Shown here: positions 1 to 64,000 of the stretch, piece by piece
Position numbering within the stretch: position 1 is the stretch's first letter
Layout: every line of letters starts with the position of its first letter
Notes under the pieces: model-generated
What the model was told of the DNA's origin: nothing
Databases searched by the model: none
Seen by the model: the letters and a program-made list of their open reading frames with translations, nothing else
Program-made: the position numbers and the translations under genes
NCBI GenBank assembly: GCA_050273025.1
Contig: CP158635.1
Location: forward strand, 15,500,001 to 15,564,000
Direction of reading: 5' to 3'
DNA from: Cenococcum geophilum
Lineage: Eukaryota
Length of the DNA: 64,000 nt

Positions 1-392
1 TATACCGAGCATGGATCAACCAGCAGAAGGCTTGACGAAAGCTCACTAAAGGACGCCTATAAGGCGATCAAAGAAGGTGTCGGGGCCACTAAAGTCACCT
101 AGGCCACCTGGGTCACCTAGTCCTAATTAGGAAATCATACTACGACCGGCGGAACCTCGGAATTGGTGCCAATCGACTCAGTTTAAAATTTCAAAAGCTT
201 ACTAATACTACTTTTCAGCATGGGAGACTTATCTCGGTCCCAGACGATCAACCAATCATAAGCTGCTTACATAACCTTATGTTGTTGTCGTCTGGTACAC
301 GGTTCGGAAATTTGTTAGTCCCTCGCGCCGATTAATATATAATTCTTATATAAACTCACGCGCCATACTAAATCCTTTAGCTATTAATTAAC

Positions 393-692
393 AACGAACT
401 AACGCCTTTATAAATAATCGGCCAATGTTATGTTTTAGAACTTTATAGGGCGATTTTAATGCTACCAAAATTATTGCAAACGGCCTGGTGGTTACTACTA
501 CATTTCGCCTTAAATAAGCGAATCTCCTCTTTAAAGCTCTGCTTAAAACTCTACTACTATTAATTAATAACAAACTAACGCCTTTATAAATAATCGGCTA
601 ACGTTATATTCTAGAGCTTTATAAGGCAATTCTAACGCTACCAAAATTATTATAAACGGCGTTATGGTTACTGCTATATTTTGCCTTAAATA
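393..692 (+). repeat. ~180-bp tandem duplication (1.7 copies)
   Basis: AACTAACGCCTTTATAAATAATCGGC...TTTCGCCTTAAAT occurs at ~396 and again at ~573. Confidence 0.8.
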
Positions 693-857
693 TTACCACT
701 AAAATAGTAAATATTTAGCCAGAGCTATTAACCATTACCAATCCTTAACATTTAACCTCCTATATTAATATTTATAGTAGATAAATACCTAAATAGCTAA
801 TATATTGTATCTAGACTAACTCTGGGCCTTATTACCTGCTTTATTGCTCTTCCACTG

Positions 858-1330
858 CCTGCATAAACGCCTACACAAAAGCCTGCACGAAAGCCTGCAC
901 GAAGCCTGCACGACGTCTGCACGAACGCCTGCACGAATACAAACTCTATATAAAGCTCTGCACAAGGCTCTGCACGAGGCTCTGCTTAAAGCTCCGGTCG
1001 AAGCTCCGGTCGAAGCTCTGGTCGAAGCTCCGGTCGAAGCTCTGGTCGAAGCTCCGGTCGAAGCTCTGGTCGAAGCTCTGGTCGAAGCTCTGGTCGAAGC
1101 TCTGGCCGAAGCTCTGGCCGAAGCTCTGCTCGAAGCTCTGCTCGAAGCTCTGCTCGAAGCTCTGCTCGAAGCTCTGCTCGAAGCTCTGCTCGAAGCTCTA
1201 TACGAGGCTCTGCTTAAAGCTCTGCACAAAGCTCTGCTCAAAGCTCTATACGAGGCTCTGCTCAAAGCTCTGCACAAGGCTCTGCTCGAAGCTCTACTCA
1301 AAACCTTATATAGAGCTTTAAAGCTCTACT
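858..1330 (+). repeat. 12-bp minisatellite (GAAGCTCTGCAC / GAAGCTCTGGTC / GAAGCTCTGCTC variants)
   Basis: Directly visible tandem array. It accounts for the EAL-repeat and RAS-repeat ORFs in the track. Confidence 0.95.
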
Positions 1331-1384
1331 AACACAGCACTAATATACTACGAAGGTTCTATAATTAGCTATATAACCACCTAT

Positions 1385-3160
1385 ATAATTATTATTATTA
1401 ATTCTATTTATTGCCCAATTTAGTCCCCTTTTAGGTCTATATAGGAAAAAGCCCTATAAGGGGAAAATCCTAAGTATTTCCTTTTAGCTAGTCCTATTTG
1501 TTCCGCCTTTACCTAGCTAGTATATCTTTATATCTTCTAGTCTACCTTATATACTATACTTCCTAGGTATATTAGAAAATCTAAAAGAAGTAGTAAAAGG
1601 GTTTAGAAATTCGCTAGTAAGCCGCCTATAGCTAGGTGGGGGTATTTAGTCCTTAAGGGGCTAGAATAGGGCGTATTATTTAGTATCCTCCTATTAGATC
1701 TTATATGCTATTTAAAACTACTAAAGAATTCCTTAGCCTATAAGCTATTTTACTACTATTTATAAGCCCCTACTTATAGAGAGTATCTAAGTAATATTAT
1801 TTATACCTACGCTAGTAAGTAGCTAGTCCCTTACTAAGCGGTAGCTATAAAATAGTAGTATATAATATACTAACTAAATAGGCCACCGGTATATATATTA
1901 AGGTAACTAAAAAGTAGTCTATATAGGCCTAATAGGGATCTAAATTAGACGTTAAGTAATAAATAAATATTATTATATATTAAGGTAAGATATTTAGAAT
2001 ATAGATATTAGCTATATATTTAGACCTAGGACCTTTATCTATAGTAGAAAAACGGCTATAGATTTTACCCTCGTTAGTCCTTTATATAAAAAAAGAGTTA
2101 GTATTAACTATAGGGTATTATTTGTATTAACTTAATAATATAAGTAAGTTATATCCAGGGGCACGAAATACGTATAGTATTGTATGCTCTTTTGGATAGT
2201 GGTGACTTTTTCTTTTAATTGTATATAAATAGGAGGAATTTAAGGGGTTTCCTGAGCTCGCTTAGCTTACGTAATTACGTCTATAAATTCTCGTGCGAAC
2301 TTATATAGACAGGTATTCTATATAGCTACGTCTTATATTTTTACTACCTCCTTCTATTATTACTTCTATTTAAGATCTACCTATCTTATAATTAGTATAG
2401 TAAATCTCTATCTATATTAGTAACCTCCTATCCTCTATTGCTATTATAGTACTCTACTAGTATAACGCTAGGTCTTTATCTAATAAGATAATTATTTCCT
2501 TATTTCCTTTTCTCTCTATTATTTATAGGTAAAGGGCTTCCTAGCTAGTATATTTAGGCATATTACCTCTTTAAGGGGCTATCGCTTCTTATATATATCT
2601 CGTTCCTTATATACGTTTTAGTATTTAGTATATATTTTCTTCTACTAGGTAGCCTTATACTATAACTACTCTCTATATAGTAGTTAAGTTACTATATAAG
2701 TCTAGTAGTAGAACTACTACTTCGCGTTTTAATATAGCGCGTAGTATTCTTCTATAGGCCCCTATAGTTCTATATAGGCACTAGTTTTATAGCTTAGCTA
2801 GTAGCGCTAGTAAGCTTTTTACTAGTACCTTACCGCCTAGTCCTAAGCCCTAGATTTAGGAGCCGTATAGTATTATTAGCCTTACTACTACTATATATAG
2901 TAGGCGTATATATTTAAAAGAGGGTCCTTATATTAAGGTAGTTATTTATAATACTGCTAAAAGTACTACTCCTCCCTTATAAGTAGTCTATATAATATAC
3001 TTATTCTAGTTTAACCTAGAGTCTACCTAAACCCCTAGGACCTTAAGGGTAGCTTCTAGTTTTACTTTATAGCCTTAGATATTTACTATTAAGACTAGGT
3101 TACTACTTACCCTTCTTTTCCTTATAAAGTAGATAAGCTAGTAATTATCTTAGACTATAT
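1385..3160 (-). mobile_element. Tad1-like LINE, 3' fragment (RIP-degraded)
   Basis: Begins with the reverse complement of the LINE 3' tail seen at 5545-5610 and is the inverse of copies at 4480-5610 and 5700-7155. Confidence 0.8.
2119..2311 (-). mobile_element. Solo LTR of the Copia family found at ~47.8-52.8 kb
   Basis: Termini TA(=TG)TTTG...TAGACA are flanked by the 5-bp TSD GGTAT (2114-2118, 2312-2316). 2119-2207 is the reverse complement of ~47880-47969. Confidence 0.85.
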
Positions 3161-3499
3161 ACCTGTACGGATAACGCTTAATGTTGCTATACTAGCGTAA
3201 CAAACCTGCTAAAGATACGTTACTAAGAAATTTAACTTAAAAAAGTATACCTAGGAAGTTACTAATAGGCTAGTAGCTATACCTTAGGTATTACTAGAGA
3301 ATATCTAAAGGATTATAAGTAACTACTTAAAAGAATACTACCTAAAGGCCTAGCCTAGAAAATACGCCTACCGTAAATAGTTACTAGAAACGGCCTAACT
3401 ACTTATAGGCGTAAAAAGGGTAAGGTAATAGTATAGCGTAATAAATAAAGCCTACTACTAATAGAGCTATAAGGCCCTAAAGAATAGGCCTAAGAAGAT

Positions 3500-5610
3500 A
3501 ATATAAAAGGAGGGTAGAAATAGCTAGCGCTAATTTCTAAAAGAAATTACCTTAGACCCTACTAAACTATATAATAAGGGACTCTAGTATATATTAAAGT
3601 AAAATGGGCGAGCTGCTAAAGAGACGCTAGGGGACTTTTACCTATTTATACTTTACTAGATAGAATAGGACTAGTATATAAATAATAATAAGGAAAATAT
3701 TAAAATATTAGTAGAGGTTCTTTTTAGGCGCGGGCTAAACAGACCTATAGAATATTAGTAGCTAATTCTACCCCTTACCTATTAATATAAGTTATATAAT
3801 ATTAGTAAAAGAAATAAAGGACACTATATAAAAGCTCCCTACTAGTAAAGCGTTAAAGCTAAATAAGGCAATTAAAGCTATAGTAAAAGCGGTAGTAATA
3901 CTATTCGCTAACGTCGTAACTACCTACCTTTAGAGAGGCAAACTACCTAAATACTTTAAAGTAATAACTATAGTCGTCTTATAAAAGGTATAAAAAAAGA
4001 CTACTCTATTTTAGAAAACTACTAACCCTAAAAAGGCTCTTAAAAAAGATAGTTATAAAACGTATATAAGAAGCGGCAGAAGTATAAAAGCTACTACCGT
4101 AGATATAAATAGGCTTAAGAAAGAAAAGATTAACCCTTTTAGCCCTCTTCCTAATTACCTCTAGTATCTAAGCGGTATAGTAAGCTTACTTAGGATATAT
4201 TATATCTATACTAAGCCTAGACCTAAGCGGAATATTTAATAATATATTATATAAGAGACTTCTATAAATCCTAAAAAATAAAGGCCTACTAAACTAGATA
4301 ATTAAGTTTATCTAAGCCTTTCTAATAGGGTGTACTATAAAAATTATAATTAAGGGCTATAAAAGCGAATTAATACTAATACCTATAGGTATTATATAGG
4401 GATTACCCCTATTTCTAATTCTAATTATTTTCTTTATATCTAAACTACTAGAGATATATAATAATAGCTAGAATAATAGCTATATAGAATTATAGGGGCC
4501 TATAAAAGGACACTATATGCCGTAATAGAACGTAAAGTAGTAGTACTGCTACTAGACGTATATATAGAAGCAACTGCTATATAGAGGGCATCCATAGTAT
4601 AAGGCCACCTAGTAGAGAAGGAGATATATTAGATAGTAGAGCGTATATAAGAAGCAAGGGCCCTATAAAGAGGTATCACGCCTAAGCTTATAAGTTAAAA
4701 AGTCCTCTATTTATAAGTGGTAGAGAAAGAATAGGAAATATAAGAGCTACTATAATACTTAGCGCCACGCTAATAGAGCATTATAATAATAATAGAGGAT
4801 ATGGGGCCACTAGTATAAGTGGAGATCTACTATATACATCGCAAGATAGGTAGATATTAATTAGAAACGATGCTAAAAGAAAGCGGTAAAAGCATAGAGA
4901 GGAACTACGTGGAGCACCCTATAAATAATATTAACTTTCTCCCTATATAAAGGACAGATAAAGGCAGAATTTATAGCTGCCTTTCTATTATAGATAGAGG
5001 TCTTAGAACTAAACGTATATCTAGTAAGCATCTATATCCTAAATACTATACTATACTATACTATACCATACGTATAAATAGCCTATATAGTTAGTACGCT
5101 ATATAATACTCTTCTATAACTACTATATAGTAAAAGACTAGCTATTTACTAGGGCGGGCATAAATAATATTACCTAAATACTATTTATAAGTAGGGGCCT
5201 ATATAAAACAGTATAATAGTTTATAGGTTAAGAAGTCCTCTAGTAGTTCTAGATAGCGTATAAGATCTAATAGGAGGACATAGGGGAATACGCCCCTTTT
5301 TAGCCCCTTAGGGACTAAACAACCCTACTAAGCTAAAGGCGGCTTATAGGCGACTTACTATACCCTTCCACTACCCCCTAGACCTTCTAAAATACCTTAG
5401 AAGTATAGTATAAAAGGTAAATATATTATAAAGGTAAATAGGCTAAGCGTAGGCGGAGCGCGTAAGACTAGCTAAAAGGATACACTTAGGTTTTTCCCTT
5501 ATTAGGGATTTTTCCTATAAATAGAAGGTAGAAGCCTATATAGACCTAGTAAAGGGACTAAATTGGGCAATAAATAGAATAAATAGAATAAATAAATAAT
5601 AATAATAATA
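3500..5610 (+). mobile_element. Tad1-like LINE: reverse transcriptase relic with internal deletion, plus 3' end with (AATAGAATA)/(AAT)n tail
   Basis: With RIP reverted, motifs KAPG-like (~3848), LLP..Q.G.RK.RST (~4090), LDLSG.F.N (~4215) and G..QGSPLSPIL (~4388) are readable. Simple-repeat tail at 5570-5610. Confidence 0.85.
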
Positions 5611-5699
5611 GCTAGGATATAATAGTTTTAGAATTTATAGATAATATAAACTTAATTATATAGGGAAATATAGTAGTAGAAAACTATACTAGGCTAAAC

Positions 5700-7155
5700 T
5701 AGGCATATAATAGGTACATTATATAGGCAAAACAATATAGCGCTAAATTTGTATTAGATAATTACTAGCTTATCTACTTTTTAAGGGAAAAAAGGGTAAG
5801 TAGCGACCTAGCCTTAATAGTAAATATCTAGAGCTGCGAAGTAAAACTAGAAGCTACCCTTAAGGGTTTAGATAAACTCTAGGTTAAACTAAAACAAGTA
5901 TATTATATAGACTACTTATAAGGGAGAAGTAGTACTTTTAGCAGTATTATAAATAACTACCTTAATATAAGGACCCTCTTTTAAATATATACGCCTACTA
6001 TATATAGTAGTAGTAAGGCTAATAATACTATACGGCTCCTAAATCTAGGGCTTAGGACTAGGCGGTAAGGTACTAGTAAAAAGCTTACTAGCGCTACTAG
6101 CTAAGCTATAAAACTAGTGCCTATATAGAACTATAGGGGCCTATAGAAGAATACTACGCGCTATATTAAAACGCGAAGTAGTAGTTCTACTACTAGACTT
6201 ATATAGTAACTTAACTACTATATAGAGAGTAGTTATAGTATAAGGCTACCTAGTAGAAGAAAATATATACTAAATACTAAAATATATATAAGAAATAAGA
6301 TATATATATAAGAAGCGATAGCTCCTTAAAGAGGTAATACGCCTAAATATACTAGCTAGGAAGCCTACTACCTATAAGTAGTAAAGAGAGAAAAGGAAAT
6401 ATAGAAACTATTAGCTTACTAGGCGGAGACCTAACGCTATACTATTAGAGCGCTATAATGGTAATAGAGGATAAAAGGTTACTAATATAGATAGAAATCT
6501 ACTACACTAATTATAATATAGGTAGATCTTAAATAGAAGCGATAATAGAAGGAGGTAGCGAAAATATAAGACGCAGCTATAAAGAACACCCTATAGTTAA
6601 TACTAATAAAGGTAAAATCTATAGTTGCCTTTCTACTATAAATAGAGGTTTTAGGCCTAAATATATAGCTAGTAAGCATCTATATTTTAAATACCTTACC
6701 TTAATATATATACGGGTGGCCTATTTAGTTAGTACGCTATATATTACTATTCTACAGTTACCACTTAGTAAGGTACTAGCTATTTACTAGTATAGGCATA
6801 AACAATATTACCTAAGTACTCTCTATAAGTAGAGGCCTATAGGTAGTAATAAGATAGCTTATAAGCTAAGAAGTTCTTTAATAGTTCTAAATAGTATATA
6901 AGATCTAATAGGAGGATACTAAAGGGTACTCCATTTTCTAGCCCCTTAAAGACTAAATATCCCTACCTAGCTGTAGGTAGTATGCTAGCGAATTACTAGA
7001 TACTTCTACTACCCCCCCCCTCTAAATCTTCTAATATACCTAAAAAATATAGTATATAAGGTAGACCTAAAGATATAAAGATATATTAGTTTGGTAAAGG
7101 TAGAATATATAAAACTAGCTAAAAGGAAATACTTAGGGTTTTCCCTTTATAGGAA
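5700..7155 (+). mobile_element. Tad1-like LINE 3' fragment
   Basis: Near-identical inverse of 1450-3130. Confidence 0.8.
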
Positions 7156-7159
7156 AAGG

Positions 7160-7563
7160 CCCTATAAAGGGAAAATCCTAAGTATTTCCTTTTAGTTAGT
7201 TTTATATATTCTACCTTTACTAAACTAATATATCTTTATATCTTTAGGTCTACCTTATATACTATACTTTTTAGGTATATTAGAAGATCTAGGGGGGGTA
7301 GTAGGAGTATCTAGTAATTTATTAGCGTACTATCTACAGCTAGGCAGCGGTATTTAGTCTCTAAGGGGCTAAAAGGGGTATATCCTTTAGTGTCCTCCTA
7401 TTAGATCTTATATACTATTTAGAACTACTAAAAAACTCCTTAGCCTATAAGCTATATTAATCCTACTTATAGAGAGTATAAGTAATATAATTTATACCTA
7501 TACTAGTAAATAGCTAGTACCTTACTAAGTAGTAGCTATAGAAAAGTAGTATATAGTATACTA
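7160..7563 (-). mobile_element. Tad1-like LINE fragment, left part (continues at 30515-31192)
   Basis: Colinear with 1450-1872. It stops at ATAC-TA and resumes at 30515 with TA-ACTAAATAGG, matching the uninterrupted copy at ~1861-1882. Confidence 0.85.
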
Positions 7564-7619
7564 CATCGGGAAAATATTCGCAGGATGAGATTCAAGTAGA
7601 CTTTGTTTAGCGCGTTTCG

Positions 7620-7875
7620 CGTAATTAATATACAATTGACCAACTTAATATATAACTTGACTAACTTAATACGTAATTGACCAACTTGACATATAACTTA
7701 ACCAACTTAATACGCAATTAACTAACTTAACATTTAACTTAACCAACTTAATACGCAATTAACTAACTTAATATGCAATTGACCAACTTAATATATTTAA
7801 AAGTTAAATAACACGTAGTTGACCTACTTAATAACTTTAAAAGCTAACTGCATATTCCTTAATATGTAATTAAGG
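7620..7875 (+). repeat. Subterminal 21-bp repeats (AACTTAATACGCAATTAACTA-like)
   Basis: About 10 tandem copies. Also present in the second copy at 35447-35710, and the core is inverted near the right end (CAATTGCGTCAA, ~30457). Confidence 0.9.
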
Positions 7876-7969
7876 TAATGTAATATATTATTTTAAAGTT
7901 GTATGCCAATTGCGTAAATGAATTTTTACTATTTTTTTAGCCTGTAGTATGCTAGCTTATAATATATAT

Positions 7970-8298
7970 TATATACAATCTTATATAATCTTATATAATC
8001 TTATATAATTTTATACAATCTTATATAATCTTATATAATTTTATATAATCTTATATAATCTTATATAATCTTATATAATTTTATACAATCTTATATAATC
8101 TTATATAATCTTATATAATTTTATACAATCTTATATAATCTTATATAATCTTATATAATTTTATACAATCTTATATAATCTTATATAATCTTATATAATT
8201 TTATACAATCTTATATAATCTTATATAATCTTATACAATCTTATATAACCTTATATAATCTTATACAATCTTATATAGTCCCATATAGTCTTATATAG
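7970..8298 (+). repeat. 10-bp tandem array (TTATATAATC)n
   Basis: About 33 copies, directly visible. Confidence 0.95.
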
Positions 8299-8339
8299 GT
8301 TTATTATTATATTATATATTACAGGTTCTATACTAGCTT

Positions 8340-11300
8340 AGCTGCTTTTGCTATTTATCCTAGCTTCTATATAATAACGTGATGCGAGTTCCTTCTTTAA
8401 GAAAGTTGTCCGAGTATAGAGTATTATATTAGTCCCAATTAATATAATTATTAATATAGTACAAATCTGGATAAGAAGTAGCGGCTAGAATAATATGCGC
8501 GCTTTATAAAATAGATGGCATTAAATAAAAGCAACTACCTCTAAGTACTTGCCTAGTATTTACGCTTAAACGCGGCTACCTTTTCACCTTAACTATACCG
8601 TATATTAGATGCGGTAGTCTATAATTTAATAGCTAAAGCAGCTCTACTATAGCTCTAGTATACTGTATATATACACCGTACTTATCTAACCTTTTAATAT
8701 CTAGAATAGTAATAATTAGCTAAAGCTGGCCTATAAGTCTTCTACCTAACGGCGTGCGGCCCTTTCTAATACGGTTGCCGTTATCTATATACTCCTAGAC
8801 CTATATATAATCACGCCTCCACTAGTTAAAATATTGCTAATTTAGTGTGCAACATACTACCTCACTAATTTAGCCCTTAAGGTTAGTTGTATTTTTTCCA
8901 TCTCGTTTCTAACAGTAAATAGATGGATATATTTTAATAAGTAGGCGCTTAACCTATAAGGGGTCCTTCTCTTTCTGGTCTATATCGGAGTTCTAGGTAT
9001 ATTTACCTTATAGTTTTCGCCTATACTTTTGGATAAATACCGTAATGCCGTCTAGAAACCCTAGGATTTTGTAGTAGTTTGCTATATAAGATATATAAAG
9101 CCACGTCTTTAACCTAAGACGCCTCTAGATAAGATCTATTGCCCTATTTATATCTTCTAAAGGCTACCGAAGCTTTGCAACTGCTAAATACTATATTAGT
9201 TAAGTAACCTACACCTCTAGATGCTGGGAAGACTGTGGTATAGAATTACTATTTATAAAAGCTATTTCGTCTTCTATTGCTAGTACTACTACCCATCTTA
9301 AATTATAAGAGCAGATTTAAGATAGCGAATCCCGTTTATTTATTAAGTTATAAAACGCCTTAATAATATAATGGTGTCTAGCTTCGCCATTTACGCTAGT
9401 GCAGTACCCATCTACACATCTATATAGGCGGATATTTTCCTTAAAATATACAAGGGCATGGAATTTTGGTATATTAAAATAGCCTATATTAGAATCCTTT
9501 GCCTTTAGACGGAAACTTTAAAACATACCTTTAAGTATATTAATTTGATATAGGGCGTGGTGTATATATTATAGTGTCTCCTTATTATAGGTGTGATACT
9601 AAGCTATAATAACGAAGTTATATACGGCTCTTATAAAATGCATAGCATATAATTCCCTAGATAATAGTAGTGGGGCTAGTATAGCGATAAGTTAACGAAC
9701 TATAGCATTTTATTTATTACCTATCTATTAAGTAACTTTACTAAATAACAGGTTATTAAACCGTTTTAGCCCTATAAAAGCCGGGACTTATTTAAAACGC
9801 TAATTAAGCTAAGCCTCCGCAGACATATTTATTGTAGTTATTTTTATCCCTCTTCTCTTTCTTTTTAGCTAAATAATATCATCTACCAGTTTCCGTACCT
9901 ATTCAATAAGTCGTATAATAATACCCTTTAAAAGCTAATATAGAACATCTACTATTATACCCTTATAGATATTAAATAGGCGATAATGCTATATGAAATA
10001 TTTTACTAGGTATACCCAGTCGTCTAAGGATGGAAGAATATTCTTTAGTTTCTAGCGTTTAATCTATCTTCTTGTCTCCTTATAGGTGCGTAGCGGGTAT
10101 TATTTCTTAATTAAGTTCTCGCGCTTTAGAGGGGGGACTTAGTATATAGTGCAGTGCTGTCGGCTTTTAATACCTGTAAGTAGTATTTATTCTTTATAGT
10201 CTGCCATTATTCTATATATAATTAGATAACATCGTTATATAAAATTATTCGTATATTAAAGGTCTACGCCGCTTTCTATAAGATGCTTAATTGCTATTAT
10301 ATTTTAGTTAATAGAATATAGCGTTAGAATACTAAAGCAGGACTTACGTTTAAATATAGTTCTTATTGCCTTATAATATGCTTTACTTTTTATATTATTA
10401 TCTTTTTCTTTAATAACTGGTATAAAGCTAATAAGGATATTTATGGGGGATATCTATCGGCGCCGAACTTGTTAGTTAAGATTACTAATAGTAAGATATA
10501 CCGGCTAGGCCAATTTATCGCTATAGTATATTATTAGCTAGGTCTTATTAACTGCTATAAGTATAGGAACTACTATAGCACCGCTAGGAAGCTTACCTTA
10601 TATCTCCTACTACCAGTTACCGCTGTATAGCTTATTATAGACTTAGTGGTTTTTGGCATTATAAAGTCTCTTTAGTATATATACCAGTGCATCTTTAAAG
10701 GGTTAATAGCCAATTAGAAAGGTAATTACATTTATAATATCCTAGTAAAGAATATAGTATTCCCTCTACTTAGAGCCTTTAATATACAATTCCACCTTAT
10801 ACTCTAATTGGAGCTATTGTTTGTCTTATATACTAAATAGAATAGCGGTAATTAGTTCTTCCTATTAATTTATAAATTAGAAGCTAAGTAGGCTATAAAG
10901 TAGGCTAAGGTGGGTGTCTTTAAGTAGTGTATTAACGTCTCCCTTTATACAGCGAATGCGGTGCAGCTATATTAAAAAGACGTAATTAAACTCTAAATAA
11001 AAAGGATTATATAGTATACTTTGGCTATTATTGTGTTATAATATGGTAATATCTAAAATTGTCTAGCTAACTTACTATATATTATTATCAGTCTCGCATA
11101 AAATTGGTTTACCCGCCTTTATATTCTTAGTTGCTTTAAATATCTCTACTCTAAGTAATAATAATAACGATATAACGCTTTTCTAATATAGTATACCGTA
11201 TAGAGGCACTAGATAGGCATTCTGCTTATATTTTACCGCCACCGGAGCGTACTTATTGGTATCTATATTTATACTATCTAGTTATAATCGCGCGTTATTT

Positions 11301-11600
11301 AACCAATAAGAGTAGTAGAATTAATCGTGAATTATAAGCAGTCGGGCCGCAATAAATATATAAGTGTTGTATCTTTCTTCGCGTGCTTTTTTATAGACGT
11401 ATTAGTAGCTAGGTAGCCGCCTTTTATAGTACTATAGGTGTTAGTAAAGGCCGCCGTAACTCTTAGGGGTATAAGAACACCATAGATAGCTCTGCTGTAT
11501 TATCGCTAATTATATATTAAATAATATGGTATTATTTCTAGGTGTAAAGAGTACGTATTATAGTACTAACGGTTAATTGCCGGTATTGATTTATATAAGT
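8340..11600 (-). pseudogene. Plavaka transposase (RIP-inactivated, with introns)
   Basis: Minus-strand translation with RIP reverted gives LPSGA.VVPILIAVDKTQL..H.GDKLAWPVYLTIGNL.QQVRRR (~10590-10455) and FNIPKFHALVHFKENIRLYGC.DGYCT...GEAGH (~9479-9372). These are hallmark Plavaka motifs. The 5' end is uncertain. Confidence 0.85.
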
Positions 11601-11657
11601 GGCTTAGCTTTATAGCTGCTAAGAGTATACCTTTTATTTTCTTACTAGAACTAGTTA

Positions 11658-12045
11658 CGCTAAAGTATAAGTATAACTAGCCTAATACTAAGTTTAAGGA
11701 CTTAAAAGAGTCCAAGACAGCTAAAATAGATGCTAAAGCGCAAGTATAACTAGCTTAACACTGAGTTTAAGGACTTAAAAGAGTCTAAGGTAGCTAAACT
11801 AGATACTAAAGTATAAGTATAACTAGCTTAACACCAAGTTTAAGGACTTAAAAGAGTTTAAGGCAGCCGGAATAGACGCTAAAGCGTAAGTATAACCAGC
11901 TTAATACCGAGTTTAAGGACTTAAAAGAGTCTAAGGCAGCCAAACTATACGCTAAAGCGTAAGTGTAACTAGCTTAACACCGAGCTTAACACTAAGTTTA
12001 AGGACTTAAAGAGTCTAAAGTAGTAGAACTAGATACTATAAACTA
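11658..12045 (+). repeat. 73-bp tandem repeat, ~5 copies
   Basis: AAGGACTTAAA recurs at 11696, 11769, 11842, 11915 and 12000. Confidence 0.9.
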
Positions 12046-12069
12046 AAGACTTAATAGTACCTAAAAAAC

Positions 12070-12809
12070 CTTTATCCGTCTAAATAATAATATATAGTAT
12101 TTTTAGGCAATGGCTATAGGACCACAGCTACGGCAAAGATATTATTTACTACTAATATTACAGAGCCCAATGATATTAGCTATCCGGACCTATAAATTCC
12201 GTTATTTCTATATAAGCCGTAGTAAGAAAAAAAGGGAAGATTAAGGGTAGTGCTAGTTAAGTTAAGATAACTAAATAAGTTAGCACTTAGAACTATAATA
12301 TCCGGTCTTAGATATACAAAGTTCTAACTAATATCTAACTTAAGCTGCCGCCTGGAAGTCTTATATTCATTATTAGGGTAACGCTAGAGGGCTAGGCTGG
12401 ATAATGGGTATTAGCAATAATATAGATAATTTAAAGCCCGCGAAGTAATTAAATAGAAAGCCCGTATCTTATAGGCTAACTACTTATCTTTAATAGCTTT
12501 TAAAAGTTTATTTTTAGAATTCCTTTTAATATCTCCGGTTTCCTATTAAACAGATATATTAGCACGAGCCTATATACTACTAGGGTGCGGAAAGCTAAAA
12601 TACAGTTAGAGCTCTTTAAATAATTTGCTAGAAAAGAATAGGTTATTTAGGTTAGCTTATAGATTGGCCAGCTTAACCTTAATATCCTACCCTAGCTTAT
12701 GAAGATTAGGGCTATCTCTACCCGGTATACTACCGTTAATCTATATATTAGTATCTCCCTTATTTATAGCGGCTAAAGAGGCTTTAGGTGTCTAGTCTCT
12801 AGAAGGCAT
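12070..12809 (-). pseudogene. RIP-degraded ORF of unknown function (or 5' exons of the transposase gene)
   Basis: ATG at ~12809 (MPSRD.TPKASLAA...) is followed by coding-like sequence with RIP-type stops and a GCTAAC..AG intron end near 12270-12290. Confidence 0.35.
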
Positions 12810-13322
12810 TATAATATAGCTTTTAAAAGAGCCCACTCCGCGCTAGGGCACTAGACGCTATATTATAGGTAAAGCTTATAGTAGTTATATAAGGCGGGAT
12901 ATATTTCTAAGCAGTATGCGTTTAGAGAAATTAAGGCTAAGGTAAGCTTAACATAGCTATATTTTTAAAGACAAAGAGGCTATAGTATTGGTTTAGGCGG
13001 CCATAAAAGTTTAAAAGATTAAGTAAATAATAGTAGGAAATAGAAGAAAAAGGCGCATAAATAAGAGTACGGTGTTACAGGGCTAGAGTAACAATAGCTA
13101 TATTATAAATAGCTTAATATACAATTCGGACTACGGGACCTATATACAAATAAGTCTAGTGAATATCTTTAATATAAAGCGTAGTAGCTATAAGTGGGAT
13201 CTAGGATACTAGTTTTAGGTTGCCTATATAGTAGATATAACAGCTTATCTAAAAAAAAGTTGCTTTATTAGTAATATAGCTTAAAAATAGGTTATACTTT
13301 AAGTAAAAGGGTATCCTAAAGC

Positions 13323-13757
13323 CTTATCTTACGCTTATAGGATAAAATACCATATTATATTTTACTTTATTTTATACAATCTTAGACTTTTTATAATATC
13401 TTAGATTATCCCCTACCTCTCTCTACTATACACTTTACCTTATCTTGCACTTATGGGATAAAATACTATATTGTATTTCACTTTTTTTTATACAATCTTG
13501 GACCTTTCATAATGTCTTAAATTATCCCCCCGCCTCTCTCTGCTATGTATTTCACCTTACCTTACACTTATAGAATAAAATACTATATTATATTTTACTT
13601 TTTTGTATAATCTTAGACATTTTATAATATCTTGGATTATCCCCCCGCCTCTCTCTACTATGCATTTCACCTTACCTTACGCTTATAGAATAAAATGCTA
13701 TATTATATTTTACTTTTTCGTACAATCTTAGACATTTTTTAATGTCTTAGATTGTCC
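13323..13757 (+). repeat. ~116-bp tandem repeat, ~3.6 copies
   Basis: (G/A)ATAAAAT(A/G)C recurs at 13341, 13457, 13574 and 13689. Confidence 0.9.
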
Positions 13758-14369
13758 CAAACTTATTCCTTTACCTCTTTAGAGCTGCTTCACTAACTAG
13801 TCACAATATAAAGAATAGAATTATTAGCTCTCTTATTATTATATATCTAGTCTAGTTGCTTAAGTATACCTATTAGGACATCCATTATCCTATTTATAAC
13901 TCTTTAGCTTCCTATATAATATATATAATAACTAACATTCTAAGGCTTCTACTATAGATTACACTTATTTTTATATGCCTTACTATTTATATCTTATAAT
14001 TTTATTTACTTAGTTAGCAGCGCAAATCTTATATCTTATCTTACCACACACCTTTCATTCCGTTTCTTACTCTAAGTCTTATATTTCGTTCTACTGCCCA
14101 TATTAAAGCTTATATCTTATCCTACTTCTTACATTAAGACTCGTATTCTGTTCTATTTCTTATATTACTCTTATATTACTCTTATTAGAATCAGCTATTA
14201 TCTTAAGTTAACACTATTAACATACCTTCTCATTATAACTATTAGGATTATCTTATTAGATTATTACTAATTATCTAATATATTATCCGCTCCACTGTCT
14301 TTATAAGTTACTCTATACTATTCTATATAAAACTTTCACCCGCTTATAAATATATAGGGTCCTTAACTA

Positions 14370-17300
14370 TAATAGCAGCGCCATACCTAGACTCTAGTTG
14401 GTATTTAACTACTATAACTAATAAGAACTTATTATAAATAAGTGGTCTAAAGCTATAGTAAGGACTTGCGATTAACGAAAAAACATATAAAGAAATCCTC
14501 TAATACTATGCTAGCAAAATTAACGAAGCGTCTAGCGGTAGGTTGCTAGTATCCAGGCCTATACAAAATAGAGTTAAGCGTATAATCTTTAACCTTCTTA
14601 ATACTAAGTATAGGCACGTATTTAGGAGATCTAATCTACCATTAGAGTTTAAAGCTTTCGCTATCGCTGCTAAAAAATCTATATAGCGACACGTAATAAC
14701 TAATAGACGTAGAGGCGTAGAGGTTATAATAGCTAATATTATTTTAAAGTATAGCGGCTTATCTTCTAGAGAGCAGTCTGTTAACTTATCTAGATTAAGG
14801 GCAGCCTCTAAGGCTGCCTAGGTGCTTAGTAGTCTATCTATTAAAGTCCCACAACAGCTAAATACTACACCTATACTATTCTATGAAATGAGCTTTACTA
14901 TATATAGTTACCTAGACAAAACGCCATTAAATAGGGCCCCCATTCTATACTGATTTGCATTAAAAACTAAGTATAAGCATCTATTATCCAATTCTCCAGA
15001 GAAAGTTAATATATATTACTATAGATATAATAAGCTATAGGCCGCGATAAGTATAAACTTCTTGGCGGATAAATATAGGGATGGCTGGGCTATAGTAGAT
15101 CTAACCACCGGTATACTAATTCTTAACTATATAAACCTAGCATTTACAGTACTTTCTGCAAAGAAGGCTAGACTTAATATAATTATAATTAGAGTTAAAA
15201 ATCCTAATCGGATTATAAAGCGTAAGAGACTTTATAACTTATATAAAATTGTATAATATTATATAGAATTGTCTAACGTACGTTTATAGGTATAAAATTT
15301 AATAAAAGTACTTCTAAGTCCGACTCTAACCCTAATATTACACAACCGGTACTAACTAGGAGAAGAATAGGCATACCTGCCCTAGGTTGAAGTAGTTATA
15401 AGCAATCAATTTTAGAGTCCACGCTACCTATATCTAAGCAGTCAAATCCAAAGCCTATATTAACCCTAAAGTCCACGCTATCTATACCTAAGCAGTTAAA
15501 TCCAAAGCCCACATTAACCCTAAAGTCCACGCCACCTATACCTAAGCAGTTAAATCCAAAGCCTATATTAACCCCAAAGTCTACGCCACCTATACCTACT
15601 AGTGCATTATTAGCCGTATAACTGGCTATAATTAAAACTGCTCATAGCTAGACCCGTAGTAGTAAAGACCAGCCCCTACTAGATAAATTAAAGCTCTTAA
15701 AAGGCGTAGATCTAAATAAAGTATAAATATTTAAGATAATGCTATAGGATAAGATAAAAGGATAGTATAATAAATAGCTAAAGTCTAATCGCGAAATGTT
15801 TATTAATATATTATTTAAGGATATAAATAATAACCCTAACCTAATTTATATTAGGGAAATTAATCTTAACCGCATATAGGAGCGCCGCCACTTTAACGCC
15901 TTAATTAACCCTATTTCGACTAATAAGGAACTAGAAGATAAGCATAAGGATAGAATTAAGGAGGTTAATTAGGAAGTTAATTACCTAAAGGACGTATAAG
16001 AAGCATATATCAACCTAATATTATAGGTAAAGGCGCTACAGTTCCTCTTATTTCCGTTAACTATTCACAACACTCTTTAAGACGCAACCTTCTACTTATA
16101 CGGCATAAAAAAGGGTAAAGCTATATAGATATATTAGCTGCTTAGTATTACCTATACTCTTCGTAATTATACAGCCCTAGGTAGGACCTTTCTCGCGGAT
16201 ACGATGGGTTTAGGTAAGACACTTTAAATACTCTTAATCTAGTACACCAGCGTGTTAATAACTAAGATTAACCTTAACTAGCTTAATTGGATAAATTAAG
16301 AAGGTAGAGATAAAAGTCTCTACTTTACCCCTAATATAGATAAATACCCACAGCCGCCTAACGCCCAATACCCGAGTTAAATAGATAGCATGCTATAGTG
16401 CTATTATATTAAGGGAAGTATTACCAGAAAATTTCTTTACTGGCTAGTAGGACTAACTATATACATTACTAGATAGAATCTACTGCCCTAAGCGGTTAAA
16501 GACGTCAAATTATAGTTTAAAACCTCAGAACTAAATGATTATATTCCTAGAGGCAAACTATAAGTTCGCGTACGCCATTCGGCTTTTATTAGGTCTAGTA
16601 TAAAAAAGTACAATTTTACAGATAAAGATAAAGACATTCTTAAACCTATAAAATGCAAAAGAGAAGGTAAGAAGGTCTAGTGGAAAATAGACCTAAGATC
16701 GGCTTCGTATCATATAATTATAATATTATAAACTTAGGTAATAACCTAGACTGCTTAGGAATAGTATAAGACTATTTTTAATCTCTATAAAGACGGTAGT
16801 CCTCGTTATATCGTTAGTAAGATTCTTGCCGATAAGTTCTATATAGATAGGTTAGAGATAGGTTATCTAATAAAAATGGCCAAATAAGTATACAATAATT
16901 AAGTAGTATTTCCTCGCTTCTAACGCCCGGGCCTATCTTATAAGGACGGCAATAGTAAAATAGCCTACTATACCTCTCGACCTTTAGTAGTGTTTACTTC
17001 TAGTACACTAACTAGCGAAGGTTTTACAAGTCTAATTCCCGCCTTAGAAATTTTTAGGGCCCCCTAATTAGGCGGATTTCACAAATATAAAATTAATTAA
17101 TAATCGCAATATTAAAGCATTAATTAAATATAAAAAGCTAAGAGTAGCTAATTACTCTTCTCTTCCAAACAAGGTTATTACGGGCTTTAAAAAATGCTCC
17201 TCTTTAATTATAAAGATCTTAATTATATATAGGATAGGGAAAGACTAATGGTTTAATAGGAGGGTGATTAATAAGCTACTACTAGTCGTCTACTAAGACT

Positions 17301-18290
17301 GCTATATAACGAACGATTTAATATTCAAACTGTATATTAATAAGCTCTGGTATAGAGCATCCTTAAATTCTTTTAAATAGCTAAATAAAGCTTTTAAACA
17401 CTAGAAAGCTAAAGGAAGAAAAGAAGAAAAACCCGTCTTTAATATAGATTAATTTCTAAAGGGAGCCGGTTACTTATTAAAAATTTTTACTATCTTTCTA
17501 GGCCTGGCTAAGGTAGGAGATAAGTAGTAAGATGTGTAGTAGAAGGATAAGGTAAAAGTTAGAACAAAGCTAAAGTAGACAGTTAATAAGTTTCGCAGTA
17601 AAAAATAGGATAAACCTTTAGACAAGAATTTGCTTTAGAGGAATTAGAGTATAATTACTAACTCTAGAAAACTAAAGCTAATTATAAAATACGTTAATAA
17701 AGTACTTAAAAGGAATCCTAATAAGAGACTACTGTTTAGTAGTTATAAACTAGCAGCATATACGCTATTACGCCTTATAAGTTAGCTATTAGACTAATAG
17801 TAAACTGTTACTAATAATATAATATAGTATTTCTATAAAAGGCTTAGCCAGTCTAAATATTTAACTATTTACTAGATAGAGTTTAGGATATCCCTAAAGG
17901 ACTAAAAAGATATCTATAAAGCGTTTTATATTCTAATAGGCAGTCCTTACTAAAATAATATAGTCTAGTTTCTTATTATTAACCAAAGGGTTAGAGGAGA
18001 GGGTCTAAATTTAGTCTCTATATATAGAGTCCATCTGCTTAAACCGGCGACAACGGTAAATATAAAAGTATAAGTATTTGGCCGGGCTACTAGATCTAGA
18101 CAGTTAGCGCCAGCAGTTACTATATTAATAACGTATAGTATAGATAGGTGGAACCTAATTAATATAGTTATGTTAGCGAGGCGTACAATAACTAAAAGGA
18201 TAACAATTAATAAGTTCTATAAGGTGTTTAAAACCCAACCTACTTAGCAGGCTAATAATAATATAATGGAAATAGCGTAGCTAGTATAGT
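14370..18290 (+). pseudogene. SNF2-family (SF2) helicase/ATPase cargo gene, RIP-inactivated
   Basis: Motif I G.TFLADTMGLGKTL (~16180-16224), motif II ILAD(E)F(H) (~16822-16842), motif III FTS(G)T(P) (~16993), motif V GEGLNL (~17996) and motif VI QVFGRATRS(G)Q (~18071-18103). Introns near 15278-15360 and 17777-17828. It is uncertain whether 14370-15270 belongs to the same gene. Confidence 0.8.
15417..15600 (+). repeat. 54-bp (18-codon) tandem repeat, ~3.4 copies
   Basis: GTCCACG/GTCTACG at 15417, 15471, 15525 and 15579. Reads SPRH..(P)SSQIQSPHQPQ with RIP reverted. Confidence 0.85.
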
Positions 18291-18408
18291 CGGAGCAGTG
18301 ATCCCCTATAATAAGAGTGTGTCTTAGTATAATATATATATATATAGATAATATACCACTATTTAATATTGTGTAATATATTATCTTAGTTTTAACCACT
18401 ATATAAAA

Positions 18409-20710
18409 GTATAGGCCACCTTATATATGGTACTAATATTACCCCACCAAAATACTTATAACTTAAGAACTACTATAGTTATTTATATAAAATTTTAAAT
18501 ATAGCTTATTAAATAGTAATTTAAGCTTTTTATAAAAAAAATTAAAAAAAATTTAAAGCTATTTTATATATAGTTTTAAAATACTTATAGCTTAATAACT
18601 ATAATAGCTATTTATATAAAAATTTAAATATAGCCCACTAATTAATATATTAAACTTTTAATATAATTAAAATAAAATACTATAAAATATTTTATAAAGA
18701 GTTTAACTTATTAATTAGTAAGCTATATTGGTTTTTATATAAATAGCTATTATAATTATTAAGCTATATATTAGCGACTTAGTTAATTAAGGCACGAGTA
18801 TAAACAAAGGGACGCGTAAGCCTATACAATTAGTAGTCTATAAACGAGGATCTAAAGCTAGAGAAAGGAAAGGAAAGGGCGGCGCTATTTAACGTTATAT
18901 ATAATCCTCTAATTATATGACGGCAATTGTCTAAAACTATCTAAAACTGTCTAAAACTGTTTGCAATTGTTTACTACAATTTACTAATATCTACTAGTTT
19001 CCACCAGCGCCATAACACTATAAGTATTTTAAAACTATATTTTAATATAAAATATAAAATAAAACTATATATAAAATAACTTTAAAATAAAGAAATTTTA
19101 TTTTATAAAAAGCTTAAATTACTATTTAATAAGCTATATTAAATTTTTTATATAAATAACTATAGTAGTTCTTAAGTATAAGTATTTTAGTAGGTAATCT
19201 CTACGTAGCCGAAATAAGTGTCGGTTTGGGGCACGTGCGCACCCACCAAAATCATGCTTCACGATCATTGTTTACAACACCATAATACAGCCAAATCAAT
19301 TCAATATTGAGTTATCTGCCCGTCAGCCCTAATGCACTCATGCAGGCGCTTCGTATACCAGCTGTACATCTCTGCAATCTTCTCCTGATCCACTTAATTC
19401 TCCTAAACATCTATAAAACGCTCCAATGCTATATCCTCCTCTTCTACGCGCTTTAAATGGAACTTCTTCTTAACAGGATGGGCTAAGGACTCCATAATTA
19501 ATAGATCTGGTAATAAACCAGGCAATATTAGAAGCTTTAAGTCCCATTCCTTTGCCTAGGCTAAAGACTCCCTTAATTTATGCGCTGAATCTGCATCCTA
19601 ATATAAAGTAATTCCCTTAATATTAAACTTTAAAAGAAGCCATGGCAACACCTGCTCGGTGTAGGCTTTTAAGCTTATTTTGCCCACCTAGTTATCTACC
19701 TTATATAAGAAGAACTTCTTCTAGGTCCTGCCAATAACAATAAAGACATTAAATAGTTTAAGATACTTCTTCTCTCGGGCCTTCTCCTTTTTATCCTTTT
19801 TAGTAACTCCCTTCTTCCTATAAACATTCTGTGGCAAATAGCGGTAAAGATTACCACTCCTTCTCTTAATTCTATGGGTTTCTTCTGCACCTAAACCAAA
19901 GTGATATTTATTATAAAAAGCAACATCATTCCAGTCCTTGGGATGAGGTCTTTCTTTTAGCTATAAATAGTACCAATTCTTCCTTTTATCTGCCTGCTCT
20001 AGGTTAAGCCACTTCTCTTCCTCTATCTTTGCATTAATATATCCTTTATCCTCTTTTATAGCTCTTTAAATTGGCTTATTTCTAAGAGGTTAGCAACCTA
20101 TTCTCCGAGTTAGAACCATTAGAAGATCTTTGTAATTTAGGGCTTTTTAAACAATAGTCTGCCATGGGGCTAATTTTGAGTCTTAATTGAGATTAGGGTT
20201 GTCCAAATATATGGCAATAGCGTAGGTGTCTTCCTTTGTAAGGGCTCGATTTCTCCCTCTTATTTCTAGCCTAGAATTGTGTATAGTTTTATATTGCTTT
20301 AAGGCTACAATACGTTACTAAGAGCGCTCAGCAATTCCAGTAGCCTGCTGTATAATAGCTAGAGGAATAGCCTTGCCCAGTAATTAGCCAAAGATTTTGG
20401 CGTAGAGAACTCCTATGCGTGGAGGAGTCTTTGGATGCTTATTTTCCCTAACGTTATAGTATAATTCTAGGGGTGGGGTAAAGTATTTAGCCCGCATCTT
20501 TCGGGATACAGGCTCCTTAGTGACTCGGGTCATAATTGGTAATTGCACCGAACGAATTTGGGTGCGAAATGGTGGTGTCGTGAGGTTTGTTATGATTGAG
20601 GCATGCTTAGGGGCTTTGTTTGGGTAGGGCGTGCACGTGCCCCAAACCAACACTTATTTCGGCTACGTAGAGGTAATATAAGGTGGGACTATGCACAAGG
20701 TGGCCCATTC
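18409..20710. mobile_element. Foldback/MITE-like element with ~200-bp AT-rich inverted arms, right arm interrupted by Tc1
   Basis: 18437-18592 is the inverse of 19017-19198. The outer ends ATAGGCCACCTTATATAT (18411) and ATGCACAAGGTGGCCCAT (20691-20708) match after RIP. No clean TSD was found. Confidence 0.65.
19199..20672 (-). mobile_element. Tc1-family (DD34E) DNA transposon, 1474 bp, lightly RIPed
   Basis: ~45-bp TIRs CTCTACGTAGCCGAAATAAGTGT(C/T)GGTTTGGGGCACGTGC. Transposase starts at ATG ~20533, with AF.(D)(E)YHFG, (Q)DADSAH and PG.(S)PDL(S)IME. There are 34 residues between the second D and E. Confidence 0.9.
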
Positions 20711-20899
20711 TAAAAAGTTTGAATTTAGTCTGGATTAATATTACTTTAGCTACCAACTACTTCGACACCTATTAAGTAATCCAGCCTACTAACTTTCGTT
20801 CCTATATACATAAATAATTCCTATTAAGGTATATCCTCTCTACTAATAGATTATATATATATATTATCTTTATTATTCTAAAAGCCTAATCAATACGTA

Positions 20900-21937
20900 A
20901 GAGGATCCTCCCGTTAGTAATGGTTTTTAAAATCTTACTATCCTATATAAAAACTTTTCACTACTAATGATTACCAGCTCCCACCCGCATGCTATATAAT
21001 GTCTATATAAAATCCCTAACGGCGAAGAAAAGCGTACCCTAATTATTCTATTTAATCTACCTCCTACCTTTTTCTATAGGTATAAGATATCGAATTAACC
21101 TATAATATAATGCTAACTAGAATAATTGGTAAACCTAGCTCCGTCAGATAAATATGCTTAATAATAAGGACCGAAACCCCATTACTATTAAGCCTATTAT
21201 ACTTTAAAACGAAAGGGCTATTATTAATATTAGTACGTTTTAAACGCACTTTATTAGCTAGCACTAATAGATATAGGTTAATAGGCTACCTACTACTTCG
21301 TATTTAACGGTTCTAAAAATAATAGGGTAAAACATGCTATTATTTATTGTGCTCTTACCAATTATAATAATTAATTCATTATAGGCTAGAAACTTAGCCT
21401 TAGATAAGTAAAAGGCAGACTTTTAGGATATATTAGATATATTATAGACGAAACCTTTATATAGCCTACCCGTATTAAAATACCTTAATAGCAGTACTAT
21501 ACTATTGGATTTCGCTATTAGGCATTAGAGTAACTAAGCAACCTTAAGTCTTCCCCTTATTACCTAACCCTAAGCCTTATCACGTCGCTAAGACTCTTAT
21601 ATTATTAAGTTTCATTATATTACTAAGTATTATTACATTGCCACTAAGCCTTATTACGTCGCCAAGCCTTATTATATTATTAAGTCTTATTACATTACTA
21701 AGTCTTATTATATCGCCATTAAGCCTTATTATTTCACTAAGCCTTATTATATTGTTAAATCTCATTACGCTACCAAGTCTTATTGCATCGCCGTTAAGCC
21801 TTATTATATCACTAAGCCTTATTATATTATTAAGTCTTATTACGTTACCAAGTCTCATTGCATCGCCATTAAGCCTTATTACGTCATCAAGCCCTATTAC
21901 ATTACCGCCGAGCCTCCTAGCCAGATTAGGCAATTAG
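20900..21937 (+). pseudogene. RIP-degraded cargo ORF of unknown function ending in SPSLIT-like repeats
   Basis: Two plus-strand GT..CTAA(C/T)..AG introns (~21080-21120, ~21234-21270), coding-like sequence, then 18/21-bp repeats. Confidence 0.4.
21572..21915 (+). repeat. 18/21-bp tandem repeats (AAGCCTTATTACGTCGCC-like)
   Basis: About 17 units, directly visible. Confidence 0.9.
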
Positions 21938-23104
21938 ACGTTACGAGTGCGACTCCTAAGCATAGCGGGTTCGATTCCCACTTATCACGCATTAAAAATA
22001 TTAAAAAAGAAGGTCATTTCCTATTAAATTAGGCGTTAGTAAGGCTCCAAATTAAGCTTATATTTTCGTACATATCTTATAACGCCTAAAGTCATACATT
22101 TAATGAAATTTTAGCACTATATACTAAGCATATCGGCTCTTTTACGCCAAGTTTTAATTACGTTAGGCTAGCTCTAAATCAAAGCATAAGGTAAAACATA
22201 CTATACCACTACGCTATAAGGACTTTAGAATATAATCTTATAAATTTAACTAAATTATAACCCCTTTTTAAACCTTACAATCAAACCAGATCCTTAGGGA
22301 GAGATCCCTATATTAAATCTTAGGGAACGTTTGGTAGCGACTTTAGATTAAATCTAAAGGCCCTAGAATATATCCGATCTAAAGCTTAAATCTAATTCTA
22401 ACGTAATCGTTTAGTTAATCTAGCGACTTTCTAATCTAAAAGCTCCTCTAGATTAGCAAGCGCGTTAAATTTATAAGCTATACCATATATAGAATCTAAA
22501 CTAAGGTTTTAGCGTTAGTTTAAATTAGGAGCTTAAAGCTTATCTAAAGCCTTATAGAAGGATTAACTTAATTTTAGATTTTAGATTTTAGTAAGTAGTT
22601 AATCTACTATAGTCCAAAATCTTAATTATTAGAAATTTGGGGTGTCTTTGCCACCACAATAGCAAAGGCACCTTAAGTTTAATACCACGCTAAGCATTAC
22701 AACTTTCCTACAGTAACTAAGCAATTATAGAACTTACCATACCACTGCCCGTAAAGGCCCTTAGTTATAGTCTTATGAATTTAATTAAAATATAAACACC
22801 TTCCTAAATCTCACAATTAAATATTTTTACGTATAGCACTATGCCAAGATCACGATACAGATTGCTTAGATATAGCTTTACTACAATATAACGGCTCTAC
22901 GCTAATCGATTAATCTACGGCTCTAAAATCTAAATCTATAATACTAAAAATAAGCTCTAAGCTACTGATTTTATATTAGCAGAACGAAACTTAGTAAGAG
23001 ATTTAAGCAGTAAAATTACTACTAAGAGTTACTGCCCGGATCCTAGCCAATAAATACCTATAACTATAATCTTAGTAAATAGCAAAAAGTATATAGCAGT
23101 ACTA

Positions 23105-23420
23105 AGACAATAGTAGGACAATATAAAACAATAATAGGACAATATAATATAATGGTAGAATAATGGCAAAACAATATAATATAATAGTAGGATAATAATA
23201 GGACAATATAACACAATAGTAGGGTAATGATAGGATAATATAACACAATAGCAGGACAATGACAGGACAATATAACATAATAGTAGGACAATAATAGAAC
23301 AATATAGTATAATAGCAGGATAATAGTAGGATAATGTAATATAATAGCGGGACAATAGTAGGACAATATAGGATAATATAACATAATAGTAGGACAATAG
23401 CAGGATAATATAAGATAATA
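23105..23420 (+). repeat. Degenerate 10-21-bp tandem array (AGGACAATATAACACAATAGC-like)
   Basis: Directly visible. It accounts for the Y/C/L-rich minus-strand ORFs in the track. Confidence 0.9.
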
Positions 23421-23489
23421 TAAAAACGTAAAATATAAAATATAAAAAGAGGGAGCCCTAATACTTCCTCTTCTTCCTACCCCTACGGC

Positions 23490-24700
23490 CCTAGCGCCCA
23501 ATGTAGTGTAATATCGTCTATTCGTATAAGTGATAGTATTAAGACGGTTACTTTAAGTAATATGCCTAGATAACTAGTCTAGCGCATGGTTTATATAATA
23601 TGTAATAATAATAGGGGGATCTCCTATTATTATATTGCTAAGCAACGCCTTTAAAGCTATGTTTTTCTAGTGCTTAGAGGTTCTTAGATTATTATAAGAC
23701 GCTTTATAAGAACTCGTTTTAGCGCAGTAGCTTTAAGCCCCATAGTAGTTATATCTAGCTAGTCTTTAAGAATATAAATATTCTTAAATAAGGAAGCATC
23801 CTTAATAGCTATAATTGAGCTAAGATCCGTATAAGGCTTATTTATAACGTATTGTGGTGCTTTAATATTCTGTTAAACTTAAATAAGGTGTTCTAATAAC
23901 GGGAATCTATTAATAGTTAGATATCTTCTTATTTAGAAAATATCGCACACTTACAGCTCTCTTATTAGCTTTTATAATGCTAATATAGTGTAGCGACTAA
24001 CTTCGTAAAATTTAGTTCGTTCCTTAACTATTGTCTATAATACGGATAAGTTAATCTTAATCTCTTTAGGTCTTAAAGAATAAGTTAACCTTTAGAGGAT
24101 TCTGTTTTAATACGGCTAATAGTCTCGCCGCCGCTATTACGAGTATATATTTCGTTTAAAAAATATTAATCTTAGGAGTTAAAGCAACTAGAGACCTAGC
24201 AACTAATCTTTTTAACTAATCCTAACAGATCATCTTCCCTACTCTCTTAAGTAAGAACGCCACGCGGATTACTAGCCCTTAAGGTAAAAAATATTACTAA
24301 GCTAATATGGGCCTTATAGATATTAGGGGATAACTACTTTAGAATTATAGTATGCTTACCTATTTATATATACCAATTCCATTACTATATCCAGATTTTA
24401 GCAAACTAAAAGGGTCTGCTCTAATTTAACCCACTACTTCTCTTAACAGTTTAATTATATCTTCTTTTAAAAGATTATACTAAGAGCTTAGATACTCCTT
24501 TATTAAGCCAGACGGACCTAAGACTTGTTAACTTATAGTAGAATATCTCCGTTTTCGCTAATAATATTCTGGCCCTTATTAGGGATATTAAGTATTTTGG
24601 CGGAGGTTAGGACCTCTAATTATGCTAACTAGGCTTTACTAGTTAAGGGCTAACTAGGCGTTTTAAAGTATTAATAAATATAGTTACTAGTACATATTAA
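23490..24700 (-). pseudogene. sad-3: N-terminal fragment of SAD-3/Hrr1 (ZNFX1-like SF1 RNAi helicase), two introns, RIPed
   Basis: With RIP reverted: RVGKMIC(W)D(QS)KRLVA(G)SLVALTP (~24240-24175), AAAR(P)LAVLKQNP(P)KV(D)LFF, MV(E)ERT.FYE.SRYT.LAL(Q)KL.RE, FPLLEHL, Walker A KRL.II(QG)P(PG)T(G)KT (23704-23660) and ALKALL.N...GDPPIII....NHALD(Q)L (~23660-23570). GTAAG..AG introns at 24359-24313 and 23954-23907. Confidence 0.8.
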
Positions 24701-25072
24701 GCTACCTAGAAGGGATTTATATATATAGAACTATAGCGCTATAGCCTAGAGGCTGTATACGTAGTATTATACGTAGTATAATATAATAGAGATTAAAAAA
24801 AATTTATATATATATATATAAAAAGTATTAACAAATCTGGGTGCTAAATCGAGCTTATTAAGACAGAGGAGACGTAAAATAAATAGGAGGAGGCTTATAA
24901 GTCTAGGTAGTATAGTGGGTAAAAAAGCATTTATTAATACGCTTATTTATTTCTTATAAAATATTTAACTAATTATTTTATATATAACTAAATAATATAG
25001 TTACTATCTACACAATCCTGTATATCGGTCTTAGCACGTAATTAAGACGTCTTTCCTACTGTACCTCCCCTA

Positions 25073-25812
25073 ATGCTTTTAGAATTATAGCACTAATAAT
25101 AAACCTAAGCTATAACACCAAAGACACTCTTAAGCGAGATCTTAGGGTTATAAATAAACAATACAATACGATCTACTATAATATTAAAATTAAAATGTCG
25201 ATGTACAGGCTCCTTAGATAGCCACTACGCTCCCTTATAAGTAAGGTATAAATACGGCAAATATTAAACAAAATCTCTAATAAATTCCTATTTGTATTTT
25301 TAGGTTTACCTAAAAATTTATATACTAAATATATTAAACAACTTGCCTAGCGCTGTAGCTATAACGCGACGCGTTAAATAAATAAAACGGCTTCTATTAG
25401 GCAAATTATAACAGGTAACCCAGTACTCCCATACTCCGCTATTACGCATTATCTACTAGCCGGCATACTAAAGGCAATAAGGTAGGAGGGAACACTAAGG
25501 TTATATAGGATAATAATAATACTAATTCAGCGGGCAGCTAATAAAGAGCTAATAATTATCCTAACCCAAAAGCTAGCGACCGGTAAGAATAACGCCCTAA
25601 ATATACACGTTAATAATCTAAGCTTTAATATATTTATAGATATACTAGGCTAGGATATTAACTTTAACCCTAAGAGCGAAACACTTTACTACTACATTGG
25701 CAATAAAATAGCCAAAGGACGAATTCAGCTTATAAACGAAGAGAAATGGCGTAGTGCGGTTAAGGATATATTTCTACAAGAAATAGATAGGTTTTTATTT
25801 ATAATAGAATAA
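25073..25812 (+). pseudogene. RIP-degraded cargo ORF, unknown function
   Basis: Long coding-like frame ending ...GRIQLINEEKWRSAVKDIFLQEIDRFLFIIE*. The stops are RIP-type. Confidence 0.5.
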
Positions 25813-26399
25813 AGAAGAATAAGTAGGTTACTACTTAAAGTTAATTCAGCGTTACTAACTCGTATTTATAGTCTGCGCTGCTAGCCAAAAATAATATAAT
25901 TACTTACCCTCCATTTCCGCACCCTTACCTTTACTAGACAACTCGCACTCTATATATATAAAAATAGGTAGAATAGGTAAACGGGTCAATACTAAGGTAA
26001 TACTTAACCTATAGCCATCCCAAAAAACCTCTCCTAGTTAAAAAAGAGCCCTCACTCTACGCCTTAACCCGTAATAGAAAAGGCGAAGGTAACTATAACC
26101 GCAGTATAGATTATACGCCTTAAAGCCACTGCTTTATTTGGAATACTTACTAGTTTAATAGATTACCATATATAAAGGTAGACGGCTTAATATTAGAGCC
26201 CTTCGGCGTGCTATTAGGCGAGGGAGTCTTAGAATAATATATCCTAGGATATTCTTATAACTTATCTAGCATTCTTAAAACGCCTAAGGGGATTAGATAA
26301 TAAAGCCTAAGGTTTATACCTATTCTTTTTAGTAAACTTATTAGGGTAATATATGTTAACACTGTCCCTAGCTTACTCTTAGTATCCAACATCTAATTT

Positions 26400-27100
26400 T
26401 TATATCTATGCTTACGCTTTCCTTACTATTCTACTAAATTTAATTGCTGTTGCGATATATATATAGGGGATAAGTTAGGCTTACTATAGGCTAGCGGGGT
26501 TAACGACACGGAAGAATAACGTTAGATATTTGCGGTAGAAATACTAGGTGTTGCATAAGGGTGTGGAATATGGCGATATAACTATATAGAAGTGTTATTG
26601 CTGTCCTATATGCCGCCTATGCCTACCCTAGCATTATCTACACTGGTAAGCTATACGGATAAGGTAGATAAGCTTTGCTTTAAGTATAAGACAAGTATTA
26701 AACCTAGTATAGGTGGACCGGAATAAGGTATAGGATCTAAAAGCCGGCGCCCTAGGTAGGTAAAGTAGTTTAATAAGGTACCTCCCTATTAAATTTAGAC
26801 ACGAGCCTTACTAGCCTACTGCTTTTATTGCTAGGATTAACATTTAACTTTTCGTATACCTATACTATATCTGCTAAGGGATATGCTAATAGAATAAAAT
26901 AGTTTCGCGTATAATAGCAAATAGTATTAGACAATCTTTAACTATATAATAATATTTTCTTAACTACTAACTTAACGCGAGTTAATAGGTCGCGGTCGCG
27001 GCTTAACCGCAACCGGTTAGAACTAGCAGCTAATTATAACAAATACACCCCTATTTAAGTTATTTGCAAGCACTATAGTAATAATACTCCTATTAATACT
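26400..27100 (-). pseudogene. RIP-degraded cargo ORF, unknown function
   Basis: Coding-like frame SRDRDLLTRVKLVV.K...KDC.ILFAIIRETILFY... followed by a P/S/Q-rich tract. Confidence 0.4.
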
Positions 27101-27601
27101 GCTATCAGTCTAATATATACTATACTAGTATACATTCTTTTAAGTTGTTAATCTATATACGCCCTAAACATTATAGAAACAGCTATAAGGTAACCTATTT
27201 TAGCTATAAGCTGTACCTTTTACTAACCAGGCAAATATAGGAGTGTTACTATAGTAGGTAAACGTAAAAACGCGTTATTAAATACTTAAACTAGTAGTAA
27301 GAACCCTACTTTAAGTTAACGTATAATAAGGAAATAAGGATAACTGGTATAATTAACCTTATATCTCTACCTAGCCTACTACTGGGAGTTGCCCACGTCT
27401 TAGCTAATAAAAGGAAAAACGCGCTAACGGAGAATAAGTATATAGAACCTAGCTAGAACGAGCACGTAGAACCTAGCTAGAATAAGCAATATTATAACTT
27501 TAGTCTAGTTATATCTAGGCGCGGAGAGGAGCAGGCACGTAATAGACCCTATTAACGTTATATATAATATATTAAGCTGGCTAACAATATATAGAATGTA
27601 C

Positions 27602-28800
27602 ATGGCCGCCTCTAGCTAAAAAGGGTAATCTCTAATAATAAGGATAGTGACTGCGAGTCTATACCTACTTCTTTTACAAAACGATAGCGACCAAATATTA
27701 ATTAATCTACTAAATCTGTTAATGATCTGGTAGTAGAACCAGCTTAGTTAAAGACGCGAAGTCCTAATCTTTTAGTTAAGGTAGGTTATACCTTTATACA
27801 TAACCGGAGTCTAACTATAATATTTAATAGTCTCCTCTACTATTTAGTACTTAATGGGCCTTAGTAAATAGAACACTCTTTTTACTATCTAACCGCCAAC
27901 CGCTATAAAAAGCAGCATCTTTATAATATACCTCCGGCTCTTAATAATTGCGTATTGGTTTAAAATACTCTTTTACGCGTCTAATCCGTACCTTACCGCG
28001 TAAACAATTGCGTGCTAGTTTAAAATACTCTTACGCGCGCCCAATCTATACCTTATCGCGTAAACAACCAATATTTGGCTTTATATTCTCCCTAGTAAGC
28101 TATATCCGCCTAAACCCTAACATAGCTTCGTCTATAAGATAAGTAACCTCCCTCTAATATAGAGTACACTAACCTAGTATTTAATCTAAAGGGGACCTAA
28201 ATAGCGCTAGGGAAAGTAAGGACGAGTTAGACTATAAAGACGATTTTAACCTAACTACCGCGCTACGGGCAAGAGAAGAGTACCTCTGGATATTATAACG
28301 GCGATATATAAAAGAAAACCCACCTAAGAGATATGAGCCTATATTTGCGCTTTATAGGTCTATTTTACTAGTAAGGCTAATAACTAACTCTAGGACTTAT
28401 AATAGGCATCTTATTAACCTATAGTTCGACCGCTTTCTAGGCCTTATTAAGGATATAATAAAAAAGGCATAATTAGAAGCCATTTTAAAGTAGCTAAAAG
28501 TAGTATAAAAAAAAGCTAATCGTATTCCTAACCCGGTGTCCGCTCATAAGGTATCTATATACTAGAAATATTATATTAAATTATCTACTAATAATCTTAA
28601 TATTATATATAGCTATTTAACGCAATAGGGAACTTTAGGAACTACGTAATTACGAAGGCTTATATAATTATAAGGGAGGTATTATTATGCCTAAGCCCAA
28701 CCCACTCGACCATACAAACCACCAAAAAGGTAGCAGCAGTGTCTCGCGACTGGACGGGCTGCCGGTTGGAATGTCTTATAAGCTCTCCAGCCCATACGTA
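27602..28800 (+). pseudogene. RIP-degraded cargo ORF, unknown function
   Basis: ATG at 27602 and coding-like frames (RAREEYLWIL.RR..KENPP.RYEPIFAL..) with RIP-type stops. Confidence 0.4.
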
Positions 28801-28949
28801 ACGTATGGGTAGCGCAAGGCATGACAGGTATATAGGCTAGGGTTTAACGACGCGCCCGAACTAATTATAGAACTACTAACTAATTATAATTTTATTACAC
28901 TAGATTACACAAAGGTATTTTGCCTATACTATTTAGTAAAATACTAATA

Positions 28950-29956
28950 AGAGTTAATAGCTAAGTAATAACCGCTTCCGTTCCGACGTAATAGTTACTA
29001 GTATAGCTAGTATATTTTACGGTAGAGGAAGGAACGGCCTTACCCGATTACCTTACTCTTATAATATATTTAAAAAGCTTACCAGTAATACTATTACTTT
29101 TGTTTTAACAGCAATATATTATATAATTAGGGAGTATAGAACTAGGTCTAAGGAAACGGACAACTTTTATAGCACTATTATTAGTGGTTAGTATATATCC
29201 GGTGTTTTACTACCTATTATTATTCTCTAACCCGTTGTAGAAGCCTATACTAACCTCTTAGGCGGCTAAAACCAGATGTCTAGAAAACGGCAATCTAAAA
29301 TCTAGCTATGGCTTTAGCCTATAGTTATTAAACATGCTATAGGCCTAATGCCGGATTAATTAACTATAGAAATTATTAAGGACCCGTATAAAGATGACCT
29401 TAACGACCTTATAGCGGATCTAAGCAATAATATAAGAGAGAGGTTCCTCGCAAGCCTTAGCAATAACGAAACTAACGCGATTATTAACTTAGGCTATTTA
29501 TTAGTAAGCTAGGCTATACTATCTAATCTACTAAGTCTGTCTTAAAGGGAGAGCTCTAGAGTAGGCCAGACTAGTCCACTAAATCCGTCTTAAAGGGAGA
29601 GCTCTAGAGTAAGCTAGAAAATCTAGGGCCCTACTACTACTATAATATTTGCTAATTTAACTTTTAAAACTAGCTAAGTTTGTTAGATTTAGCAGAATAT
29701 ATATCCTCCGCCCTAGTGTATTACTTTATCCTAAATATAGGAACCGGCGAGCCTAGGCTAAAAAGGTTTAAATCTAATAAGTTATTTATATAATTTAAGC
29801 AGTACTACAGCCTTATAGAGGACAGCTATAGCTAGTATAGTAATGGGAAAGCAATATTAAATTTAATTAAGAATAAGGAGTAGTATATAAAGTTTATAAT
29901 ATATACTCTGGACTCTAGTATAGAGGAGCCGGTAGAGTTTTTAGTAGGAGATTAGG
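28950..29956 (+). pseudogene. RIP-degraded cargo ORF, unknown function
   Basis: Coding-like frames PYKDDLNDLIADLS...ERFLASL and ...TLDSS.EEPVEFLVGD*. Contains a ~51-bp internal duplication at 29525-29615. Confidence 0.4.
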
Positions 29957-30339
29957 TGTAGGACTTTCTATACTCTCCTATAGGATAACTGCGGCTTCTT
30001 TATTGTATATACTAGCTCTTAATCTACCTTTCTTTCGGCCTATATCTACTACTCTTAGTAGCTACTTTTTGGCTATATATATATGCTATACTAGTAAAGC
30101 TAAATACTTATATTATATTATTGTCGCAGGGAGAGCAGGAAAGGTCTTATAATTTTAGAATATATTATAAAACAGTTAGAATATTATATTAAATTATCTA
30201 AAATAATATATTAGATTATATAAGGAAGTGTATACAATTTGCCTTACTAGCCTTATAAATAGCTTTAAAGTAGCCTTTTTTTATTATCTAAAATATACTG
30301 TTGGTACAAAAGAGGTAGATGGCTCCAAATACAATTATG

Positions 30340-30398
30340 GTTGCAGGTTGCGTGCAGGTTACGTACAGGTTGCGCGCAGGCTACGCGCAGGCTGCGTG
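30340..30398 (+). repeat. Right subterminal 11-bp repeats (GCAGGTTGCGT) of the Plavaka element
   Basis: 5-6 tandem copies about 120 bp from the right terminus. Confidence 0.85.
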
Positions 30399-30514
30399 TC
30401 AAAAAAACACAACATAGGCTAGTCGGTCGGGTTGCCAAATGCCCTCAACTGCGCGCCAATTGCGTCAACCACCAACCATTGAGGCCATTGGAAGGGTACC
30501 ATATTTTGCCAATA

Positions 30515-31192
30515 TAACTAAATAGGCTATCTATAAGTGTATTAAGGTATAGTATTTAGAATATAGATACTTACTAGCTATATATTTAGGCTTAAAATCT
30601 CTATCTATAGTAGGAAGGCGGATATAGATTTTACCTTTATTAGTCCTTTATATAAGAGGAGTATTAGTATTAACTATAGGGTATTCTATATAGCTACGTC
30701 TTATATTTTTACTACCTCCTTCTATTATCGCTTCTATTTAAGGTCTACCTATTTTGTAATAAGTATAGTAGATCTCTACTAGTACAGCGCTAGGTCTCTA
30801 CCTAGTAAGCTAATAGTTCCTATATTTTCTTTTCTTTCTTTACTACTTATAGGTAGAGGGCTTCCTAGCTAGTATACTTAGGCGTATTGCCTTTTAAGGG
30901 GCCCTCAATCCTTACATACGTTTTAGTATTTAGCATATATTTTCTTTTACTAAGTAGCCTTATACTATAACTATTCTCTATATAGTAGTTATATTAATAT
31001 ATAAGTCTACTAGTAGAACTACTACTTTATATTCTTGTATAGCGCGTAATATTCTCTTATAAACCCCTATAGTTCTATATAGGTACTAGATTTATAGCTT
31101 AGCTAATAGCGCTAAGGAGCTTTTTATTAATACCTTACTACCTAGTCTTAGGCCCTAGATCTAGGAGCCGTATAGTATTATTAGCCTTACTA
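30515..31192 (-). mobile_element. Tad1-like LINE fragment, continuation of 7160-7563
   Basis: Colinear with 1872-2890, without the solo LTR. Confidence 0.85.
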
Positions 31193-31284
31193 TAAATAAA
31201 TTAATAAATATCTATATAATTTCCTATATAATTATTTCTATAAATTTTATAATTAATTACTAGTATAAAAATATATATTTATAC

Positions 31285-31772
31285 GCCTATATAAGGCTCT
31301 ATATAAAGTTCTATACAAGGCTCTGCACAAAGCTCTATATAAGGCTCTACACAAAGCTCCGCTCGAAGCTCTACTTAAAGCTCTACTCGAAGCTCTACTT
31401 AAAGCTCTACTCGAAGCTCTGCTTAAAGCTCTGCTTAAGCTCCTCAAAGCTCTGCACAAGGCTCTGCTCGAAGCTCTGCACGAGGCTCTGCACGAAGCTC
31501 TGCACGAGGCTCTGCACGAAGCTCTGCACGAGGCTCTGCACGAAGCTCTGCACGAGGCTCTGCACGAAGCTCTGCACGAGGCTCTGCACGAAGCTCTGCA
31601 CGAAGCTCTGCACGAAGCTCTGCACGAAGCTCTGCACGAAGCTCTGCACGAAGCTCTGCAGAAGCTCTGCACGAATCTCTACGCGGAGCTCTGCGTAGGG
31701 CTCTGCGTAAGCCTCTACTAAAGCTCTACATAAGGCTTTATTAAAGCTCTGCGCGAGGCTCTACCTAAAGCT
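31285..31772 (+). repeat. 12-bp minisatellite (GAAGCTCTGCAC/GAGGCTCTGCAC)
   Basis: Same family and orientation as 858-1330. Confidence 0.95.
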
Positions 31773-32344
31773 TACCCCCTTCTATAAAGCAAATCTATAC
31801 CTACTAGTAGTCCTTAGTTATTATTTAAAGCTAGCTCGTCGGTTTGGGTACTCTGGCTGCGGTAGGAAGAGGTCATAGGAAAGGTGCGGCTGCTACGACT
31901 CGGGGGCGTCGGGCGCGATAACGAGATAACAAATTGGAATCGGGCAAATCGGGCAACGTAGTCTTCTTCGCCAGGTTTGATTTGGTAATTCTAGCCGTTA
32001 GGAATAGCTTAGGGAGCTATAGAAGTTAAGACAATTTGGCTCAAAGTAGGTGTATATAGGCCTAAATACCCCGCGCAGGACTAACAAAAATCCGAACCGT
32101 GTACCAGACCTTCTAACAAAGGTCTTGCCAAAAGCGGCTAGCGGCTTGGCAAGGTAAGCCTTGGCAAGAAGGTCTGGGAACGAGACAATGGGAGACGGGC
32201 GATCGAGCGTCGTCGATATTCGAAATTTCCATTTTCCCAATTTTATTTCTTACTACTTGTACTACCCCTACCTATTAACCACAACCTTACGGAGTATGGT
32301 ATAGTCATCCCGGAGGAGTTTCCTATTCGCTAGAGCTCATAGAG

Positions 32345-32523
32345 CCTGGGGGGGTGTGTTGGTAGGGGGGGGTACTTGGGCAGTCTCTTTGAGCTCAGCG
32401 ACGTGTCACGTGACAGCGCGCGGGCCATCGTGTAGATATCTTCTCGGGGCCTTCGAGCCCCTGAGATTCTTCCTCATAGAGTATCATATGTATCATTCCA
32501 TCAGCCTGCTCAGTGCCCTGACA
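32345..32523 (+). mobile_element. Putative 3' LTR with polypurine tract (retroelement remnant)
   Basis: A G-run at 32348-32354 is followed by TGTTGG...CCCTGACA (32357-32523). GC-rich with little RIP. Confidence 0.45.
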
Positions 32524-33675
32524 GTTGCCTAATAGATTAACTCTAATTATATTCTAAGAATTACTACAAGGAAGGAACTATCTAGGTAGGGACTGTGGTC
32601 CTTTAAATACACAACTATACTCCTATAAAATCCTTCTTATACATAATATACGTGCGCTCTATTTACTCTATTACGGATTATATAGATCCCTTAAATTATA
32701 TAGATTACGTTACGTAACCTTAGTTACTATTCCTCGTTATATAGCTCTATTAGCTCTATCCTAGACCGTGCTTAAATTAACCAACTAAATTCTTCTAACT
32801 CTTCTCCAAGTAGTTATAACATCGTACTTAAAGCGTCTATAATATTTACCACCTTATTTAACTTATAAGCTTTAACCACTAGATATAGGTTATTTTAGGC
32901 CACTTTCTTACTACTATAGGGAGTAAGTAGATACCTTCTATTAATATAGCTACTTAGGCGTTAATAAAGAATTTTTTTAAAGCTCTACCTAAAGGTGTAT
33001 ATATAGGTATTTACCCCTAATACGATCTATAGCGCCTAGAAAGCTATAGGCCTTCTATCTTATAATTTTACTACTATCTTAGAGACTCTTACCCGTATAA
33101 AGGTAAGCCTAATCCTAATTATACTTATTAGGGTTTAGAACGGCTCTATTTAATATAGCGACGTTAAGCTTTAGTAGAGTCGTTAGTGTCTTTAAAGTGC
33201 GTAAAGCAGTAGGTATATTTAATCCCTTTATATTTTAGCTTTAAAAAGGCTCTATTATATATTTAGGTATAATCTATAGCCTATAAATAAGTATATTAAA
33301 GGGTCGTTGATCTGAAAAGGGACGTCGCAGGAATATAGTAGTCGTCCGTGCAATTAGTCGGCGCGTGGGCCTATATCACTACTATAACGTAGTTAAATTA
33401 ATTTAAGCGATATTAAGATCGAAAGAGTAATATAAAGGCTTTAATTTGGCCTATTTGAAATATATATAAGCTTGTTATTGATTTTATTATAAATTGATTA
33501 AATATCACCTGTATGTGGCTCGCTACGTAGGGTGGCTCGCTTCCTGGTCAGCTATATTATTTAAAGATCTTCTATCTAGTCTTCCTTTACTACCTCTATT
33601 GAAAAGTAGGATCAAGAGAGAACTCTATCTAATTGAGAGCGGCCAGTGCTTTTATCAATATTCGGTATTGATCAC

Positions 33676-33876
33676 TATGAGGTAAGGATGTGGATAGGGA
33701 GTCTAATTGATATAACAATAGGGTATATTATATAGATAGACGAATCCTTAAGGGAAGAGGAGGAGTCTGTGTGCGAGACAAGGAAGGGTTTCCTTAGGTA
33801 CGTGCAGCGCACGTACCTCATAGGCGAGTCACCCCTGAGGGAGAAACCTCTTGGCAGGAATCTGACCAATTAGACA
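33676..33876 (-). mobile_element. LTR fragment related to the 5' LTR of the Gypsy element at 40.5-46.5 kb
   Basis: 33676-33838 aligns directly with 46287-46448 (e.g. AATCCTTAAGGGAA.AGGAGGAGTCTGTGTG, GGCGAGTCACCCCT). Confidence 0.7.
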
Positions 33877-34345
33877 ACTTCGACCGTGCGGTCGAAGTTC
33901 CTTGAAATCTCTTCAACCACCTATATAAAAATAAGCAATACATAGAGTTTTAGCTCTATAACCTCAATTTAATATATAAAGCTATGCGTAGAGCCTCTTT
34001 ACGCCTCTATAAGTAAAGTCTCTATATATAGAGCCTTTGTATACAGAGCTATAGTATATAGAGCTATTATACGTGGAGTTATTATACGTAGGGCCGTATG
34101 CAAAGCTATTATATATAAATATAACCGACTACTAGTACTAAGACTTGCGCTACCTTATAACTTACTATCCTATTTCCTACTATTGTATATCTTACTACTT
34201 ATTTTTGTTACCTATTTCTATTACCTATTACTAATTAAGTGGCGCTATCTACAGTGGAGACTGTGGATTATTATTATTATCTTTTTGCTACCTACCTTAT
34301 GTATATATAGACACTTTAGAGCTACGTTTATAATTAAGTCGCTTG

Positions 34346-34620
34346 TATTACGGCTTGTATAAATACCTCTAAACTAAAGCTTATAGAATGCTGTATTATA
34401 AAGATACTAAGCTAAAGAGAAGGAAAAGGGGTTGCTAGGACCGATGTAAATAAATATATAAAGTAAGCCGCTAAGGCGCTAGCTTTGGGCGGGCCAATTA
34501 TAGGTCGGTAGAATATAGCAGAATTTAGCAAGTAACGTGCGATAGCGCCGTTATATCACCCCCCTCTTTAAAAGAAAGCCTACTCTTAGGCTTAGTTAGA
34601 AATAGAGTAGTACTAGGCTT
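34346..34620 (-). mobile_element. 3' LTR plus PPT remnant related at its 3' internal end to the gag-only element
   Basis: TA(=TG)TTACGGC...GCCGTTATA (34346-34555), then TCACCCCCCTCTTTAAAAGAAAGCCT..CTTAGGCTT, which is the inverse of 38763-38797. Confidence 0.65.
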
Positions 34621-34825
34621 ATAAAACGTGGAATTATAAAATATAAGATAAGGAGAAAAAGGGGATATAAGTGCGTCCGGACTAAGTATAAAAAGGTAAT
34701 TATAGGTTAAGTAGAAGCACTAGGCTAGAAAAGGTAGCTATTAAAAGTCTTAGCATAGATCTAACTAATTAGGCAACTTTAACCGGCGGTTAAAGTTTCT
34801 AGATATCTAAAATTTTATAGTACTA

Positions 34826-35170
34826 CAGTCAAAACTCTTTATAACGATGCGGGTCGTACGGCCGACCGTATCGTAATACCAATGGTATTGTTATATATAA
34901 AGTCACGTGTTAGATTAATAAGCGGGGAAAAGGAGGCCGATACGTGGCCGGGTATCCTAAAAGGGTGTAGGGCACCTACCTTACGGGCTAAGTAGGGTCC
35001 CTCCCATACAAAATCTCTACTAGTTATACCGATTTTGGTAGGGAAAACTTAACGATATTGTGAATAGTTAGTATATTGTAATATTACACTAAAAAAACTT
35101 TAATTAAGGTGTAGATTGTAATATAGAGTATATCGTTGTAATCAAATATCGTACTAAAGAGTTTTGACTG
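34826..35170. mobile_element. Tc1/mariner (pogo-like) MITE, 345 bp
   Basis: 23-bp TIRs CAGTCAAAACTCTTTA..ACGAT, flanked by TA on both sides. Confidence 0.9.
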
Positions 35171-37288
35171 TAGCAGAAAACGGCAGAATATAGTAGAATT
35201 TAGCAGATAGCTATCTTAGGGCTTTAAGGCGTTCTTATCCCTATACTCCTCTAGTAATTTATTATCTTTATTATACTAGCATTTTATCTACTTATCTAGG
35301 TACTTTAGGGGTCTAGGTATATTAGGGTATTAGTTATAAAACTCTTTAAGCTTCTAGAGGTAGCTTATAAAGTTCTATATAGGGTACTACATTAGGAAAA
35401 TATTTATAGAATAAGATTTAAGTAGACTTTATTTAGCGCGTTTCGCGTAATTAATATACAATTAATTAACTTAATATATAACTTAACTAACTTAATATGC
35501 AATTAACTAACTTAATATATAACTTAACTAACTTACTATATAATTAACTAACTTAATATGTAATTAACTAACTTAATATATTTAAAAGTTAAATAATATA
35601 CAGTTAACCTACTTAACAACTTTAAAAGCTAACTGCATATTCCTTAACACGCAATTAACTAACTTAACAACTTTAAAAGCTAACTGCACATTCCTTAATA
35701 TGCAATTAAGGTAATATAATATATTATTTTAAAGTTATATACCAATTACGCAAATGAATTTTTACTATTATCTTAGCCTATAGTATACTAGCTTATAATA
35801 TATATTAGGATTAAAATAATTATATATAATTTTATATAATTTTATATAATCTTATATAATCTTATACAATCTTATATAATCTTATACAATCTTATATAAT
35901 CTTATATAGGTTTATTATTATATTATATATTATAGATTCTATACTAGCTTAGCTACTTTTACTATTTATTCTAGCTTCTATATAATAACGTAATATAAGT
36001 TCCTTTTTTAAAAAAGTTATATAAGTATAGAGTATTATATTGGTCCTAATTAATATAATTATTAACATAGTATAAATCTAGATAAGAAGTAGCAGCTAGA
36101 ATAATATGCGCGCTTTATAGAATAAATAGCATTAAATAAAAGCAACTACCTCTAAGTACTTGCCTAGTATTTACGCTTAGGCGCGGCCACCTTTTTACCT
36201 TAACTATGCTATATGTTGGATGCGGCAGTTTATAATTCAATAGCTAAAGCAGCTTTACTATAGCTCTAGTATACTATATATATATATATATACTATACTT
36301 ATCTAACCTTTTAATATCTAGAATAGTAATAATTAGCTAAAGCTGGCCTATAAGTCCCCTACCTAACGGCGTGCGGCCCTTTTTAGTACGGTTGCTGTTA
36401 TCCATATACTTCTAGACCTATACGTAATTACGCCTCTACTAGTTAAAATATTACTAATTTAGTATATAACGTACTACCTCACTAATTTAGCCCTTAAGGT
36501 CGGTTATATTTTTTCCGTTTTATTTCTAACAGCGAATAAATAAATGTATTTTAATAAGCAGGCGCTTAACCTGTAAGGGGTCCTTCTCTTTCCGGTCTAT
36601 ATTAGAGTTCTAGGCATATTTACCTTATAGTTTTCGCCTATACTCTTAAATAAATACCGTAATACCGTCTAGAAACCCTAGGATTTTATAATAGTTTACT
36701 ATATAAGATATATAAAGCCATATCTTTAACCTAAGACGCCTTTAGATAAGATCTATTGCCCTATTTATATCTTCTAAAAGCTACTAAAGCTTTATAACTG
36801 CTAAATATTATATTAGTTAAGTAACCTACACCTCTAGACACTAGGAAGACTGTAGTATAGAATTACTATTTATAAGAGCTATTTCGTCTTCTATTGCTAG
36901 TACTACTACCTATCTTAAATTATAAGAGTAGATTTAAGATGGCGAATCCCGTTTATTTATTAAGTTATAAAACGCCTTAATAATATAACGGTGTCTAGCT
37001 TCGCTATTTACGCTAGTATAGTACCTATCTGCGCATCTATATAGGTGGATATTTTCCTTAAAATATACAAGCCTGAGGGCATGGAATTTTAGTATATTAA
37101 AATGGCCTATATTAGAATCCTTTGCCTTTAAACAGAAACTTTAAAACACGCCTTTAAGCATATCAATTTAATATAGGGCGTAGTGCATATATTATAGTGC
37201 CTCCTTATTATAGGTGCGATACTAAGCTATAATAACGAAGTTATATACGGCTCTTATAAAATGCATAGTATATAGTTCCCTAGACGAC

Positions 37289-38990
37289 TGTGACGGCGCT
37301 GGGGCGCGTCACCTAGTCAGGGGTTCGCTTAGGACTTGGCATGTGTATATGGACGTGGCCTCACCACCTTCTCTTGCTCCTTAGCTTAATATCTTCGTAA
37401 TACAGCATTCGTTCGCTTCTCCTTGCAAGCATTCATTTAAGTCTCTGTCGAGACATTTGTTTGACAGTTCGAGCCGTCACATTATATTAAGCTCCCCAGT
37501 CATACGCAGGCTGCGGTATCTCAGGTCTCAGGTTCCGTATAGGCTGATCGTGCATGCGTGCGAGCGACACCTATAGCTTCTCTTAGGTTTACCCCAGGCT
37601 CGCGTTTCTTCTTCTTTATTATCATTATTATTATCATCATCTTCTTCTTCTACGATGGACCCAATGCAGGCTTTTGCAGACTTACAGGCCCAGGTCGCAC
37701 AGCTGCAAGCCGAAGTCCAATTTTTACGTTCTATAACGACCACCCCCTCCCGACCGAAGCCCTCCCTTCTAGACCCCGAAAAGTTCAACGGACACCCTTA
37801 TAAATTTAATACTTGGTTGCCATCGATTAAGGCAAAGTTACGGGTTGATAGTGCGGCTATTGGCGATACAGTCGCGCAGTTCTACTACGTGTACTTGAAT
37901 CTCGATAGCAGCGTACAGGCAATAGTTCTCCCCCAGCTTGGACAGGCAGAAAAGTCAAATACGTGGGATTACAATACAATTCTTGATCAGTTGGTGCGCG
38001 TCTACGATAACCTGAACAAGGTGCAACAGGCAGAGGATAGGCTGCTGTCCCTACGGCAAGATAACGATTTAGTACCGACCTATATATCAAAATTCGAACG
38101 CGTTCTGTACGAGGCAGACGGGCAGAATTGGCCAGATGTTAATAAGATATCAATATTTAGGAACGGGCTAAGCACTACCATCCGTAGTAGGCTTAATTAG
38201 CAGCTTAACCTACCGAAAAAATACCCTGATTTTGTTCGAACCGTTCAACAGCTAGCTGGCCGATTGTCTTCTTATTCTACGGTACAGTCTTCTAGCAACG
38301 GCAACGGTAACGGCAACTACTATCGCGGAGCAGAGCCTATGGATATCGGTGCTATTGGAATTAACGCAATTGATACCTCTACCTCCGCACGATCTATCTC
38401 CGCACGATCTACCTCCGCACGATCTACACCCCCACAATCTACTAGTTCCCCCATGGGACCCCGCGCTCGGTCTATGTCACCAGCTTATAGAGAACGATGT
38501 AGATTGGAAGGACGTTGCGTACGCTGTGGTGCACATGACCACTGGGTTGAAGATTGTCTGCTAGAGCCGTTTAAGAAGCAGATTAGTATGACAGCCCTCT
38601 GTGACTATAACCAGGCTCTCCAAAAATAGGCTCTCCGCGATCTGGCTACCTATAATCAGGAATTTAAATCGGATTTGGATATAGATGAGGAAATTGGTTG
38701 GTTATAAAGGGGTGAGATTTAATCTATTTACTGTATGTAAGATAGATAAGCACCTAGAGAAAAGCCTAAGGGCAGGCTTTTTCAAAGAGGGGGGTGATGT
38801 GACGGCGCTGGGGCGCGTCACCTAGTCAGGGGTTCGCTTAGGACTTGGCATGTGTATATAGACGTGGCCTCACCACCTTCTCTTGCTCCTTAGCTTAATA
38901 TCTTCGTAATACAGCATTCGTTCGCTTCTCCTTGCAAGCATTCATTCAAGTCTCTGTCGAGACATTTGTTTGATAGTTCGAGCCGTCACA
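37289..38990 (+). mobile_element. Gag-only non-autonomous LTR retroelement (1702 bp)
   Basis: 193-bp LTRs at 37289-37481 and 38798-38990 (TGTGACGGC...GCCGTCACA), TSD ACGAC, PPT AAAGAGGGGGG before the 3' LTR. No pol. Confidence 0.95.
37655..38629 (+). pseudogene. gag: Ty3/Gypsy-type Gag with zinc knuckle, one in-frame TAG
   Basis: ORFs 37655-38200 and 38264-38629 are in the same frame, separated by TAG at 38198-38200 (likely CAG). Motifs DPEKFNG, EPMDI and CVRCGAHDHWVEDC. Confidence 0.9.
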
Positions 38991-40148
38991 ACGACAGTAG
39001 GAGGGCTAGTATAGCGATAAGTTAACGAACTATAGCTTTTTATTTATTACCTATCTGTTAAGTAACTTTACTAAATAATAGATTATTAAACCGTTTTAGC
39101 CCTATAAAAGCTAGGACTTATTTAAAACGCTAATTAAGCTAAGCCTCCGTAGATATATTTATTATAGTTATTTTTGTCCTTCTTCTCTTTCTTTTTAGCT
39201 GGATAATATCGCCTATTAGTTTCCGTACCCATTTAATAAGTTATATAAATAATACCCTTTAGAAGCTAATGTGGAACGTCTACTATTATACCCTTATAGA
39301 TATTAAATAGGCAATAGTGCTATGTAAAATATTCTACTAAGTATACCCAGTTATCTAAGGATGGAAGAATATTCTCTAGTTACTAGCGTTTAATCTATCT
39401 TTTCGTCTCCTTATAGGTATATAGCGGGTATTATTTCTTAGTTAAGTTTTTACGCTTTAGAGGGGGGGCCTAGCACATAGTATAGTGTTATTGGCTTTTA
39501 ACACCTATAAGCAGCACTTGTTCTTTATAGTCTGCTATTATTTTATATATAATGAGATAACATCGTTACATAAAATTATCCGTATATTAAAGGTCTACGC
39601 CACTTTCTGTAAGATGCTTAATTGCTATTATATTTTAGTTAATAGAATATAGCGTTAGAATACTAAAGTAGGACTTATATTTAAGTATAGTTCTTATCGC
39701 CTTATAATATACTTTACTTTTTATATTATTATCCTTTTCTTTAATAACTCGTATAAAGCTAATAAGGATATTTACGGGGGATATCTATTAGCGCTAAACT
39801 TATTGGTTAAGATTACCGATAGTAAGATATACTAGCCAGGCCGATTTATCGCTATAGTATATTATTAGCTGGGTTTTATTAACTACTATAAGTATAGGAA
39901 CTACTATAGTACCACTAGGAAGCTTGCCTTATATCTTCTACTACTAGTTACCGCTAAATAGCTTATTATAAACTTAATAGTTTTCGGCATTATAGAGTCT
40001 CTTTAGTGTATATACTAGTGCATCTTTAAAGGGTTAATAGTTAATTAGAAAGGCAATTATATTTATAATATCCTAATAAAGAATATAATATTCCCTCTAT
40101 TTAGAGCCTTTAATATTTAATTCTACCTTATACTTTAATTGGAGCTAT

Positions 40149-40319
40149 TATTACGGCACTAACCTAACACGTTATTATGACACGAGCACAGACCTGGCCC
40201 TTGAGCGACGTGTATATATACCGCCTCACCTCCTATATAGATCCTCACACGATATCGTTTGTCAATGATATACAGTCACCTCGTACCTCGTACCTTGACA
40301 GTCAGCACGTACTATAACA
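40149..40319 (+). mobile_element. Solo LTR (171 bp)
   Basis: TA(=TG)TTACGGCAC...GTACTATAACA with TSD GCTAT. Absent from the first Plavaka copy at ~10815. Confidence 0.9.
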
Positions 40320-40494
40320 GCTATTATTCGTCTTATATGCTAAATAAAATAGCGGTAATTAGTTCTTCCTATTAATTTATAGATTAGAAGCTAAGTAGGC
40401 TATAAAGTAGGCTAAGGCGGGTATCTTTAAGTAGTGCGTTAACGTCTCCCTTTATACAGCAAATGCGGTGCAGCTATATTAAAAAGGCGTAATT

Positions 40495-43400
40495 ATACGT
40501 TATCTGCATAGCATATACGTAGAATAGTATAAGTTATTAGTATAGGTTACTACTAGCGGGTTACTAATAGGTTATAGACCTTAGTTAAATAAACCCCGGT
40601 TATAAACAGGCCTATTCTCTAATATATAAATAATCTACTTAGCTAGCATAGAGTAACGGACTAGGTCTAGGAAGGGTGCTTTTTAAATTAAGCTTTATTG
40701 CCGGTATACGCCATAGCCTTACCTGCGGGTTATAGCAATTATTACTTATTCTTTAATCCCTTTAGGCGTCCTCTGTTCCGCTTTAATGTAGGTTATATTT
40801 TAATAGCGGCGCTTACTTTTTACCTACGCTTCGGCTATAAGGCTAGGGTATTCCGCTTACGGTACTTATCTAATAGTTAATAATAATTCTTAAATTCTAT
40901 CTCGTATTTCTATTTATTATATTTATTTAGCCATCCTAGCCATTTAATAAGGTACTGTGGTTGTCTAGCATAATCCTAGTAGGCGATAATTGCTTTTACT
41001 TCCTAGCTACCTTCCTTAAGCTTTTTTACTACTAGGGGTTAAAACCTAGGGTGTGACCTATAAGGCTCTAGTAGGGAGATATAAAAGACTAGGTGGAGAT
41101 ATAAAAGACTAGGTGGAGCTATACTATAGTAGGTAAAAGCTCTAGCTTATATACTTACTACCTTACGCGCTCTAGGATCTAAAACGGTCTTATAAACTTA
41201 TAGTTAAGCTTTTTATAGGAACGTTTTATGCGGATGTTCTTAGAGGAGAGTAGGACTTATTTACTAACGGCGAAGTGCTTAGCCAGGTAGTAATAATTAT
41301 AGTATTTTACCTAAAGCTTTTAGGCGTATATTATTGACGCCGCTATTACCTTATATATAAGGCGCAGGCGTTATAAATACATCTTTATAAGTTAGATATT
41401 CGTTAACTTAGACCCCTCCCTACCTTACTAGGCGTCTTAAACGCTGTCTAGGACTCCGTTTAGGATGTTTAGTAGCTAGCTATAGGCGAGCTTAATAGGG
41501 GAATGCTTTATTATGGTATAGACCTTAGAGTTATAGGTAAAGGCTACTTCTTTAAGTAGGGAGGCCTAATTAGACTGTTCCCAGTTTATAAATATACATA
41601 GGTATACCTTAAGCTCCTAGTTTTAACGCTTTATCTAACTATCTATTTACGGGTAAAATATAGTGCTAAGTTTACGTTAAACGCGGAGATAATAGCATAT
41701 GGTGCTCTAGTACTCGCTTATAAATACACTACCCTTATTAGAGACGATATTATCTAGAGGCCCTATTTATATAAAGACTCTAAATAAGAGTTCTGCGAGT
41801 TACATAGCATTAAGTATCTTACGTACTAGATAGTAGTATACTAGCTTTATAAAACGGTTTATAAGGATAAGAACGGAGTTATACTCTATACTATTAGGAG
41901 TCTTAGACTCTAGGAGATCTATAATAAAGTTAAGTAAATAATGCCGCTAGGCTTAGGTGGGGGCCTAAAGAGGCTGCAGCTTACTATAGGGTTTATAGCG
42001 GCGCGATTTAGAGCGTTAGTAGATATTATAATTATCTAGGTATTTACGGAGGTCCTAGGTAAGGCCGTTCTAAGTATACTTTTACGCGATTACCTTAAAA
42101 GTATAGTTAAAACTATAGTAGCTGCCTATAGGATCGTTATAATTCTGCTTAAGGATCTCCTATTATAGTAATATATAATTTAGTACCTAGACCTTATTAT
42201 TTTACCTTAGAAGTCCTTAATTATTAAGGGTGTAGTCCTTATTACCGGTAGGAACTTATTCCTAGGTTAACTAATTATATATAAAGCGTGTAAAGGCGTC
42301 CCTTTTTTATACTCTATAAATAAAATTAACCAGTAACTTAGGGGGTTATTCTATAAACGCCGTTTTGGCTAAAGTAGCTACTACTACTTCTTACTATAGC
42401 ACGAGACTCTATATAAAGTCAGTGCTAGTAAAGTAACGTATAATATATAGGTAACTTACTAGGTTATTACGGGGGACTATAGCCTGGGCTAAGGGGTATT
42501 CCCTAGGGTTAAGCGCTATTAGGTTAGTTAAAGTAGTCTTAAAAAAATAGTAAGACGCTCTAATCCGCCGGCGCTAAGTTTATAATGGTCGCTTATATAC
42601 TACATATATGCTACTTACTAGTTTAGTATAGTAGTACTAGGGCCGCCCATAAGGCCTATAACCTATAACTTTTGCTATAATATAGGCAGCATAGTATTAA
42701 GGATTATCCTCTTACTACTATCTTTAAAGCCTTTAGTATAATCCAGGCGCCAGGATAGTATATTAGTAGGATTTATCTTACCTAGCTTATATTTAATCTT
42801 AAAATTAAACTTAGCTAGTTCCTTAGCGTACTAGGCCTAGCTAGTAGATAAGCTTTTAGTAGTTATAAAGTACCTAAGATTGTTATAATTATAGAGCACG
42901 CGCGTTATATACGCGGCGTATTTAAGGTAATAGCGCCATATCTTAAAGCATTGCACTATAGCAAGTAGTTCTTTATTATACGTATTATACTATACTTCTA
43001 GGCTAGTAAGCTTCTAACTATAATAAGTAATTAGGTACTAGTGGAGTTAATCTTCTTACCCTAAAGGCTGTAGAAGTATACCGCTATAGGCATAGTTAGA
43101 AGCGTTGGTAATTATTATTAAGGGTAAATTATGGTTAAAGTGGCAAAGTAAAGGAGCTTATATAAACGCAGCGCGTAACTTATAAAACGCCTACTATACG
43201 TTATTAGGCCAGGACTAAGGTTAATACTATTTAATAGGCCCTTTTAACTTACGCTTTTTCTTCTTCTCCCTATCTAATATTGGGTCGCAATATACCTATA
43301 TAAGATATATATATAGGGGGTATATAGTATCTAAGTAGTTCCAGATAAATTGCCTATAGAAGTTAGCAAAGCTAAGGAAGACCTAGATATCCCTATAGGA

Positions 43401-46400
43401 CTTAGGCTTAGGCTATTTCTTAATAGCTTTTACGCGGTTAGGGTCTATTATAATACCCCTAGGGGTAATAATAAAGCCTAGAAACTTAACGTTCTTAGTA
43501 TAAAAGATATATTTTAATAGTTTAGCATATAGGCCCTAAGCGCAAAGCTGTCGCAGTGCTTAATGTACTTAACGTACTTACCCTTATTATTTAAGTAGAT
43601 AAGAATATTATCTAGGTAAATTATATAGATAGTATCTACTAGGGTTTCTAAAGCTTTATAAATATAGCTCTAAAAAGTTATAGGGGCGTTAGTAAGACTA
43701 AAGGGCATTATTAGATACTTAAAGTAACCATAGCATATCTTAAATACGGTCTTCTATTTATCTCCCTTTTTAATATAAATCCTATAGTACGCATTATAAA
43801 GATCTAGCTTTATAAAGATCTTTATATAGCTAAGCCTATTAAAGAGCTCGCTAACTAATAGTAGGGGGTACCGATTTTTAATTGTAATCTTATTTAGGCG
43901 TCTATAGTTAATATATAGCCGTATTATACTGTCTGCTTTTAGTATAAAAAGGATAGGCGCTCTAGTAGGCAACTTACTGGGCCTAATTTAGCCCTTTTTA
44001 AGAGCACTATCTAGGTACTCTTATAAGATCTATAACTCTTTCTATAAGAGGTTATAGAGGGGCATTTATAGTAGCGTTTTGCTTTCTTCTAAGTCGATTA
44101 TATAGTCATACTTAGAGTTCTGCGGTAGTATACTTACTAGCTTATTAAAGAAAATATTAATTTCCTCCTTATATATATCTAGTAGGCTAAGGGCTATAGA
44201 GGTCAAAGTGACTATTATATAGTAGTGTGCTTTTAGAAGCTAGTGAAGAGAAGGGTGTAGTTAATATGCGTTTTATAGGTATGCTTATACTAAGAGTATA
44301 TACAGCTCTACTACAGTATACTTAATAGTTTTAGAGTTTTAATCACCTCCCCCTTATATGTAGGTAATCTGCGCTAGCACCAGAGGATCTCTATAGGTAC
44401 TCGCTGCTAGTAACGGTAGGTCCTCTACTATATTTATAACTAGTATCTCTACGTCTAGAGGGTCTATACAGGTACTCGCTACTAATAATAATAGGTTCTT
44501 TATTATGTTTACAACCGGCGTAGAGAAGAAGTCTTCTAGCTATAGCGAATAGACTATTTCACTAGCCTTAATATCTGCTAAAAAAGCGTTAAGGGTAACT
44601 ATCTAAAGGCGTTTAGGGTTTAAAGTACCATAGATAAAACGGAAGCTAATTAATAGATCTACTTCCGCGAGCTAATCCCATCTAAGAATTATATTATAAC
44701 TATTAAATAAGCCGCCCTAAAAGGTCTACGGGTTAATAGTGCGAGGGGTACCCTAAGAGTCGCTAGTGGTGACTATTAGATTATAAGTATCCTAAATTAT
44801 TATCTAGTTGCTATTAAGGAAACGTATAATAGGTTTATATAAATATAGTGCGTAGTATATAGCTAGGTTAAGCCTATAGACGATATCTTAATTAATGAGG
44901 TTAATTTAGTACCTATTATTATATAAAGTATATAAGCGGACTTCGCCCTAGGGCGTATCTATCGCAATATATACTATAATGCGTTTTTTTCTCCCTCTAT
45001 ATTAGGCCTAGTTATAGTTAAGAGAGATATACTATTAGGGCTTTAGGTTTTCTAAAGCCTAAGCTAACTTCTCTTTATTAGCCTACTTTTAGTGTTCCTT
45101 ATAGTAGCCGCCTGCGGTCCTTTAACTCGCCTACGTAGTATTAGTGTTTAGGGGGTCCCCTAAGCCATCTGGCTTTTAGGTAATCTCCCTAGGAGTTTAC
45201 TTAGAAAAGCGTTACCTTTTTTAGGTTCTATTCCCTAAGCCTAACTTTATAGAGCCTATACTACAACCGCCCTTTATACGCGATAATTTACCGCTACTAC
45301 TTACGCGATTTTCTACGAGCTTTATAGTATTAAGCAATTACTCTATATAGCAGATTTCGTTAAAGAGGTCTTTAGCGGTTCTTACCCGTTAGGCGAAGTT
45401 CTAATAGAAGAGTTCTACTTATAGGTAGGCTGGGAGACGTAAAAACTAAAAGTTTACTTATTATTTAGGATTAATAAAAGGGGTATACAAGAAGAGGTCC
45501 TCTAAGCTACGTATATAGGCTAGGAAGACGTTAAACCTCTAGTTCTCCTTTATAATAGCTATATAGTATATTATAGCGTTATTAAAGCGTCTTACTATAG
45601 GGTTCCTAATCTAGTCCTAAATTATAGTTTTAAATTTATCCTATAATAAAGGACTTTTATCCTTAGTACCTAACTGGCAATAAACTAGTTAGGTAATTAT
45701 CTTCTCTTTTATAAGACCTTTAATGGCCTAGCGCGTGCGTTGCTTATAGTTATAGTTAGCGTTATTAACCTTAAATTAGTTCTTAACTGCGGCGATCTAC
45801 CAGTTAAAATACTGTTAAGTAATACCGCTAATATTAGGTAGTAACTTCTTAACTAGGGCGTTAAGATTTATTCGGCATATACGTTTACTATATAACTTAT
45901 ACTCTTTACTAGAGAGGTAATAGGAGGGCTTTATTAAATTAATAATGCTCTATAAGTTAGCTATTTTCTTAGCTAGCTTATCTAGCTCCTTTATATTAGC
46001 GGTATTAAGTAGGACGCTAGTAACCTTACTAAGCTTTTATTAAGCCTAAGTATATAAGTTAAACTAGTCTTTAGCATTTATAGATATCTAATTATTTTAA
46101 GATTTAGAAAATGGCTTAGATGCTACTAGTATGCTTCTAGCAGTTTTATCTACACTAGATTTTAAGGCGTTTTGCGGTCGCATTACTAGTATATTACCAT
46201 TAGGTATAGGCGTTAGTTTTCTTTTCAGAGGCATTATAGAAAAATTAAACCGGCTATCCTCCTAAGGGGATTGGTAAGGATTTAAATATAAGGTAAGAAT
46301 ATGGATAGGGAGTCCAATAATAGAATAATAGGTATATTGTATAGACAGACAAATCCTTAAGGGAAAAGGAGGAGTCTGTGTGTAAGGTAAGAAGGGTTTT

Positions 46401-46475
46401 TCTTAGGTATGTATAGGGCACATACCTTACGGGCGAGTCACCCCTAAGTTGCCCTAGGGTCGCCTATACCTTACG
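40495..46475 (-). mobile_element. Ty3/Gypsy chromovirus, RIPed, 3' LTR missing
   Basis: 5' LTR ~46287-46475, gag from ~46234, protease ~44950. RT: APILF...RLYINYRRLNKITIKNRYPL..KLDL..AYYRI (43972-43754) and YL(DD)ILIY (~43618). RNase H and integrase follow, then a chromodomain (W)EV.AII...YLIKWLGW (~41010-40930). Confidence 0.9.
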
Positions 46476-47750
46476 GCTATATAACTATTTACCTAGGGTT
46501 TACCTAATAATAAGTTATAAGTCTATTATACATTAGGAGGTTATCTAAGGTTATAATAATCTTTTCCTATAGCTAGATTATTAGCTTATTATATAGGTCT
46601 AATTAATAGTTCTTAAGGGGAACCTAGCCTTCTCCTATAAGGTATAGGAATTAAGTTTAAAATTTAGTAAAGGGTTAGTTTAGTTTTATTATTAGGCGAT
46701 TATAGTTATACTAGGCGTTCCGTACTTTATTTAGGTTAATATAAATAGCCGCTAGGTGCCGTATTATCTTATTAATAAATATAAATTAAATAGGGGAATT
46801 ATCCTTAAACTTGGCTTAAAGGTGCTATTAGGTATCCCTAGTGGTTTAATTAAAGAGGTAAAGCATTTTAGCTTCTTTAGAAAGGAAATAGTTATAGTTA
46901 ATATAGAGCTTTCCTTATGCTTAAATCTAATTTTTAAAAGTAGGGTTTATCCTATTAAATAGTAGTTAGGAGTTAGGGAGCTTAATAAACTTTTAATTAC
47001 TTCGTTATTATATTTATACTCCCTAGTATATTATATTTAGCAGAGTAAATAGGTTAGCTAAGGCTTTAAAAAGGGGAAGCTAGGCTATTTTATAGGGCTA
47101 TAAGGCTTTCTAGGATCTCTTATAGGGTCTCTTATATATTTCTTACCTTAAGATAATTGGCTTTCTAGCTAGCTACAAGGGCGCAAATCTACTCGCGTAC
47201 GTTTATAATATTATTATTATCTTTAATTTATAATCCTAATTAGATCTTAGGTTCTTCTTAGGTAAAGATAACTCTCTTAAATAAGCTAGCTTTAGGTGCC
47301 ATCGTTAGCTTCCTAAGGTTTATTAGTATTATATAACCCTTAACCCGTTAACTTTAGCACGTAAGGTATTGATAAGAGCCTACTAATTAGATTAATAGCA
47401 TTTAATAGCCGTACTTAGGAATATAAAGCTTTTGATTTTATAGTAAATTAATATATAGGCTTATTCTTTAGAGTTTAGTCGCTTAATATAAGGCCTTTAG
47501 CAGTTATCGTTCCTGCAGAACGGTATTTTATAGATATTATAGCCAAAATAAGTCCTTAAAGGACGCTGCCGCCTCTACCACTCCTTACTATCGCGAGGTT
47601 TTATTATAGTGTTTGGTAATAGCTCTAATAGAGCTTTCCTATTGTTTATATATATTATAGAACCTCACTATAAAGGCCTCTATAGGAGAGCCTTGTACTC
47701 TTATATATACCTCGCGTATAGCTTATATTAGCTACGCGTAGGTATATTAC
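46476..47750 (-). mobile_element. 5' fragment (gag) of another LTR retrotransposon, cut by the chromovirus
   Basis: Minus-strand relic reads ..KMLYLFN.TT.D.QQHL.AKF.D...HLAAIY..PNKVRNA...Y.RL..K..Q.F..F...F..L, which is retrotransposon-gag-like. Confidence 0.55.
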
Positions 47751-47769
47751 TGTATAATTACAGCACCTA

Positions 47770-50700
47770 GTATACAAACGCGTATTTACGCGTTCGTGCA
47801 CCAACTACCTACGTGCTAACTAATTAGGGGGGAGGCGCGTTAGTATATAGACCACGTAGTCTACCTTAATAGAATCGACAGTCACCACTATCTAAATAAG
47901 CATATAATACTATACGTATTTCGTGCCCCTAGATATGACTTGCCTTATATTATTAAGTTAATACAAACACTAATTAGTGAGCGCGCACAGATTAGCAATT
48001 ACTCGACACCTCCCCCCGAGCGATACTTAACAGCGACTACCTGTTTAGACTCCTAGTACGACCTGCTAGAAGGTCGGAAGTCGGGGATTACGGACTATTA
48101 CCAACTCTATATACTTATTTAAGTCTTAGTACGGTTTACTAGAAGTTTATAGACGTAAATATAGACCTTTATAGAACCATTTACCCTCCTACAAACTACC
48201 ACAGACCTGCTAATTACCTTTATAAACCGTTATAAGACCTTACGAAAACCCCCTTACCCTCCTATAAACCGTTATAGACCTATTAACTACCTTTACGGAC
48301 TACTATAAGACCTTTTCCACCCGCTATATACTATATTATATAGTATAGCTGACACAAGTAAGCAGATTAATAAAGGTTAAGAGAAATGGAGCTAAGGAGT
48401 TGACCTTACGTCTATAACTGACGTTAATAACTACATTAAATATAAAATCCTTAAATACGGATATTTTAAGCTTATAAATGACAACCTATAGAAGCAATAT
48501 AAGGAAGACTTTATGGACTTTACGGAAGCTATTTTTAAGGCTTATAACCCTACTGCTATCCGTAACCTATAAACCCTTTTACGTTACTAAGGTGTATAGG
48601 TTAAAAGGGATAAACGAGTCACTGTTATATGGTCTCTATACGATATACTACGTAAGGAGGACTAAATGAAATAGACTAAAGAGCAGATTTTAGATTATAT
48701 TAAAACCAGCGACCTTTTTACCTCCTTTAAACTTAACAGAATCTCTAGCCTTATAGCTAACCTATTTAATTAAATTCGTCCTATAGACCTAAGTGGCTTT
48801 AGAATTAATCTCACTAGCTAAAGCATACCTAGTACTTAAGTTACGGACTATAATACCCCCGTAAACTAAAATATGGACTAAAACCCTCCTATTACTTAAG
48901 TTATAGATCTATAAACTACCTAAGTAAAAACCTATAGTAAGGAACTAGCTAACCTAGCTAAGATCTATACCAACGAATCTAAGTATAGCGGTGAAAACGA
49001 TAATTTTAACTTTAAACTAACTATCTTTACAGACCTTTGCTAGAAGGCTAATATTTCTAAATAAAAGTTTAGCCAAGCCTACTCTACTATACTACGCGGC
49101 CTAGCACTTAACTATTACTACACTAACCTTAAGAGTAACCCCTATAGTGTTCTCTTTAATAAGCTATGCGAAGCTACCTATAACTACTTTAAAGAACTAG
49201 AATATAAGCGTAATATCCTTACCTAATAGAATACGACTAAGCTATAGACCGTAATTAACAAGAATACTAAAAAATTAACTATAGAGTGCCTGTAAATTCT
49301 CATTAAAGACCTCTGGCACCTATAGCACGGCCTTAACGCTAAGCTTTAAATAGACGACTTCCTATATAATAAACTTATTATAGCCTACTAGGAAGTAGAG
49401 CCCTGCAAGTATGCCTACTATAAGCCTATAAATACTTTAGCTAGCCTTATTAATAATCTACGCTCCTCTATTATAATGTATAAAGTTTTAAACCCACTAG
49501 GCAGCATTTAAGCCTTTATTGCGGATATTTAATATCTATAAATAGACTTAGACGTTTACTTTACGGACTACCGCTACCGCTAGCAGCACCTATACCGACT
49601 AAGTCTAACCTATAACCCCCGCAGCAACCCCTATACAAAAATATACCCCCGTAGATAAACTAGTTAGAAGTGCTTTATATACAGTAAGGAAAGATATTGG
49701 TTTATAAGGCATACCTAGGAAGAACGTAATAAGTCTAGGAAGAGACTTAATAGCTATATTAACTAGTTTATTTTGGAATACAAAGGAGAGGAAGTAAAAG
49801 AGCCCCCTAATGAGTTAATAGAAGCCCTTATAATTGACTTTAACTTAAACGCTTAGGAATAAGAGACCTTAGAAACATTCTTAACTACTTTTAGACCTTT
49901 TATAGATAGCCAAGCCTTTAATATTACGACTATATTAGCCGACCGTTCCTTTATACACTTAGTTGCGCCTAAAAACCATTTATAAGTACCCCTGTTACGG
50001 ACGTTATAGATTATAAGCAGGACCTATTTGCATATATTACTATAGAACGCTATACCCCTAAGGAATTCTATAGCGTTATAATTGATATAGGTGCCTCTAA
50101 GAAATCTACCGTAGGCTATAGATAATACCTTATATATAGGACTACTACAAATAATAATATGGACATTAATATTACGTAAACTAGGGCTGTAAACGTCTAA
50201 TTCGGCATCGGTTTAACTGTATTAATTAAATTAGTTAAAGTTAAGACTTTAATTGGCCTAGTTAACTTCTACGTAGTAAAAGCGGACACCCCCTTTCTAT
50301 TCTATCTTATAGATATAGATAGGTTATAGGTATACTATAATAATGTTACGGACACCCTAATAGGCCCCACAACTACCCTAGGAAGTAAGTATATTACCTT
50401 ACTAATTATATAATGATTTAGACACCCGTTCCTTATATAGGGAGAGACTCTACAGACGTATATTTAGGAATCTTTTAACTACAACCTATGCTACCTTACC
50501 AGTACAGAAATCTACCGCCTGTACCGCTGTTTTGGCCACCTATTAGCTAAAAAGCTATATAGAGTCCTTAAACGCTCTAGACACGATGACGTTAATAGGA
50601 AGGTAATTAACTACCTAACTAAATACTGCTCCTACTGCTAGAAATACGGACGTTCTCCAGGCCGATTTAAGTTTACCCTCCGTAAGGATCTTAACTTTAA

Positions 50701-52796
50701 CTATTTAGTATACGTAGACATTATGTATATTAACGGCAGCCTAGTACTATATATAATTAATAAGGCAACCCGCTACTAAGCCGCCTGTTAGTTATAAAAT
50801 ATATCCGTAAAGTATACTTAGGATATTTTACGGACCTGCTGGATTAATATATACGTTGGACCCCCTAAGTATATTACCTATAACGCTAGTAGAAACTTCA
50901 TTAGCAAGGAATTTTAGTAGTATACTATGGCCATAGCTATATTAACAAAAGCTGTTTTAGTTAAGGCGTATTAGTTTATTAGGCTTATTAAGTAAGCTTA
51001 CCTAGCTTTATAGAGAGCTTACTAGATTATTACGGACAAATATAAGAATATCTAAAAGGAACTGGCCCTATAGATGGCCATAAAAGCCATTAATAACACT
51101 ACTAGCCCGGATAAACTAGTACCTACCCTTTTAGTCTATGAAGCCTATTTAAGAATAAGTAACCTAGACCCTTCTACCCCATCTATTATAGAACAAGCAG
51201 CTATAATACGGAAGGTAATGGCTAAGATAGTTAAACTATAGGCCAAATAAGCTGTTAATAGCGCCCTGTACTACCGTAATAGACTAGACACAACCTTAGT
51301 ATATAACCTACCGCTTAATTCCAAAGTCTTTATATGGCGTAAAAGCGGTAATTGGAATAGACCTTATTGTCTACTAGCCGTAGAAAACGAGACGTGCTGT
51401 GTATAACTTCCTAGTGGGCTAACTAGCTTTAGAAGCACGTCTATAAAACCCTACTTTTAGCCTAAAAATACCTATAACGTTAAACCAGACGAATTAGAAG
51501 TAATTGCTGAACTAGATAAAATAGAAGCACCCCTACCTACTTTAGAAGTCCCCTAGGAACCTACTAAACCTACTAAACCTGCCGTAAAGCGCGGTTAAGG
51601 ACGCCCCTAAAAGTACCCCGTAACTAAGAACCCTAAAATAGAAAATTACCTAACCTCTATAGGAATATCCGTAAGGCAATCTCCGCCTATAGATATATTA
51701 GTTTTAGTATAGGAAACCCCATTTACGGACTTATAACGTAAAGAGATTAACGGACTACTTAAGGGGGGTGTCTTTGCGGTTATAATAGAGAGAGACGTTC
51801 CGTAAGGCGTCCGTATATTTAACTTACGCTTTATTAATAAAATTAAGCACCCTAGTACTAATAAAGCTTTTAAAAAATTAAGGCTTGTTGTATAAGCCTA
51901 TAACGACTAAGGAAAGGACTTAGTCCTTACGCAATTACCTATAATCTAATAAGTCAGCTAATAGATTATACTTGTATTTATATCTGGACTACAGCAAATT
52001 AAATCCGTAGCCCTCTACCTATGGGATATCTCGCAAGCCTATATATAGTCTAATACCTACCTAAGCAGAGACATCTTTATACAACTACCCCGTAAGCTTA
52101 ACCTATAACTAGAAATAATTTTATGGGTTATAAAACCTCTTTACGGAGTACTAGAAGCTAGAAACCATTAGTTTAAGATATACCACTAGTACTATATTAG
52201 TAAACTTAAAATGGAATAGTTAACCTATAACCCCTACCTCCTATATAGCCCATTAAACGGCCTTAATATTATTGGACTCTAAATAGACGATACCCTCTTT
52301 CTAGCAGACTAGACCTTTACGGATGCTAAAGAAACTAAATTATAAAAGGTAAAGTTTTTGGCAAAGCTATAAGAGCAGTTAACTAAGTAAACTCTAATTA
52401 AGTTTAACGGAGGCTTAATTATATAAAAGGGCAACCTAATTAAGCTGATTTAAAAGCGCTAAGCTTAAAACCTAAAGCCTATTATAGTAAGGCCTATAGA
52501 CCTTACTAGCTCCCGCAGAGAGACCTATAAGACTATAAATATAAAGGGCTAATACGTCGCCTAGCGCGTAAAAGGCGTTTATATTACTATAGTCTACTAA
52601 CCTAAATCTGCCTATAACTTATCCTCTATAGCCCAGGTAATAAACCCATAAAAAGAAAATATTAAGTAGCTTAATAAGCGTATTTAGTGGCAAATTAATA
52701 ATATAGTAAGGGGACTTACCTTTATACCACTAGACCTAAACTCCCTTAACCTACTAGTATTTATAGACGCCTCCTTCGCTAATAATAAAGACCTAT
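47770..52796 (+). mobile_element. Ty1/Copia LTR retrotransposon, RIPed, cut within RNase H
   Basis: LTR ends at ~47969 (AAACA). Integrase RL.R.FGH.. and C..C.K.GRSPGRFKFTL..YVDIMYI (50515-50730) precedes RT RKEINGLL..GVF, DISQAY, KPLYG..EA.NH and (QT)DDTL (51735-52300). RNase H starts LVF.DASFAN (~52755). Confidence 0.9.
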
Positions 52797-53236
52797 TATA
52801 GTGGTGTGATTTAGCCCCCTAGATTTAATATCTAGATTAGGCGTAGCTTCGGGAAAGCCTAGGCCTTCTATAAGTTATATAGATCGGTTTAGAGCCCTTA
52901 GAGTCTTTAACAACTTAGGCGACACTAATAGATACACAATTTTCCTTTAATATACTCTTTTCTTTCTCTTCTTACTGCTTAATTCTAACTAATAGTAACT
53001 AACTGATAGACTGACCGACCGACTAACAGACAGCACTAAGACTTTCTTATCTTAGAGAGGTTGTACCCTCCTATATATTTTATAGCATTCCACGTAAAGA
53101 TAACGGCAAGCTCTTTAGATTAGAAGTCTGGTGCTCTATATACAGGAGACGTATAGGAACGATCTAGAACTGCGATAAAACAACTAAGATAAAGAAGTAC
53201 GGGTATATAAGCGACCTGTGCGTAGCTACCGCCACA
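52797..53236. mobile_element. Probable LTR (440 bp) interrupting the Copia element
   Basis: TATA(=TGTG)GTGGT...ACCGCCACA inverted termini at the exact point where Copia RNase H stops. No matching TSD. Confidence 0.5.
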
Positions 53237-56200
53237 AAGAATGAATTAATAACACTTGCCGAGCTCTTTATACGGGAATAGTAGTCGGCAAGAAGCGACG
53301 AGAAGGCGAGTACGTAGTATAGTAAGACGAAGGATAAAAGGAAGGACTATAGTACACCAGGAACGGCAGAAAAAAGTCTTTTATATTTCGTTTATTATAT
53401 TTATAACAGTCTATACTATTATTCTCGCATTTATCGGAGCTACCTTTAAATTTATAATAATGGCGATAGTACCAGTAAAGGGATTGTTAGAAATGTTAGG
53501 CCTATTCTATAATAATAGTAAGGGTGCTAGAAAGGGAGAGGAAAGTAAACAGCCTATTAAACCGCGAAGCTCTCCTAAACTAAGGTATGCGATACTAACC
53601 CTAACTCCTATAATGTTAGGGACTAACGACCCTTAATAGATAGAGGATAAGGGTTACAAGGTCTACCTACCTGTCCCTAGAGAAACTATAGGTCCGCTAT
53701 CTCCTACTAAACTACTAATAGAATAAAATAAGGTGTATATTATAGCCCAGCCTATACCAGCTCTAGGAACCCTTAGAACCCCTTACTTTACAGGATGAAA
53801 TATATCGCAATTTATCGAATAGTATAAGCAGCTATATATCCGGCACCGTGTTACGGACAATAAGAAGTATTAAGGACTTTTAGAGTATTGCGACTATTAG
53901 ATAGGGATATGGATTTAAAGTCTGCCTAAATTTACTATTAGTAACTAGATAGAACTTATAGAAAAGCTTAAGACAGACTACTAAGGAAGTAACTACTTTT
54001 AACAAGTTAAAACGGTAGAATTCTTAGAAGCTTATATACTGCAGTATAGGAACAATCTACTTAGCAGTATATGCGAATACTATAGGCAGTTTACGTTAAT
54101 CTCCTAAAAGGTTACTAAGGCTGTGTCACGGGACACCCCCGTAACACCTTGCACACGTCCACCTGTTTCCACCGACTCAGCAATTAGAGACCAACCGCGA
54201 AATGGCAATCTGACGGCAATCTGATGGCAATCTAACGGCAATCTACGGCATTCTGCCATATTCTGCCAAGTTCCACCGAATTCTGCCAAGTTCTGCCAGG
54301 ACCACGACCTGAACCCTATTCTGCCCATGCACGTGTTGACCAAGCAACCAAGTCAACGATATATGCCCTTTCTTCCCGTTTCCCTACCTTCTTTCCTTAC
54401 GCAACGTCTTGACTTCATCACGCAGTTCATGTACATAGCTTAATAATACCTACTTCGCTATATATTATCACCGCTTGTGCTCACTCCGTGACAGGCTGGC
54501 AATTTAGAAAACCGTAAATAAGGGTACTAGTTTGCAAGAGGACTCCTATTTAAATACTAAAGATATATAATAACTAAAACAGGAGCCAACCCTGGTAGGC
54601 AAGAGTCTTTTAACTTCTACCTGCTAAGGAGAGCTATAGAAGACAGGCTTAATTCACATAAAGGCGCCAATTAGTTATTAATTATAAATCCTAAGAAATA
54701 AGGCCTTTATTAGCTAGTCAGACAATTCTATAATTAGTAACCAGCTATAATGAACTAAAGAGATACTGCCCTTTAACCACCTATAGTCTCTTAGCTAAGC
54801 GAGTTAGTAAATACCCATTAAACAACTTAGGAAATAAATCCTAAACTAAAGAAACTTACTAATTAACTCTAAAAGCTTAATCTTAGGATAGTTAAATTAG
54901 CAGGCGTTATATCTTTAATGCCGTTCCTAGATAGGATTTGCTAAAATCTAATATAGTATATATAGCTCCTAAATAGGGCGTTAATGCGTTAAGAACAAAT
55001 GGACCCATAACTAGCACTAGGTAATAATAGACCACAGCCGCCCTATAAGGGAGCGCTATAAGAATAATATAAGCCGGGCCTAGGAAGGTATAGAGGGCTA
55101 GGGAACTTTAGCGCATACTAGACATAAAATTAGACGTGTTATAGATATAGGGGTATCTACTATTTTATTAATCAGTGTCCAGAGCTTAAAGAGTTAGTTT
55201 ATTATGGTTTTATATATATAAACGAAAATAACTAAATATATGCTGGAATACGTAAGCGCCTAGGAAATATAATTCTATATTTACTAAGCAATAATTAGAT
55301 CTAGTTCCTTAAAGACTGGCTAAGGTAGAACGCGAATATTAATCCTAATACGCTAGCAATAGGTGTCTAACTAAAGGCAGCTTCTATAGAGCTTATAGAA
55401 GGTAGTAACGCTAAAAGTAAAGAGGAACTTAGTAAGTCCTAGGAAGATATATACTAAGTAGAGTCAATATATATTAATTTAGTAGGGGCCGTAACCTAGT
55501 TATAGCCTACGCTATAGGTATATAACCTTAGGAGACCGCAAGGGGAAGTAAGGGTAATAAAATAGCCTCTAAAACTATCTAGTCCATAACCGGCAATGGT
55601 TTAAAATGTACAACTAGGAGGATATATCTAAATTGCACCACGGCCCTAGCAGTAGGCTCCTCTACTACCGTTAAGCAGTAATAGGGGTAATAAAATAAAT
55701 TACACCAAATAGCTAAGATAGACGGAGTAAATGGCGGATATAATAACGATAGTTAAAGCATTACAACTAAAGCCAGTTAGGATAATAGATATACTAAAAG
55801 GAAACGTCCTAAGCCTAATAGTAATGGCGGATAAAATCTTATTAAAAACTATTAAAGTTACTGTTGGTAACTACCTTATATATATACCTAAAGTTATAAA
55901 GCTATTCTTTAAGTCTCTCCTACTACCCCTTATAGAGCCTTACTAATAGAAGTAGGAGGACGTTAAGGTATCCGTATTATTAGTATACCTAATATTCTAT
56001 ACTAATTAAGCCGGCTTAATAACTGCTAAAGTAGACCAGATTAAATAAGAAGTAGGATTTATCTAGTTTTAAAGGCGGTGCCTAAAGGTAGAAGCGTAGA
56101 TAGGAAACGAAAGGGCTAAATACTTAATTAACTTTAGAGCTGAGCTTAACCTTATTAAGGAAAGCGTAGCCCTATAATACGGCCTACTAATATTAAGTCT

Positions 56201-59200
56201 ACCTTTATAGTTATAAGGTAGGCGTCTAATGTCTATAAATAGAACTTAATTTAAGTTCATTAGGCTAGTATATATGGTCCCTATAGTAATAGGTAACGTC
56301 TTAATATCTATAACGTTTATTGCTATAGGGGAAATGTTATATAAGGTGATACTTGGTAAGCTATAGTTAGTAAGGGCTAGACTAGTAACAAAATAAACCG
56401 TAATAGGTTAGGTATCTTATATTATTTAATTAAAAGATAGTAGAGTCGAAACAAGGTTCTTAATATCCTATAAGGATACGATATTCTTTAAACTAGATAA
56501 AGGTATTAGTATAGAAAACAGTTTGGGAAATATATAGCTAGTATAACCACTAGGATTATATCTGGGGTTACTTATAACTCGGCGTATTAGGATAAAGAGA
56601 ATATTAAGAATAAAGAGGAGGGAAATAAGGTGCGGCTCTAACACGGACGTATACCGTTTTAAATATCCGCTAGATAAAGCTATTAGTAGAGAGAGGAGCA
56701 TAATATTAGATAGAGAAAGCTTAATAGTAAAACGTTAAAGGAAGTCTTAAAGAAACACTTAAGGAAGAATTAGAAGCTAGTATTTAAAGCAAAAGCTAAG
56801 TTCTTTATATATTAAATATTAAAGACAATAGATCTATTTATAATGTAAATAGAAAGCTACTAGAGTAAGGCCTAATTAAACGCTATAAATATAATAACTA
56901 CGTATAAATAAAAAGCAGATAAAGTCCACCTAGTTAATTTATTGGCACTAGATAGAATAGTTATAGGAGGCATAGTAAAATAGTAAGAGGTGGCCTTACG
57001 TTAATAGAAGGCGTTTATCTAAGGATTGCCTCTTAGACCGTATAATTATTTCCTTAAGCCGCGATATACTAAGCTGGCCCATAGTATATAACTAAAGCTA
57101 GAATAATTAGAGTATATAATTATAAGAGATATTTAGCTAAGAGAATGAGAGATCCTTAAGGCCATGTTATTTAACTAAGAAGAGGCTCTAGTATAGGAGT
57201 TCTCTAAGATGGGTCGTGTTAGCAGAGACGTAACCCTACTACTAAAGATTAAAACCGTGCCGTATAAAGTATAGCAAGTACCGAACTTTCTAGTACCCAG
57301 GGCCCTATAAGGAGAAGTAATAAATATATTACGAGAATAACTAGCTTAAGAGACTTTAGAATATTGCGAAAGCCTATATAGGAATCTATAGTTTCTTATA
57401 AGTAAAAAAAAAAACGCAATAAGTACCAACTAATTAACGCGGCGATAAATATTAACTAAGTAATTGTTAGGGACGCAAATCTGCCGCTATATACCAATGA
57501 ATTTTCTAAGGAGTTTATGGGGTATAAGGTTATATCTCTAGTAGACTTCTTCTTTAGCTATAACTAATTGGAGCTAGATATAGAAAGCAGGAACCTAATA
57601 GCTTTTATAATATCTCTGGGACTTTTATAATAAATAACAGTACCTATAAAAGGTATAAATTCTATAGCCTAGTTTGTGTAGACAATTACTAAGATCTTAG
57701 AACGGCACATCCTATACTATACCCTACTATTTCTAGATAACATTATAGTAAAAGGCCTATAGATAGTGTATAATGGGGAGGAGAGCCTTTTAGGCGTATA
57801 TAGATATATTTTGGAATATATTATATAGCTAGACGGAGTGCTTGCCAATTTAAAACGAGCTAGGTATATAATCTTAGGCGTAAAGTCTTATTTCTATAAA
57901 GATGAGATTATAGTAGTTAGCTACCGCTATAATAGAAAAGGGCGATATCTAAAAGAGTTAAAGGTCGTAAAGATTATTTACTAAAAAGACTATAAAGATA
58001 TTATATCAGCCCGAGCATTTCTAGGAGTTATTATATATTACTAAATATAGGTAGAAGACTTCGTAATTAAGGCAGAGCCAATCTTCTAACTGCCATAAGT
58101 GAATATTCTATTTGTATGGGGTATAGAGCAGATAGCCGCTATAAAGACTCTAAAGCATGCAGTCACTACTATACCTGCATTAGTTTAGCTAGATTATAGT
58201 AAAAAGGCTAGGCTAATTATTCTCGCCGTTAACGGATATAAGAATGGATGGGGGTGCGGCCTTATACAACTAGATATACAAAGTTATCGTCACCCGTATT
58301 AATATAAAAGCAGCATTTAGTCTTAGGCGGAGTAAAAATATAACTTAGGAAAGCTTAAATGTCGGGCGTTACTAGATGCGTTAAAGAAGTGTCGCGTATA
58401 CCTATACGGCGTTTGCTTTATAGTAGAGATAGATATAAATACCCTAGTCACATAACTAAATTATACCGCTACTGATTTACCCAGAGCCTTAATAATAAGA
58501 TAGCTAGCATAGATTTAGCTATAGGACTTTAATATTAGATATATGCCGGGGAAGAAGAATAGCCTAGCTAATAGACTTTCGTAACAGCTACCTAATAAGC
58601 CGACTAAGGATATTAAAGAGTTTATTAACTGTAAACTAAGTGCCTTAGAATATATAGCTGCCCCTCTTAAAATAGAAGCGGGTTTACTACTAGAAGACTT
58701 ATATTTAGAGAAATCTTAGGAGATTGCGAAGTGGCTAGTAACCTTATAACGTCCGGAAGAGATAAATACTAAGGAGTTTAAAAAGTTTAAATAATATACG
58801 CTAAAGTTCTTAGTGCGTAATTAATAGCTTTTTTATTAGTAGTTAAAAAATGTACTAATGCAAAGGGTAGTTAATAATAAGGACGCTTAGTAGGAGATTA
58901 TTAAAAGCCTTTATAATTAAAGCGGATATTATAGATAAGAGGGAACGTATTAGAGGATCTTAAATTAATATTAGTAGCTAGGGCTATAGGATTAGATATT
59001 ATAGTATGTTAAGTTATATCTGTAATGCTAAGAGCGACAGCTAGGATAGGAAGAAGAAGTAATTTACCCTATATAGGAGTCCACCTTATGGTAATAAGTA
59101 GTAGATATTACGTTTATGCCTCTAAGCCGTCTTAAATTCTAGTATCTAGCTATTACCTAAGAATATATATCTAGATAAGTAGAAGCTCGCGCCCTTTAAA

Positions 59201-60250
59201 ATAAGGATGTAAAAAGTATAGTAAAGTTCCTCTATAAAGATGTTATCTACTAATAGGGAGTATTTAGACAACTCTCTATAGATAATAGAGAAAAGAATGC
59301 TAACATTACCGCTGTGCTTGCAGAGCTCTATAATATTAAGAAGGTTATAGCTTCTACTTACTACGCTTAGGCGTAAGGCTTTATAGAGCAAGGCTATAAA
59401 CCTATAATAGACGCTTTGGCGAAGATAGATGGCTTATAGCTGGATAATCTTTATACCGTTTTATAGGCAGATAGAATAACTATTAAGCGGCCTATGGGAA
59501 TAACGCCGGTAAGAGTTATATGCGGATATAAGCATGTCCTTCCTATTAAACTCTATATATCCACTTAGCAGATATTACCTTAGTAAATAGTCCGGACTAC
59601 TATAGAGCTACTAGTACTTTATGTAAAGCAGTTTAACTAAAGAGACGTAGATATAAAAGAGGCTATTACGCGTATAAGATAACTAAGGGTAGCAAATAAG
59701 GAGTACTTTAATAATACCTACTATATTCGCCAGGACGGATTTAAGGTTAGAGATATAGTTATACTTTATAATACGCAGCTTAAGTAAGACTATTCTAGCA
59801 GTTATAAGTTAGATCTAAAATAGCTAGGCCCATTCCGCGTATATAAGAGTTACCCTTATAAAGGATAGTACTTAATTCAGGATCTTAACAGCACGCTATT
59901 CCGTAATTAAACTCTAGGGAATAGATTAAAGAAGTTCTATTAATAATAGATGTCTAAGGTCCGCTAGAAAGACTAGCTTAACTAGTTAGATAAAACTATA
60001 TTATAAAAAATAACAGCAGAGCCAGAACCTAAGGAGGATATTATATAAAATCCACTAGTATTATAATGCCGTATAGTTTAAAAAGTACGCGTTTTGAAAA
60101 GATTGTTTAATAAAGCTAAGTATAAAATATTTAACTAGGGGATAGTTAAGTTCTAAGGTAGGGGAGGGGATATAGATAACAGCCGTATAATCTATCCGTT
60201 TATTTACTATATTTCCTAAAGCTCTTTCTATTATACTTTCTTATTTACTT
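53237..60250 (+). mobile_element. Ty3/Gypsy LTR retrotransposon, RIPed
   Basis: PBS-like TGGCGA at 53461, gag with C..C....H....C knuckle (~55137), protease LI(D).(G)AELNLI (~56123), RT RDANLP..VDFF..Y and FLD(D)IIVKG (~57730), RNase H, integrase (~58900-59950), and PPT AAGGTAGGGGAGGGGA at 60155-60170. Confidence 0.9.
54124..54493 (+). mobile_element. Solo LTR (370 bp), essentially un-RIPed
   Basis: TGTCACGG...CCGTGACA with TSD GGCTG. Internal GGCAATCTGA and TTCTGCCAAG tandem repeats. Confidence 0.95.
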
Positions 60251-60747
60251 TTTTTAATTATAGGAATTTAATATGTAGCGGTAGTAAGGTAAAAATAGAA
60301 GAATATTTATGCATAACTATTTAGTATTATTTACTGCAAAGATATTAGTTCCGCTTACCGCCTTTACTAAGCTAATAGCAATTTTCTATCCTAGGGATAA
60401 AAAATTATAATTAGTCTATTTAACAATTAAAGCCGGTAGAACTCTACACCGCTACTTAAATTTAGTAGACTATTTAAATTAGAAAACCTTATTTAAAACT
60501 TTACCTTTTTACCCTTAATAAACCTTAAATATAGTTATAATTAGTTAAAGTTATAAGTTAAACAGAATTAATAATAGTATATTTATTATATCTTTATCTA
60601 GTAGACCTCTAGTACTATATAAAGGAGCTAAGTAATAGATTAGTAACGTCTTTATAAAAGTTAAAGGCTTGGCAGTTAATTAGCGTAAGGTAATACTCCT
60701 CTAAATCTATAACAAGATTCTGCTCTCTTAAGAAAACTACGCAGATA

Positions 60748-62917
60748 CAGTGTGTCCAAGAGCCAGCTACGCTGTCAGCTTCGCTGCCAAGAGGCTAATA
60801 ATGTAAGCAGTCAGCGAGCTTATAGAGTTGTGACAGTCAGTCAGCTATAAAACTGCAGCTAGCTGGCAGCTCGCTGTCTTGGCGGTAAGATTTGGTAGTA
60901 AGTTAAAGCTTTTATTAGAAGTTAAGGATATTTAAATCTTTAGCTAAGATTTAGTTAAGCTTACTAGTAAATATAAATACTAAGTTATTAATAAGCAGTT
61001 ACTATTATGTAAAGCTCCTATATTACGAATATAGAAGCATAAAGTGTTCCTTTTTAAGATGGTCTTTTACGTAAAAAGAGGCTCTAGCTTAAAGACGACG
61101 TGCTTTACTTATAATTTATGGCAATAATTATATTAATAGCTATTTAAAATTAAAGTATAACCTTATTATTAACTTTAAAAGTTATAGTAGTTATAAACGC
61201 TAGCTGTTTTAGATAGCTAGCTACATTTAAGCCTATATTAATTATATAATTATATAGGATATTACCATCTATTAAGCTGTAAGTCCTTTTACACACGCTC
61301 TACTAATATTTAACTATCTTTAGATCTAGGACTATCTTATAAAGGCGCCTATATTACTAAGTAATTAGATTAAAACTATATTTAAATAACGACGTATTAA
61401 TATTAAAGAACTCCCTCTTACCGTACTTAGTAAAATTAATCTTATCTATAATATCTAGATATCTATAAATAGAATATTATTACTTAGCATAGTAGCTTAT
61501 TTTATTAATAAAGGTAAAAAGCTTTAATTAGTACTTTTAGGCCTTTTATAACTATAAGGATTATACTTTACTAAGAATATATTAACGGCCCTAGTACTAG
61601 TAATTTAAAATTATTAATTTAAATATAAGCTTAGTCTCTTAATAGCTAATAATACTAGTAATAATAATAAGCTCTATAACTACCTTCTATAAAGCCTCTT
61701 AGTAGCTAAAAAGGAGTAGCTTAAGTGCGTTAGCTATATTATTAACCTTAAGCTTAAAGAAAGTCCATTAATATTAGCTATAATCTATTATAGGACGCGT
61801 TTACTAATAAAAATTAGTAGTAACTAGAGTAGCTTATTAAAATCTTAAAGCCTTTTATATTAGCTACTAAGCGTATATAAGGTAATACTAATATTCCTAG
61901 CATTAACGGCTTATATAGCGCTTTATAGAAGTTAATTACTAATATAAAGCCTTAATAATAAATACAACTTCTTTTTTAAATTAGGCGTCAATATAGCCAT
62001 TAAAAAGATTAATTAATATATATAGTTCTTAGCTATAGATAGGAGTTTTACTTCCTATTTTAATTCGCCTTAAAGTATAATTAAAAACGTATTAAGCTTA
62101 CTAGTAAGCTTAACCACTACTATAATATAGGCCTTAAGTCTATTACGATTAATTTTAATAATAGTAATAAGCGGAATATTATTATTTCCAATTCTCTTAA
62201 CTAGTAGCTTAAAATTAGTTAAATTCTTTATCTAATAATTACTAGAATTACTTTTAATATATTCTCTATCCTTATAATAAACTCTATATATATAAACGAG
62301 CCTTTAATTAAGATAAAAGAATTATTATTATTAAGCGTAATAGACTATTAGCCGATATAATTAAAGTAGATTAATATTAGGAGTAGCAGTTAATTAAAGG
62401 CCTTTTATTAAGTAGTTTAATTAACTATATTAACTCTAGTAGAGCTTTAACTATACCTTAGTTAATAAGCTTAAATATTAATCTTATTAGCTATAAGCTA
62501 ACTTTAGAGGTAAAAAGGCTAGCTTAGTGGGATATATTTAATAGAGCTTTATATTTAATTAAATCTAATATAGAAATAAAGCCTTTAGAGCCTTTACTAC
62601 CAACTATTCTACCTATTTTTTTTTAAAGCTTTTATAGGTATATAGAATAAATTTAGCTATATTTAATTACTATAATAGATAGATTAAGGTTAAATTTTAA
62701 TTAGGTTAAATTAATATTTATATATAAAGAGGTACTACTAAAATCCGCAATAAAATACTATAAAGTCTATACTACTTTCCTAATTAGGACAGCTAGCTGG
62801 CAGCTTCACAGTCAGCGTACATTGTCCGACAGTCAGCGGGCAGCGAGCGATCCAATTGACGCAGTCAGTCAGCTATTTTTCTCAAGATCGCAGCTAAGCT
62901 GACTGTTGGACACACTG
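60748..62917 (+). mobile_element. hAT DNA transposon (2170 bp), defective
   Basis: TIR CAGTGTGTCCAA/TTGGACACACTG, 8-bp TSD CGCAGATA, and GTCAGC-type subterminal repeats. Relic motifs A(D)N(A)SNN(D) (~61645) and L(R)CV(GH)IINL (~61721). Confidence 0.92.
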
Positions 62918-62929
62918 CGCAGATACTAC

Positions 62930-63900
62930 TAGTGTAGTAGTTAATTTCGTTAACTAGGATAATGGGCTATAAGTATCTCTAGGAAGGGATATATTCTTAT
63001 TAATCTTTAAGGACATCTCTAACGTTAGTAAAATAGTAAAAGATTAAAGAAATTAGTATAATAAAGCTAGAGAAACCATCCGAAAGTCCTAAGAATAAGG
63101 TGTTTTTAATAGTCTACTTAAACACGCGGTCTTCTATTACTTCCTTTTTACCGTCTAAAAGCTTACCATCTACCCACTTTATAAAGTAACGGCATAAGTT
63201 AATAAGGCCCTAATTAATAGGCTTAAACATTTAGGACGCGGCATTAAGAACACTACTTAACTATAGCTAACTAATTTCGCGCTCGCGCCGAAGATGCTAG
63301 GAAGGGTAATATTAGACTAGGTGGTAAATAAGTATAGCTTAGGAAGACACTTAGCTAGCTTCCTTATTCTAAATAAAAACCTACCGCTAAGAAGTAGGAG
63401 AGTAACTACTATAGGATTAGAGGTTACTAATATTAGAATTAGATAAGTAGGAGAGAGCTTAGCTCTTATACTGTAAATATATTTATAATATACTTCTAAT
63501 ATAATGAATCCTTTAGCCTTTTAGCCATTAACACCTATTTAAGGAGGAGGCGTTAGCATTATACCAAGTCCGTCCTAATAAGGATTATCTATATTAGTTA
63601 ACTCGCCCTTATTATCTATAAATAAGAGCATTCTCGTAGCTAAAACGCCTGTTGGCTCGCCCTTACAGCTACCAGTATCTTTATTAAAAAGGAATCTAAG
63701 AAAAGGGCTAATAATTGCTTACCTAGAAGTAGGAGGGCTAGGAGTAGAATTAATATTTAATAAGAACGTTATTAAGCCGGGAGATAATAAGGAGTATATT
63801 AAGGAGGCCGTAGATACTATAGCGATACTCTGCGTAAAATAAGGGTATAACTATAAGGATAATATACCCGCTTATCTTAAGGCGTCCCTAAACTAAACTA
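62930..63900 (+). pseudogene. RIP-degraded ORF of unknown function, interrupted upstream by the hAT element
   Basis: Long plus-strand frame (FKDISNV...KARETIRKS...LLKHAVFY.F...) with only RIP-type stops. Confidence 0.35.
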
Positions 63901-64000
63901 CTAAAATTAAACCAACTAAGGTTATAAAGCTCTTATATAGTTAGTATAAGATAGCTAGTTCTAATCTAGAGATATATAAGGTCTGCTAGATATATATATA

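Follow-up and report, generated by a model that had tools for sequence, protein, structure and literature searches.

A RIP-degraded 23-kb Plavaka transposon with an SNF2-like ATPase gene in the fungus Cenococcum geophilum

How can 23 kb of DNA in a filamentous fungus, which bear a transposase relic at one end together with relics of further genes and blocks of tandem repeats, be explained: as one large transposon with genes of its own, as a carrier of passively captured genes, or as an assembly of unrelated elements? The locus lies in a stretch of 64,000 nucleotides of Cenococcum geophilum (contig CP158635.1), which as a whole is called the window here, and an earlier note had interpreted it as a giant, gene-carrying Plavaka transposon with defined ends. 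Plavaka, a relative of CACTA/EnSpm, is a lineage of DDE cut-and-paste transposons. The Starships of Pezizomycotina are described as giant transposons mobilising many diverse cargo genes, and they are moved by a tyrosine-recombinase captain encoded by a gene at one end.

The extent of the element is defined by the following features:
7562 to 7563: left TA of the target duplication (only one TA in the three paralogues that lack the insertion)
7564 to 7577, plus strand: left terminal inverted repeat, CATCGGGAAAATAT (found at the exact end of 32 other copies, whose flanks are unrelated)
7625 to 7795: left subterminal repeat array with a 20/41-bp unit (putative transposase-binding repeats)
30342 to 30398: right subterminal repeat array with an 11-bp unit and ACGCA-type motifs (repeat and motif analysis)
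30501 to 30514, minus strand: right terminal inverted repeat, its minus strand reading TATTGGCAAAATAT (exact boundary also at L011:20746)
30515 to 30516: right copy of the target duplication, TA (a single TA in the uninterrupted paralogues)

Positions 7564 to 30514 are a single insertion of 22,951 bp. The joined flanks align over the junction with three other copies of the host repeat, a putative LINE (6946..6602, 1656..1905 and 5308..4916), and each alignment shows a 2-base gap if both TAs are kept, so that the insertion was accompanied by a 2-bp TA duplication; the duplication that had been deduced from an uninterrupted copy is thus confirmed by three paralogues with exactly one TA. A specific preference for TA was not borne out, as TA stands beside the left terminus in only 11 of 32 other copies. 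The 14-bp inverted repeats are present as claimed and agree in 11 of 14 bases; of the three mismatches, two are G>A. At fixed positions such a match has a probability of about 7e-5 by composition, and 5 of 127,972 window positions reach it in an empirical count. A search of the whole window allowing up to three mismatches returned 5 matches against 5.7 expected and no further site of this kind inside the element; the repeats count only because they lie exactly at boundaries which were defined independently. The left end reads CATCG and the right end, on the minus strand, TATTG, which is consistent with a CATCG changed by repeat-induced point mutation (RIP), while the published PlavakaB motif CATCA..TGATG agrees with the terminus of the element in 4 of 5 bases (PMC12730594). 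Subterminal arrays were found at both ends, as described in the earlier note; motifs resembling ACGCA(A/G)TTG occur at both in inverted orientation, and the left array probably consists of transposase-binding repeats.

The enzyme that would act on these ends is represented by one relic at the left end:
8336 to 11557, minus strand: Plavaka transposase relic of about 1,040 codons (PF18759, mapping of P0002, distant Plavaka proteins)

The transposase, which had been placed at one end of the element, is full length, full of RIP stops and reads towards the left end, with its PF18759 core at about 9917-10771. The profile check that had been proposed gave 118.2 bits (5.9e-34), where the cut-off is 26.3; the query was the raw translation of 9000-10801 on the minus strand, masked with X, and the match spans profile positions 40-317 of 325. 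The intact relative P0002, which contains a C-x-x-C shortly after its MADYEE stretch, maps from 10234 to 8354 as one ungapped HSP of 627 residues with 68% identity. On the family consensus, distant but intact Plavaka proteins cover 11517-8380, corresponding to about 1,040 codons; this consensus follows a permissive rule by which any C or G wins and was checked only against P0002 (93% identity) and P0023 (86%). The assignment to the Plavaka DNA transposons is supported by the PF18759 score, the 2-bp duplication and termini close to those of PlavakaB. No tyrosine-recombinase domain was found in the Pfam scans, outside of which lie most minus-strand frames of 10800-22700, and no TET/JBP domain was found in the parts of the element that were scanned.

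Does the long interior belong to the same unit? Six tandem-repeat blocks were located between 7972 and 23420, in agreement with the earlier description, along with one nested insertion; a second family member lies further downstream in the window:
7972 to 8297: tandem array of a 10-bp unit (32.6 copies), separating the transposase stop from the terminus
11657 to 11989: 73-bp tandem array, its copy number varying among other copies
13322 to 13758: 115-bp tandem array (tandem-repeat search)
15416 to 15598: 54-bp tandem array encoding the Pro-rich N-terminus of the SNF2-like protein
18400 to 20713: nested Tc1/mariner-like insertion in this copy only (boundaries about +/-20 bp)
21571 to 21904: 75-bp tandem array (tandem-repeat search)
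23130 to 23420: 32/96-bp tandem array abutting the helicase fragment
35390 to 40495, plus strand: second, truncated copy of the same Plavaka family, from the left terminus to just upstream of the transposase core

For comparison we used 77 metagenome loci with flanks of up to 10 kb, 41 of which are more distant, non-family loci. The left terminus is found in the 36 related loci, in 32 of them at the exact base and beside unrelated flanks, and the right terminus at the exact base in one other locus (L011), so that the proposed search for both termini recovered the left end widely and the right end once. The loci cover positions 8014-10514 in 33-36 of 77 cases, the stretch to 18399 in 19-29, 19014-20514 in none and 21014-22514 in 11-15; collinearity over 7564-18399 and 20714-22321 extends to 11-29 other copies, and in one of them, L020, it continues to 26579. 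No second end-to-end copy was found among these loci, whose flanks reach at most 10 kb. The segment 26580-30246 could be aligned in the window only, and its membership in the family rests on contig coverage: 22000-30558 is covered throughout in all four sequencing runs by many RIP-diverged contigs, with 5-39 distinct contigs per listed variant place and differences that are almost all transitions, a coverage which is no copy number. Contigs of 21,121 and 20,152 bp, close to the family unit in length, combine intact open reading frames of the transposase and the SNF2-like gene.

The 2.3-kb nested insertion is absent from every other copy spanning the site and contains a DDE_3 relic at about 19451-19828 on the minus strand (25.7 bits, under the cut-off of 28.6; E=1.2e-5). 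This copy thus owes its 22,951 bp to the later arrival of a Tc1-like element at 18400-20713, and as only this segment is private to it, the family unit comprises about 20.6 kb. Of the first copy, only 7569-10988 recurs in the second one in the window, which is interrupted by a 1.7-kb LTR-like insert (37285-38995). RIP degradation is present in all copies examined: C>T rates are 0.61 at CpA, 0.46 at CpG, 0.11 at CpC and 0.12 at CpT, and 37,899 transitions stand against 832 transversions among the copies.

Which genes does the unit contain besides the transposase? The earlier note had counted about eight further gene relics, of which only three, an SNF2-like gene, a fragment similar to Hrr1/ZNFX1 and DUF6532, were recognised in addition to the nested Tc1-like relic:
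15349 to 17782, plus strand: SNF2-family ATPase relic, exon 1 (P0013/P0023, 65-66% identity)
17840 to 18277, plus strand: SNF2-family ATPase relic, probable exon 2, C-terminal lobe with motifs V/VI (family consensus, local only)
23559 to 24527, minus strand: Hrr1/ZNFX1-type SF1 helicase fragment (ZNFX1, PF25396, 30.5 bits against a cut-off of 27)
28919 to 29194, plus strand: DUF6532 domain relic (32 bits against a cut-off of 24), reading towards the right terminus

Judged from its sequence, the SNF2-like gene is complete but divergent, and it is present in 22 close loci. Exon 1 encodes a Pro-rich N-terminus, motif I (LADTMGLGKT) and motif II (DEFH), and in this copy the gene is frameshifted near 17064. 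In the un-RIPed intact relatives P0013 and P0023 the Pfam domain SNF2-rel_dom scores 21.2 and 20.7 bits, both under the cut-off of 24.9, and the raw window translation has no SNF2-rel_dom match in Pfam, whereas 16 of the 18 longer distant relatives scanned exceed the cut-off; the SNF2 assignment of the protein of the element rests on transitive and profile homology. In alignment A1 the ATPase motifs I (GxGKT), II (DExH) and III are conserved, with G281, G283, K284, T285, D488, E489, H491, T546 and P547 invariant. The divergent ATPase has a Cys/His insertion between motifs I and II. The A1 profile matches 89 solved SNF2 remodeller chains, among them ISW1 (1.3e-37) and RAD5 (4.3e-36), its best-scoring stretches coming from the lobe that the distant sequences in A1 supply. 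In the family consensus, which is local here, motifs V/VI can be made out; Helicase_C reaches 25.7 bits in L033:2-340 (cut-off 23.5), and among eight raw copies one matches at a non-significant E=0.038. Genes of the same subfamily adjoin Plavaka transposases in 4 of the 41 non-family loci, representing three lineages (L048/L049, 1.7e-100; L033, 2.3e-26; L032, 3e-10), and these transposases share only 37-47% identity with P0002. Relative to the transposase, the SNF2-like gene differs in position and strand among L048, L033, L032 and this family. Such differing arrangements are also the outcome expected from repeated capture.

The helicase fragment comprises only residues of about 57-414, while the references measure about 1,170-1,260 residues. 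It is the same N-terminal third in the window, in L020 and in the consensus, none of which contains an AAA_11/AAA_12 helicase core beside the ZNFX1 domain, and its closest relatives are from Pezizomycotina. As the earlier note had stated of its cargos, both recognisable accessory sequences belong to chromatin or silencing families, namely SNF2 and the Hrr1/ZNFX1 helicases of RNAi-directed heterochromatin. In L043, L044 and L046, loci of one further lineage, DUF6532 lies upstream of the Plavaka transposase in divergent orientation, which suggests that it is a regular partner of the transposase, and it is probably the second core gene of the element. Since SNF2-like genes and DUF6532 occur beside other Plavaka transposases, they look like recurrent partners rather than random cargo, and the terms accessory or core gene suit them better than that of cargo captured in the manner of Starships.

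Taken together, the locus is very probably one dead copy of a large, autonomous-type Plavaka transposon with a unit of about 20.6 kb and accessory genes. In the host, a RIP-proficient soil or root fungus and probably a pezizomycotine, the transposase would bind the 14-bp termini and the ACGCA(A/G)TTG-type subterminal repeats, and the whole unit would be excised and reinserted via a 2-base staggered cut. The ATPase may be an accessory factor of this Plavaka clade rather than a passenger, and it might open chromatin at the donor or target site or counteract silencing, a role that would parallel that of TET/JBP in basidiomycete Plavaka and of the methylase/SET and oxygenase genes in the giant Plavaka of red algae. 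A burst of near-identical copies would then have been followed by RIP, and since RIP mutated all copies examined, none of them is functional.

Two readings that dispense with a standing 20-kb family were weighed against this transposon. The 23 kb might be a composite in which the termini of two Plavaka copies flank unrelated DNA, either mobilised once as a macro-transposon or with termini merely juxtaposed; only two right termini, those of the window and L011, are at hand, no other copy was followed end to end, and the second copy in the window stops short of most of the interior. We nevertheless regard a composite as very unlikely: its interior would not be collinear in 11-29 copies at different sites, in L020 even to 26579, the contigs of four runs, diverged by RIP, would not give even cover as far as the right terminus, and 20-21 kb contigs would not combine both intact open reading frames; moreover, there is no internal terminus-like site, and the alignment with the empty site reveals a single insertion bearing a single 2-bp duplication. 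RIP regions rich in AT are usually transposon nests, and a small Plavaka could have been swollen by later, unrelated transposons that now pass for cargo, as the insert with its DDE_3 relic and the LTR-like insert of the second copy illustrate. Apart from 18400-20713, however, all comparable segments keep the same order in other copies, the rest of the interior has no match elsewhere in the window, and among the loci compared it matches only collinear copies, so that this reading is the least credible of all. These comparisons support an interior that was not stacked up from nested elements and that, over its long extent, is part of the Plavaka unit.

A different question is what the SNF2-like gene does within that unit. 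It could be ordinary captured cargo, a host gene that is carried passively and has no role in transposition or silencing. Capture does happen in this element, as its truncated, clearly captured helicase fragment demonstrates, the placement of the SNF2-like gene varies among the four lineages, and TET/JBP has been described as passively transferred between transposon lineages (PMC12730594). Against this stand a gene that is complete and conserved in all 19-24 copies spanning it and intact in un-RIPed relatives, its membership in a rare and divergent subfamily (96 matches among 1.84 billion representatives), and the recurrence of this subfamily beside strongly diverged transposases; passive carriage therefore appears rather unlikely. 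That the Plavaka clade instead depends on its own SNF2 motor, a dedicated cofactor for transposition or against silencing that co-evolved with the transposase across lineages of 37-47% identity, is possible and is put forward tentatively. If true, a eukaryotic DDE transposon would bring its own chromatin remodeller, and because intact relatives exist (P0002, P0013, P0023 and the L048 open reading frames), the help of the remodeller in mobility or escape from silencing is directly testable.

The locus adds evidence that large gene-carrying mobile units of filamentous fungi are not only Starships, it documents a DDE transposon of about 20 kb that reached dozens of copies before it was killed by RIP, and it links Plavaka to an SNF2-family ATPase. 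With Starships, as they are described, it shares the format of a large mobile unit in filamentous ascomycetes with genes besides the mobilising enzyme, and it differs from them by its DDE transposase, 14-bp inverted termini, 2-bp duplication and fixed small gene set. Plant En/Spm (CACTA) likewise encodes more than one protein, begins with CA at its short termini, bears repeat arrays in both subterminal regions and makes a small target duplication, but its transposase belongs to another Pfam family, its termini read CACTA, its duplication measures 3 bp and it is not known to carry an SNF2-like gene.

PlavakaB, in an account that reconstructed Plavaka only from Agaricomycotina, has a 2-3 bp target duplication and termini of 5'-CATC...GATG-3' and may carry TET/JBP (PMC12730594). 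The present element resembles it in its PF18759-type transposase, 2-bp duplication, CATC...GATG-type termini and chromatin-related accessory gene; by contrast, its fifth terminal base is G instead of A, its accessory gene encodes an SNF2-family ATPase instead of TET/JBP (in the parts scanned), RIP at CpA/CpG is strong in its host, and its helicase fragment has its best relatives in Pezizomycotina. The giant Plavaka described from the red alga Bostrychia measure 17.4-19.1 kb, contain tandem arrays and carry accessory genes of chromatin type, encoding PAG1 (unknown), PAG2 (N6-adenine methylase and SET) and PAG3 (ParB-like and 2OG oxygenase) (10.1101/2025.02.11.637652). They share with our element a size of about 20 kb, a DDE transposase with several accessory genes, internal tandem arrays and many degenerate copies, whereas the host kingdom, the inactivation by RIP and the gene set (SNF2-like ATPase, DUF6532 and helicase fragment instead of PAG1-PAG3) differ. 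The idea of a giant, DDE-driven, gene-carrying element is therefore supported but less new in kind than the earlier note had assumed; new, with respect to these descriptions, is the SNF2-carrying variant. With TET/JBP in mushrooms, methylase/SET and oxygenase in red algae and SNF2 here, the Plavaka lineage seems to acquire chromatin- and DNA-modification enzymes repeatedly. Plavaka consensus elements are also described from the Chinese white truffle, likewise an ascomycete, with 2-bp duplications and short inverted termini as well, but with the terminal motif 5'-CATAC-3' (PMC12581995) where the present element has CATCG.

The stretch from 7564 to 30514 is a copy, killed by RIP, of a Plavaka family with a unit of about 20.6 kb that carries a SNF2-like accessory gene. 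The earlier note had described a giant cargo-carrying Plavaka element, and this observation proved largely right and its interpretation is supported; what could not be confirmed are its "about 8" further gene relics, since three were recognised (SNF2-like, Hrr1/ZNFX1-like and DUF6532) and no further Pfam domains were detected in the remaining element chunks scanned. The features are as follows.

7564–30514: Plavaka element, 22,951 bp
10234–8354, minus strand: transposase relic, as aligned with the intact Plavaka transposase ORF P0002
15349–17782, plus strand: SNF2-like ATPase gene
17840–18277, plus strand: likely second exon of the SNF2-like gene
18400–20713: nested insert, 2,314 bp
24527–23559, minus strand: Hrr1/ZNFX1-like helicase fragment
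28919–29194, plus strand: DUF6532
35390–40495: second Plavaka copy, sharing only the left 3.4 kb of the element

With a GC content of about 0.3 the window is AT-rich, and positions 7000–31500 contain no long open frames. The left end of the element, CATCGGGAAAATAT, is directly preceded by TA, and the right end, ...ATATTTTGCCAATA, is directly followed by TA. Compared as inverted repeats, the two ends share 11 of 14 positions, with G>A accounting for two of the three mismatches. End-like matches with up to three mismatches are unremarkable across the window (5 versus 5.7 expected), while an 11/14 match at a fixed position has a probability of about 7e-5, and the positions of the ends were fixed independently, so that the 14-bp terminal inverted repeats claimed from the sequence hold at this level of agreement. 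The joined flanks align unbroken to three further copies (6946..6602, 1656..1905 and 5308..4916) of the host repeat into which the element inserted, and all three show a 2-base gap if both TAs are kept. The 22,951 bases are therefore a single insertion with a 2-bp duplication, and the TA duplication already proposed is borne out by the single TA in the three uninterrupted copies. Within the flanking host-repeat sequence (1437–7563 and 30515–31192) no frame is conspicuous for a low number of stops. The host repeat at 6730–7563 matches its own reverse complement (86% over 834 bases), which makes it an inverted duplication in head-to-head arrangement with its centre near 7146; the Plavaka copy lies within one arm. 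The right flank contains a 12/24-bp tandem array (31287–31500) whose summed contig depth is very high in each of the four runs.

The earlier note had also placed a transposase at one end and suggested a check with the Plavaka profile, which matched near the left end at 9000–10801 on the minus strand (PF18759; 5.9e-34, 118 bits versus a Pfam cut-off of 26.3). For these Pfam searches relic translations were used with stops written as X and in chunks of 150–700 residues, and shorter chunks were needed because long translations (four frames, about 3,800 residues) gave no domain. P0002, a 629-residue ORF named Plavaka transposase in its source, is 67% identical to the relic in a word-indexed search and aligns with it without gaps in a single alignment, and more distant intact Plavaka ORFs (from loci L032 and L033) stretch the gene to about 11517–8380 on the family consensus, or about 1,040 codons. 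The relic is full length yet full of stops. In the pile-up of copies, C>T occurs at 0.61 of CpA, 0.46 of CpG and 0.11–0.12 of CpC/CpT sites, and 37,899 transitions are opposed to 832 transversions; C>T mainly at CpA and CpG and transitions far above transversions constitute a RIP signature. An ORF of 180 codons mapping to the element occurs in none of the 36 close loci. A local de-RIP consensus, used only for placing genes, shares 93% identity with P0002 and 86% with P0023, an intact relative of the SNF2-like gene.

Whether the interior belongs to the element was addressed with metagenome contigs scanned with P0002, which yielded 77 loci including 36 close copies of the family. In the search for the termini in relatives, as the earlier note had proposed, the left terminus was recovered at the exact base in 32 close loci with unrelated flanks, and the right terminus at the exact boundary in only one other locus (L011:20746; 83% identity over 268 bases, followed by an expanded tandem array). 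The dinucleotide adjoining the left terminus is TA in 11 of the 32 loci, which means that TA is no required target. Element positions 8014–10514 are covered by 33–36 loci and those onward to 18399 by 19–29, no locus covers 19014–20514, and 11–15 loci cover 21014–22514; since loci were bounded by a 10-kb flank, coverage of copies stops near 22514. The absence of other loci at 19014–20514, with cover resuming after it, marks the nested insert as private to the window copy, and subtracting its 2,314 bp from 22,951 gives the unit of about 20.6 kb. L020, a copy with an internal deletion, is collinear from 26579 to 7564, and 21,121-bp and 20,152-bp contigs carry intact transposase and SNF2-like ORFs recorded jointly (P0002/P0014 and P0013/P0021). 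The region 22000–30558 is fully covered by many short contigs in four runs (5–39 distinct contigs at each variant place listed), whose differences are almost entirely transitions (1,328 transition versus 47 transversion places in run X1); this contig coverage is indirect evidence that 26580–30246 is part of the family. Loose contig ends at 30514/30515 were absent among the matches listed, so no right-end junctions were added. A window search found no terminus-like sites inside the element, and BLAST of 29900–30514 found no second right end within the window. At 24536–24852 the summed contig depth is about 10x that of the neighbours in all four runs, which, together with the flagging of 24792–24830 as a repeat, indicates a short high-copy segment within the element. 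In L019, L020 and L024 the segment equivalent to window positions 11836–12547 has the opposite orientation to that of the window copy and adjoins the 73-bp tandem array.

The SNF2-like gene, found in 22 close loci, is 65–66% identical to the intact relatives P0013 (691 aa; source name "SNF2-related domain") and P0023 (804 aa), and its window copy contains a frameshift near 17064. The P0013 and P0023 ORFs stop at the start of SNF2 block IV and the family consensus at 17840–18277 holds motifs V and VI, which makes a second exon likely from sequence. The protein itself remains below the Pfam cut-off (20.7 versus 24.9 bits), Helicase_C matched one of eight raw exon-2 translations below cut-off and without significance, and a phmmer search of solved structures with P0013 found no match. 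The profile of A1, an alignment of the subfamily with fully conserved motifs I, II and III, matched 89 SNF2 remodellers among solved structures, with ISW1 best (1.3e-37). SNF2-rel_dom lies above its cut-off in 16 of the 18 longer distant relatives scanned, and the subfamily is small, with only 96 relatives among 1.84 billion representatives. Sub-threshold Pfam matches to MgtE_N, YqiM and AraR_C were regarded as noise. Between ATPase motifs I and II, A1 contains an invariant His and three Cys (P0023 positions 319–347), which may form a metal-binding insertion.

The Hrr1/ZNFX1-like piece matches the ZNFX1 domain (30.5 bits versus 27) and 27 pezizomycotine Hrr1-type helicases, and this match spans only residues ~57–414 of the ~1,170–1,260 in the references. 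Its partial extent is the same in the window, L020 and the consensus, which identifies it as a fragment, and no close intact relative was found among proteins of 550–1,750 residues. DUF6532 scores 32 bits versus a Pfam cut-off of 24. In the 41 non-family loci, 210 ORFs reach a length of 140 residues or more, of which 60 were run against Pfam, plus 10 in a separate scan. According to the A1 profile, 4 of these 41 loci have SNF2-like ORFs beside their Plavaka transposases: upstream of the transposase on the same strand in L048 (1.7e-100; no Pfam domain in its SNF2-like ORFs) and its near-twin L049, in L033 (2.3e-26, with Helicase_C above the Pfam cut-off), and downstream on the opposite strand in L032 (3e-10), with transposases only 37–47% identical to P0002. 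Among the 60 of 210 ORFs scanned, DUF6532 lies upstream of the transposase and divergent from it in L043, L044 and L046, which represent one lineage; in the window element both genes are also divergent, with about 17 kb between them. DUF6532 is also listed with Plavaka, KDZ and CxC2 domains in a paper on Ganoderma (PMC8955403). We read the transposase and DUF6532 as the core of the element, the SNF2-like ATPase as an accessory gene that recurs within one Plavaka clade, and the helicase piece as a captured fragment; any function of the ATPase in the element is putative. Some distant Plavaka copies have other transposases nearby, namely MULE (L043:5997–7838), KDZ (L060:2992–3528) and a pogo-like DDE_1 with HTH domains (L050:43–1431), so these metagenome contigs are also transposon nests.

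In published work, PlavakaB generates 2–3-bp duplications and has termini CATCA..TGATG (PMC12730594, where Plavaka is reconstructed only from Agaricomycotina), truffle Plavaka generates 2-bp duplications (PMC12581995), and red-algal giant Plavaka, at 17.4–19.1 kb, contain three chromatin-type accessory genes and tandem arrays (10.1101/2025.02.11.637652). Supplements of the cited papers aside, we found no literature tying SNF2 to Plavaka, KDZ, Kyakuja, Zisupton or EnSpm, and none on giant fungal transposons with SNF2 cargo.

The nested insert contains a Tc1-like DDE_3 relic (E=1.2e-5, under the Pfam cut-off) and a 140-base inverted repeat (18438–18578 / 19060–19198, 89% identical). The second Plavaka copy is truncated and has no recognisable right end within 35390–40495; about 170 of its bases (40150–40318) are missing from the first copy, where 10812–10818 overlaps both sides. 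It also contains a 1.7-kb insert at 37285–38995 (GC 0.44–0.47), whose direct terminal repeats measure 193 bp and are 98.4% identical; the insert has the look of a small LTR-type element, young and un-RIPed.

Follow-up and report, generated by a model that had tools for sequence, protein, structure and literature searches.

A RIP-degraded, multi-copy fragment of a ZNFX1/Hrr1/SAD-3-type helicase gene in repeat DNA of a Dothideomycete-like ascomycete

In Neurospora, unpaired pieces of sad genes dominantly suppress meiotic silencing, an effect for which near-identical sequence and a meiotic cross are needed. We take SAD-3 of N. crassa to be NCU09211. Beside it, the available part of one report lists two paralogues, NCU09357 and NCU05861 (PMC5384783). 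Genes swept up by repeats and then mutated by RIP are known from Dothideomycetes. In Pseudocercospora fijiensis and relatives, as the excerpted text of one study describes, a hAT transposon took up histone H3, which is found in hundreds of copies, all of them RIPped save the original (PMC6710886). According to the same excerpt, a DNA methyltransferase gene of Zymoseptoria tritici has been multiplied into tens of copies that are all RIPped, the original included (PMC6710886). For the Plavaka/CMCT transposons, the accessible portion of a further work describes host genes picked up by the elements (TET/JBP dioxygenases), with a possible role against silencing, reports Plavaka families only from Agaricomycotina, and gives their termini as TGT..ACA or CATCA..TGATG with a 2-3-bp target duplication (PMC12730594).

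Here, we analysed a 64-kb stretch of fungal DNA (the window), in which the original prediction had seen a fragment of an RNA-silencing helicase gene captured by a transposon and had proposed that the fragment could suppress host defence. Our analysis supports the capture and multi-copy parts of this prediction, but neither the Plavaka label nor the counter-defence mechanism. We consider it probable that a piece of the fungus's own helicase gene was copied into repetitive DNA, rose to tens of copies along with its flanks, was RIPped and is now an inert passenger.

The helicase relic and its limits

The minus strand of window positions 23550-24957 derives from a ZNFX1/Hrr1/SAD-3-type SF1 helicase gene, of which it preserves an internal 5' part in RIP-degraded form. 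The intact gene is known from two metagenome contigs of close relatives (loci L001 and L002), not from the window's own genome, and in a MAFFT alignment to both the relic corresponds to L001 10066-11340, i.e. to codons ~29-422; the intact protein has at least 995 aa. The predicted span of 23490-24700 had found the locus and misjudged its extent, missing 126 nt of the 5' part that lie beyond a 157-nt insertion. The relic and its immediate neighbour comprise the following parts:

23550..24957, minus strand: whole RIP-degraded helicase fragment (MAFFT alignment to L001/L002, substitution counts, shuffle-tested ends)
24832..24957, minus strand: remnant of the 5' part of exon 1, start codon outside (alignment to L001, RIP-aware alignment)
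24675..24831, no strand: 157 nt present in the window copy only, MITE-like (alignment gap, read-contig depth)
24360..24674, minus strand: remnant of the remaining exon 1 (alignment to L001)
24313..24359, minus strand: retained intron 1, 47 nt, GTAAGC...AAG (with it removed, L001 reads through 995 codons with 0 stops)
23955..24312, minus strand: exon 2 remnant with the ZNFX1 domain, Pfam match at ~24057-24296 (PF25396, E 1.6e-9; exon 2 of L001, E 5.8e-33)
23907..23954, minus strand: retained intron 2, 48 nt, GTAAGT...TAG, with a CTAAC branch site (alignment to L001)
23550..23906, minus strand: first ~380 nt of exon 3, with a Walker A remnant and motif Ia (alignment, frame reading)
23098..23427, no strand: tandem array of 32-nt period, directly 3' of the break and outside the gene (repeat scan)

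When the minus strand of 23490-24800 was translated through the stops made by RIP (read-through translation), Pfam recognised the ZNFX1 domain PF25396 with 38.2 bits against a cut-off of 27. A phmmer search with the relic against 1.84 billion representatives returned 107 proteins at E<=0.001, 42 of them at E<=1e-10 and the best at 3e-23. Because the Pfam match (E 1.6e-9) and this best phmmer match come together with 79.5% DNA identity to L001, the motif and family signal is far above chance. Indeed, the four helicase motifs predicted on the minus strand are present: in the reading frame of the source gene, the window spells *D*LKRLVARSLVALTP at 24224-24174, a Walker A remnant from 23683 that a 13-nt deletion interrupts, and motif Ia as NHALD*L at 23591-23571. 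The intact L001 gene spells WDQSKRLVAGSLVALTP, AARPLAALEQNPPEVDLFF, IIQGPPGTGKT and NHALDQL, and the de-RIPped motifs match it exactly. A PDB search with the relic gave 0 matches, protein word searches with RIPped read-through queries (the relic and the DUF6532 region described below) found nothing, and a scan of viral contigs with a helicase protein query (P0122) found none.

The relic is truncated at both ends. It is collinear by tblastn with 14 of 14 full-length homologues, which match it at 24536-23556 over residues ~70-440 only, so that the predicted end just after motif Ia, before Walker B and the C-terminal half, was borne out. At E<1, tblastn otherwise matched the window only at 58 kb (one match, E 0.9) and in a 12-nt tandem array that lies at 31.4-31.7 kb. 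The full-length homologues examined (1077-1290 aa) carry ZNFX1, AAA_11 and AAA_12 in six of six cases; Pfam found neither AAA_11 nor AAA_12 in the relic, and tblastn with the 14 homologues found the C-terminal half nowhere in the window. The relic is a fragment of a family member and no complete SF1 core.

In a RIP-aware local alignment with 200 shuffles, homology past window 23550 or 24957 did not rise above the shuffled controls, with a score of 14.5 upstream (shuffle mean 13.5, maximum 17.5) and 17.0 downstream (mean 13.4, maximum 19.0). A start codon within the relic was considered and ruled out, the upstream score lying below the shuffle maximum. The copy begins 65-86 nt past the start codon (L001 9980 or 10001) and stops after codon ~422; it is without the promoter of the gene, the start codon, Walker B (codon 693 in L001) and AAA_12. 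Within these limits, the insertion at 24675-24831 consists of ~147 nt of MITE-like sequence and a duplicated 10-nt target (TTAATACTTT). The MITE-like sequence is very high-copy in public runs, the depth bin 24618-24818 reaching 47609, 8839 and 18967 in the public DNA runs vs ~300-3400 in other bins.

The intact gene and the decay of its copy

Scanning metagenome contigs with the query P0122 gave four loci. L001 lies on a 202-kb contig and is 96% identical to L002 over 11.6 kb, flanks included; both have a GC content of 45-48% and no RIP signature. After removal of the 47-nt and 48-nt introns, the helicase frame is open over 995 codons in L001 and in L002, and Cys-rich C-terminal exons, seen by eye, come after it. 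Exon 2 of L001 encodes the ZNFX1 domain (E 5.8e-33), exon 3 encodes AAA_11 (E 9.3e-26) and AAA_12 (E 2.6e-38). The best solved relative of the protein is ZNFX1 (9q9z_A, E 4.9e-85), with UPF1 far behind (5e-33), which upholds the predicted identity at the level of the ZNFX1/Hrr1/SAD-3-type family. Of the named relatives, those that match best belong to the Dothideomycetes (Mytilinidion resinicola, 67%; Lindgomyces, 64%). Among the 120 matches listed, at least seven are named Hrr1-like by their source, and neither these 120 nor the names of 20 representative clusters include a Sordariomycete, Neurospora or S. pombe sequence. The intact gene has housekeeping neighbours, namely genes for an SPT8 beta-propeller, an HAD hydrolase and DUF7918, and in L002 also eIF-5A; an AT-rich, RIP-like block begins ~1.5 kb downstream of the gene in L001. 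The L001 and L002 alleles differ by 26 synonymous and 30 nonsynonymous codons, a dN/dS that we roughly estimate to be near 0.4 and that would point to a functional gene. A metagenome ORF cluster (P0010; 40 members, short ORFs) looks near-identical to the de-RIPped relic, even where the ORFs run into an intron.

The relic is identical to L001 at 994 of 1250 aligned nt (79.5%). From L001 to the relic, 219 of the 256 substitutions are C>T or G>A, next to 22 reverse transitions and 15 transversions, and the sites mutated are mostly CpA (129/167) and CpG (60/123), with CpC (17/132) and CpT (13/163) following. Judged by these counts, the substitution pattern is a RIP spectrum; the RIP indices of the relic are 1.57 for TpA/ApT and 0.42 for (CpA+TpG)/(ApC+GpT). 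Because the non-RIP differences amount to just 37 of 1250 (3%), little above the 1.7% between L001 and L002, the source allele was very close to these two and the copy is not ancient. Read in the gene frame, 383 codons could be compared: 24 are stops, 115 are replacements and 244 are unchanged. The relic further shows deletions of 1, 2, 9 and 13 nt and one insertion, the 157 extra nt at 24675-24831. Since both introns (47 and 48 nt) are retained, the copy was made from DNA, as the original prediction had held.

Repeat context and copy number

The window is AT-rich, with a GC content of 23-47% per kb (mostly ~30-35%), and bears a RIP signature throughout (TpA/ApT 1.65, (CpA+TpG)/(ApC+GpT) 0.46). 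It is a mosaic of degraded repeats, in which we could recognise the following elements:

~41-44 kb, minus strand: Ty3/Gypsy relic (Pfam RVT_1 E 8.6e-15, RNase H 2.3e-22, integrase, SH3_Tf2-1)
19199-20672: nested short Tc1/mariner, its inverted ends lying at 19199-19244 and 20627-20672 (sub-threshold DDE_3 match)
7543-10991 and 35369-40498: a 3.4-5 kb segment in two copies
~28895-29195, plus strand: DUF6532 relic near the fragment (Pfam E 1.9e-7)
~16.1-16.6 kb: sub-threshold SNF2-related match (E 0.007)

Several tandem arrays are also present in the window.

Is the fragment carried by a Plavaka transposon? The original prediction had spoken of a 'giant Plavaka element'. In read-through Pfam scans, made in six frames for ~35 kb of the 64 kb and in three frames for 8.4 kb, no Plavaka/KDZ family matched at E<=0.01-0.1; the six-frame scan (~55% of the window) took in 11-35.4 kb, apart from 17.9-20.7 kb on the plus strand, and 1-7500, most of 35401-38990 and 55201-64000 lay outside the Pfam scan. 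Pfam absence is weak evidence on RIPped DNA, because a Copia-like polyprotein visible by eye at ~49-53 kb gave no Pfam match. What the transposase search did yield was DUF6532, the sub-threshold DDE_3, the Ty3/Gypsy domains and low-complexity noise. A 'DGNFK' motif at 9508 was followed as a transposase lead by a further Pfam scan, and nothing came of it. Between 11 and 31.5 kb, no inverted repeats bracket the region, the only ones found being those of the Tc1/mariner and, at 18.4-19.2 kb, a local pair; neither a transposase nor terminal inverted repeats nor target duplications that would define a carrier were found. We regard the Plavaka label as unsupported rather than refuted, and the copying itself was presumably the work of a transposable element.

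Within the 64-kb window there is no second copy of the fragment, and its multiplicity became apparent in public reads. Part of the stretch is contained in 20 public runs, which stem from two organisms, from root metagenomes and from one soil metagenome. Half of the sampled words are present in the best run, and no RNA run is listed among the 20. For positions 21000-27000, we mapped the DNA runs of two isolates and a root metagenome (X1, X2 and X8) together with an RNA run (X21). Short contigs that are 90-99% alike number 4345 in X1, 4780 in X2 and 4246 in X8 and cover 30 of 30 bins. In the DNA runs, contigs at >=99%, 95-99% and 90-95% likeness stand at ~1:2:3, and the differences among them are nearly all transitions. 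At the variable sites listed in the fragment (23872, 24012, 24169, 24206, 24438 and 24636) we counted 9-22 distinct contigs per site in X1, 14-23 in X2 and 4-24 in X8. The summed contig depth, which does not equal copy number, so that the distinct-contig count is taken as the safer measure, is 739-3356 in the fragment bins of X1 and 734-3207 in its flanks, ~30-100x that of single listed contigs (12-41).

The intact gene cannot supply these contigs, because it is ~80% identical to the relic and falls below the 90% threshold. No contig among those listed bridges either junction (23550, 24957), and no loose ends at the two junctions are among the loose ends listed. Equal contig density in fragment and flanks and the lack of listed loose ends at the junctions argue for co-amplification of the fragment with its flanks. 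The whole 6 kb around the relic, the fragment included, is one repeat with tens of diverged copies, as expected from the predicted location of the fragment in mobile or repeat DNA with further copies elsewhere: contigs at least 90% alike together cover all 6 kb. The metagenome that yielded L001 contains a further RIPped locus, L004, on a contig of 98 kb; there, 158 nt of the fragment are placed between other members of the repeat families of the window.

These counts bear on the reading that the relic is an ordinary duplicated pseudogene, which arose by segmental or ectopic duplication into an AT-rich region without a transposon and whose multi-copy signal comes from the surrounding repeats. 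Such an origin would fit the lack of a definable carrier transposon, the single copy in the window and the mere 158 nt, in a different context, of L004. We consider it unlikely, given that contig density and summed depth are equal in fragment bins and flanks in three runs, that 9-23 distinct contigs occur per listed variable site within the fragment itself (X1, X2) and that the ~80%-alike intact gene cannot yield those contigs.

The RNA run contributed 42 reads. All 42 lie only partly on the stretch, none is >=99% alike to it, and 41 of the 42 are below 95%; the loose ends of the X21 reads at 24525 (four reads, from 12% of one run) fit an unmutated allele. This suggests that the intact gene, and not the relic, is transcribed. 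The same read ends speak against the idea that the window is the original helicase locus, destroyed in place by insertions and RIP. The intact L001 gene does border an AT-rich, RIP-like block, as such a fate would have it, but the L001 flanks, the start codon region and the 3' 60% of the gene have no homology anywhere in the window, and the flanks of the relic are themselves multi-copy. We give this idea next to no credence.

For the amplified passenger copy that we favour, we propose the following course. A stretch of 1.27 kb of genomic DNA from the fungus's own helicase gene, running from within exon 1 through intron 1, exon 2 and intron 2 to 380 nt into exon 3, would have been copied into repetitive DNA. 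Fragment and flanks would then have been multiplied to tens of copies, by transduplication or by repeat-mediated amplification, with capture presumably preceding amplification. RIP would have mutated the copies after amplification, the MITE-like insertion would have come later, and the window copy would be left as an inert passenger, probably without a present function. An earlier function, before RIP, is possible.

Counter-defence and relation to known systems

Could the fragment have suppressed the host silencing helicase? The original prediction offered three routes, namely small RNAs that target the host gene, its exposure to RIP and a dominant-negative N-terminus. For the last, the window copy has no start codon, 24 stops in 383 codons, four deletions, among them frameshifting ones, and one insertion; as its sequence reads, a dominant-negative protein from it is excluded. 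For the first, the longest exact match between the relic and L001 is 23 nt, which is the sole run of >=21 nt, with none of >=25 nt. At 79.5% identity, cross-silencing by the window copy would be unlikely now, and this copy would be a poor source of matching small RNAs; less-mutated copies may exist. Exposure to RIP is not seen in the intact gene. The interval of L001 and L002 shared with the relic (10066-11340) does not differ from the remainder of the gene in TpA/ApT (0.59-0.60) or in substrate index (1.25-1.30), and its GC content is 0.473 vs 0.46-0.49 in the rest. Only 11 of the 30 nonsynonymous differences between the two fall in it. Leakage of RIP into the intact gene is not seen in L001 or L002.

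We consider suppression of the host helicase by these routes very improbable. It would draw on the multi-copy state of the fragment, on a source gene in the family of SAD-3 and Hrr1, whose roles the available part of one report describes (PMC5384783), with at least seven of 120 listed homologues named Hrr1-like, and on the thought that young, unmutated copies, tens of them at 1.27 kb each, could have set off repeat-induced RNA silencing. Against it stand an identity of 79.5%, the single exact run of >=21 nt, the missing start codon, the stops and the frameshifting deletions, the absence of a RIP signature over the shared interval in L001 and L002, both of which keep 995 codons open, and the X21 reads, all 42 partial and none >=99% alike to the stretch. 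Meiotic silencing is, to our knowledge, not known and sex not documented for the fungus of the window. In its most far-reaching form, a family of repeats, in a large and repeat-rich ascomycete associated with roots, would have taken up the 5' third of a host ZNFX1/Hrr1/SAD-3-type helicase gene, and young near-identical copies would have triggered small RNAs against the helicase and blunted RNA-based defence by transduplication, until RIP froze them; this we hold to be highly improbable.

In summary, the inert passenger that we favour adds a gene of an RNA-silencing helicase family to the host genes of Dothideomycetes that were amplified and then RIPped, and the case shows RIP sparing the original while ruining tens of passenger copies. 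With its few non-RIP differences, the fragment would be a useful marker for dating the repeat family. Should less-mutated copies exist and give small RNAs against the gene, they would make it a rare repeat that interferes with the host silencing machinery.

How does the locus compare with the systems described? The source gene resembles SAD-3, Hrr1 and human ZNFX1 in its ZNFX1 domain, AAA_11, AAA_12 and Cys-rich C-terminus; given the paralogues NCU09357 and NCU05861 that the consulted part of the literature lists for N. crassa, it is placed at family level only. Like the unpaired sad pieces of Neurospora, the relic is an ectopic extra piece of a silencing-type gene, but it is only 79.5% identical to the intact gene. 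Unlike the Plavaka elements, as far as the accessible account of them goes, the window comes from a Dothideomycete-like ascomycete, and the scanned 55% contained no Plavaka transposase. As with the methyltransferase gene of Zymoseptoria tritici, in the portion of the source at hand, the sequence comes from a genome-defence gene, is present in tens of copies and was RIPped; there, however, the original was inactivated and cytosine methylation lost, whereas here the original is intact and shows no RIP signature in two relatives. The likeness to the histone H3/hAT case, on the excerpted description, extends to a Dothideomycete setting, a host gene sequence amplified in repeats, AT-rich blocks, RIPped copies and an intact original. 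It differs in that hundreds of copies of a housekeeping histone are found there, and tens of copies of an internal 5' piece of a silencing-type helicase gene, with two introns, are found here. On this comparison, the pattern matches the transposon-aided gene amplification and RIP known in Dothideomycetes, and what appears to be new is the passenger, a partial, intron-bearing fragment of a silencing-family helicase gene.

A MITE-like insertion inside the helicase relic

The RIP-degraded fragment of a ZNFX1/Hrr1/SAD-3-type helicase gene (window 23550-24957, minus strand) contains a further, smaller element:

24675-24831: MITE-like insertion of ~147 nt, with the duplicated target TTAATACTTT on both sides

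Compared with L001, a metagenome contig of a close relative that carries the intact gene, both target copies show the identical C>T change, and the insertion is therefore probably later than RIP. Its bin reached a depth of 47609, 8839 and 18967 in the three public DNA runs mapped here (summed contig depth, which is not copy number), i.e. 15-25x the depth of adjacent bins in all three, and a few RNA reads touched the insertion.

Possible gene fragments and repeats around the relic

Two further stretches of the window resemble parts of genes:

28895-29195 (approximate), plus strand: DUF6532 protein relic, RIPped (PF20149 at E 1.9e-7, above cut-off)
16137-16570 (approximate), plus strand: SNF2 motif I-like string with a sub-threshold Pfam match to SNF2-rel_dom

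The DUF6532 relic and the helicase fragment are 4 kb apart; the relic may be a piece of the carrier element or else another captured gene. The SNF2-like stretch, which may represent a second gene fragment degraded by RIP, has the string LADTMGLGKT at 16198 and a domain match (E 0.007) that, at 15.9 bits, falls below the cut-off of 24.9.

The repeats and mobile elements are as follows:

7543-10991 and 35369-40498: direct repeat pair of 3.4 kb, ~28 kb apart, 82-93% identity
880-1370 and 31273-31790: long tandem arrays with a 12-nt period, common to both places, 30 kb apart
19199-20672, minus strand: short Tc1/mariner element with inverted ends and a DDE_3 remnant
37289-38990: un-RIPped island (GC 44-47%) inside a RIPped repeat, in its second copy
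41000-44000 (approximate), minus strand: Ty3/Gypsy pol relic, confirmed by Pfam

The 3.4-kb segment, in which no Pfam domain was found on the plus strand, recurs at 56-62% identity at positions 7215-9825 of L004, a RIPped metagenome locus that also holds 158 nt of the helicase fragment. The tandem arrays give rise to spurious open frames and weak protein matches. The Tc1/mariner element (inverted ends of 46 nt, 93% identical; DDE_3 at E 1.1e-5) has a GC content of ~38% and shows weaker RIP than the surrounding DNA. Within the un-RIPped island, two 193-nt direct repeats, 98% identical, bracket open frames that encode a CCHC knuckle and match Retrotrans_gag at E 1.4e-8, with no pol found among them; the island has the appearance of an LTR element of recent origin that carries gag only. 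A Copia-like polyprotein was recognised by eye alone at ~49800-52800 on the plus strand, where Pfam gave no match for it.

The intact gene and its surroundings in close relatives

In L001, an AT-rich, RIP-positive block (15000-20914; TpA/ApT 1.6, GC 0.37) lies ~1.5 kb from the intact helicase gene and holds repeat pieces also present in the window. At this position, L002, a second such contig, carries genes. P0122, a 305 aa ORF from an ENA contig, joins exon 1 to exon 2 by reading through the intron; compared by eye with the L001 translation, it differs mainly by replacements (C>Y, S>N, V>I) of the kind that G>A or C>T would cause. Its source may be a lightly RIPped repeat copy and not the gene.
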